This document shows, one piece after another, positions 1 through 46,540 of a stretch of 46,540 nt of DNA. The DNA comes from Catajapyx aquilonaris. Lineage: Eukaryota. The stretch spans positions 1-46,540 of the forward strand of contig KZ538810.1 of NCBI GenBank assembly GCA_000934665.2, in the 5' to 3' direction. A program made the position numbers and the translations under genes. Positions within the stretch are counted from its first letter, which is position 1. Each line of letters starts with the position of its first letter. The notes beneath the pieces are model-generated. The model saw only the letters and a program-made list of their open reading frames with translations, was not told the origin of the DNA and made no database searches.

Positions 1-1887
1 ATTCTGTCGTCCAGTAAATTCGCAATTTGCTCCAAGGTCGCCATATTCACAACGAAGAAAATGGGTCCGTTCTTGCACCGCAAGATAAAAAAAAAAAGAG
101 AGGAATCCTCGCAGCGCCCGAGTAGACCGGCACAGAAAAAAGAGAGGTGTTGCTTGCTTGAGCTCTGAAGTGTGTGTGTGTGCTTAATTTCTAGTTCAAT
201 GTCACAAAAACTCATTCGCCTTTGAAAATGTTGTTCATATTTAGTACTACCAATAAATATATTATCATAATCTGTCTTGGACCAGCAGAAGAAGTGAGTT
301 AATAGGGGGCTTTGATACCGCACAATTGAAATCGTACGTCTTAACTGTCTCGAATATGTGTACAATAGACCTACTTGTATATTGAAACATCTATATTATT
401 AATACCCGACTGTCGTGGAAACTCCTCCCGCACCGTACATGTACGGCCTACAGTGTTGGGAGTGGTCTCAATATTTAGCCCGCGTTTTCAGTCTATATTT
501 GCAAACCATTTTTGTTTTTTGGAAAAAGTGCTGAGGGACTTTGTCAAATGCAAAATACCCCCAAAAACCTTAAAAAAAGCCGGCTCCACGGAATTCCCAT
601 TTTCGCGCTCGGCGCTCAGGACGCCACCTCCTGGCTGGTGGCGACTCGCTTACTTCGGCACTTTACCCCTTTGTCGTCGGATGTCGCTCCCCTCCCTCCC
701 GCTCTCTGCTGCATTGACCACACTAACCACTTTTACTTTTGCTAAATTTTGGCAACTGGACCCTAGTAAGATGGTCAATATTGTCCCCTCACTTTACACG
801 GCGGTTGAGCTATATTCTTCGTTTGACCATTTAATTATTTTGCCATCGCGTCGTATACAGTATAAGTAGACTATTGCTTTCAAAAGATCTAATGTAGAAA
901 AAGAGCTATATATTAGATGGGGTGAGTAATTACAATAATTTAGTAAAAATGGCCCACTTATAGGCTGGATAGAAATCTAGCCAGTGTTTATGAATATCAT
1001 GTAGATGTTGGTCAATCGAGATGACTATGGAGAAAGTGGATATCCTCCGAATTTGGGCCTAGGTTAACCCCTGGCACTTCTGTATCTATTGTATGTTGTT
1101 TGAGGTCTGCCATAAAAACATTGAATAAGATAGGAGAAAGAGCATCATACTATATTGATAATAAAATATGTTGTTATCCAACCTTTTCAATTGCCTGATT
1201 TTGTATAGTGTGCCATACCAGACCATCAAATTGTTGCGCGTATTCTAGACTGCCATAGTTGCTAATATTGTATGTGTACGACTCGTATGATCTTCTCGCA
1301 AAAAGTGAAGAAGCATATAGTGCAAACTCCTGTATGACAGAGTAGACACCCCACCAAACTTATAACAGATTGTAAAATGATGAGTACCAACACTTATATG
1401 GACTAGGGTTGGGGTGTTCTCGTGTTTAGACTCTATACCGATCATGATTGTAAATACTCTATATAGTTGTCCGTGAAATGGCCATTGGTCTAGTGCTCTA
1501 GTCTGTGCAGTACGAATTGAAAACAGCCGACTGAGCATTAGGTTCTAGGTGAGTGATCGCGTGCTTACGGGCGGCCATCTTCTTTGCTGGCCACGCGACT
1601 ATTCCCGCCAATGGAAACATAGTTCTTTTTATCTTACTGGGGGTGATCGGACAACACATGGCTCACTGCAGCAGGTCATTACTGCACTCACTCGCCCGAA
1701 ACAGGCCGACAGGTTCTTGATAAGCAGCGGACGATAACAGTGGGACAAAAACATTTTTTGCTCTTGTTGTTGTGTGTGAATTTTATTTCATCCAGTGGAA
1801 GAACTTTGTCATATGTTACATCCCGGAAGGAAGGGATGTTTTTCGGCATCCAGTTGTGCGCTGAAAGCGAAAGGTTTTTTAAACTGC

Positions 1888-1959
<72 letters not shown>
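1888..1959. repeat. (TAA)24 microsatellite
   Basis: Perfect TAA run; it produces the poly-Ile ORF at 1740..1985. Confidence 0.95.
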
Positions 1960-3141
1960 GCCTTACTCTTTCGCCCCCATTTTAAAACCTAGCAATTGAA
2001 TAGTTCCCAACTTCCCGCAGTTAGTGAAACATTAGGGAAAAAGTTAGGGAAAAAGAAGGTATATGGGGGTGTCATTGTACAATGTAATATCCATAGAATG
2101 TATAAACCGTGTATAAATAAGTAGATGATGTGAAATTTGGCATGATATGGTATGTGTGTGGAAATTGCACCCTTATAATTATAAATATATGAAATGGGCC
2201 CTCTATAACATTTTTCCTGGCACCTATAACTTAGTCCTACCAGAAAATTAACAGTGCATCGGAATTTGGGTATACTGACGTCACAATGGCAACAGCTACA
2301 TTCAAACATAAGCCATATTTGTTGCTGTGACACAAAGCTAATTAATTGCAAAGAGTGCACTTATCATAAGGATAAGGAGAGTTAAGAAATCAAAAGTCTT
2401 GAGTATTGCTTGACTGACACAAGTAACACAAAGCCACAAAGGGAAGAACTACAAAGGGTGAGGGAGGTGGAAGCATAGGAAGAGATGGAAATGGATGCGA
2501 GAAGGGACCGTGTCACTGGTGTCACATTGGACGAGGACCAAAGACATCAGGACTTGTGCAAGGTTAGGAGAAAGGGAATCCCAGAAAGGACGGGTGAATA
2601 ATGAGGGATATTAGCATCCTTTGTACACCAACTGGGACTTGGGAAATGTTTATGGTGGGACAGGATGTTCGTATAAAGGACCAGTTTGCTGAGGGACAGT
2701 AAAGTGATTTAAGGATTAGGGCAATTATTGGGAGAAACATTATTGTAAAAGTGGAGGAATCATGAGGTAGGAACGGCTGGGCCGTTATTTGTATTGCAAA
2801 CAATGAATTACATCCGTTAAACCTGACAAGTGAGATTCATTACACTGTACATATATTTGACCTGCATGGTGCAACCGGGAGCGGCCCTTACAGTGTTAGA
2901 AATAAATATCCAACATCCGAGTAGTAAATAATGTGTAATATTGCATTTTATTCTAACAAAATCAATCGTGACATTTTGATGTAACAACTTGACTCTTTGA
3001 TATAGGATTATAGGGTGTTTCACTATGTAGTCTCCCCAAAGAACCAACTATAATATTTTTTCTTCGCATCACTCTGCCTAGAACTATGACGTTTGCTTTA
3101 ACTTACAACTTATCGTAGTTTATGGAAACGTACAGTACTAC

Positions 3142-3735
3142 TGTCACAATATGATGTGCCCAGGAGGAGGCCATTGCAGTTATTCGGCGGTGTCTAGCCG
3201 AACGTCAAGAGCTGTACTCTTGGAGATCAACCGGACTGAGGAGGGAGTGCAAACGGTTCGACGGGATAGTCAACGCTGTCGTTGCCAGGAAGAAGGAGGG
3301 CGTGGGTCATACGAAGTTTGTGGCTACCCTGTATTGTGTCTGCCGTTGGTGGAAGAGGACTCGCTGACGAGTGAGGCCCGTTCAACGGTGGAGTCATCCG
3401 ACGTGTCCGGAACGACTGATGGAGAGGCAGCATCGGACAGTTACGTCATCTGTTACGAGGGCTGGCGATAAGAAGCTGTGCAGGTGTGCGCGCCTGTGCT
3501 GAAGGTACTGTACGTGAACTGATAAGATGTGAAGAAGACACGTGTTCGTTTATGTGGGATTTAATGTACTTTGATATTGGGCGAGGAAAAATGTACATTA
3601 CGATCAATACACTGAAGAGGTTGAACAAGATGAACTTAAAATATTGCTTCCGCTGCATTAATCTCTTAACCTCGCTGTACTTTCCTAAACCTGAGAAAGT
3701 CCTTGACCTATCATAATTCACGCCATCCTGTGACA
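3142..3735 (+). mobile_element. Probable solo LTR (~594 bp)
   Basis: Begins TGTCACA and ends TGTGACA (TG..CA with a 7-bp terminal inverted repeat). Composition differs from the flanks. The 5-bp flanks ACTAC/AGCAC match only 3/5 and there is no internal coding region. Confidence 0.45.
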
Positions 3736-4103
3736 AGCACCATTCACAATAAATGCTGGACTTGTTCTCCCCCGACATCCAGACAATCGAACGTGAGGCT
3801 CCATAATTAGATGGTGTTATGCAATAATTGGTCAATCCACAAAAATGTCAAAATTGAGTGAAGCCCAGGATAGTACTTCATTCAGTTAAAACCACGGTGG
3901 CGAAATCTGCATACTTCTGCCACAAATGACCGAAAAGAACACTGAATTAATTTTATACAGGTATGACCTTCAAAGTCCTTTTCCCAAAACTGTTCTCATG
4001 TGGGTTGACTCATTATTACATAACACCGTCCAATGATAACATTATCGACGTCCTCCGCAGCATATCCTCATCCAGAGTCCGAATTGATGTAGTAAGTTAC
4101 TAA

Positions 4104-4282
4104 CAATTTTGGAGAGACAGGGGAGGGGTTGAGTGAAAAAAGAATTATGTAAAGGTAAATGTAAATGTAAAAATGTAAATGTAAATGTAAATGTAAATAT
4201 GTGAAGGAGGAGGAGGGTCGGCCAAGCGGGTTGTGCTGCAGGCCGACAAAGTCTAAATAAAGCAAAAAACAAACAAACAACA
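4104..4282 (+). mobile_element. 3'-end fragment of the LINE family at 26075..28974
   Basis: Matches 28807..28977: end of the ORF, (TGTAAA)n-like UTR, stem-loop GTCGGCC...GGCCGAC, AATAAA and (CAAA)n tail. Confidence 0.9.
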
Positions 4283-5671
4283 TATCTGATCAAATCGCTG
4301 CTCACATGTAAACGCGGCTTTAAGCATACCAAAGTTTTTTTGCAATCAGGGGTATTGACGTCACAGTTACAACAATGACTTTCAACAAAATCAGCTGGGG
4401 GAAGCACTGTAGACCAATATGTATATAGGGTGACTCAGTACCTACACAGCCAAGTTTTACTGAAATAAGTTTATCTGTGGAGGGTGTGAATATACAGTAG
4501 AATATATAATATGGTATAAGTAGCGAATATATTTATGATATTATTATTTGGCTCTCAACTGCGAAGGAACCGCCTGGAAAAAAGGAAACCAAATTTGGTA
4601 GCCTCACCCTTCATACAAAATAATGTGATCCAAAGTGCAACCCTGTTCCCAAAGCTGTAGGCCGAGATGCTCTTCCCGCAAGATACCCTCGAGAGTCGAG
4701 ACAAAGCCTCAGATTAACCAACTCAATATTGTGACCTTTCACCGCTCACACCGTCGGAAAATTGTGCTGGACATGTAACTTCTGTTTCTGGCCAGAGCTG
4801 CCAACGTCGACCCCGAGTTTCCACCATCCTCAGAGGTCATGATTGTGATCTGGGTCACTTTTCGTCACTGACGATGGGCTGATCAAGTTAATTTTTTCTA
4901 GGATATTTCAGGGTACTCCTAAGGACCTAAGGTTATCTCCTATCAGAAATATCAAGCCATCCTCTACCCCACAACCCCTTGACGGGAGTCAATACCATGG
5001 GCACGACCCCATCACTTTACGAAACTCTTCACTCAAATCGTGTCAAAAATGGCAAGATTTTTCTCAATACGACGATTACGCACGGCGACGGCCTGCTCCA
5101 CTATAGTAAAAAAAACACCTAGGCCTACGTATTATCTCAAAAATATGTTTGTTGCGTCAGGTCTGCAATGTTGCACATGTTGTTTTGCATTCTATGTGAA
5201 ATCTCATGAGACAAGAGTAATACACACGTTTTCGTTTGCGCTTGGCGTTGTTATCATAATGATAATATGATTGCTATGGCATGGCCGGCATCATGGAGGA
5301 TTGCACAAGGCATGCAGCACTAAGAGGAAGCGCAGGAAGGTAGGTTCTCATTGACACGGAGGCCAGGTGCACTTGTGACATGCTCTCATGCTCAGCCTAC
5401 TGTAGCTTCTGAACATGAAAAGGCAGTACTTTATGGTGGGAATGAACACAGTTCCTTCAGTGAAACGGTGCCATTCCTCACTCTTTTAATGTTCCATATG
5501 ACCATACTGCCTGCAGACCATAGTGATTTTTCTGATGATTTTGATAAGCATGCCCCAAAATGCACAAAATCTCAAAAAAACACTCATTTACGCTTGCATG
5601 CAAAGAGATTCCTCTTGAGGCATGAAAGTGTGTTAGACCTCATTTTTAACAATAACATTGCAATTTGTGTT

Positions 5672-6288
5672 TTTGTTTGTTTTGTTTTTTGCTCTATTTA
5701 GACTTTGTCGGCCTGCAGCACATGTCGCTTGGCCGACCCTCCTCCTCCTTCACATGTTTACATTTACATTTACATTTACCTTTACATAATTCCTTTTTCA
5801 CTCAACCCCTCCCCCTGTCTCTCCAAAATTGTATCCCTTCTCTTTTTCACCATCCCGTACAGATACCTACACAGAGCACCCCTTTTTTTACATTCTTTAC
5901 AAAGCTATACACCTCTTCATCCTCCATCTCCTTCACCGCCGGTATCCATTTCCTCCTCTCCTCCCTCATTACCCTGCAGTCCCTCACAATGTGCCCCATA
6001 TTCTCCTCCCCCTCCCCACACAATAAACAGTTCCTCTCCGTTTCTGACAGCCACGACCAGCTAGCCCTGCAGTGTCCCACATCTGAGTTTAGCCAACACC
6101 TTCAAAAATGTTATATTTCTTCTGTCCAGATATTGGTCTTCTCTCTCTATCTTTACAAATCTGTAGTCGGGCCAGTTGTCAATAATTCTCTCCTCCCTCT
6201 CTTTCTTTCCCTCCTCTCCCTCTCCCTCTCTCCTCTCCCTCAGTTCCTTCCCCCATGAGTCCCATCGTTCTTCCCAGGTTTGCCAAGT
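5672..6288 (-). mobile_element. 5'-truncated LINE copy with 14-bp TSD
   Basis: Encodes the same C-terminal peptide as the long copy (QTWEERWDSWGKELRER, CLLCGEGEENMGHIVRDC), with frameshifts. Exact TSD TTGCAATTTGTGTT at 5658..5671 and 6289..6302. Confidence 0.92.
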
Positions 6289-6452
6289 TTGCAATTTGTG
6301 TTCTCACACAAAATGGCTAAAGACGGCTCCATGTGAATGTGCCACAATTCAGTGAGGTATACTCCAACCAAACACTCTCTTGGTTACAGTCATATTCCCC
6401 CCCCCCCCCCCCTTTTTTTTTTTTTTTTTGGGACTCCCCCCCCCCCCCCCCC

Positions 6453-6626
6453 NNNNNNNNNNNNNNNNNNNNNNNNNNNNNNNNNNNNNNNNNNNNNNNN
6501 NNNNNNNNNNNNNNNNNNNNNNNNNNNNNNNNNNNNNNNNNNNNNNNNNNNNNNNNNNNNNNNNNNNNNNNNNNNNNNNNNNNNNNNNNNNNNNNNNNNN
6601 NNNNNNNNNNNNNNNNNNNNNNNNNN
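6453..6626. other. Assembly gap (174 N) flanked by poly-C/poly-G
   Basis: Run of n characters. Confidence 1.
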
Positions 6627-7099
6627 GGGGGTTGATCACCCCGATCACCCCCCCCCCCCCCTAGATCCGCCACTGGTTGACAGCCTGCCTGGACCATTAT
6701 ATTCATCCCTTTCAATCCCGACTATTTGTAATTTTGAAAAATAGAGCGTGTGTAGTTGTAAAAATTAAATGTTGAGAAAATAATGCCTATTATTTTCATG
6801 TTTAATAAAGCGACTTCACATAATGCGCTGATTTATAGGGCCTAAGCACCTAACTATAACCTGATTCCGTCAGACGTATGTGAACATGCCGCCGCGCCGC
6901 TAACTATTTTCGGTAGTGCGCATGCAAATCACAGCATACGGTAGTATTATTGTAGTATTCTTTTTCATGCGCCAATAATATTTTTGTTCTAATTTTCTAT
7001 AGTCAAGATAGGCAAAAAAGATGTTAAGTTATGTCTGGCCATACCAAGCATTATAGTAATTCTCTTGTTCCTCTATAACACCTATATGCAACACGATAT

Positions 7100-8286
7100 T
7101 TGTCCATGGAAATTTATTGCAATGTCCATGGTCGTAACTCATAATGGGCATTCATTTTGTCTTTGAATTGTTTTTTTTACCTCGGGGCAATCAAAAAACC
7201 AAAAGCCGCAAAATGTAGCATAGCAGTTTTTCCCAATCAAGTGGGCCTAAATGTTGCAAGACCATCTCGGATTTTCCTGAAAATGATCACAGCTGTAGAC
7301 ATCTATTCCGTAACACTGCATATCAAGTTTCAGACAAATTTCGAAATACAGTGGGGAGGGGAAAATCGCGACAATTTGAAAATTTGGCCTTTTTTGGATA
7401 ATTTTTTACAGTTATTGGAAGTGGTCAAAACCCAATCAACATATAGGCCTACGTCAAATGAAAGAGGAACGCGAGTAGAATGCGCCTATGGAAATTATTT
7501 TTCTGTAAAATGCACTCGGAAAAACGTGTGGCATTTCATCAGTCACATGTCCAAGAATTTGGCTCCATTAAAATTAATGGTAATTCGGCAAACATATCTA
7601 CGCGTATTATTTTCTCCCGAGCTCCCCCAGAGGGGCCAATATGGCCCAGAACGGGGTAAGATTTAAAAAAATAAATGGATAAATAAATAAATTTCTCCCG
7701 AGCCATGCATGACCCAGGATTGAAACTGAACATATTGAATCTTCTAAGAGTCACAACTCCTGTTACCAAATATGGCGGCTCTTACTAAAATACATCACTA
7801 ATAATTGTTGTGGTCTAAACACTTGGACATGTTACTGAGCATGTGAGTGATGGAATGCCATACATGTTTTTCTGAGTGCATTTTCGAGGAAATCAAATTC
7901 CATAGGCGCATTCTCCTCGTGCTTATCTTTAATTTAATATATGTTGATTGAGTTTTGACCACTTCCAATAACCGAAAAAAGTATCCAAAAAAGGCCCCAT
8001 TTTCAAAATGTCGCGATTGTTTCCCCACGGTATTTCGCAAATTGGCTAAAACTGGACAATATGCAGTGTTACGGCATAGATGTGTGCAGCTGTGATTATT
8101 TTCAGAAAAATCCGAGATAGTCTAGCAACATTTAGGCCCACTTGATTGGGAAAAACGGCTATATTTTTAGGACTTTGGTTTTTTGACTGCCCCGAGGTCA
8201 AAAACAAATCGAAGACAAAATGAATGCCCATTATGAGTTACTTGTGACCTAAGGAACACAAATATGACGATGAATTTCCGTGGACA
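7100..8286. mobile_element. Foldback-type element or inverted pair of repeat copies (~450-bp diverged arms)
   Basis: ~7100..7555 is the imperfect reverse complement of ~7820..8286, e.g. GTAACTCATAATGGGCATTCATTTTGTC at 7134 versus its complement ending at 8241. The peptide IAVFPNQVGLNVAR appears on both strands of the ORF track. Confidence 0.8.
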
Positions 8287-9959
8287 GAAAAAAAAGTCAA
8301 ATTTTGTTGCACAGTGTAATTCTATATGATCATAATGCATGCTTATCAATGCTAACTGCAGCACAAGTTGTTGATCCATGTTACTCATAATTATAATAAA
8401 TTTATATGCATAATCACTCATTTAGAATTTTCTATCAATCGTGGAACAGGCTCTAAGAAATTCTTCTATGTAATCCTGGATTCAGTTGGAGCAGAGCGTC
8501 CACTAACCATCTAGTGAATGTTTCTGTGCCACATGATATTAGCCATTAACATATTTATGAACTTAAGCACATATCAAATTACTCCCTTTCAAATTGTAAC
8601 TTATAAACGCGTAATGCCATAAAGATGCACACTTCATGGAAAATGGTACATCAACTGTCATTCACTACTGAAAGGCATAATATGATATGGAATACTCCTA
8701 CATGGCACGTTTTTTTTCTCGGGATAATAATAAGTTTTTCTGTACTCACATATCCCTATGTCCTGATTATTTCTGATAGGTGCGTGCAAAGAAGCAGCCG
8801 TTGTGTGAGGTGGCCTGTTTGCGACTAGTTTAACACCTGACCTTCGCCAACGTTATAACCGTTGAGCGTGAATTCGGTCGAGATGAGTCAGTCTTACCAT
8901 TGATCTTGGGTCTCTAACCAATAATACAGAATATATAGGTTATATAAATTAATGTAAAATATTGTCAAAACTTACTAGTAGGCCTATAACCAGATCCTGT
9001 TTACTTACGTTTTAATATTAACCAAAATATGGGGGTTCCATATGAACAAAGACTTTTTCTATTCATTTATACTGTATCTGGGACCGTATTAGCCATAAAG
9101 CTGTAATGCAGTCATGGCCATGGACTAGACACTAGAGCGTCAAATTTTGAGGAGAGCAAGATAATTCTGCGTGTTTGATATCCTTTTCCCACCTTTTCCT
9201 TCCCCTGGGTGCCTCTTCTCAAACTGTCACACTCCCTCAAGCCATTCTATAATATACTGTATCGCATTTTCTTCTTGCTTTAGTCTTCTCGGATCTACGA
9301 AAAATAGCGTTTTTAATAGTTGAGTTTGTTTTGCTCCCTTCGCTCGCGTAATTTATTTTAATTAGCACAGTGCAATAAAATAATATTCCCAAGAAAGAAC
9401 ATGGAGAATAAGGTGGGAACTTGTGCAGGAAACCTACTTTGCTCAATACTTTATACACAGCAGTGTGCACAAACCGTAAGTATTCTTTCAAATGAGACAT
9501 GAGGTGGGACATCTCGTCAATTTTATAGCATGATAAGTTTTTAAAAACAAGATCCAAACTCATTTAGCTTTGCTGTAAAATATGATCTCTCCCCTTCTGA
9601 AATCCCTTCCTGCAGTCATTTATCGTTCTAAAAACTACGAATGCTATACATTGACCCCTGATCTCAATGATTGATTGTCAATCCTTTGCAATTATGCATT
9701 TAACTTAATTATTTATACTATACAGATAGACCCCGTTTTACGACAAGGTTAGGTTCCATCATCGCATCGTGGTGAAAAGACAGGAAGTAGTAGATAAGAA
9801 GTTATAGCGTACTACAATATGAATCACCAACCACTGCAGCTTGTTTGGAATTTGAGTTCAGTAGGACAATTATGTTGATTTCAATGCCTTGTATGCTTGC
9901 TCTTCTGCAGGGAGGTCACAAATCTCTCTTCCCACCTTCCGTGTATGCTAACGGGTATA

Positions 9960-10367
9960 GGGTAAACTGCTTATAGTGATGGCCAGTTTAGTGTATTGAT
10001 CAAAGTTAATACATGAATGCCGTCACAATTTCTTTCTGCATAAATTTTCTAAAATGTTTATCTAATAACAGAGGATTTGCTAGTTCACATTCCATCAAAT
10101 TCATTTACATCTGTCAGCATGTGTGCGTATATTTATGCACAAAATATACTGCCTAAAAGACAGTAATGGCCACCCCTACAAATGATAATGGCCAGCTAGG
10201 TGCCAAGATAGTAATGGTCATTTCAGCAAAACAATAGGATATCTACAGTAGGAACCTAAGGACAGTAGGGACCATTGGTATTAGGACCGTAGGCGTAACT
10301 GACGCGAGATAAATCCACACAAAAGCATGAAGGTTGTAGAAACTGGCCGTCACTGTATGGTTTACCC
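9960..10367. mobile_element. MITE with ~30-bp TIRs and TA TSD (Tc1/mariner/pogo-type)
   Basis: TA|GGGTAAACTGCTTATAGTGATGGCCAGTTT ... AAACTGGCCGTCACTGTATGGTTTACCC|TA. A second orphan right end lies at ~10537..10567. Confidence 0.75.
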
Positions 10368-10565
10368 TACATGAGCAGCAGGTCTGTTTGTGAGGTACGA
10401 TTATTGCTCTTGCAATGACCTCAGTGGACTCATTTTCGACCTAGTTCAAGCCAAGGGTTCCAGGTGTCACAACATGGTCACTTTTTCATGGTATGGCATT
10501 TACACGGCTTATTTCTTAAATAACCAAGACGCAGTGGGCCATCACTGTACGTGTACGGTTTACCC

Positions 10566-10767
10566 TACATTTTAAATAGAAAAACGTTAAAAGAGCATCA
10601 CTGGTGAGTCTCCCATGGAACATCAATTTTTAATGCTCTTCTAATGCTCTTGTATTGCTTTTTAGCAACAAAAATGCATCACAAGAGCATTAGAAGAGCA
10701 TTAAAATTGATTTTCCATGGGTGACTCACCAGTAATGCTCTTTTAATATTTTGTGGTTTACAGTGTA
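10566..10767. mobile_element. Palindromic MITE (~200 bp)
   Basis: Arm TTAAAAGAGCATCACTGGTGAGTCTCCCATGGAA..TAATGCTCTTCTAATGCTCTTGT pairs with ACAAGAGCATTAGAAGAGCATTA..TTCCATGGGTGACTCACCAGTAATGCTCTTTTAA; right end TTTACAGTG|TA. Confidence 0.75.
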
Positions 10768-13745
10768 GGTAGAGGGTATGATCAGGAAACGAGCTTCATT
10801 TTTTTTAGAGTTTTCCCATTGTATAGTTCTGTGGTGAACTTACAAGGGAAGAGACTGGGAAATTTGTTACGTGTAAGAGCAATATTATTCACCAACCAAC
10901 CATATGCGATCCAATTATATTATTGATAATTTGGACTCGAGTGGTTTAGCATCTGTCGATGGGATATTATGCCTACCTTTTGTCTCGGAATTAAGCTTAC
11001 ATTCGTGTCGATGGAACTGTCGAAGACTCTTCTGCATCAAGTTGGTACTCTTGTTTCCATCAATTAGTCGGCGTAATAAGAGCCCAATGGAAAACCTTTA
11101 CTGGTGTGCAACTCTCTTGTTTCGGGGCCAACTTTAATAATGAACGATTACACCTAAGTGTGAAACACACACTTGGAGTACAGAACAATGATTTAGGATA
11201 ACACTCTTAAGCAGGTGAACGAGTGGAAGTCAAAGTTTATACAGACCGTTCAGTAAACACTGACAGGAGTGACAGAAAGTAAGGATTGTACTCTGTAGGA
11301 CTCCTATTTGGCTAAAAGTTTTGGTGTACAAGGTGCATAAAACTGTGAATGAAAAAAATGAAAGATATACCGTAATTGCAAAAAAATGACAAACATAGGA
11401 GATATGATGGTCGAAATATTGTGAATTTTCTTTTTTTCGAACTTCCTATGGCCCCAGGAAGCCACAGGAAGATCCACCACTGACAAAAAGTGGACTAAAA
11501 TTTCCGCATGTTCCAGTGACTTCACTTGGCCTTCTAGAGTTTGAAAAAATTGCAAATCAACAATATTTTCGACCACTATATTTTCTACGCACAGTTACCA
11601 TAGGTTTTTTAAAAATGATGTCATTCCCTTTTTTCATTCACCAAAAATCTTAGTACAAAATTGTTTTTGACATACAGTATAAGGTATAGAAATGGATTAA
11701 ACATAATTTAACTTTTTCAGTAGGCTACCTATGTTGCATTGTTTTAGAACAAAAATTACATTAGCGGCGAACAGTCAATGTAGTGATCAACCATAGACAA
11801 AATAATAATAATAAAAACCGTTGGCCTCCCCAAGCCAAAATAACGGCTAACGCTTAGAATATTGATCAGAAATATTAGTACAGGTGAAATTACTGCCCTC
11901 ACGAAACCTATGTCAAAAATTAAAGGTCTAGGGCGTATCGAGGGGGCGCATCCAGTGTGGCCAGATGCATGGGGTGCTCGTCCAGCCTTTGTCTGCGGTA
12001 AATGACGGCGCGCAAGCTGCCATCTCCCCTCCATTCAGCCACCCACACCACCTACCCAGCTACCCTCATAGCAGATGAGACCCAGCCTGACGTCCATTAT
12101 AAAGTGCGGTGGGTTGAAGGGCGGCAGGTGCCGATAGATAATCAAGTGTAACCCCATCCAGAGCAGCTGTCGGAGGAACGACCGATAAAATCGGGTGTCT
12201 GGACTCAGAGCCTTTGCTATGGACAGCTGTTCATGTCCCTGCTGCCTTGGCCTATCCCAAAACAATAACAGCCAGGTGGACATTCATGGTGGTAATCTTA
12301 TTCTTTTTAAAAAACCAGGTCAAGACGTACTTCCCTGCTTATACGTAGTACATACCACATTGTTCGTTCACCTTTTTGTCACGGAATGTTTCACTTGCGA
12401 TTTTAAGGGAAAGAGGGGTTGGGTAGGCTACTATAACAAGAACAATGTCTGTAAAGGTGTAGCCGGAGCAATAATTTATTTTAAGCGCAAACTGTCGACT
12501 TACAGTAGGCTATAATTATGTAGTACATCTTGCTTGACTTATTATTACAATAAATGCAGCTGGTATAATTTCGCTGCATTACATGGTCCCTTCAAATTAT
12601 TTAACTTACACCATAAAATTGCTAACTCTTCGGACATATCAGTTGCAATAACACACTCTATGCATGAAAAAAGACAGTCGGAGGAGGGAAGTGATTTTGT
12701 ATCATCGATGAATCCCTCCCGGATGTATAACTATATTTTACATAAGTGGATAATCTTAATTAGGTCACTAGTGTGACCGCAGGACTAACCTGCGGCACAG
12801 GAAAGGGCAAACCACATATAAGGAGAAAAATGGTTTTATTCAGATATTTAAATGTGCACATCTGTCTCGCGTGCATTTTTTTGGTAGCATATGAGTAGTG
12901 CAACCAAGGGATGGCCGGCCAGTTGGTCGATGGGGAGCAGCAGATGGTAATCCCAATTTCGTGACCACCGCTGCCTGGTGAATGAAAAATAGAGACCTGA
13001 CCAAGAGACATGCGCCTGGCAGATGACTTTTCAAAAAATGCGGCATTGATGGCCTTGTTTCAGAGGAATGTTTTATATCAGAAATGCACTGTCATAAAGA
13101 ATGGCGCTGAAAAAGGAGAAAAAACTACCACAATGTTCAAAAACTATCTGCACGAATAATTATTATGAAAGCCAGGAACGTAATGAATCCTGGCACTCTG
13201 CAACTCATAGTCAGTTTGAACATACGTACCATAATCCTATTCTGAGCATATAAAAGTATACTTGATCAAGAGCTCTTGACTTTATGTGATAGACTCACCG
13301 CCCACGTGCTTCCACCTGTGCACCAAGTCCAACACCATGCCCCGAGGGAATAAGAGGAATTTTGGGGGAGGAACTATTCTGTATTAATGTTGCCCCCCCC
13401 CCCCAAAAAAAAAGCCCGCTCGTTTTCAAAACTTAACAAAAATGCCGAAATGCGAATTTCGTGCTGGGATTGGTTTAGAAAATGCCCATAAGACGTTGTG
13501 GCCGCTTCTGGTTTTCCACTCCGCAATGTATAGCTACATGCTAGTAATAAATAACCTTAGTACTGTTGTTTGGCAAATTGTTGAAAGGAAGGGCAGAAAT
13601 GGGTTTTTACTCGCTCCTGGATGGCCCCTGTGCGGAGAGATATGATGGTTATGGGGTGATAGATGGAGACCTTTGAGTTGGTGTTTCTGTGGGGCTTTTG
13701 GATGACCGCACCAGTACTGTGGTGCCACAGTACTTTGTTCTGGCC

Positions 13746-14069
13746 CTGCCAGGCACGGTCCGTCACAATTTCTGATGATTTTAGTCAGTTTCGAGGGTAG
13801 CAAGCTGAGCGCTAATTGTGAGTTGTTATCCGACAAACAATGCTGCCCGCCTTGTGCAGGTCAACAAAGTTATTGTGGCTTTGCCACGTACCAATCGCAG
13901 GTTCCTGATTAATATATTGGCAAAGTCACATTACGTTTGTTGGCCTGCAGCGGCACAAGACGGACAGCATTATTGATCGGATAACAATCCACAGTATTAG
14001 GCCCTTATCCCGCTCAGCTCGCAACTATAACTTATATCACCAGGCAATACGTCGTACCGTGCCTGACAG
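13746..14069. mobile_element. Diverged palindromic MITE
   Basis: CTGCCAGGCACGGT..TTGTTATCCGA..AATGCTG..TGTGGCTTTGCCA pairs with TGGCAAAGTCACA..CAGCATT..TCGGATAACAA..ACCGTGCCTGACAG. Confidence 0.7.
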
Positions 14070-14110
14070 ATATGTCACAAAGACGTAGTCTACAGTATCA
14101 GGGCAGTCAC

Positions 14111-14270
14111 CTCAAGGCCACACAGATGCCATGGCATCTGTGTGGCCTTGAGTTTCAATGGGAAAGGTCACAGGCGTTTCAGATTTGACCTCATCTTTGT
14201 GTTGGTGCACCAACACAAAGATGAGGTCAAATCTGAAACGCCTGTCGGCCTGTGACCTTTCCCATTGAAA
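14111..14270. repeat. Two adjacent spacer-less perfect palindromes
   Basis: 14111..14152 is a perfect 42-bp palindrome. 14170..14245 is a perfect 76-bp palindrome that extends to 14153..14270 with one 8-nt bulge. Confidence 0.95.
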
Positions 14271-14844
14271 GTTACCCACAGCAGACCAACATTTCACTTT
14301 TTCTAGGGTGCTTCATAATTATTCATTAGCATCGAGAAGGGAACAAACATACCCAATATCCATCCATCCGCATAGTTTAGCGCCGCCACCCATGGCGTTC
14401 CGTACTTTCAGATCCCCAATTCCGTCCCGCCCCGGCAAAAAGTGACCTACAATGCCTATACAGAAAACGAATATGCGGGGAAACTTCCCACCTTGCATAG
14501 TGGGAAATGAAAACCAGCCACTACGCAAAAGTCGCGTTTTGGCCCTTTACAGAGACGACCAGAAGTCCAGAACACGTTCCTGTTTTCCCCTGCTCGATGC
14601 GAACGTTTCCGATGTTTGAGCGCTGTCAGTAACCGTCCATGGCTATACTTCTGGGACGGTTCCAAAGACTAGTGGGGTCGGAAGTCACAATAATATTTCA
14701 CTTCTGGCAGAGAAGATGCCATTTACGGTGCTGATACTACATCCCTCCCTGAACGTAAATAGCCCCAGACCCCAAGTATTTAGTCTCTAATTAGCCCGTA
14801 ATTAATTCATCAAAATTGCGATCATCAGGAATAATATATTTCGG

Positions 14845-14996
14845 AAAGGGGGTAACCACTTCGGTACTCCGGTGTACGTACACCTGCAAGTGGTACTCCC
14901 AGGTACTCCTTAGGTACCTTACTCTCTGGTACTCCTTAGTACGCCTTGAATTTGATACTCCAGTGTACACTTTTCAGTCGAGTGGTTGCCCCCTTG
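14845..14996. mobile_element. MITE with 8-bp TSD (hAT/P-type), copy 1
   Basis: TSD TATTTCGG at 14837..14844 and 14997..15004. Absent from the partner TIR arm near 18240. Homologous to 16383..16537. Confidence 0.85.
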
Positions 14997-15476
14997 TATT
15001 TCGGAATCCCGCTCTTATTTATAGCTATTTATCATGTATGTCATGTTGTTTTCACAAAAGTTGTAGTTCAAGACTGCATTGAAATATTTAATAATTTTAA
15101 AGGCCCATTTTGTCATTATAACATTAAATCTGGCCGCCAAAAGTCGGAAAATAAACTTTTTAGCTACATGGTCATGTTTGGTATGAAATAATTATGTTTT
15201 GCGGGTGCAGAATTAAGTGATGGCACCGAAAATAGTACCAGACAATCCCAGAAGTAATAGAGTGAAACCTGTCTATAACTGACCCTGCTTATAGCGGAAA
15301 CTTGTGTCCATTACGGAAATTTTTTAGGGTATCGATTCTGCTATACACAGGTTTCATTGTAATAAACTCTTTGAAAATATGTACCTATGTTTTCATTTTA
15401 CACAGACCGTCAGACACTAGAAGTGGAATTAATTATACAGCTATAATGTGCATTTCGGAAAGATAAGATGTGTTTA

Positions 15477-15477
<1 letters not shown>

Positions 15478-15546
<69 letters not shown>
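15478..15546. repeat. (TTA)23 microsatellite inside the left Academ-like arm
   Basis: The partner arm has (TAA)7 at 17768..17788. Confidence 0.95.
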
Positions 15547-15652
15547 GTCCGAGCACCCCATCCGACCACTGGGTAATGCAATCAGAACCATTAGTAAACA
15601 TCATTTCTTGAACATTAACCTTCACATGAGCGTAACAGGGCTGTAACAGGGT

Positions 15653-15975
15653 GCATTTTTTAAAAAATAATTCGGGGTAGTGCTTGACCTCATCTGAGGT
15701 ATGCAGCACGGACCTTTATTTATTATGTCAAGTACATTTGGAGCCTATTTATACGTAACGCCCGGGCCCACGGGCAGGATGACAGGAGGGGATGTGCAAG
15801 GTGCAGTGCAATGCCTTATCCGTGGCCATTTTTAGTGAACTCCCCGGGTCTGTGGAAATACCACCCGAGACGAAGCCAGAGGTGACCCTGAACTCTGCAC
15901 GAGATGAAGGGGGATCGAACCCGGGACCTTAACATCCGTGGGCGCATACGTTACCGCAGCACCACTCCGCCTCCC
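15653..15975 (-). mobile_element. tRNA-derived SINE (family 2)
   Basis: Minus-strand head GGGAGGCGGAGTGGTGCTGCGG (A-box-like) ... GGTTCGATCC (B-box). Flanked by GTAACAGGGT at 15643..15652 and 15977..15986, and absent from the partner TIR arm. Relatives at ~38100..38225 and 42402..42791. Confidence 0.8.
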
Positions 15976-16382
15976 CGTAACAGGGTAGGCTACATTGAAA
16001 TAAGTTTCTCGCAATTTTACATAAAGAGCACCGTTTCTTGCAGGGTCCACCTGCGATCAGTTCCTCTGAGATTTTCGCGACATCTGCAATGGTTGACCCT
16101 GTTTTACCACAGCCACAAATAGCCGTCTAGATTTTTTCCATCCCCAAGTAGCCTATCTGGTGGTGGAGGTTTGAAGTCTTGATCTACGTATAGACAATGC
16201 TTTCACATCAGAGTATGTGGGGTAGGCCTATACATAGGGCCTAGCTCGCTTCACATTCATGCCTATAGTGTACGAATATACCGCACACTAAAATCAGAAC
16301 ACGTCTACAGTCATTGACTCTGTTGAAATGTGACGTTATATCGGAAAGAATAACAACAAATCTTCTTACTGTAAGTGTAACA

Positions 16383-16537
16383 CAAGGGGTTAACCACTTA
16401 CGTACTCCGCTGTACACCTATACAGTGGTGTAGCCCTACTCCCAGGTACAGAGGTACTCCTTAGGTACCTTATTCTTTGGTACTCCTTGAATTTGGTACT
16501 TCAGAGTACACTTTACAGTCGAGTGGTTAACCCCTTG
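16383..16537. mobile_element. MITE with 8-bp TSD (hAT/P-type), copy 2
   Basis: Perfect 16-bp TIR CAAGGGGTTAACCACT; TSD GTGTAACA at 16375..16382 and 16538..16545. Confidence 0.92.
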
Positions 16538-16717
16538 GTGTAACAAACCCATCTTCTGGATACTCGTCTGCCAACAACTGTTCTTCAAATGCACTGTTGA
16601 CATATGGAAGGCCATCCATACTTTCCACGCTCCTTTTTTAAAACTATACGCCACAGACTGCAGGGGCAGTTAGACTATTGCATACTGTGTTTGAAAGAAT
16701 ATATCGTAGAATGATAG

Positions 16718-16849
16718 TGCCTGATTGCACCAACAGAATTACCGATCCGATAGCTCCTTAGAGATCGTTAATACATGTTAAAATAACGGTGGCCCAACGA
16801 TCTGTTATAGGAGCTATCGGATCGGTAATTCTGGTGGTGCAATCAGGCA
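16718..16849. mobile_element. Hairpin MITE with 3-bp TSD (PIF/Harbinger-like)
   Basis: TAG|TGCCTGATTGCACCA.CAGAATTACCGATCCGATAGCTCCT ... AGGAGCTATCGGATCGGTAATTCTG.TGGTGCAATCAGGCA|TAG. Confidence 0.85.
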
Positions 16850-16869
16850 TAGGCATATTGCTGCAGATA

Positions 16870-17136
16870 GAGGGCGACACGGTGGCCGAGCGGTTAGCGC
16901 CGCAGCCTTCCACCTCTAAGGTCCCGAGTTCGATCCCCGGGTCGGACGGAGGATACTTATGTGGATAGAGTTTCGATGGGTTCTCTCCGTGTTCGCGTGG
17001 GTTTTCTCGGGGTTCTCCCGTTTCCTCCCACTATCAAAATCCATCACATTACAGGCAAATTATTGAAGTCGGGTATTCAAAAGATGATCCCCTAAGAGGC
17101 CCAAGGGGCCTATCACGGGGTATCCATTATTATTAT
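16870..17136 (+). mobile_element. Full-length tRNA-derived SINE with V-domain-like core (family 1)
   Basis: A-box TGGCCGAGCGG (16883), B-box GTTCGATCC (16928), core TTCTCTCCGTGTTCGCGTGGGTTTTCTCGGGGTTCTCCCGTTTCCTCCCAC and (ATT)n tail. Exact 16-bp TSD CATATTGCTGCAGATA at 16854..16869 and 17137..17152. Confidence 0.92.
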
Positions 17137-18730
17137 CATATTGCTGCAGATATCAGGTGGCAGTATAGACAACACAGCACATGAACAGTAATCAATATTC
17201 CTTCCTTCTACCTCTACAAAAGTCATTCCAAAGTTCTTGCATATTTTCCATTTCTATAAAGGCGGATGCAGCCACGACAACGACGTCTGAATCCAGAGTA
17301 ACTATACCTATGATGATGTAGTCATGGCCGTTTTAGCTGCATGCTTCACTTGGAGGAGGTAGACATAATTATGCTTCTTCATGCCATGAGGGTAAAATGT
17401 CAGACGCATGAAACTCTGCTTCACATATTAAAATAACTATCAGGAGTGCCCCCAAACCCATTTCCTTCGTAGGCCTACTGTTCACCTGTGATAATTTGTG
17501 TTGCCAAAAGTGAAATACCTGTTTTTTGTTCTCATCTACTTGTAGCAACTCAATGAAATTCCTCGGGATTGTTGTGGATGGTTTCACTCGGATCTTAATG
17601 TGGAAGCATGATATTGTCAACAGATCAAGGCTTCATACCGCGAAAAAATTCGCGAGAAACTTATTTCAATGTACCCTGTTACGCTCATGTGAACGTCAAT
17701 GCTCAAGAAATGATGTTTACGAATGGTTCTGATTGCATTACCCAGTGGTCGGATGGGGTTCTCGGACTAATAATAATAATAATAATAACTAAACACATCT
17801 ATCCTAAATGCACATTAGCTGTAGGCCTATAATTAATTCCACTTCTAGTGTCTGACGGTCTGTGTAAAATGAAAACCTAGGTACATGTTTTCAAAGAGTT
17901 TATTACAATGAAACCTGTGTAGACTATAGCAGAATCGAGACCCTAAACGTTATAGACAGGTTTCACTGTATTACTTCTGGGATTGTCTGGTAGCCTACTA
18001 TTTTCGGTGCCACCACTGAATTCTGCACCCTCAAAAACATAATTATGATTTCATACCAAACATGACCATGTAGCTAAAAGGTTTATTTTCCGACTTTTGG
18101 CGGCCATATTTAATGTTATAATGATAAAATGGGCCTTTAAAATTACCTATTTAATATTTCAATGCAGTCTTGAACTCCAACTTGTGTGAAAATAGCATGA
18201 CACACATGATAAATACCTATAAATAAGAGCGGGATTCCGAAATATATTATTCCTGATGACCGCCAATTTTGATGAATTAATTACGGGATAATTAGAGCCT
18301 AAAAACTTGGCGTCTGGTGCTATTTACGTTCAGGAAGGGATGTAGTATCAGCACCGTAAATGGCATCTTCTCTGCCAGAAGTGAAATATTCTGTCACCAT
18401 TTCGGACGTTCCGACCCCACTATTCAGGTTGATGGGGCTAGTGCGGGCTAGTGGCATTGGATTAAGCGGTCTAGTTTTTCTATGTCATTGGTGGTACCTT
18501 GGTACACATACTGTACTGCCATCTGGCGGACCATATTCATACTCACGTGCGCTCACGTGATCGAACCAACCAACTGAGTTTCATTAATTAGTATTAATAA
18601 GTTTAATATAAGCATCAAGATGTAATGTAAAAATGACTCAAATCGGATTTTAAGCAGACAAGTGTAAAACAAAGACCTACAGTTGTACTATGGTTGTACC
18701 TGTTGGCTCCCAACCTCCCATGTCCCATGC

Positions 18731-20344
18731 GCATAATTTCCTTATCCACATAGGTTGGCGAGCCGATGCCGAATCCAAGAGCTTCGGCAAAATGCCGCCA
18801 GGTGGCTGCAAACAAAAAAGGACAAAATGCGGGTTTTGCGATGGCGCGCGTTGCATATACTTATAATTTTAACAGCAACCATTTAGCCCGCTATTATGGG
18901 CAGCATATTGACAATAACATATAATACATAATTATTATTATTATGTGTTTGCGCGGCAGATTTGAATGCGCCAAGACTGATTTCCTTCTTACTCCACCTG
19001 CAACGCGGGTTCCGGTGCGACCAAACATACTGGGTGCGACAAACGGTCATGTCATTGGTGACCCAAGGTGATGCCATCCCCACGTGATGTCCAGGTGATG
19101 CCATGTTAATATTCAGATCACATAATGCCCGGTGGAAATAATAAAACATGCCCTTACCAAAATTTCAGAACACCTCGAGGTCGTGTTTGCAGCGCACCAT
19201 CGCAGGTAGACCCACTTTATATTGTTGTAAAAGGCAGAGGAACTTTAACACATAATTTGCAACATTTTTCTAATAATACTTTTATTTTCTTACTCTCATT
19301 GCCCCACCGAAACATTTGAATCTATGCATGTAGATAAGGTGGAGTGCGGCCTAACTTCGCGTTTCCCTAGTCATGCTCTTTTGACGATTGCGGTTGGCCT
19401 TCGGGCCGCCCTAACCTCACACCCTACAAAGTGGCTTGCCGTTATAGTAATTTGCCGCTTTTTTACAGAATTTTTTTACGTTTTTTGAAAACCGGCCGCC
19501 ATCTTGGGTCCTAAGGGACGAAAAAGATGGCGCCACGGGCAAAATCGCTTATTTTGGTCTAAACTACAATCCTGCAAAGCGGCTTGCTTTTATCACGATT
19601 TGCCGCTTTTTAATGGAATCTCGAACGTACCGCCCCCACTGGGGATGTCTCTTTCGTCTCGCGTCTGCTGTTGGTTGGGTATGGATCTTTCCTCGCTTGC
19701 ATCGTCCTTTTGCTGATTGTCCTGGCATGTTGGCAAATGTGTGCAAGCCACACTCCTTATCTACATGCATTGATTCAAATGTTTCGGTGGGGCATTGAGA
19801 GCAAGAAAATAAAAATATAACTGGAAAAATGTTGCAAATCATGTGTTAAAGTTCCTCTGCCTTTTACAGCAATAAAAAGTGGGTCTACCTGCGATGCGAT
19901 GGTGCGCTGCAAACACGACCTCGAGGTGTTCTGAAATTTTCGTAAGGGCATGTTTTATTATATCCACCGGGCGTTATGTGACCTGAATATTAACATGGCA
20001 TCACCTGGACATCACGTGGGCATGGCATCACCTTGGGTCACCAATGACATGACCGTTTGTCGCACCGGAACACGCGTTACAGGTGGGGTAAGAAAGAAAT
20101 CAGTCTTGGCGCATTCAAATCTGCCGCGCAAAGACATAATTATTATGTTTTATATGTTATGGTCAATATGCTGCCCATAATAGCGGGCTAAATGGTTGCT
20201 GTTAAAATTATAAGTATATGCAACGTGCGCCATCGCAAAAACCCGCATTTTGTCCTATTTTATTTGCAGCCACCTGGCGGCATTTATCCGAAGCTCGTGG
20301 ATTCGGCATCGGCTCGCCAACCTATGTGGATAAGGAAATTATGC
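18731..20344. mobile_element. Foldback element with ~600-bp TIRs and ~400-bp spacer
   Basis: 18731..~19350 is the reverse complement of ~19747..20344 (GCATAATTTCCTTATCCACATAGG at both ends). The peptide DLNINMASPGHHVGMASPWVTND appears on both strands. No TSD or transposase seen. Confidence 0.85.
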
Positions 20345-20628
20345 ATTCGATTCAGAACGCGAGGGACGAAGGAGAATCCTTACCTCTGGTTGTTTACAGC
20401 TCTGTAGGGTCATGGAAACAGATGGAACAACAATGGGAAAGGGAAAAACCCGAATTTTTGGGGGGAGGGCTTTTTATACTCGACGAAATGCGGTGTTTGG
20501 ACTTTTCCCGGGGTCAGTGATATATAAGACATGGCTGTGAGAAATTTGAGCGCTCTCCGTACCCGGGAAGTGGCTTAATTAGGCGTGATAAATAAATGTA
20601 CAAATTTTGAGCTTTATATATATGGGGA
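20345..20628 (-). mobile_element. Helitron-like 5' fragment
   Basis: Minus strand begins A|TCCCCATATATATAAAG. Shares TTTATCACG..CACTTCCCGGGTA..GAGAGC..AAATTT.TCACA.CCATGTCTTAT with 37749..38050. No 3' end found. Confidence 0.45.
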
Positions 20629-21121
20629 TGCCACTGCAAGTACGGCTTATCGAGTTGATTTAATAAAAGTCAGTGTGTGTGTCAGATGTGTCTATGTACA
20701 GAGCAGAGGTTTTCTGATAGGGGAAATATAATTGGTGCAAAATAATCGCAAAATTACATCGCATTTTAAGCAAATGGCACACCCCACTATTCTCTATGGA
20801 ACCTATTATATCTGCGCTTGCATCGGACTATAGAAAAACTCGCTCAGGGCGACGTGCAGTCTTTGCCATGGCCACAACAAAGGTCAATACTGTTGGGGTG
20901 ATCCAACACAGCAACACCAAGATGAAGGGCTAATCCAGCAGTTGAGCCCAACATGCTACCATTGCCAGATTGGGCATACAGGCAAGCATGGACAGTTGTA
21001 GGGTAAAGCGCACGGTCTCCCTTTTCTAAATAGCAGCCAAATATTTCACAAAGAAATCCTGTATATGAATTCACATAAGTTCAGTGGGATTACAAAGATT
21101 TTTTTTTTTTCCTGGCACACC

Positions 21122-23329
21122 TCACGAGCAAATGGTTTTTCTCCAGGTATGAACTCGCATGTGAATTTTCAAATTACTTGAATCATGAAAAGTTTTCTGG
21201 CAGACCTCACAAGTAAATGGTTTTTCTCCCGTATGAATATGCATGTGAGTTTTCAAACTATATGAATCTCGAAACTTTTTCTGGCACACCTCACAGGTGA
21301 ACGGTTTCTCTCCTGTATGAATGCGCATGTGAGTTTCAAAAGTACCAGAATGGCGAAATATTTTCTGGCACACCTCACAAGTGAATGGCTTTTCTCCTGT
21401 ATGAGTTTCCATGTGCTTTTTCAAAGTGTGTAAATAATTAAATTTTTTCAGGCACACATCACATTGAAAGGGTTTCTCTCCTGTGTGAATTCGCATGTGA
21501 GTTTTCAAGTAACGAACATGATTAAATTTCTTCAGGCACACCTCACAAGTAAAAGCGTTTTCTCCTGTATGAATTCGCATGTGAGTTTTTAAACTTATTG
21601 AATCATGAAACTTTTTCTTGCACACCTCGCAACTAAATGGTTTTTCTCCTGTGTGAATTCGCATCTGATGAGCTTTCAAATTACTTGAATTACTGAATTT
21701 TTTGTGGCACACGTCACAAGTAAATGGTTTTTCTTCCGAATGAATTCGAATGTGATTTTTCAAACCACATAAATGATGAAATTTTTTCAGGCACACCTCA
21801 CAAGTCAGTGGTTTTTCTCCTGTATGAGTTTTCATGTGCTTTTTCAAATTCTGTAAATTATTAAATTTTTTCAGGCACACGTCACAAGTAAATGCTTTTT
21901 CTTCCGAATGAATTCGAATGTGATTTTTCAAACCAGATAAATGATGAAATTTTTTCAGGCACACCTCACAACTAAATGGTTTTTCTCCTGTATGAATTCG
22001 CATGTGAGATTTTAAACTTCTTGAATCATAGAACTTTTTCTTGCACACCTCACAACGAAATGGTTTTTCTCCTGTATGAATTCGCACGTGAGATTTTAAA
22101 CATCTTGAATCATAGAACTTTTTCTTGCACACCTCACAACTAAATGGTTTTTCTCCTGTATGAATTCGCATGTGAGATTTTAAACTACCTGAATCATAGA
22201 ACTTTTTCTTGCACACCTCACAAATAAATGGTTTTTCTCCTGTGTGAATTCGCATCTGATGAGCTTTCAAATTACTTGAATTACTGAATTTTTTGTGGCA
22301 CACGTCACATGTAAATGGGTTTTCTCCCGTATGAATTAGCATGTGATTTTTCAAATTACGTAAATGACGGAATTTTTTCTGGCACACCTCACAAGTAAAT
22401 AAGTTTTCTCCTGTATGACTTCGTATGTGCCGCTTCAAACCACTTGAATCACGAAATTTTTTCGGGCACACCTTACAAGGAAATGGTTTTTCTCCTGTGT
22501 GAATTCGCATGTGAGTTTTCAAATTACCCAGTTGACTAATTTTTTTTTGGCACACCTCACAAGCGAATGGCTTTTCCCCTGTATGAGTTTGCACGTGCAT
22601 TTTCAACGTAGCTGAATCACGAAACTTTTTCTGGCAGGCCTCACAGGGGAATGGTTTTTCTCCCGTATGCTTTCGCATGTGAGTTTTCAAACTGGATAAA
22701 TTATGAAACTTTTTCTGACACATGTCACAAGTAATTGGTTTGCCTCCTGTATGAATTCGCATGTGATATTTCAAATGAGGTAAACTGCGCCATTTTTTCT
22801 GACACACCTCACAAGTAAAAGGTTTTTCTTCAGAATGAGTTCGCAAGTGAGATTTCAAACAAGGGGAATCACGAAACTTTTTCTGGCAAACGTCACAAGA
22901 AAAAGGTTTTTCTTCTGAATGAATTCGCATGTGAGATTTCAAACAAGGTGAATCACGAAACTTTTTCTGGCATACCTCACAAGTATACGGTTTGTTTATG
23001 GTGTGAACTAGCATGTGAGTCTTCAAACTGTATGAACAACTTAATTTTTTCTGGCACACCTCACAATGAAATGATCTTTCTCGTCGTGTATGACTTTGCC
23101 TGTGATTGTTCAACTGACTTGCACCAGAAAATGTTTTCTGGCATACATCACAAATAAATTGTTTGTCTCCTGCGTGAAATCGCATGTGAGTTTTCAAATT
23201 ATGTGAATCATGAAATTCCTTCTGGCATATTTTACACTCAAAAGACCTTCTTCCATCATATAATACCCTGCTCCTTTCCTCTTGTATCTCTCTAGCTTCT
23301 ACTCCATCTTCAGTTCTCACTTGCACAAC
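21122..23329 (-). CDS. Unit A zinc-finger exon: 25 tandem C2H2 fingers
   Basis: 734-aa ORF of CxxC-x12-HxxxH units with TGEKP linkers. Acceptor TTCCAG|GTT at 23330, phase 0. Splices in frame with 23941..24201 to give ~822 aa. A frameshifted 26th finger follows. Confidence 0.93.
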   Translation of the reverse strand, partial: VVQVRTEDGVEAREIQEERSRVLYDGRRSFECKICQKEFHDSHNLKTHMRFHAGDKQFICDVCQKTFSGASQLNNHRQSHTRRERSFHCEVCQKKLSCSYSLKTHMLVHTINKPYTCEVCQKKFRDSPCLKSHMRIHSEEKPFSCDVCQKKFRDSPCLKSHLRTHSEEKPFTCEVCQKKWRSLPHLKYHMRIHTGGKPITCDMCQKKFHNLSSLKTHMRKHTGEKPFPCEACQKKFRDSATLKMHVQTHTGEKPFACEVCQKKISQLGNLKTHMRIHTGEKPFPCKVCPKKFRDSSGLKRHIRSHTGENLFTCEVCQKKFRHLRNLKNHMLIHTGENPFTCDVCHKKFSNSSNLKAHQMRIHTGEKPFICEVCKKKFYDSGSLKSHMRIHTGEKPFSCEVCKKKFYDSRCLKSHVRIHTGEKPFRCEVCKKKFYDSRSLKSHMRIHTGEKPFSCEVCLKKFHHLSGLKNHIRIHSEEKAFTCDVCLKKFNNLQNLKKHMKTHTGEKPLTCEVCLKKFHHLCGLKNHIRIHSEEKPFTCDVCHKKFSNSSNLKAHQMRIHTGEKPFSCEVCKKKFHDSISLKTHMRIHTGENAFTCEVCLKKFNHVRYLKTHMRIHTGEKPFQCDVCLKKFNYLHTLKKHMETHTGEKPFTCEVCQKIFRHSGTFETHMRIHTGEKPFTCEVCQKKFRDSYSLKTHMHIHTGEKPFTCEVCQKTFHDSSNLKIHMRVHTWRKTICS

Positions 23330-23424
23330 CTGGAATGAGTAATTATATTATATCAATTTTTATTTTGTGGTGTGGAAGGCATGTCTGGATATAAACGATC
23401 AAGAGATTGTCTCACATGTATAAT

Positions 23425-23495
23425 ATTATAATAATAATGGATACCCCGTGATAAGCCTCCTTAGGCTTTTTAGGGGATCATCGTTTAATTGACCG
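23425..23495 (-). mobile_element. 3' fragment of SINE family 1 in the unit A intron
   Basis: ATAATAATGGATACCCCGTGATA..TTAGGGGATCATC is the reverse complement of ~17082..17136. Confidence 0.75.
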
Positions 23496-23940
23496 ACATT
23501 AATCATAGCTGTAGCTCTTGGTAATAGTAACATGGAGCAAAGGAAGCTAAAGGCTGACCAATATAAGAGCTATTAAGTCTGCTTGACCTTGCAAAACTAA
23601 CCATATGGAACCCAAGAACCCAACCAAGTGGCTAGCACAGCCTGTAATATAAATGTAAGTAATATTTCAAGCAATGAAAAATAAAAAGAATATGTAATTT
23701 ATTCTAATGAAGCCGTGTTTGTTCTCCCTTCCTAGAAATTCTTTCACTAATTTATTTATCACGTTTTTAAAATGGACACGATGCTCCCTTTATAACGTCG
23801 ACAACTTTGATGTATCAGGTCAGGCAACCATCTGTCGGATTGCACGCATTGTGTAAGTTCATGAAATAATGGCTGCGGCACACCCTTAGTACGGCTGCAA
23901 CAGGTCTTGCTCATGTTACACGTGTTTGAAGGTGACATAC

Positions 23941-24201
23941 CCCACTAGTCCTTCCTGAACCTCCTGCCAAAGGGTCATCCTCATCTTCTTCCACCTTGGG
24001 AACGGCCACCACCATCTCCTCCTCCTCTACTTCCTCCTTCTTGATCTCGAGGAGAGTGTCTTCCATGAGCGCAGTAGACTCACTGTCCAACCATGGTGGT
24101 GGTGCTTCCTCCTCCTTCACCCGCAGCCTCCAGCTCTCCTCGTCCACTGTGATGTCCTCCTTCACTTCCTCCTCCTTCTTTATCCTCAGGATCAAAGACA
24201 T
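23941..24201 (-). CDS. Unit A acidic N-terminal exon (87 codons)
   Basis: TTGCAG|GGCCATG acceptor and start; MSLILRIKKEEEVKEDITVDEESWRLRVKEE..DPLAGGSGRTSG; donor GGG|GTATGT, phase 0. Confidence 0.85.
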
Positions 24202-24504
24202 GGCCCTGCAATACACAAGGAGTGGAGGTCATGTCATGGTGTCAAGTGTTGCATCCCCAATCATGGTGGGTGAAGAGCAGGAGGGACACTTTCTCTCTGG
24301 GGTGTGGGCCTGGCCCCAGGGGCAGAACTTGTCGGGAATTATTCTTTTTCTAAAGGAGTGACCCCCACCGATGAGGGGCCTGCCCGTCCCATATCCCTTC
24401 CACTCACCCTTCTCCTTCTTCCAACTATTGTTCTGAACCCTCCTTCCTGCCAAACCAGCCAGAGAGGCACACAGATTGAAGGCCACCAACGAAGGCCACT
24501 AGTC

Positions 24505-24660
24505 TAGAGCGGCCATCTTTCATTCCCTCCTCTTCTAATCGTTTCCTTTTCTTATTTATGCAAATTAGGGGTGCGTTCCTACCCCCACACCAGAGTGGGG
24601 GACGGGCTTATGCGCTGTTGCTCTCCTCCTTCAATAACAATCGCTGCTACTCTTCCATAG
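24505..24660 (-). promoter_or_regulatory. Putative promoter/TSS block of unit A
   Basis: GCGGCCATCTT (YY1/Pho-like) and ATGCAAAT octamer at 24558, followed by GGGGTGCGTTCCT. The same block precedes units B, C and E. Candidate exon-1 donor GTGAGT at 24407..24402. Confidence 0.6.
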
Positions 24661-25254
24661 CTCTTCCCCGCCCAATTAATATAGTTCATTTGAACAAAAT
24701 GTGTCGTACAGAGGCATGGCTCCAAAAACACATTGTTGCATGGAGTATGAAGGTAGCAAGATGGCCATCCACAAATAACTTTAATGCTTCCAAAATTTTG
24801 TGGGGCCAAATTGACAAAAAAAAAAAAAATGCTAAAAATCAGATTTTATTTAGGCTACCAACCTGAGCATTATCACATAGGCACATAAGCACATACCACA
24901 GGTTTTGAACATAGATCCGCACCATCCTACTTCACATTCGGCCCTTTGATGAAGAAACCAAATTCCGAATAGTTATTGAACAAAAAAAATAGAAACGTAT
25001 TTTCTATTGGCTTTTAATTTTTTGCGGCGTTTTGAAGAGGAATTGGGTTTAGCTGCAAATGGTATAGGAATGCACTTCACGACGGTAGGCATCCGTGCTC
25101 AAAATGTGGAGGCTCTACATGCAGCTGAATTTGAGTTAGGGCGAATCAAAAAGGCGTAACAAGAACAACAAGAAGAAGTTTAAAAAATTCTTTGTTGGAA
25201 ATATTGTTGTACTGTCTTACTTAGGGGCTGCCGCCCCTAAAATACCTTTTGAGG

Positions 25255-25595
25255 GAGGTCTAATCCAGCAGTTGAGCCCACCCGTTGCCAGATTGGGCAC
25301 ACAGGCAAGCATGGACAGTTGTAGGGTAAAGCGGACAGTCTCCCTTTTCTAAATAGCAGCCAAATATTTCACAAAGAAATCCTGTATGGATTCACATCAG
25401 TTTTCAAATCATGGGATTGCAACAGTTTTTTTTTCTTCTGGCACACCTCACATGTCAATGGTTTTTCTCCTGTATGAGTTTTCATGTGCTTTTTCAAATA
25501 ATTATGTGAATTTATTACATTTTTCTGGCCCACCTCACAAGTGAATAAGTTTTCTCCTGTATGAATTCGTATGTGCCTCTTCAAATGACATGAAT
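25255..25595 (-). pseudogene. Unit B remnant: degenerate last zinc fingers plus 3' flank
   Basis: SCHLKRHIRIHTGENLFTCEVGQK..HMKTHTGEKPLTCEVCQ, with a lost Cys and a frameshift. 25255..25400 matches the unit A 3' flank at 20925..21075. Confidence 0.85.
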
Positions 25596-25636
25596 GACCA
25601 AAACATTTTCATTTCATCCTTTCAAGACATGTACTA

Positions 25637-26074
25637 TTAACAGTGGAACATCTGGAAACAATTGCGACCCTTTTGTAGGCACAGGTACGCCTGGCACTTC
25701 TGGCACGATACATACGACTTCCCAGAGCAGTTCCTGCACCGGTTGCGATTTGCATTCCACACTGGCATGTGCCCCACACCATCTTTATCAATGTCCTTCA
25801 CTGGAACAGTTGACATCCGCTGCTTCTTCACACCTTTTCTCTCATTCACTGACGGCCTACCCATCTTCTTTTGCTTGCCAGCCAGGATGAGGCAACTTGA
25901 CACCTCCCACTGGAACTGCCTTAGGGACATGTTCTTTTCTTGCAGTTGGAGGCAGTTCCTATGATATAGCAGCCACGCATTCACCAGGGCCATTGTGACT
26001 GTGTTCTCCAGCCACGGCCGCACCTTCCACAGCCGGTCACGTGCCATCTCTGCTTCTGTTACACAGTAGTTGTC
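25637..26074 (-). mobile_element. piggyBac transposase, C-terminal part (PGBD-like, catalytic core deleted)
   Basis: DRLWKVRPWLE joins directly to TVTMALVNAWLLY..SLRQF, followed by the Cys-rich tail DGVGHMP..RNRCRNC..YVSCQKCQAYLCLQKGRNCFQMFH. Confidence 0.9.
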
Positions 26075-28974
26075 AGTCGACAAGGCGGTCAACAGAGAGG
26101 GGGAGATGTTATTGGATACATGGTCAGTGTGGGGTATGCTGGTGATAAATGGAAGGACGGAGAGCGACAGGGATGGGGCTTTAACGTTCATTGGTCCACA
26201 AGGGAAATCTGTAATTGATTATGCAGTGGTGGACGAGGATGGATGGAGCGAAATCAAAGACATGAAAGTGGGAACGAGGATTGAGTCGGACCATCAGCCT
26301 CTGGAGGTGACAATCAGGGACGGGGGAACAAAGGAAGCGGTGGTACAGGAGACGAGAGATGAGGGAGAAAGATACAGATGGATAGAGGGGAAAGGAGACG
26401 AGTACAGGGAGAGGCTGCGAGAGGGAAACGTGGGAAGGGTACAGGAGGACACAGTCGACGACATGGACATAGGGTTACACAAATGGGTAGAACGGGCAGC
26501 TGTGGGGATAAGATTCAAAAGACGAAAAGAAAAAAAGAGAAGAGCGGATTGGTTTGACAGAGACTGTAAAACTAAAAGGGAAATGGTTTGGAGAAGTCTT
26601 AGGGTGTATAAAAAGGAGGGGAAAGAAAGAGACAGACTTGAGTATGTTAAAAGAAAGAAAGAGTATGGCAAATTATGCATGGAGAAGAAAAATGAACACG
26701 TGAATAAAATGGTGGACGATTGGAAAAAAGTAAAAACAGAGGGGGAAATGTGGGAAAAATTGAGGGGAAAGACGAAGTATAGGGAATCAGCACCTAAGTC
26801 AATACCGGAAAGGGAATGGAGGGATCATTTTGTTGGGTTACTGGGGGGGCATAGGGAAAAAAGGGTAGTAAAGTTCGGGGAAGGTGGGGAGGAAGAGGCA
26901 GGCCAGCACTGGGATAGGGAAATATCGAAGAAGGAGATTGCAGATTGCATCAGGAGGCTAAAAAGGAGGAAGGCTCCTGGAACAGATGGATTACCAAACG
27001 AATTTCTAAGAGAAGGGGGGGAAGTGATGGTGGAGGAGATATGGAACTTGTTCCGAAAGGTGTGGGAAAAAGAGATGATACCGGAGCAGTGGAAGGAGGC
27101 ACAAATCTATCCTATTCATAAGAGTGGTTCAAGGGAGGAAGTAAAAAATTACAGGGGGGTGGCACTGCTAAACGGGGTTTACAAGATTTGGGCCATGATT
27201 ATAGAGGCGAGGATAAGGGTATGGGCAGAAAGGGAGGGCATATTACATGAGGGACAGGCTGGTTTTCGGAGAGGGAGGAGCACAAGTGACAATATATTTA
27301 TATTAAATGCACTGGTACAGCACAGGCTGGGGAGGAAGAGGGGGAAAATGTACGCCATGTTCGTAGACCTCAAATCCGCATTTGATAAAGTGAATCGCGT
27401 AAAGCTAATGACGAAATTATGGCACCTTGGAGTAAAAGGGAAAGTGTGGAGGCTGCTGTGCAAAATGTATGAAGAAAGCGTTAATACAATGGGAACAGGC
27501 GGGGAGAGATTTTGGACAACGAATGGAGTGAGGCAGGGGTGCCCACTGAGCCCATTGCTATTCATAATGTATGTAAATGATTGGTTGAACATGTTGCAGG
27601 AGGAAAATTCAGGGGGGGTCAGGCTAGGAAGGGAAAAGGTGTGGGGGCTGATGTTTGCGGACGATATGGTGGTGGTGGCAGAAGAAAGAGAACAGTTAAG
27701 TGTTATGGTGAAACAGATAGAAGCCTATTTGAAGAAAAACGATTTAGAGTTGAATGTGGGAAAGACGAAAATCATGGTATTTAGGAATGGAGGGAAAAGG
27801 TCCAAAAGGGACGGATGGTTTTGGAAAGGGGAAGAGATAGAAGTGGTCAACAAATACAAATACTTAGGATATTGGTTTACAACAAAGGGGGGGATTCAGG
27901 AACATATCAAGGCACAAAGACAGAAAGCATGGAGAGGGTTGCACAGGGTCAGGAGGATATGCAGGCAACAAAAAATTGAACAGTGGGGTTTGGTAAAGGC
28001 CTTATATGGAAGCATGGTGAGAACAATAATACTGCAGGGAGCCGAGGTGTGGGCGTGGAAGGTGGGACGAGCGATGGAGTGTGTGCAGTTGGGGTTCCTC
28101 AAGAGGTGGCTCGGAGTGGCCCAGAATACTCCGGGGTACATTGTGCTGACAGAGACAGGGATGATGGAGGTGGAAGTGGCGGCATTAGAAAGGGCAGTTA
28201 GGTGGATCATGAAGATGGAAAGGTTAGGGGAAGACAGACTGTTGCGAAGGATATGGGATGAGATGAAGAAGGAAAGGGAGGGAGGTGGTAAAAATGGCTG
28301 GTGGGAAGACGTGAGGAAGAAGGAATAAGAATGGGGGGTGGAGGATGACGAGGAGTGGCAAAGGCAAACTTGGGAAGAACGATGGGACTCGTGGGGGAAG
28401 GAACTGAGGGAGAGGATGATCAAGGAGAGGGAGGAGAGAATTGCCAACACGACCAACTGGCCCGACTATAAATTTGTAATGATAGAGAGAGAAGAAGACC
28501 AGTATCTGAACAGAGAAAATATAAAATTTTTGAAGGTGTTGGCGAAACTAAGATGTGGGACACTGTGCAGGGCTAGCTGGTCGTGGTTGTCGGAAACGGA
28601 GAGGAACTGTTTATTGTGTGGGGAGGGGGTTGAGAATATGGGGCATATTGTGAGGGACTGCAGGGTAATGATGGAGGAGAGGAGGAAATGGATACCGGCG
28701 GTGGAGGAGATGGAGAATGAAGAATTGTATAGCTTTCTAAAGAATGTAAAAAAAAGGGGTGGTCTGTGCAGGTATCTGTACGGGATGGTAAAAAAGAAAA
28801 GGGATGCAATTTTGGAGAGACAGGAGGAGGGAGGGGAGTGAAAATGGAATTGTGTAAATGTAAATGTATATGTATAATATGTAAACGTGTGAAGAAAGAG
28901 GTGAGTCGGCCAAGCGGCATGTGCTGCCGGCCGACAACGTATAAATAAAGCAAAACAAAACAACAAAACAAACA
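26075..28974 (+). mobile_element. 5'-truncated LINE (partial APE endonuclease, RT, CCHC), one in-frame stop
   Basis: Motifs SVIDY, SDHQP, KAPGTDG, NYRGVALL, QAGFR, FVDLKSAFDKV, GVRQGCPLSPLLF, FADD, YKYLG and CLLC..H..DC. TAA at 28326..28328 with the same frame continuing to 28841. 14-bp TSD ACAC(A/T)GTAGTTGTC at 26061..26074 and 28975..28988. Clade not assigned. Confidence 0.97.
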
Positions 28975-28988
28975 ACACTGTAGTTGTC

Positions 28989-29603
28989 CGCAAAATGGAT
29001 CGAAGTCAAAACCTTTTCGAATCTGTTGCATGGCATTACGCTGTAGATGGGCTCGTATCCTAATCCATTCTCCCAATAGCTTCGTATACTTGGCATTTGA
29101 ACTAAACCCATTCGGAAATAAATTCCCAAAACAGATTCCAGCTCATCTTTGTTGATGTTCAGAGGCGAACTTTTCTCTTGCACACTGTACAGGTTTGTCT
29201 GTTGCACCACATCATCCAGCATCTCATCAGTAACATATGCCTTAAAATATTGATATGGTGTCAGAAGCTGGTCAGGTGGGGGATCTTCGATGCCAAGAAA
29301 AGGAGCATCTGGGCGCTGGAAAACACCTTTCTCCCACTCAAAATGTACAGGCCTCTCCACTCGTATCTGCGCATGTGCATGTGGCACGTTGTCTTCAGGA
29401 TCATCATTGTCGTCCTCACTCACAGTCTCTTCCTCTTCACCATCTCCATCTTGAAGCGCCTCATTCCGTAAGATAGTCGCAGCCTGTGTTACTTCATCCT
29501 CCTCCTCTTCGTTGTCAGATGACAGGCCCTCCAACTCACTGCAGTTGCCGTCCAGGATGTCCGCAATGTCATCAATAAGCAAAGGTTTCCTGTGGCGACT
29601 CAT
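28989..29603 (-). mobile_element. piggyBac transposase, N-terminal part
   Basis: Acidic N-terminus, then TPYQYF..QTNLYS..ELESVLGIYFRMGLVQMPSIRSYW..MPCNRFEKVLTSIHFADN. In frame with 25637..26074 once the LINE and one TSD copy are removed (350 aa). Preceded by TTTTAG|ATG. Confidence 0.92.
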
Positions 29604-29858
29604 CTAAAATTCAAAAATATAAATTCCAACATTAGTTCTGATTTCAAAGAAGGCAGCTTTTGGTGGCAGGGCCACCAGGCCACTTACAATTACTGCCCAG
29701 TGTGCCACATATGGGACATGATTATTGTGGAAATTTTTATGTGCACTTCGCTGCAGTTTTTTTTTTACCACGAAACTGTGATTAATGTGAAGAGTGTACG
29801 TTAAACTTACTGTGCACCCAAAAACTAAAGGCAGATTATCATAAAAATATACCAGTAA

Positions 29859-30354
29859 CTAGGAAAACCCTCACTCCACTCGCATTTTCCTAGGGCGCAG
29901 GCCTAGAAAATCACTCGCTTCGCTCGCTCTTTTCTAGGCCTGCGGCCTGCGGTGTAGGCCATGTTCTTAATGATGCCCATCCCGCAGTTCCAAAGCAGTC
30001 TGACCAATAATGCTAACGTTCCAATTTCGAACTTACATTTCTCCCCCAGTGCACACGGCCATTTTTCAATAAGCAGCGATCTGCAGCGAAGGGGGGACAG
30101 CAAGGGTGGGTGGGGAAGGGGAAAAGGTCTGGCGGGTGACGATGATGGCGGGAGAGGTCAACATGCAACTGAACGGGTCCCACCCCAATTGCGCATGCGG
30201 GGGCCAATCGGAGGCATCATGGTAACAATGCGTCTTGAATACGTCGCAGCAACAATGGACGGGGGCCAACAGGGAGAGGTGGCGGCAACAATACGGGGGC
30301 GGACCAATCAGAGGGCTTATACAAACACCGCAAGCATTTTAATATTATAGAAGA
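29859..30354 (-). mobile_element. Non-autonomous Helitron-like element
   Basis: Minus strand begins TCTTCTATAATATTAAAATG and ends with the hairpin GGAAAA..TTTTCC then CTAG|T. Contains GAGCGAGCGAAGCGAG. Homology to the unit A intron resumes at ~30365. Confidence 0.65.
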
Positions 30355-30607
30355 CTACTGCGTACATTCTTACTGCAAGCCATGTTTCTTCCCCCTTCCC
30401 GGAAATATTTCACTAATTTATTTATCGCGTTTTTACAATGGCCACGATGCTCCCTTTATAACGTCGACAGCTCTGATGTGTCAGGTCAGGCAACCATCTG
30501 TCGGATTGCACGCATTGTGTAAGTTCATGAAATAAATGGCTGCGGCACACGCTTAGTACAGCCACAACAGGTCTTGCTCATGTTACACGTGTTTGAAGAT
30601 GACATAC

Positions 30608-30853
30608 CCCACTAGTACTTCCAGAACCAACAGCTAAAGGGTCATCTTCAACCTCCCTAGTCATGGCCACCATCTCCTCCTCCTCCTGTGCTTCCTCCTT
30701 CTTGATCTCACGAATGGTGTCTTCCATGAGAGTGGAGCCACCATCAAAGCAAGAAGGGGTCTCCTCCTTCACCCTTAGCCTCCAAGTCTCCTCATCCACT
30801 GTGATGTCCTCCTCCTTCACTTCCTCCTTCTTTATCCTCACGACCAAAGACAT
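30608..30853 (-). pseudogene. Unit B acidic exon (82 codons, acceptor mutated)
   Basis: MSLVVRIKKEEVKEEDITVDEETWRLRVKEE..DPLAVGSGSTSG with intact donor GGG|GTATGT. The acceptor reads TTGCGG instead of TTGCAG. Confidence 0.75.
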
Positions 30854-31068
30854 GGTCCCGCAATGCAAGAGTACAGGTCATGTAGTCAATGTCAAGTGTA
30901 GTATCCCCAATCATGGTGGCTGAAGAGGAGCAGCATTCCTCTGGGGTTGTGGGCCTGGCCCCGGGGCAGAACTTGTCGGGAATTATTCTTTTTCTAAAGG
31001 AGTGACCCCCACCGAGGGGCCTGCCCGTCCCATATCCCTTCCACTCACCCTTCTCCTTCTTCTTCCAA

Positions 31069-31272
31069 CTATTGTTCCTCCCCTGCCACCTTCTTGATCT
31101 CGAGGAGAGTGTCTTGCATGAGCGTAGTAGACTCACTGTCCACCCGGTCCACCCATTCCGGGGTCTCCTCCTCTTTCATATTGGACTGCCAGGTCTCCTC
31201 CACTGTGACCATCCCACCATCTTCTTCCTCCTTCACTTCCCCTTCCTTCTTCATCTTCAGGATCAAAGACAT
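31069..31272 (-). pseudogene. Extra truncated acidic exon of unit B
   Basis: MSLILKMKKEGEVKEE..MQDTLLEIKK runs into exon-1-type sequence (AACAATAGTTGGAAGAAG, as at ~24420) and stops. Confidence 0.7.
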
Positions 31273-31317
31273 GGCCCTGCAAAACACAATGAGTGGAGGC
31301 CATGCAAAGGACACCAG

Positions 31318-31470
31318 TCGGCGGCGGCCATCTTTAATTTCTCTTTTCTTTCTTTTTTTTTATGCAAATGAGGGGTGCGTTCCTGTCGCCACACTAGAGT
31401 GAAGGACGGGCTAATCAGCTATTCCTTCAACGATCGCCGCTACTGGTGAAGAACTGCTATGCGCTAATAG
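31318..31470 (-). promoter_or_regulatory. Putative promoter block of unit B
   Basis: GGCGGCCATCTT, T-tract, ATGCAAAT at 31362 and GGGGTGCGTTCCTGTCGCC. Confidence 0.55.
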
Positions 31471-32062
31471 CAGCGAGAATGCGACTCGAACTTTCCTTTC
31501 TTATTCTTGCGCGTGTTCCCTCCTAGAGAGGCTCTCTAACAATGTCGGTGTCGCAGTGAAAATGGGGGCGAAGCTTCCATCTAAACACAGAGGCTAAACA
31601 CAGGCTTTTATTTGGGCTACCAACCTACACCTGAGCATAATCACATACCACATGCATATCATAATATCATGAAGCATTTTCCACCTGGGTGTTTTAACTG
31701 TGATTGGAAAATAAATGTGCAACACGCAGGTTTTTAACTTCCATAATATGAAATGCATGTTAAGATTTTCTTGATTCCCCATAGAAGCATAAGGACCACG
31801 GTGAAACTTGTATCCAATTACAATGCATTAAATAAACCTTCTCTTAATTAAGGACACATTTTCATTTTGAAAGGGTACTTGAAAACGACCATGACAAATT
31901 GTCCATACAAATTATTGCAACCCCTTGAACCAAGAGTTGTAAGATCCTGGAGAGCTTGACATGCCTAGTTACTGACACAAGACCAATGGGGGGGTCAATT
32001 AGCCATTGGTCCATCAGTTAGTGAAAACGCTAAGCAGCTTACCAAAAAGTTTGTTACGCTAA

Positions 32063-32917
32063 TTAGCGGTTAGCAGAACCCTGCCCACCATTGTGAATTC
32101 GCATGTGACTTTTCCAATTTCTCGCATCACTGAAGTTTTTCTGGCAGACCTCACAAGTAAATGGTTTTTCTCCTGCATGAATTTGCATGTGCGTTTTCAA
32201 ATTACTTGACTGGGTGAATTTTTTTTGACACACCTCACAAGTAAATGGTTTGTCTCCTGTATGAATTAGCATGTGAGTGTTCAAATTACTTGACTGGCTG
32301 AATTGTTTTTGACACACCTCGCAAGTAAATGGTTTATCCCCTGTGTGAATTAGCATGTGTTTTTTCAAATCACATAGGTGAATAAAATTTTTCTGACACA
32401 CCTTACAGCTATATGGTTTTTCTCCTGTATGAATGTGCATGTGAGTTTTCAAATTACTTGACTGGGTGAATTTTTTTTGACAGACCTCACAAGTAAATGG
32501 TTTATCCCCTGTGTGAATTAGCATGTGAGTGTTCAAATTACTTGACTGGGTGAATTTTTTTTGACACACCTCGCAAGTAAATGGTTTATCCCCTGTGTGA
32601 ATTAGCATGTGTTTTTTCAAATCACATAGGCGAATAATATTTTTCTGACACACCTTACAGCTATATGGTTTTTCTCCTGTATGAATTCGCATGTGAGTTT
32701 CCAAAGTCCTTGAACGAGTAAATTTTTTCTGGCAAATCTGGCACCAATTTCTTTCACTATGGATATTTATCATATGAATATTCAAATCATCCTGAGTACC
32801 AAATAATTTCTGGCATGTTGTGCACTCAAGTGGATTTCTTCCATCACATATTCCCCAGCTCCTTTCCTCTTGGATCCCATTCTCCTCTTTTCTGCCTTCA
32901 GTTCTCCCTTGCACAAC
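32063..32917 (-). CDS. Unit C zinc-finger exon: 9 C2H2 fingers
   Basis: 283-aa ORF. Acceptor TTCCAG|GTT at 32918, phase 0; joins 35029..35451 to give ~425 aa. Fingers 3-5 are duplicated as fingers 6-8. Confidence 0.88.
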   Translation of the reverse strand, partial: VVQGRTEGRKEENGIQEERSWGICDGRNPLECTTCQKLFGTQDDLNIHMINIHSERNWCQICQKKFTRSRTLETHMRIHTGEKPYSCKVCQKNIIRLCDLKKHMLIHTGDKPFTCEVCQKKFTQSSNLNTHMLIHTGDKPFTCEVCQKKFTQSSNLKTHMHIHTGEKPYSCKVCQKNFIHLCDLKKHMLIHTGDKPFTCEVCQKQFSQSSNLNTHMLIHTGDKPFTCEVCQKKFTQSSNLKTHMQIHAGEKPFTCEVCQKNFSDARNWKSHMRIHNGGQGSANR

Positions 32918-33040
32918 CTGGAAATTGAATTACAGTATCATCAAATTTACATTTTGGGGTACGGAAAGCATATACTTGTGTCGCCGTATCCTCTCTTTCT
33001 GCTTATAATATGTCCGTCAACACTCATCGTCTGAGTAGTA

Positions 33041-33624
33041 CAGGGGCGTTAGGAAAGTCTTTACACTATTTTTTTTTCGCCAAAAGTACAGGGTCCTTGC
33101 AGGTCGGCAGATGGGCACACATAATCGATAGAACCCTCCTAGAGCCGAATGCACTGGCACCATGTGTGTGACAACCACTCCAGGCCCTTCAGGAACCACT
33201 TTATTGCGGTGTGATGCACCTACTCCCAGACAACTGCTTATAATTAACAATAACAACTGTCAACAATGTCCTCGAAATGGAATCGGATACACGACTTGTT
33301 CATGGATCTGGGTTTGAGTATTCCACACCCGCCGGAATCCACCCATACCGCACCCAGTAACTTTATTCTGTTCGCATTCCTGAAAATACCCCTTAGCCGA
33401 TGCCATTTCGAGGACATTGTTGAACAGTAAGCAGTTGTCCAGGAGTGGGTCGCCTCCCCACCAAAAAGGGGTTACCGGAGGGCCTGGACTGGTTGCCACA
33501 CATGTGGTGCCAGTGCTTCAATAGGACTCTATCAATAATGTGTGCCAATCTGCTGACCTGCACGGGCCCTGTATTTGTGACAAAAAATAAATAAAGTGCA
33601 AAGACTCTTTCCTTACGCCCCTCG
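33041..33624. mobile_element. Mariner-type MITE with long diverged TIRs and TA TSD
   Basis: TA|CAGGGGCGTTAGGAAAGTCTTT ... AAAGACTCTTTCCTTACGCCCCTCG|TA; arms pair for ~250 bp. The left end is also present at ~40903..41005. Confidence 0.8.
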
Positions 33625-34233
33625 TAGTTACCGCAGATTGTCATTATCCCCGTTCAGCAATTAGAGGACATATCAATTATAGTGGTCAGAGAGGGTGTGA
33701 CCCACTTCAATGGAGGCGAGACACACGCTTGTTATAGCGCCCTGGTGGGTTTTGTCTGAGCAGTGACTCATCACCAACGTGCATGTAGTACTACCTGTGG
33801 GTTGTTGGTGTAATGGATGAGAAATAACATGGTGACCATGTGTCAAGGGTGACAGGTCCAGGGCGTGTCAGGCACTGACTCTCAAGTCACGCAGTGTGAC
33901 AATGTAGGTGAATAAGACGTGAGTAAGGGATACAATAAAAAGGGGGATCCGAAGAGGCAGAGGAGGAGAGAGAGGCAGAGGCCGACATAGGCAGAACAGA
34001 CGAGAGATAGGAGACACAAGAGTCCAAGACACACACAAGAGCCAGAGAAGACAAGGGCCCATGTAGGGCCAGACAAGGAGGCAGAGAAGGACGGGACCCA
34101 GAAGCTCGGAGAATACTGGGGCCAGGCGGCGACCCTCAAGCAAAGACAATTGAGTGGTCCCGAAGGACCATGTGTGATTGTGATGTGTATGGCTGTCGAG
34201 CCTTGCTATTGTTACATCCAGAGGACAAATTAA

Positions 34234-34703
34234 CCCTTAACTACGTAGGTGGGTGAAACACCTTTAACTACGTAGGTGGAGCCTGAGAGGCTCCAACGGT
34301 CTATTTAAATTTCTGCTTATCAACTAAATTGTTACATTGGACTTTTCACATACAGAAAGTGCAGTTCAGATCATTAGGCTTCCGAAAACGTAAAAATCAC
34401 ACGCTGAGTCAGCATATTCTGACAGGGAAAAATTCTTAATTAAAAGGTTACATCAACAACTTTGAGCCGCTCTGGCTTCACCTGCATAGGGATAGCCTGA
34501 GTGGTTAGAGGGACCTGTTCCTCGTTACGAATTTTTTTAAACCAAAGAATAGGAACTAAAAAAAAATTTCTTTCCTTTTCATGCTTAGGAAGGTTTTTCT
34601 GACAAAGTCACGGAAGGAGAGTGGAAAATAAAATTCAATGAAAAAGTTACATGCGTTTAAATAGTGCTTGGAGCCTCTCAGGCTCCACCTACGTAGTTAA
34701 GGG
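34234..34703. mobile_element. Non-autonomous piggyBac MITE (470 bp)
   Basis: TTAA|CCCTTAACTACGTAGGTGG ... CCACCTACGTAGTTAAGGG|TTAA: perfect 19-bp TIR, TTAA TSD, and an asymmetric internal repeat at 34261..34296. Confidence 0.95.
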
Positions 34704-35028
34704 TTAAAGGACATGTAAGAGCAACCTCCCCAATGTCCCAAAGTCCTTTTCGCCTCCTGCAGCCAAGGATGACCTCGGAGGTCAATTCCAATGTGCTTAT
34801 GACCATCCCAGTAAAAAACTACCCCTAATCATTCCCCTGGGGTATATGTCGAGGCCTCCGTATGGATTTGAATAGGGATCAGACAGACAGACGTACCTCG
34901 AGAAATATGTATTCGATAATAAACTGTAGTGGCGGACTCGTTGCTCGGCCCACCCCTTAACTTGGATGTAGTACTGGCGCACAGGCTGTCCCTCTGCACA
35001 CTATTGCCATGCTTATATGATTACATAC

Positions 35029-35451
35029 CTCACTAGTCCTTCCAACTCCCAAAGGGTCTCCTTCATCTTCAACCACCCCAGACATGTCCACCACCATCTC
35101 CTCCTCCGCTTCCTCTTTCTTGACCTCACGAAGCCTGTCTTCCATGAGCGTAGAATCATTGCCCAACCATGGTGGTGGTTCCTTCTTCACCCACAACATC
35201 CGCGTCTCCTCTGTTGTGATGTCATCCTCATCGTCATCTCCTTCCTCCTCCTTCCCTTCCTCCTTCTTGATCTCGAGGAGAGTGTCTTCCATGAGCGCAG
35301 TAGAGTCTTTGTCCAACCATGGCGGTGGTGCTTCCTCCTCCTCCTTCACCCGCAGCCTCCAACTCTCCTCGTCCACTGTGATGTCCTCCTCCTCGTCCTC
35401 TTCCTCCTCCTTCACTTCCCCTTCCTTCTTTACCTTCAGGATCAAAGACAT
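35029..35451 (-). CDS. Unit C acidic N-terminal exon (141 codons, module duplicated)
   Basis: TTGCAG|GACCATG; two copies of DIT..W/LxVK[E/K]E..PPPWL..ST.LMED.L.E[I/V]KKEE; donor GAG|GTATGT, phase 0. Confidence 0.85.
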
Positions 35452-35689
35452 GGTCCTGCAAACACAAGGGTGGAGGTCATGTAATCATGTCCATAAGTAC
35501 CACACACATCAAGAAGAGCTGATGAGGAGGGAGGAGCACCAGAGCCCAGAGGAGAGGGCTATGAAGCCAACAACCCTCCAACTCTCCCACTGAGCAAGTG
35601 GCCTTCCTTCCTTCCTTCCCTTCCACTCACCCTCCGCCTTCTTGTTCCATCCAAACCAACCTCACGCAAGAGACACACTAGTCGTCGTA

Positions 35690-35840
35690 GGAGGCCATCT
35701 TTTCTCTTGATTTTTCTTTTTTCTTTTTTTATGCAAATGAGGGTGCGTTCCTGTCGCCACACAAGAGTGAAGGAAGGGCTTATCCGCTACTCCCGCAACA
35801 GCCGCTACTGTTGAAGAACTGCTATGCGCTAATAGCAGTG
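35690..35840 (-). promoter_or_regulatory. Putative promoter block of unit C
   Basis: GGCCATCTT, T-tract, ATGCAAAT at 35731 and GGGTGCGTTCCTGTCGCC. Confidence 0.6.
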
Positions 35841-36355
35841 AGAATGTGACTCACTCTCTTATGCATCGACAGTTACTCTCCAGAAAAATGGTTTACTTGA
35901 ACAAAAGTCGAGCAGACAAATACATACGTATAAGTACGTATTTGTTGTGCATATTCTTGCATGTGATACGGTATGTGATCGTATAAAGGTAGATGAGAGC
36001 GAGAGTGTAGGATACACAATCATGGGCCAAATCTACAAAAAAAAAGAGGCCAAGAGGCTAAACATAGGCTTTTATTTGGGCTACCAACCTACACCTGAGC
36101 ATAATCACATACCACATGCATATCATAATATCATGAAGCACTAGGTGAAGTTTTAACTGTTATTGTAAAAAAAAATGGTGCAACACATAATATGAAATGC
36201 ATGTTAAGATTTTCTTGATTCCCCATAGAAGCATAAGGACCATGGTGAAACTTGTATCCAATTACAATGCATTAAATAAACCTTCTCTTAATTAAGGACA
36301 CATTTTCATTTTGAAAGGGTGCTTGAAAACAACCATGACAAATTGTCCACACAAA

Positions 36356-37105
36356 TTATTGCAACACCTTGAACCAAGAGTTGTAAGTCAAATTACTTGA
36401 CTGGGTGAATTTTTTTTGACACACCTCACAAGTAAATGGTTTATCCCCTGTATGAATGTACACGTGCTTTTTCAAATCACCTAGCAGAATAAAATTTTTC
36501 TGACACACTCTACAGCTATGTGGTTTTTCTCCTGTATGAATGTGCATGTGAGTTTTTAAATTATTTGAACCAAGAAATTTTTTCTGGCATACTTCACAGG
36601 AAAATGGCCTTTCTCCGGTATGAGTTCGCCAATGATTTTTCAAATTACCCGAATGGCGAAATATTTTCTGACACACCTCACAAGTAAATGGTTTTTCTCC
36701 CGTATGAATTCGCATGTGCCTTTCCAAATCACCTGCTAGACCAAATTTTTTCTGGCACATCTCACAAATGTATGGTTTTTCTCCCGTATGAATTCGCTTG
36801 TGCTTTTTCAAGTCCCTTAGATAATAAAATGTTTTCCGGCACACTTCACAAAATGGTTTCTCACCTGTGTGAATTAGCATATGAGTTTTCAAACGATGTG
36901 AATCATAAAATTCTATCTGGCAAACTTGGCAGGAATTTCTTTCGCTATGAGTTAGAATGTGAATATTCAAATCATCCTGGCTACCCAATAATTTCTGGCA
37001 TATTTGACACTCAAATGATGAACTTCTTCCCCCACACATTCCCCTGTTCCGTTCCTCTTGGCTCCCATTCTCTTCTACTCGGCCTTCAGTTTTCATTTTC
37101 ACACC
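36356..37105 (-). pseudogene. Unit D zinc-finger exon: 7 complete fingers plus 1 truncated (open frame, but no promoter or start in the unit)
   Basis: Acceptor TTCCAG|GGT at 37106. The eighth finger is cut at ~36389 and fused to 3'-flank sequence that matches 31590..31944. Confidence 0.7.
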
Positions 37106-37423
37106 CTGGAATGTAAAATTGCAGTACATAAAATTTCACTTTACATTATGTTCATTGTACTCCCTCTTGTTCCACCCACCCATCATATCCACCTACACTG
37201 TTATATGGCAAGGTCTAGACCTTGGTTATATGGTGCTTAAAAGGGGCAAAAAAAAAAAGTACTGCGAATACCAATCATATTTTCAGTCTTTGAATGTAAT
37301 TGACTATTTTGCATCTCTAATCCTCTGTAGCAGCCTGGCGCTGACTGAGAAAATTTGCAAATAAATATTCACCAGCAAGTGTCACAATCACCCCCATTCG
37401 GGGCAATTTCAACAGCATTACTA

Positions 37424-37747
37424 GGGGCAAGATAACTCATGCGTTTGGGGAGGTGGCTTGCGTCATTGGCAACCATAACTAGCCTGCCCCCTGCTGAGTT
37501 TTTGTATGAAATTTAGAACGATTGGTGGGGAAATATCCCCCCCCCCCCNCCCCCCCCCCCCCTGCTTGGTTTAATACCAATTGCGTTAGTGTAAACAAAC
37601 TCATCTCATTCTTGAGGTTTTTGAACATAACGCCCACTTATTCCTTTGAAATCGAATCCTGATTGGTCGACCGGTAGGCGACGGGGTTAATTATTTGGTT
37701 GCCAAGGTCACAAGCCACCTCCCAAAACGCATGAGTTATCTTGCCCC
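37424..37747. mobile_element. MITE with ~50-bp TIRs (PIF/Harbinger-like)
   Basis: CTA|GGGGCAAGATAACTCATGCGTTTGGGGAGGTGGCTTG ... CAAGCCACCTCCCAAAACGCATGAGTTATCTTGCCCC|TTA. Confidence 0.85.
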
Positions 37748-37748
37748 T

Positions 37749-38050
37749 TATAGTATAAACGAGAGTGGATGTACGTATATATATTTATCACGGCTGCCTA
37801 ACGCACTTCCCGGGTAGCGAGAGCACTGAAATTTTTCACACCCATGTCTTATGAGTCCCTGAGTCCAGGAAAAGCCCAAAATCCGAAATGTCTGGAGTCT
37901 AAAAGCGCCCCCAAATAATCAGCGTTTTTCCGTTTTCCATATTGTTGACAACCATATGCTGGTTGCATAGTAATGGATGTAAATAACATGCTCTTAAAGT
38001 TCTCTACTTAATGTGTTAAAGAGATTGAAGGACGCCGTTTTCCTTCACTG
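37749..38050 (+). mobile_element. Helitron-like fragment related to 20345..20628
   Basis: Shared blocks with the reverse complement of ~20400..20600. Confidence 0.4.
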
Positions 38051-38099
38051 TTCATATTCCTGTAGAACCAGCCCATACGCGTTGGGGGCTGAGAATACA

Positions 38100-38225
38100 A
38101 CACTGGCCCACCCAAGACGAAGTCAGAGATGACCCAAAACTCTGCAAGAAGGGGGGCACAATGAAGGGGAGAATCCCGGGCTGGGATCGAACGCGGGACC
38201 TTAACATCCGTGGGCCCATACGTTT
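38100..38225 (-). mobile_element. SINE family 2 fragment
   Basis: GGGATCGAACGCGGGACCTTAACATCCGTGGGCCCATACGTT matches ~15910..15952. Confidence 0.75.
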
Positions 38226-38240
38226 CAGCAGATTACATAC

Positions 38241-38400
38241 CCCACTTATCATTCCTAAACCAACAGCCAAAGGGTCATCATCAACCTCCCCAGACATGTC
38301 CACCTCCTCCTCCTCCTCTGCCTCCTCCTCGTTGATCTCACGAAGCGTGTCTTCTGGGAGCGTACAGTCCTCATCAAAGCAAGAAGGGGCCTCCTCCTTC
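38241..38400 (-). pseudogene. Unit D acidic exon, 5'-truncated
   Basis: KEEAPSCFDEDCTLPEDTLREINEEE..DDDPLAVGLGMISG|GTATGT. The upstream half is replaced at ~38401 by sequence paralogous to 44499 onward. Confidence 0.8.
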
Positions 38401-38402
38401 AA

Positions 38403-39521
38403 CTGCCAAAAAATGTCACTAATAATAATTCATCTCTTCTCCCTGCCCTAAGGGGACAGCATTCAAAACAGCTGAGGAAACACTCCGCCTTACAGCAGAT
38501 TAGTTTAGTTAACAAGATGGGTTGCGGACTCATATTTGCCTGTGGCTTTGTGCATTACACACTTAATTGCAAAAGTCAATGGCATGCAATATTTTGAGTC
38601 ACAAATTTTTTCCTGAAACTAATATTTCAGGATATAAATGATAGAAGTTGGTTGCTCAGGGGTGACACGTGCATACTCATCAATTTTATAAGAATTTTAT
38701 TTTTATTGATGACATTTTAATTTTCAAACATGAACATTCCACCTATTTTGAATGCACATTTTGTACAAAATGTGCATGCCAGGGGAAACACTCTCTAATA
38801 TTTCATGGTGTTTTTGGAAGCGGCTTGGAGTGATTGTGCACATTTTCCGTGAGGTAATTTTTAAAAAGTCGGATTCCCAATGACAATGGGGCGTAGCTTC
38901 CACTGAGTCTGCTTTCATTGCCCTGCAGAAAAAAGCGTCAGGATGGGTGGGAAGCCAGCCGCAGATGGCCTCTTTCACTTCTTCGATGTTGCTGAAGTGC
39001 CGGCAGGCCAGGTGCTTCTTTTATTGGCACCAAATGATGGTCTTAACAATGGTCTACCATATCTTTGGACAAACAAAAAAAAGCCCTGGCTTGTCAGTGG
39101 TCAAGACCTCAGCGACTCGAGGAAATGTCTGGTAAGCCAATGACGGGCGGTCGTTTTCATTTGCCCTCGTATTTAAGACCTGTAGTTGGAAAGTATTCAT
39201 TCAAGATCACTTCATGGACAGGGTATACGGTATGGCATTGCCTGATGGCTTTTTAAAATGCAGAAAACATGGTACTGCAGGTGCAGAATATCATTTTGAT
39301 TCGATAAAAATCAATGAATAATACAGTGTCAGATGTGTCTATGGACAAAACAGATTTGCTGATGAAGGAAATAAAAATAGGCGCAAAAACAAGGCAAAAT
39401 TACATCACATTTTAAGAAAATGAGATACGGGACCCTATTATTTCTGGAACCAACTGCTCTAAAGGGTTCATCTCCATCGTCAATGACTTTGGGCTAATTT
39501 GCACATTTCACCACCACAATG
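38403..39521. repeat. Duplicated 3' flank shared by units E and F
   Basis: Colinear with 44499..46018 (CATCTCTTCTCCCTGCCCTAAGGGGACAGC onward), apart from divergent or indel segments. Confidence 0.9.
38913..39171 (-). mobile_element. Internally deleted mariner remnant
   Basis: Minus strand starts TA|CGAGGGCAAATGAAAA and encodes KKHLACRHFSNIEEVKEAICGWLPTHPDAFFCRAMK, resembling the mariner transposase C-terminus. Confidence 0.75.
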
Positions 39522-40781
39522 TCACTCTCTTGTATGAATTCGCATGTGCCTTTTCAAATTAGGCGCACGGCTAAAGTTTTTCTGGCAGACCTCACATTGA
39601 AATAGCTTCGCTCCTGTATGAATACGCATCATGTGGGTTTTCAAACTGTATGAATCACGGAATTTTTTCTGGCACACCTCACAAATACATGGTTCACCTC
39701 CTGTATGAATTACCATGTGACTTTTCAAATTCTTTGCTGTACGAAATTTTTTACGGCAGACCTGACAAGTGAATGGTTTTTCTCCTGCATGAATGTGTAT
39801 GTGAGTTTTCAAATTGTATGAATCTCGAAACTTTTTCTGGCACACCTCACAAGTGAATGGGTTTCCTCCTGTATGAATATGCATGTGACTTTTCAAATCA
39901 TTTGATTTACGAAATTTTTTACGGCAGACCTGACAAGTAAATGGTTTTTCTCCTGTATGAATTAGCATGTGAGATTTCAAATTACGTGAATCACAAAGTT
40001 TTTTCTGGCAGACCTTACAAGTGAATCGTTTTTCTCCCGTATGAATTTGCATGTGAATTTTGAAGTTACTTGAATGAGTAAATTTTTTCTGGCACACCTC
40101 ACAAGTGAACGGTTTTTCTCCTGTATGAATTTGCATGTGAGTTTTCAAATGACCTGGCTGAATAAATTTTTTCTGGCACACTTCACAAGTATATGGTTTC
40201 TCTCCTGTATGAATTTGCATGTGAGATTTCAAAGTACGTGAATCACAAAGTTTTTTCTGGCAGACCTCACAAGTGAATGGTTTTTCTCCCGTATGAATTC
40301 GCATGTGAATTTTCAAGTTACTTGGATGAGTAAATTTTTTCTGGCACATCTCACAAGTGAATTGTTTTTCTCTCGTATGAATTCGCATATGAATTTTCAA
40401 GTTACTTGGATGAGTAAATTTTTTCTGGCAGACCTCACAAGTGAATAGTTTTTCTCCCGTATGAATGTGCATGTGCCTCTTCAAATGACATGATTCACGA
40501 AATTTTTTCTGGCACACCTCACAAGTATATGGTTTCTCTCCTGTATGAATTCGCATGTGAGTTTTCAAGGTCCTTGAACGAGTAAATTTTTTCTGGCAAA
40601 TCTGGCACCAATTTCTTTCACTATGGATATTTATCATATGAATATTCAAATCATCCTGCGTATCAAATAATTTCTGGCATGTTGCGCACTCAAATGGATT
40701 TTTTCCATCACATATTCCCCAGCTCCTTTCCTCTTGGATCCCATTCTCCTCTTTTCCGCCTTCAGTTCTCCCTTGCACAAC
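39522..40781 (-). CDS. Unit E zinc-finger exon: 14 C2H2 fingers
   Basis: 418-aa ORF. Acceptor TTCCAG|GTT at 40782, phase 0; joins 43408..43680 to give ~510 aa. Confidence 0.92.
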   Translation of the reverse strand, partial: VVQGRTEGGKEENGIQEERSWGICDGKNPFECATCQKLFDTQDDLNIHMINIHSERNWCQICQKKFTRSRTLKTHMRIHTGEKPYTCEVCQKKFRESCHLKRHMHIHTGEKLFTCEVCQKKFTHPSNLKIHMRIHTREKQFTCEMCQKKFTHPSNLKIHMRIHTGEKPFTCEVCQKKLCDSRTLKSHMQIHTGEKPYTCEVCQKKFIQPGHLKTHMQIHTGEKPFTCEVCQKKFTHSSNFKIHMQIHTGEKRFTCKVCQKKLCDSRNLKSHMLIHTGEKPFTCQVCRKKFRKSNDLKSHMHIHTGGNPFTCEVCQKKFRDSYNLKTHIHIHAGEKPFTCQVCRKKFRTAKNLKSHMVIHTGGEPCICEVCQKKFRDSYSLKTHMMRIHTGAKLFQCEVCQKNFSRAPNLKRHMRIHTRE

Positions 40782-41784
40782 CTGGAAATTGAATTACAGT
40801 ACATCAAATTTACATTTTGAGGTACGGAAAGCATATACTCGTGTATACGGTGTAGTGTACGGTATAGTGTATATGTCCGTCAACACTCATCGTCTGAGTA
40901 GTGCAGGGGCGTTAGGAAAGTCTTTACACTTTTTTTTGGCCAAAAGTACAGGGTCCTTACAGGTCAGCAGATGGGCACACATAATCGATAGAATCCTCCT
41001 GGAGCGGTGGGTCTTATTTGATAGCCTCAGAAATAAGATTTTCCAGCAGGAGAGAACTAACAGACACTGATTCCATGTGATAAAATAATATGTCCAACCC
41101 CCAATCGAGGTTGGGACTTCGGAGGTGCCCAGAAGGCTGTGGTATCACCAGTCTTTGAAGGAGTAATCATAATATTACGTGGTACTAAATTTCGTGAAAT
41201 CTCAGGGTTCCATGAAACATATTAGACAAAACGTGCAACTTGACTACACTTCAGCCAGAAAATATTTTTCACTCTTAGGTGTGTATGAAGAGAAAAATGA
41301 CCCTTATATGATTAGCTATGTATTGCCAGAGCTGACATGAATTGATGATGACACTGCACATTAATTTTAGAAAGAATTGACAAATGGTGACAGTTACTTG
41401 ACTTTATTTTACTAACACCATGTACGAGTTATTCACTTCATGATTGCATCATGCACTGTATAATATCCCTGCTGTTAAATCGAGTACAAAATAAGGTACA
41501 ATACTGTACAGAGTCTATCACTTCTTGCAGCCAGATTTGCGTCCCCTCTTTCCTTTACTGGTTCCAGCACCATCTCTGGCTAGTGCTAGCCATGTTTCCA
41601 AAGTCATACTTTTTATTAAGCCTCTCCCTTATCAGAAGTCATTTTATTAATCTCTTCCGGTTCTCCAATGCCTTCCTCTCTACCTTTCTCTCTCTCTCTC
41701 TCTCTCTCTCCCCCAATAAGTTGGGGGTTGCCAATGGAAAGGATCGAGAAGCACTGCCCCGTATACCCTCTTCAAAGAATACTC

Positions 41785-42394
41785 ACAAGGGAAGTGTAAG
41801 TGTTGTCCGTGGATTTTCTGAATGCAACTCGGCACAATGATATGGGCAGGTAAGTTATTAAAGAAAATGCAAACAATTTAGGGGGATGCCCACAAGGTCA
41901 AAAGTTATGACATATGGAACTCACAAGGAACACTTTCCAAGGTCTCACTGATTTTCTTGAAATTCGGTACATTGGTAGCCAACCCCAAGGGATGAAAAAC
42001 GCACCTAAAGTGACCTGCCCAAAATGACCCGGTTGGCCCCTTTTTGGGGGGCAGAGGTCAACTCTTAAATGCCGAAGACTCACCCATTGCCTTGAAATTC
42101 GGTGCATTGATAGCCCCCAAAAAGCAGGTCACTTCAGGTGCATTTTTCATCCCTTGGAGTGGGCTACCAATGTACAGTGCCGTGCACAATAGCATATAAC
42201 AAGTGTAAACAACGACTTTGGTGTTACCTGGCAACTGGGCGTGTTCGGACATCGGCATGTGGAGAGTGCTAATATTAGCATTCTTTCTGTCGTTGCCACT
42301 GTTTACAGGTAGCGATTGATGCTGGGCGACCTATAGCGAAGGGTGTGTGCATGCTGACCAATGCATGGCATCGGAATAAGCGGGCTGAGGGGGA

Positions 42395-42470
<76 letters not shown>

Positions 42471-43281
42471 CCATTGGGATTTACCATATCCTTTAGGGGG
42501 ATGGATTACCACCATCGGAAATTGGAGCCATATAAGAAGATCTTATTTAATTACTCCAGGGTAGGTAGGAGGGGATGTGCAAAGTGCAAGTGCAATGTCT
42601 CTAACGGTCATTTTGTGAACTCCCCCGGGTGGCTTAGTCTATCGGAAATTGCCACCCGAAATGAAGCCAGAGATGGCCCAACTCTGCCCGGATAAAGGTG
42701 GGGACCCCGGGTGGGGATCGAACCCGGGACCTTAATATTAATATTAATAATAATATTAATATCGTTACCGCTGCGCCACTTCACCTCCCCACTGAGGGGG
42801 ATATTATTTTGAGAAGGCGCTTCGTTATTATCACACTATCGTCACTTTCCAGTATGAGTCACGATGCATGGAGTTACTGAATGATCGGGAAGGAGTCCGG
42901 TACATGCTCTTGTCTGCCAATTTAATATAAGGTCCACATTGAATGTAATCCACTCCCAATCAATCGCTACCTGTAAACAGTGGCAACGACAGAAAGAACG
43001 CTAAGCACTCTCCACATGGCGATGTCCGAACACACCCAGTTGCCAGGTAACGCCAAAGCCGTTGTTTACACTTGTTATATGCTATTATGCACGGTACTGT
43101 ACCGAATTTCAAGAAAACCGGCTAGACCTTGGAAAGTGTCCCTTGTGAGTTCGAGAGGTCATAACTTTTGACCTTGTGGGCATCTGTCTAAATTGTTTGC
43201 ATTTTCTTTAATAACTTATATTATTGTGACAAGTTTCATTCAAAAACTCCACGGACAACACGTACTGTACACTTCCCTTGT
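41785..43281. mobile_element. Foldback element in the unit E intron with nested hairpin and SINE
   Basis: 41785..42318 pairs with 42961..43281. The left arm carries an extra self-complementary segment at ~41968..42174, and a SINE sits in the spacer. Confidence 0.8.
42402..42791 (-). mobile_element. tRNA-derived SINE (family 2) with (TAA)n tail
   Basis: B-box GGTTCGATCC on the minus strand at ~42716..42725; (TTA)n at 42396..42468; TSD CTGAGGGGGATATTATT at 42385..42401 and 42792..42808. Confidence 0.88.
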
Positions 43282-43407
43282 CAGCTTACTTGATAAAATA
43301 GTCAACATCGTGGGATGTTTGGGGGGGGGGGGGGNGACCATTTACTCCACCAAGTTTGGGGGTCTGATTTGGATATGGAGATGTGACAATTTCAGCAGGT
43401 GACTTAC

Positions 43408-43680
43408 CCCACTAGTCCTTCCTGAGCCAACTGCCAAAGGGTCGTCTTCATCTTCTTCTACCTTGGGAATGTCCACCACCATCTCCTCCTCCTCTCCTTC
43501 TTCCTTCTTGATCTCGAGGAGAGTGTCTTGCATGAGAGTAGAATCCAGCCATGGTGGTGGTGCTTCCTCCTCCTCCTTCACCCTGAGCCTCCAACTCTCC
43601 TCATCCACTGTGATGTCCTCCTCCTCCTCTTCCTCCTCCTTCACTTCCCTTTCCTTCTTTATCCTCAGGATCAAAGACAT
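43408..43680 (-). CDS. Unit E acidic N-terminal exon (91 codons)
   Basis: TTGCAG|GACCATG; MSLILRIKKEREVKEE..WRLRVKEE..PPPWLD..DPLAVGSGRTSG; donor GGG|GTAAGT, phase 0. Confidence 0.87.
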
Positions 43681-43921
43681 GGTCCTGCAAACACAAAGAG
43701 TGGAGGTCATTCAATCATGTCAATGAGTATGTCACACAAGTTGAAGAGGAGGGAGGGACACTTCCTCTCTGTGACTGTGTGGGCAAAGGAAGGCGAACCA
43801 GACGGGGGCACCCAACCCGAGGGTTTCCACAATCCCTCCGACCAGCTGAGGAATCAACTCACCTCACGCTCACTGCACAATCGAAGGGAATCGACGACAA
43901 TTAATGGTCAGGCGGCCAGGG

Positions 43922-44075
43922 TCAGGCGGCCATCTTTCTTTTCTTCTTCTTTTTCTTTTTCTTTTAATGCAAATTAGGGGTGCGTTCCTGTCGCCGCACA
44001 GGGGTGGAAGGACGGGCTTATCCGCTATCCCTTCCCATTTCAACAATCGCCGCTACTGGTGCAGAACTGCTACTC
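43922..44075 (-). promoter_or_regulatory. Putative promoter block of unit E
   Basis: GGCGGCCATCTT, pyrimidine tract, ATGCAAAT at 43967 and GGGGTGCGTTCCTGTCGCC. Candidate exon-1 donor GAG|GTGAGT at 43862. Confidence 0.6.
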
Positions 44076-44515
44076 CCTCCAACAACGCTATTCACATTAT
44101 TATTATTATTATTATCAACTACTCTTCTGCTTGTCTGCACGATGCTGTATGTAGAAGTTCTCTCGTGATGATTTAAGCATTATTGGATAAGACTGGAACA
44201 TAATATTCAGCAGATTGTACATATACCCCACTATTCCCTCGCAGCTACTGGTTAAAGCACTGGTACTCCCCTTCTAAATAGCTAAAAAAAATAATCACAA
44301 ATTCTGTAATTTATCGTCTGCCGCATTGTACGTGTGAAAGTGCTCATTGCGTGACAATTTCAGTGCCATTGGATACAGTTGGAGCAGAATATGGATTTAT
44401 TTTTCGACCAAAATTTTGCAAGTACGAGAGAGTCGCTTTGAGGATTAATTTCGAATTCCTCATTGCATTTTCACTGTCAGATTGTTTGTGAGGAAAATCT
44501 GCCAAAAAGGGTCAC

Positions 44516-44575
<60 letters not shown>
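44516..44575. repeat. (TAA)20 microsatellite
   Basis: The paralogous site at 38420..38428 has only 3 units. Confidence 0.95.
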
Positions 44576-44576
<1 letters not shown>

Positions 44577-45325
44577 TCATCTCTTCTCCCTGCCCTAAGG
44601 GGACAGCAGTCAAAACAGCTGAGGAAACACTCCGCTTTACAGCAGATTTGTTCTTTAGTTACCAAGATGTGTTGCGGACTCATATTTGCCTGTGGCTTTG
44701 TGCATTACACACTTAATTGCAGAAGTCAATGGCATGCAATATTTTGAGTCACAAATTTTTTCCTGAAACTAATATTTCACCCTATCAATGATAGAAGTTG
44801 GTTGCTCAGGGGCGACACGTGCATACTCATCAATTTTATTCGAATTTGATTTTTATGAAAATTTTAATTTTCAAACATGAACATTCTACCTATTTTGAAC
44901 ACACCCTTTTTTTTTTGTACAAAATGTGCATGCACATTTTGTACATAAAAAAATAGGTGCGTGGGCATTATCCACACACCATTTTCAGATGTCACAAATG
45001 TGCTGGAGTTTGGGACAAGAAACATGGTTGTTAGTATTATTCCTGTTTAGGATAATTTTATTACGTCTGGTGGTCATGCCAGTTTTTCACTGAACTGAGG
45101 TAAGAATATCAATTATTATCGAAAGTCAGTATGGCTGGAACTGGAGCTAAAGCACCAACATGATATTATGGAATGACACCTTTTACGAGTACGTTAAAAA
45201 AACTTGCTTGCAAACTAAGGAAAGTACTCTGAAAATATTTCACCGTGTTTTAGGAAGTGGTAAGGTAAGGAAGTGAAAGGTAAAATCTTCCTCTATTTTT
45301 AGACATACTGTATAGTCAACCATAC

Positions 45326-45376
45326 ACCCTACAATACACCACCCTACAATACACCACCCTACAATACACCACCCTA
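45326..45376. repeat. 15-bp tandem repeat (ACCCTACAATACACC) x ~3.4
   Basis: Read directly from the sequence. Confidence 0.9.
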
Positions 45377-45384
45377 ATTTTTCC

Positions 45385-45674
45385 ATGCCCCTGCAGAAAA
45401 AAGCGTCAGGATGGGTGGGAAGCCAGCAGCTGATGGCCTATTTCACTTCTTCAATGTTGCTGAAGTGCTGGCCAGCCAGGTGCTTCTTTTATTGGCACCA
45501 AATCGACGCCTAGGAATATAATTCTTAGGCGTCGAAATGACGGTCTTAACCATGGTCTACCATATCTTTGGACAAATAAAAAAAAGCCCTGGCTTGTCAG
45601 TTGTCAAGACCTCAGCGACTCGAGGAAATGTCTGGGAAGCCAATGACGGGCGGTCTTTTTCCTTTGCCCTCGTA
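45385..45674 (-). mobile_element. Mariner remnant, duplicate of 38913..39171
   Basis: Near-identical to the first copy, plus a 31-bp hairpin insertion at 45504..45534. Confidence 0.75.
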
Positions 45675-46018
45675 TTTAAGGCCTATAGATGGAAAGTATT
45701 CCTTCAAGATCACTTCATGGACAGGGCATAGCATTGTCTGATGGCTTTTTAAAATGCAGAAAACATGGTACTGCAGGTGCAGAATATCATTTTTATTCGA
45801 TAGAAATCAATGAATAATACAGTGTCAGATGTGTGTATGGACAAAGCAGAGATTTGCTGATAAAGGAAATAAAATTGGTGCAAAAACAAGGCAAAATTAC
45901 ATCGCATTTTAAGAAAATGAGATACGGGACCATATTATTTCTGGAACCAACTGCTCTAAAGGGGTCATCTCCATCGTCAATGACTTTGGGCTAATTGGCA
46001 AATTTCACCACCCCAATG

Positions 46019-46540
46019 TCACTCGCTTGTATGAATTCGCATGTGCCTTTTCAAATTAGGCGCACGACGAAAGTTTTTCTGGCAGACCTCACATTGAAAT
46101 AGCTTCGCTCCTGTATGAATATTCATATGGGTTTTCAAACTGTATGAATCACGGAGTATTTTCTGGCACACCTCACAAGTGTATGGTTTTTCTCCAGTAT
46201 GAATGTGCATGTGAGTTTTCAAACTGTGTGAATCTCGAAACTTTTTCTGGCACATTTCACAAGTAAATGGTTTTTCTCCTGTATGAATTCGCATGTGACA
46301 TTTCAACTGATTTGATTTACGAAATTTTTTACGGCAGACCTGACAAGTAAATGGTTTTTCTCCCGTATGAATTAGCATGTGAGATTTCAAATTACGTGAA
46401 TCGCTAAGTTTTTTCTGGCAAACCTCACAAGTGAATGGTTTTTCTCCCGTATGAATTTGCATGTGAATTTTCAAATTACTTGCCTGATGAAATTTTTTCT
46501 GGCACACCTCACAAGTGAATGGTTTTTCTCCTGTATGAAT
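46019..46540 (-). CDS. Unit F zinc-finger exon, 3' part (last 6 C2H2 fingers; continues beyond the window)
   Basis: Open frame from the window edge (IHTGEKPFTCEVCQ..) to RIHTSE*; paralogous to the 3' half of unit E. Confidence 0.9.
   Translation of the reverse strand: MHTGEKPFTCEVCQKKFHQASNLKIHMQIHTGEKPFTCEVCQKKLSDSRNLKSHMLIHTGEKPFTCQVCRKKFRKSNQLKCHMRIHTGEKPFTCEMCQKKFRDSHSLKTHMHIHTGEKPYTCEVCQKILRDSYSLKTHMNIHTGAKLFQCEVCQKNFRRAPNLKRHMRIHTSE

Follow-up and report, generated by a model that had tools for sequence, protein, structure and literature searches.

What kind of gene family is encoded by the tandem zinc-finger cluster of Catajapyx aquilonaris, and what might the acidic exon ahead of its fingers do? 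The window (the whole stretch of DNA analysed, 46,540 nt of contig KZ538810.1) carries on its minus strand, at 21122-46540, six related C2H2 zinc-finger units arranged head-to-tail (Table 1), which is the number and arrangement that an earlier sequence-only reading had reported. Units U1, U3 and U5 are complete, U2 and U4 are decayed, and U6 is truncated by the window end. In the complete units a putative non-coding exon 1 is followed by an acidic coding exon (the head), a phase-0 GT..AG junction and a single finger exon; their long open frames, ATG and splice signals are intact, while two of the five judgeable units (U2 and U4) are clearly broken. Two pattern searches for the promoter-side cassette returned 4 and 3 matches, with 0 expected.

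The junctions joining an acidic exon to a one-exon finger array lie, judged by sequence signals, exactly where that reading had put them (23941/23329, 35029/32917 and 43408/40781), each in phase 0 with a GTATGT or GTAAGT donor and a pyrimidine-rich CAG acceptor. A further phase-0 GT..AG junction was found in U4 (38241/37105), and we infer that head and finger exons are spliced together in U1, U3, U4 and U5. Six acidic copies are present, as in that reading, though not one per unit, since U2 carries two and the head of U6 falls outside the window. Our best explanation, to which as a whole, SUMO-head mechanism included, we give an even chance, is that the cluster is a birth-and-death tandem array of poly-C2H2 zinc-finger transcription-factor genes in an arthropod-like animal. 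Each intact gene would have the common promoter-side cassette, the putative non-coding exon 1, an exon 2 encoding an acidic head of 87-141 residues, and an exon 3 encoding a short linker and 9-25 fingers.

Table 1. Features of the zinc-finger cluster, in window coordinates
Feature	Position	Strand	Description
U1 finger exon	21122..23329	-	29-residue linker, 25 C2H2 fingers and stop; Pfam zf-C2H2 E=2.7e-110; acceptor CAG before 23329
U1 acidic head exon	23941..24205	-	ATG 24201, CDS 24201-23941, 87 codons; donor GTATGT after 23941; acceptor AG 24207-24206
U1 promoter-side cassette and putative non-coding exon 1	24408..24579	-	GGAACGCACCCCTAATTTGCAT ... AAGATGGCC; ends AGG|GTGAGT at 24408; by alignment
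U2 finger-exon 3' remnant (pseudogene)	25256..25610	-	self-BLAST and finger-array matches; 10 stops in best frame
piggyBac-like transposase remains in U2	25637..29603	-	Pfam DDE_Tnp_1_7 E=6.9e-19; interrupted by LINE; identity of 25637-26218 by eye only, without Pfam match
LINE inside piggyBac-like remains	reverse-transcriptase ORF 26070-28328, 3' end near 28975	+	Pfam RVT_1 E=2.5e-38
U2b acidic head copy	30608..30853	-	82 open codons; GTATGT donor; upstream acceptor AG changed to GG; without remaining finger exon
U2a acidic head copy	31072..31272	-	67 codons, then stop; fused to end of exon 1
U2a promoter cassette	31326-31383	-	pattern search and alignment; whole U2a part 31072..31383
U3 finger exon	32063..32917	-	9 fingers
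U3 acidic head CDS	35029..35451	-	141 codons; core motif internally duplicated; 6 psi-K-x-E
U3 promoter-side cassette	35693..35738	-	pattern search
U4 finger exon	36356..37105	-	7 fingers and a truncated eighth
U4 partial acidic head	38241..38408	-	56 codons, 5'-truncated, without ATG or promoter cassette; SUMO site 4 lost (INEE)
U5 finger exon	39522..40781	-	14 fingers; open frame, splice acceptor
U5 acidic head CDS	43408..43680	-	91 codons; GTAAGT donor
U5 promoter-side cassette	43928..43988	-	pattern searches
U6 finger exon, 3' part	46019..46540	-	at least 6 fingers, cut by window end; 85% identity to U5 region

Beside its two head copies, U2 retains of its finger exon only the 3' remnant, which matches 20926-21281 at 79.5% (self-BLAST); most of the exon has been replaced by the piggyBac-like transposase remains. 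These adjoin the remnant and are themselves split by the plus-strand LINE. Among the matches listed for the LINE, all named relatives are arthropod (including a centipede, ants, parasitoid wasps, a bee and a pseudoscorpion), with at most about 42% identity and 37% for the top-scoring match. The two insertions show only that the cluster tolerates insertions.

The fingers vary most at their DNA-contact positions. Across 56 fingers, entropy was 2.6-3.2 bits at -2, -1, +2, +3 and +6, and no more than 0.9 bits at the structural Cys and His, Phe-10, Leu+4, Lys-8 and Lys+5. Contact residues had a dN/dS of 1.02 versus 0.36 elsewhere in 14 reciprocal-best finger pairs, a pairing biased toward similar fingers, and the difference was not significant (Fisher p=0.35). 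In the U3 array, fingers 3-5 and 6-8 are a recent triplet duplication with 96-97% nucleotide identity. The closest match to the fingers was 54% identical. Finger positions 2 and 21 were fairly variable too (2.2-2.3 bits, 56 fingers).

The head had been described as unlike KRAB, ZAD, BTB or SCAN, and our searches agree. Pfam gave no match to it at E<=1, nor at E<=10 for any of the six copies. A profile of the six acidic exons, which the sequence-only reading had proposed building, found 0 relatives at E<=0.001 among 1,835,955,588 representative proteins, a set that includes many vertebrate and fish ZNFs. Membership of the KRAB-ZNF family was rejected, with no KRAB-A (PF01352) at E<=10 in 6/6 copies and an hhalign probability of 0.8%. 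The head is not a ZAD because it lacks the Cys quartet (0 Cys in U1, U3, U5 and U2a, 1 in U2b and U4), and there was no Pfam match to PF07776. SCAN (PF02023) and BTB (PF00651) had no Pfam match in any copy. The head may thus be lineage-restricted, a view that rests on negative searches in collections without a close relative of C. aquilonaris.

The acidic head is under purifying selection: dN/dS is 0.15-0.57 across all 15 copy pairs (0.15 for U1 versus U5), the conservation argument resting on six copies, two of them decayed. Net charge runs from -11 to -33 (-17 in the U1 head and -21 in that of U5) and the acidic fraction from 0.28 to 0.38. W24 is invariant, a second aromatic (W or F) lies near position 36, and a helix-prone stretch is kept, LMEDTLLEIKKEE, which includes LMEDTLLEI. 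An AlphaFold2 model of the head has a mean pLDDT of 59.2, a pTM of 0.24 and just two helices (21-29 and 40-64), a low confidence that is compatible with disorder. We propose that the head, rather than folding as a domain, would act as an effector module that is mostly disordered and confined to this lineage. Its conserved content comprises four psi-K-x-E SUMO-acceptor motifs embedded in acidic stretches (the negatively-charged-residue type), the two aromatic positions and the helix-prone stretch.

The four SUMO consensus motifs (hydrophobic-K-x-E) are the best-kept features of the head. All four sites are present in U1, U3, U5 and U2b, and losses are confined to the decayed U2a (IKKV) and U4 (INEE). 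The copies carry 3 (U1, plus VKED), 4 (U2b), 3 (U2a), 6 (U3), 4 (U5) and 1 (U4) psi-K-x-E; the 3-6 of the full-length heads compare with 0.3-0.8 in shuffles, whose means over all copies span 0.06-0.78. The observed count was reached by 0-34 of 5000 shuffles for the five full-length copies and by 318 of 5000 for the U4 fragment. In a permutation control over the six copies, psi-K-x-E occurred 21 times, versus 0-11 for permuted patterns and 0 for psi-R-x-E; at the level of primary sequence the enrichment is order-specific. The motif occurs frequently, and modification never takes place at many consensus sites; SUMOylation of the head is a prediction from a four-residue motif within K/E-rich sequence. 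The head has psi-K-x-E in an acidic, predicted-disordered context with K and E conserved across copies. Consensus SUMO sites sit in disordered regions with K and E conserved, according to the portion of Ninova 2023 (PMC10363806) used here, and the model at pLDDT 59.2 would fit that setting; an acidic context favours motifs of the NDSM type, as the cited extract of PMC3395311 has it. Given four conserved SUMO sites and no catalogued domain, the head is probably a common effector handle of the cluster's proteins, carried to targets by variable fingers.

Other functions for the head have to be weighed. It could be an acidic transactivation domain, in which aromatic and Leu residues within acidic disorder bind coactivators and SUMO motifs, if used, merely dampen activation. 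Acidic stretches interspersed with W, L and M typify activation domains, and the head's charge and acidic fraction, its W24 and second aromatic, the helix-prone LMEDTLLEI and a model compatible with disorder would all suit such a role. Simple acid-blob activators, however, need no frequent lysines placed specifically in psi-K-x-E, and the nearest architectural analogues, KRAB and FiNZ, repress, as stated in the text drawn from PMC10547256; we consider activation unlikely. We find a role in chromatin or heterochromatin organisation quite unlikely, one like that of many insect ZAD-ZNFs, in which the family would not target transposons and the head would serve for partner docking or self-association. 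ZAD-ZNFs of dipterans serve heterochromatin in diverse ways and do not follow the copy number of transposons, in the account excerpted from Wells 2023 (PMC10547256), and the cluster sequence holds no tie between its fingers and transposons, whose targeting here could only be surmised. Against such a role, the head has neither the Cys quartet nor a Pfam ZAD, BTB or SCAN match, and its low-confidence model and strong negative charge in U1 and U5 would argue against a compact dimerising fold.

Homology to vertebrate effector domains, the head being a KRAB-A or FiNZ box diverged past ordinary recognition, seems to us very improbable. An hhalign comparison of the six heads with 13 KRAB-A boxes, drawn from proteins that matched the fingers, does place PWLDSESTALMEDTLL on the KRAB core (score 13.1, P=0.067, a score reached by just 9 of 200 column-shuffled alignments), KRAB is the best named family for the U1 head in a protein atlas (weak score, 0.76), and FiNZ is likewise Glu-rich and on its own exon in the passages cited from PMC10547256. 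Yet the hhalign probability is below one per cent, Pfam KRAB is absent from every copy, the U5 head has no usable named match in the atlas, and the profile search drew a blank in a library rich in vertebrate and fish ZNFs; the same passages report FiNZ as cyprinid-restricted and 28 residues long. We give hardly any credence to the cluster consisting of decaying pseudogenes, or to the exon pairing being a reading-frame artefact without a functional protein: U2 and U4 are indeed broken, but three units keep open frames of 9-25 fingers with intact splice signals and ATG, and dN/dS is well under 1 in both the heads and the finger scaffold (0.36).

The KRAB-ZNF-like layout claimed for the cluster agrees with the architecture of both KRAB-ZNF and FiNZ-ZNF genes, in which an effector-type exon precedes a one-exon finger array; by sequence junctions U1, U3, U4 and U5 have such an exon separate from the fingers. 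Tetrapod KRAB-ZNFs (KAP1/TRIM28) share with it this exon order, tandem birth-and-death clusters and a likely end-point, predicted for the head, of SUMO-dependent H3K9 methyltransferase recruitment. They differ in that the head has no KRAB domain, and in that KRAB is a folded TRIM28-binding box with the corepressor as SUMO acceptor, whereas here the acceptor motifs are on the ZNF protein itself. Insect ZAD-ZNFs (PF07776) likewise represent a poly-ZNF expansion specific to an arthropod lineage, form tandem clusters and carry an accessory module at the N-terminus, but the ZAD is a dimerising fold that coordinates zinc and has four Cys, unlike the head with its 0 or 1 Cys, its lack of a Pfam match and its low-confidence model.

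To our knowledge, the chromatin action of many non-KRAB poly-zinc-finger families in animals is largely unknown. FiNZ-ZNFs of cyprinid fish are described, in the parts of Wells et al. 2023 (PMC10547256) used for this comparison, as having two coding exons, a Glu-rich N-terminal module without similarity to known domains and then a tandem finger array; their authors call the mechanism open there. The cluster likewise has a Glu-rich head on its own exon ahead of the finger-array exon (junctions by sequence), and large tandem clusters with the base-contacting finger residues most variable are common to both. FiNZ, compared by description only, has 28 residues and is reported solely in cyprinids, as against 87-141 residues and an arthropod-like genome here. 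The reported restriction of that family to cyprinid (cypriniform) fish does not hold for this cluster, in which the named relatives listed for the LINE are all arthropod. FiNZ-ZNFs have functional data, namely knock-down evidence for LTR repression and TRIM33 co-IP (PMC11603059), whereas the acidic-head cluster is known here from its sequence alone.

Under the SUMO-effector explanation, the fingers would dock the protein on DNA, and Ubc9 would then attach SUMO to several lysines of the head. In this multi-SUMO state the head would recruit SIM-bearing corepressors (a SetDB1/Eggless-type methyltransferase and Mi-2/HDAC-type complexes), which would give local silencing, the head filling the role of SUMOylated KAP1 in KRAB-ZNF silencing. 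This scheme presumes that the genes are expressed, the head SUMOylated and the targets repressed, and also what kind of targets these are. SETDB1 is recruited by SUMOylated KAP1 through SUMO/SIM contacts (PMC7915335; PMC9522831), and in Drosophila SUMO connects target recognition to SetDB1-type silencing, as far as the excerpted literature goes.

Other SUMO-consensus (psi-K-x-E / NDSM) clusters, in disordered transcription-factor regions, also show repeated [IVLM]-K-x-E with following acidic residues, as in the low-confidence-modelled head, and K and E are the conserved positions there as across head copies. Unlike them, the predicted sites of the head form a compact, exon-delimited cassette common to a whole gene family. 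A 5.6-fold enrichment of psi-K-x-E N-terminal to the fingers was also measured in 114 unrelated poly-ZNF proteins from fish, reptiles, mammals, insects and molluscs. The density of the motif is 0.93 per 100 residues in those pre-finger regions versus about 4 per 100 in the head, which may thus represent a general theme in a dense form confined to one lineage. A doubtful though possible extension is that the head acts as a self-contained 'SUMO antenna': a DNA-bound ZNF, multi-SUMOylated on its own exon-encoded head, would recruit SIM-bearing silencers without a KAP1-like adaptor. Such a logic may be general and ancestral to the poly-ZNF expansions of animals, in which case KRAB, FiNZ and the head would be lineage-specific elaborations of it.

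Should the SUMO-effector reading prove wrong, the cluster would still illustrate cleanly how an arthropod ZNF subfamily evolves by birth and death, with nested transposon damage. A head of 87 residues in which conservation is confined to four SUMO-acceptor motifs plus a pair of aromatic positions makes a compact and directly testable effector hypothesis, and the over-representation of psi-K-x-E ahead of the fingers in unrelated ZNFs suggests one effector principle behind independent expansions.

Stop-to-stop frames were read under the standard code. Five long minus-strand frames encode arrays of C2H2 zinc fingers, with a zf-C2H2 match in Pfam (E=2.7e-110 for the first array), and interspersed between them are shorter frames opening with MSLIL, with a very high content of Glu and Lys; the four acidic frames gave no Pfam match at E<=1. 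The sequence-only reading had described tandem units, each, where complete, with an acidic head (an N-terminal peptide on its own exon) ahead of a one-exon finger array, and this observation is confirmed. The junctions it predicted, 23941/23329, 35029/32917 and 43408/40781, are borne out by reading of the DNA and by scripted coordinates: in each, a GTATGT or GTAAGT donor directly follows the end of the acidic coding exon, and a pyrimidine-rich CAG precedes the start of the finger exon. The head/finger junctions are in phase 0 (e.g. GRTSG/VVQVRTEDG), and a fourth predicted junction, 38241/37105, belongs to the truncated unit U4.

Features of the zinc-finger cluster and its surroundings
Feature	Coordinates	Strand	State or content
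Unit U1		minus	complete; 25 fingers
Unit U2, finger-exon remnant	25256-25610	minus	unit wrecked; of its finger exon only the 3′ end left
Unit U3		minus	complete; 9 fingers
Unit U4		minus	lacks first third of head, ATG and upstream cassette; final eighth finger truncated
Unit U5		minus	complete; 14 fingers
Unit U6		minus	incomplete; runs off the window end
Finger-array frame	21122-23347	minus	
Finger-array frame	32063-32929	minus	
Finger-array frame	36356-37135	minus	
Finger-array frame	39522-40793	minus	
Finger-array frame	46019-46540	minus	
U3 finger array	32063-32917	minus	
Cassette	24511-24579	minus	upstream of a head
Cassette	31326-31383	minus	upstream of a head
Cassette	35693-35738	minus	upstream of a head
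Cassette	43928-43988	minus	upstream of a head
Nested transposon damage in U2	25637-29603		
3′ end of U2 LINE	28363-28975	plus	
Second copy of LINE 3′ end	5665-6284		inverted; 84.6% identical
Inverted-repeat pair, left flank	14667-15640/17674-18425		
Inverted-repeat pair, left flank	18731-19339/19755-20344		
Assembly gap	6453-6626		174 N
Single N	37549		
Single N	43335		within a poly-C stretch a short way downstream of the U5 head exon

Alignment of the regions upstream of the heads revealed a conserved promoter-side cassette with, in order, GGAACGCACCCCT[AC]ATTTGCAT, an A-rich spacer and AAGATGGCC. The composite ATTTGCAT-N(10-40)-AAGATGGCC has four matches where 0 are expected, all of them on the minus strand and upstream of heads. 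At about 100-120 bases beyond AAGATGGCC there is a good donor, AGG/GTGAGT, and an AG acceptor lies 4 bases ahead of each ATG; together with the conserved block, these sites suggest that the genes probably have three exons, the first non-coding. The cassette's ATTTGCAT is octamer-like, and its AAGATGGC may resemble start-site motifs of the YY1/Pho or TISU type. A very short upstream reading frame begins at an ATG within the cassette: MAALD, MASYDD or MAA, each followed by a stop, or 22 codons in the case of the rearranged U2. Searching the literature for this promoter-side motif brought up nothing of use.

The units share 72-91% DNA identity in a self-BLAST, and the duplications are therefore not very recent. 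Damage is greatest in U2, where the finger-exon remnant adjoins a piggyBac-like element (Pfam DDE_Tnp_1_7, E=6.9e-19) whose minus-strand transposase gene is itself interrupted by a plus-strand LINE (RVT_1, E=2.5e-38). Of the two head copies left in this unit, one runs into a stop and is fused with the exon 1 end, and the other stays open, with GG in place of its upstream acceptor AG. The named relatives of the LINE are all arthropod, centipede, ants, parasitoid wasps, bee and pseudoscorpion among them; its best-scoring match is 37% identical, and none among the matches listed exceeds about 42%. The inverted second copy of the LINE 3′ end looks like a 5′-truncated insertion. The left flank, outside the cluster, holds two pairs of long inverted repeats, 78-90% identical, that could represent transposon ends or else a palindromic duplication.

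In a set of 56 canonical fingers, entropy peaks at helix positions -2, -1, +2, +3 and +6 (2.6-3.2 bits) and falls to near zero at the structural positions. For the four contact codons, 14 reciprocal-best finger pairs gave a dN/dS of 1.02, and for the remaining codons 0.36; the contrast is not significant (Fisher p=0.35), and the changes counted at contact codons were few (13 non-synonymous, 3 synonymous). Internal duplication also enlarges the arrays: in U3, fingers 6-8 match fingers 3-5 at 96-97% nucleotide identity, a recent three-finger duplication. Near-identical finger pairs (88-96%) occur in the U1 array as well.

The six head copies can be aligned over about 90 columns and carry net charges of -11 to -33. 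Between copies dN/dS is 0.15-0.57, lowest for the best-kept pair, U1 and U5, and the head peptide is therefore under constraint. AlphaFold2, run on the six-row alignment, returned a mean pLDDT of 59.2 and a pTM of 0.24, with helices at residues 21-29 and 40-64; in our reading of this model, the module is mostly disordered and has a tendency to form helices.

That the module is not a recognised one had been suggested from the sequence, and searches for a known domain in Pfam and by profile both came back empty. None of the six copies had anything relevant in Pfam at E<=10, and a six-copy profile found no protein at E<=0.001 among 1,835,955,588 representatives. A word-based search among longer proteins likewise left 0 of 1462 candidates at E<=0.001. 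In metagenome contigs a profile-derived pattern gave 175 matches, none confirmed, and a degenerate EESWRLRVKEE pattern gave none; a literature search with three head peptides also found no match.

Lacking the four Cys, the head is not a ZAD. KRAB was the best named family for the U1 head in the protein atlas (0.76), among weak leads that reached 0.87 for an unnamed chordate cluster, while the U5 head gave no usable named match there. When the heads were aligned by hhalign with 13 KRAB-A boxes cut out of the matches to the U5 finger exon, the probability was 0.8% and the score 13.1, a score attained by 9 of 200 column-shuffled alignments. With this result, the empty Pfam search and an atlas lead confined to U1, KRAB homology is unsupported. 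Acidic heads of a prawn ZNF (E=0.13) and a moth ZNF (E=2.2) were not significantly similar by BLASTP. The N-termini of these prawn and moth poly-ZNFs do hold repeated acidic heads with psi-K-x-E, the SUMO consensus (e.g. IKQE, VKGE and IKSE; VKEE and VKDE), and an ITVD...VK.E stretch is common to the prawn and Catajapyx heads. The closest architectural analogue, compared by description only, is FiNZ, which PMC10547256 describes as a Glu-rich module of 28 residues on its own exon, in cyprinids only.

SUMO consensus sites, counted as [VILMF]-K-x-E, number three in the U1 head (plus VKED), four in U2b and three in U2a (the two U2 copies), six in U3, one in U4 and four in U5. Shuffled heads had a mean of 0.06-0.78; the observed count was matched by 0 to 34 of 5000 shuffles for the five full-length heads and by 318 of 5000 for the U4 fragment. 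Four of the sites occupy fixed alignment columns and are intact in U1, U3, U5 and U2b, losses being confined to the decayed heads (IKKV in U2a, INEE in U4). Residue order matters: across the six heads psi-K-x-E occurs 21 times, psi-R-x-E never, and ten patterns with permuted or substituted residues 0-11 times. A candidate SUMO-interacting motif after EEEE (MVVAV in U1, MVVDI in U5) was discarded, since U3, U2b and U4 lack it and it matches none of the three such patterns quoted in PMC3395311.

A search with the U5 finger exon yielded only generic poly-ZNF matches from many phyla (best 54% identical among the matches listed), and thus no clue to taxon. For 114 of the 120 matches listed, those with at least 40 residues before the first finger, the pre-finger regions contain 305 psi-K-x-E where shuffles predict 54.6, a 5.6-fold excess; at least three occur in 54 of the 114. 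Permuted patterns numbered 20-126 and psi-R-x-E 29. The sample spans fish, reptiles, mammals, insects and molluscs, and from the excess it follows that pre-finger regions rich in the SUMO consensus are common in animal poly-ZNFs. The density in the Catajapyx head is about 4 per 100 residues, against 0.93 in the other poly-ZNFs, so that this head, bounded by its own exon, carries a common pre-finger pattern at unusual density.

In PMC10363806, Ubc9 is described as modifying consensus sites directly, mostly in disordered regions, with K and E/D chiefly conserved; the NDSM (negatively-charged-residue) variant is defined by downstream acidic residues in PMC3395311. SETDB1 is recruited by SUMOylated KAP1 through SUMO/SIM contacts (PMC7915335; PMC9522831). 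For Drosophila, published abstracts connect SUMO both with heterochromatin guided by piRNAs and with Bonus, a TIF1 homologue. Of the proposal that this may be a further lineage-specific repressor family, possibly directed at transposons, what stands is that the head is real, under constraint and uncatalogued, and that the gene plan resembles that of FiNZ and KRAB genes. The best mechanistic reading would be a SUMO-dependent effector role: judging from the sequence, we put at about an even chance that the head acts in this way, and its effect would then most likely be repressive.

Follow-up and report, generated by a model that had tools for sequence, protein, structure and literature searches.

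Does an open piggyBac frame that lies downstream of a host exon, in the same orientation and the same phase, record a host-transposase fusion gene? The question is raised by a stretch of 46 540 nt from Catajapyx aquilonaris (contig KZ538810.1; hereafter, the window), where the first-pass annotation had proposed an effector-transposase fusion: the acidic exon of a zinc-finger gene, unit B, joined by splicing to a piggyBac that took the place of the finger array. The answer favored here, with a probability of about 0.55, is that the unit B locus is a dead relic that was ready for fusion. A fusion that was briefly under selection is possible but less likely. The features of the locus are given in Table 1.

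Table 1. Features of the unit B locus and its upstream flank, in window coordinates.
Feature	Position	Strand	Remarks
Promoter-side cassette (family motif block), upstream partial unit	31311..31487	-	84% to 35675-35852
Acidic exon a, frame upstream of exon b	31069..31272	-	ATG 31272, stop 31071
Unit B exon 1 end and intron 1	30860..31077	-	14 mismatches in 211 nt to unit A 24431-24208
Broken acceptor of exon b	30858..30860	-	AG>GG at 30859, reads GCGG
Acidic exon b, unit B	30853-30608	-	82 aa, open; 24 D/E; four psi-K-x-E motifs
Unit B host intron 2, 5' part kept	30377..30607	-	92% to unit A 23940-23710
Non-autonomous Helitron-type repeat	29858..30351	-	shared ends; 784 candidates, 40 scored
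piggyBac 5' subterminal DNA	29604..29781	-	67% over 92 nt to relative L089, E 6e-6; holds AG/ATG acceptor
Transposase N-part: acidic N-terminus and first half of dimerisation/DNA-binding domain	28989..29603	-	PF13843
5'-truncated LINE, antisense to unit B	26075..28974	+	RVT_1; 14-nt target duplication
Transposase C-part	25637..26074	-	end of first DNA-binding half, deletion junction ~26003, second half, cysteine-rich domain, stop
Remnant of unit B finger exon and host 3' UTR	25256..25610	-	79.5% to unit A 21281-20926

The acidic head and its zinc-finger gene family

Exon b belongs to a family of at least 150 copies, with the architecture of two-part genes that consist of an acidic head exon and a C2H2 finger exon. 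Three heads scanned against Pfam contain no KRAB domain (the only match, DUF5975, falls under the cut-off with E 0.088); database searches, including Atlas at low recognition, returned no relative of the head, which is weak evidence, and literature searches, with thin coverage of subscription journals, listed no publication on the family. In its organisation, the family is like the FiNZ-ZNF genes of cyprinid fish, which are C2H2 genes that are likewise numerous, lineage-restricted and arranged in tandem, with a short N-terminal module of their own; in the accessible text of that report, repression is described for the fish family, not for the acidic head (PMC10547256). A repressor role of the head is putative; the analysis of the head covered its composition and a count of psi-K-x-E motifs. 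The private changes of exon b comprise two amino-acid replacements and no silent change, compared with 47 and 15 in other copies, and at this low power the exon appears to carry no sign of selection. The 38.4 kb unit of the window likewise has a truncated head.

As the first-pass annotation had noted, nearly all of the finger exon of unit B is deleted; about two fingers, one of them with a Cys>Gly change, and the 3' UTR are left. We considered whether this remnant has decayed much further than the transposase and gave up the idea, as both fingers align to unit A without clear frameshifts.

A transposase without its catalytic core

The N-part of the transposase matches positions 1-93 of the 349 in PF13843 (E 2.7e-18), with 39% identity to a PGBD3-like protein. 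In the C-part, for which full-length relatives provide the matching C-termini, all 24 conserved columns are kept (40/42 over the transposase). Judged by sequence, the element is a relic of a PGBD3-like transposon of the piggyBac superfamily. Between the two parts, ~236 residues are lost in frame, namely residues 231-466 of the full-length relative P0001, with the junction at 230/467. The deletion, equivalent to about residues 252-472 of the T. ni transposase, takes D268, D346 and D447, leaving no DDD catalytic triad; it removes the whole catalytic core but leaves the DNA-binding parts largely in place. The catalytic and insertion domains are gone to within 12-16 residues of their borders, and in a structure model of P0001 both breakpoints cut helices (H225-235 and H459-485). 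Three piggyBac-side deletions all spare the fusion frame: the 5' break lies upstream of the acceptor, the internal break is in frame, and the 3' break joins the finger remnant ~25 nt past the transposase stop.

These deletions are what a short-lived, selected host-transposase fusion could have left behind. On this account, a protein of 82 + 350 aa, uniting the acidic head with its SUMO motifs to the dimerisation/DNA-binding and cysteine-rich parts without a catalytic core, would have replaced the finger gene, bound its own piggyBac ends and the related MITEs, and then been lost when the LINE inserted, the acceptor mutated and the promoter was deleted. This is a possible but doubtful history: the three frame-sparing breaks, the near domain-clean loss of the core and the host 3' UTR that follows the transposase stop argue for it, whereas the breakpoints within modelled helices argue against it, and the pattern was chosen after the fact.

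TIRs are absent, in agreement with the first-pass annotation, and so is a TTAA target duplication. The likely family TIR, taken from MITEs and searched with up to three mismatches, has no match between 25560 and 30600; in the whole window there are 17 matches, all at three mismatches, with 10.85 expected. The only repeat left is an internal palindrome of 33 bp (29720-29688), identical at 33/33 nt to the MITEs L094 and L095. The likely cognate MITE family has 198 exact TTAA+TIR ends in the genome, possible targets of a selected fusion. Following up a third left end of the MITE family (C1938) yielded no transposase. Neither the internal repeat nor the loss of the core had been noticed in the first pass.

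The deleted transposase has no second copy in the assembly according to protein, 3' DNA and 5' DNA searches of the species' own genome; the 3' search had one candidate, which was scored and is the window, and the 5' search returned the window plus two MITEs. A DNA search of the region was dominated by the Helitron-type repeat (best 40 of 318 candidates). The best other piggyBac in the genome is 56-63% identical at the amino acid level. Database searches gave no relative of the C-part, phages included, no close relative of the N-part and, among the matches, no form of 350 or 432 aa, all of which is weak evidence. Both the single copy and, weakly, the missing 350- or 432-aa form count against a selected fusion, as does, at low power, the lack of a selection signal in exon b.

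The in-frame match of donor and acceptor

The splice geometry reported by the first-pass annotation holds. Exon b ends in an intact phase-0 donor at 30608 (GG/GTATGT, the intron beginning at 30607) and, ~1 kb further on the same strand, the piggyBac frame opens at TTTTAG/ATG (29603, minus strand), again in phase 0; with the LINE set aside, this frame has 350 codons (615+435 nt), which bears out the 82 + 350 aa proposed for the pre-LINE allele. The host exon and the transposase are thus arranged as in a fusion gene, in sense and in phase, with an acceptor of transposon origin. Unit B could once have spliced its acidic exon in frame to the gutted transposase gene.

What does not stand is the use of the phase match as evidence. 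The donor position has GT in 25/25 alignable paralogues (29 fetched), and the same AG/ATG is found in L089, a related piggyBac without an acidic head upstream. Because the phase-0 donor is family-wide and the acceptor is carried by a related element, the in-frame match is automatic, and the phase match gives no evidence for a fusion at this particular locus. Transposon-derived acceptors are common among captured transposases in general (8/9 cases in the accessible text of Cosby et al., bioRxiv 10.1101/2020.05.07.082677), and a piggyBac supplying the acceptor has been reported (PMC2268245).

Three consensus donors (30036, 29810 and 29687) lie between the donor of the acidic exon and the acceptor. 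The first of these is in the repeat at 30351-29858, which starts with TC, ends in a hairpin and CTAG, and which we take to be of the Helitron class from its end structure. This repeat inside the intron had been overlooked in the first pass. A CCAAT/GC-rich block (30310-30036) considered as a transposon promoter was rejected, being part of this high-copy repeat.

An alternative without any role for the acidic exon is that the internal deletion predates the insertion, the element being a non-autonomous derivative that kept DNA binding, comparable to the KP-type P-element repressors; the acceptor would then have paired with nothing but a donor of the element itself, in its 5' intron, or with that of the Helitron. 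As in unit B, a KP transposase is deleted and keeps its DNA-binding parts without catalysis, and internally deleted P elements can repress, according to the accessible text of PMC12393704. L089 has an internal donor-like site along with the AG/ATG inside its ends, and the three intervening donors would also suit this alternative. Nevertheless, it is unlikely: KP elements are multi-copy, mobile and truncated (PMC12393704), whereas the unit B piggyBac is single-copy, end-less and deleted in frame, with no other copy in the assembly showing the same deletion, and the promoter and left end of the element are gone. The search for the transposon's own 5' donor by homology failed, as 1032 of 2000 shuffles scored as high as the window upstream part against the donor region of L089.

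Lesions of the assembled allele

No fusion protein is readable today from the assembled allele, in which three separate blocks leave no intact gene model. First, a junction near 31077 separates unit B from the promoter that it once had, a lesion missed in the first pass. The partial unit upstream has lost its exon-1 donor and most of intron 1 (a gap of ~190 nt against the 35675-35852 unit), and nine ATGs precede the unit B exon 1 donor (GTGAGT at 31048), among them that of the 67-codon frame of exon a, which stops just beyond the junction. Second, the acceptor of exon b reads GG at a position where 23/23 alignable paralogues (29 fetched) have AG. Third, the transposase is interrupted by the LINE, flanked by 14-nt target duplications with one mismatch (28988-28975 and 26074-26061). 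The last two lesions, already listed in the first-pass annotation, are both real. Altogether, five deletions fall within 6 kb, two of them unrelated to piggyBac; no tandem repeats occur in 24000-32000.

It is very improbable that the assembled allele is a null one while other individuals of the species still carry a functional fusion allele free of the LINE. The LINE is young (~1%) and one assembly is one haplotype, but a functional allele would need to be free of three lesions at once, namely the LINE, the changed acceptor and the promoter junction, and no alternative haplotype contig was found in the assembly. The LINE-free copy or orthologue with an intact acceptor that the first-pass annotation had suggested looking for was not recovered either, own-genome searches giving only the window itself.

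Age and selection

The neutral divergence between units A and B is 36 of 565 nt, that is, ~3.2% per lineage. The terminal branch of the LINE has 43 changes in 1732 nt; 13 codon changes alter the amino acid and 16 are silent, which gives ~1% neutral divergence. The piggyBac insertion is young, at about 1-3% divergence, the upper bound presuming insertion after the A/B split. The chance that the frame stays open under neutrality is 0.49 at 1% and 0.12 at 3%. Because the insertion is young, the open frame needs no selection, and is compatible with neutral decay over this short bracket (P about 0.1-0.5). The younger, neutral LINE, with 752 + 170 codons in one frame, also has just one stop in about 920 codons. 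For a selected fusion, birth and three-fold death within ~3% divergence would be fast.

Other piggyBac loci behind acidic heads

Among 38 other piggyBac loci examined, two (C1960 and C201) lie in sense behind an acidic head (rough P of 0.0015-0.03 compared with chance). PiggyBacs do seem to accumulate behind the acidic head in this host family. Both loci share the architecture of unit B and have open piggyBac frames, which is in favor of a selected fusion; they are better fusion candidates than the unit B locus itself. For C1960, the predicted product is a three-exon fusion of 709 aa; at C201, the putative fusion is in phase 2.

Against the dead-relic reading stand the three frame-sparing deletions, the conserved columns, the small fraction of other piggyBac loci that are stop-free in one frame (8/38) and the excess of piggyBacs behind heads. 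Still, neutral change could account for these selected-looking features, given how little time has passed. The dead-relic reading would run as follows. Unit B comes from a large family of two-part genes with birth-and-death turnover and is itself dead; a PGBD3-like piggyBac probably inserted in sense into its intron 2 after the split from unit A. Any such insertion is fusion-ready on arrival because the element brings its own phase-0 acceptor, which meets the phase-0 donor of every host unit; if the gene was intact at that time, head-transposase transcripts were probably made. Later changes, all visible as lesions and given here in no particular order, were deletions that removed the two ends and the catalytic core of the transposon as well as the fingers and the promoter of the unit, the arrival of the Helitron-type repeat and the LINE, and the mutation of the head acceptor.

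Comparison with known fusions

As described in the accessible text of the two reports, CSB-PGBD3 of primates (PMC2268245, PMC3459987) is like unit B in that a PGBD3-like piggyBac occupies a host intron in the sense orientation and brings a 3' splice site, directly ahead of its first methionine, that matches the frame of the host donor. Further likenesses are palindromic repeats inside the element close to its ORF, a MITE family related to it and a host part that is acidic. Unlike unit B, it has an intact, expressed transposase conserved for more than 43 My and has kept its ends and the downstream host exons. The sequence of unit B, by contrast, has neither the ends nor the catalytic core of the element, and the finger exon and promoter of the host are missing too. 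In the KRABINER-type fusions, too, the first coding exon of a large C2H2 family precedes transposase DNA-binding domains, and the criteria applied there, as far as the accessible text goes, are RNA support for introns and purifying selection across species (Cosby et al., bioRxiv 10.1101/2020.05.07.082677). The head of unit B, in contrast, is not KRAB, and its locus is dead.

Implications

A broader scenario, more speculative than the selected fusion itself, is that the acidic head, itself uncatalogued and shared by a large zinc-finger family without KRAB, is a standing transposase trap. The locus would then preserve every stage of a single capture. A piggyBac inserted, both of its ends were lost, and the catalytic and insertion domains were excised in frame; the resulting protein, made of head, DNA-binding and cysteine-rich parts, would have been directed at the roughly one hundred or more MITEs of its own family and would have died once that family was silent, all within ~3% divergence.

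The locus also carries a caution: where a family-wide phase-0 donor meets a transposon-borne phase-0 acceptor, an in-frame match comes automatically. The testable value rests with the intact sister cases, C1960 and C201. If the fusion was once selected, it would be a case from outside tetrapods in which an effector exon other than KRAB captured a transposase, and such fusions may be trimmed to their DNA-binding parts and quickly discarded, like an anti-transposon factor that outlives its target.

Structure of the head–piggyBac unit

On its minus strand the window, one contig of the 285.6-Mb assembly, carries tandemly clustered genes. In each unit, a promoter block common to the units is followed by a short exon 1, an acidic exon in which coding begins (the head) and a C2H2 finger exon. 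The head exon belongs to a large family (149 of the 150 scored matches, out of 426 candidates, are stop-free); it matches no Pfam family above the cut-off, and no relative was found in database searches.

The anatomy that the first-pass annotation had proposed for unit B holds: exon b, the head exon, ends in a phase-0 donor, the piggyBac frame begins in phase 0 and comprises 350 codons once the LINE is removed together with one of the two copies of the 14-nt target duplication, the exon b acceptor reads GG (AG in 23 of 23 alignable paralogues, 29 having been fetched), and most of the finger exon is gone, what is left being roughly two fingers plus the 3' UTR. This remnant joins ~25 nt past the transposase stop, and host intron homology stops at 30377. 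Unit B is a composite, in which the promoter block, together with part of an acidic exon (exon a), is fused near 31077 to the end of an exon 1 like that of the neighbouring unit A, so that exon b is left without its own promoter. In a transcript from the remaining promoter, nine ATGs would precede the donor at 31048, one of them opening a frame of 67 codons with its stop at 31071. An AG at 30920, absent from unit A and ~60 nt 5' of the broken acceptor, could by its position act as a substitute; two out-of-frame ATGs would come along. That a working allele exists elsewhere in the population, the assembled one carrying these lesions, is very improbable.

The transposase has lost, in frame, residues 231–466 (numbering of the full-length relative P0001; in the T. 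ni enzyme, ~252–472). With domains delimited as in PMC7351741, the catalytic triad and insertion domain fall within this deletion, the two parts of the dimerisation and DNA-binding domain are shortened by 12 and 16 residues, and the cysteine-rich domain, which in piggyBac, according to the same text, binds a palindromic repeat, is left in place. Both breakpoints lie inside helices of the P0001 structure model (mean pLDDT 83), and 40 of the 42 conserved columns are present. The 5' DNA of the element, recognisable from ~29781, contains a 33-bp palindromic repeat identical to that of two 161-bp TTAA-flanked MITEs (99.4% alike); the 33-bp identity suggests that the MITE family is cognate to the unit B piggyBac. 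The MITE TIR has 198 exact TTAA-flanked matches genome-wide (0 for the control) and none near the unit B ORF. No full-length parent of the young MITE family was found.

Features of unit B, the window and other contigs of the genome
Feature	Location	Description
Exon b	30853–30608, minus	82 aa
piggyBac frame start	29603, minus	AG/ATG
High-copy repeat	30351–29858	Helitron-type ends; presumably a Helitron, judged by end structure
Second unit	38241–38451	5'-truncated acidic exon, upstream part replaced by a repeat also at 44654–44856
3' fragments of the LINE family	5673–6284; 4104–4282	85%; 76%
Long inverted-repeat elements	14692–18390; 18731–20344; 41851–43218	Arms 90–98% alike; probably foldback or MITE insertions
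Young piggyBac MITE family	L094 1408–1568; L095; L096–L125	~126–164 bp, several subtypes
C1960	L158 4825–7919, sense	Family acidic exon, then 596-codon piggyBac frame, all three aspartates, finger-exon slot
C201	L087 8187–10000 / L088 190–3274, sense	Distant head and fingers in one exon, then piggyBac frame
C6398	L169 1–2250, sense	piggyBac at contig start, within array of distant acidic-head finger genes; contig begins there
C5146	L159 5581–7206	Stop-free piggyBac-derived frame, 542 codons, no acidic head nearby; possible domesticated gene
C4655	L160 6541–8253	Stop-free piggyBac-derived frame, 571 codons, altered catalytic motifs, no acidic head nearby; possible domesticated gene

Age and selection

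The unit B piggyBac is single-copy in the assembly, other copies being at most 56–63% identical in protein, and the lack of a close copy precludes a dN/dS estimate for the transposase. Between units A and B, 36 of 565 non-coding positions are different (~3.2% per lineage), and a piggyBac is absent from A; the insertion would be later than the A/B split. The LINE, which interrupts the piggyBac frame, carries 43 private changes in 1732 sites and, because its codon changes comprise 13 replacement and 16 silent ones, the post-insertion share of its divergence is estimated at only ~1%. Over the bracket that these two estimates set, a frame would stay free of stops and frameshifts with a probability of 0.49 to 0.12, the frameshift rate being derived from LINE comparisons. 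The private changes in exon b (2 replacement, 0 silent) are uninformative.

All three piggyBac-side deletions leave the fusion frame intact, one of them tracking domain borders closely, and of the 38 other piggyBac loci only 8 have one frame without stops. The tidy deletions, kept columns and open frame are weighed as no more than suggestive of selection, since the tidiness was picked out afterwards and the 6 kb concerned hold five deletions and two further insertions. A short-lived, selected fusion of the head to DNA-binding domains, directed at the element's own transposon family, is a tentative reading and the main rival. Unit B is better read, with a probability of roughly 0.55, as a dead unit whose fusion-ready insertion had no lasting function and decayed. 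Its parts, phases and lesions are directly visible in the DNA; fusion transcripts would have been made while the gene was intact, and we infer the order of events after the insertion.

Phase match and other loci

The phase match between donor and acceptor is not meaningful by itself, because the donor is family-wide and the acceptor is borne by the transposon: all 25 paralogues that could be aligned (25 of 25) have their donor at the exon b position, finger exons elsewhere in the window are predicted to accept the head donor in phase 0, and L089, a related element with no head upstream, likewise begins at AG/ATG. The same picture would be expected wherever the element had inserted in sense into intron 2 of a gene of this family. 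PMC2268245 describes piggyBac as a natural 3' exon trap, and in Cosby et al. captured transposases mostly supply their own acceptor. A start like that of L089 would also suit a deleted derivative spliced only from the element's own 5' intron, which we consider unlikely.

Among 38 other piggyBac-coding contigs screened with head profiles (four with <2 kb upstream; one more was dropped as having no piggyBac match, and two weak matches lay outside the screen), a head lies directly upstream of piggyBac in two, C1960 and C201, both sense and none antisense. The chance of at least two such loci is roughly 0.0015 to 0.03, depending on the assumed head number, and the two loci therefore raise the prior for a former fusion at unit B. 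C1960 is predicted to encode a three-exon fusion of 709 aa. The distant head of C201 (35%, E 4e-6) is directly followed by a donor-like site of phase 2, in phase with a start-less, stop-free piggyBac frame of 583 codons that has a phase-2 acceptor, opens 155 nt past the stop region of the head-finger exon and is changed at all three catalytic positions; these features make C201 a candidate domesticated fusion via alternative splicing. Both are better loci for further work than unit B.

In layout, unit B resembles CSB-PGBD3 and KRABINER, as these are presented in PMC2268245 and Cosby et al., respectively. Unlike KRABINER, its head has no KRAB and, compared with both, the assembled unit B allele fails as a gene. 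The locus is a candidate for a real relic of this known kind of host–transposase fusion layout.
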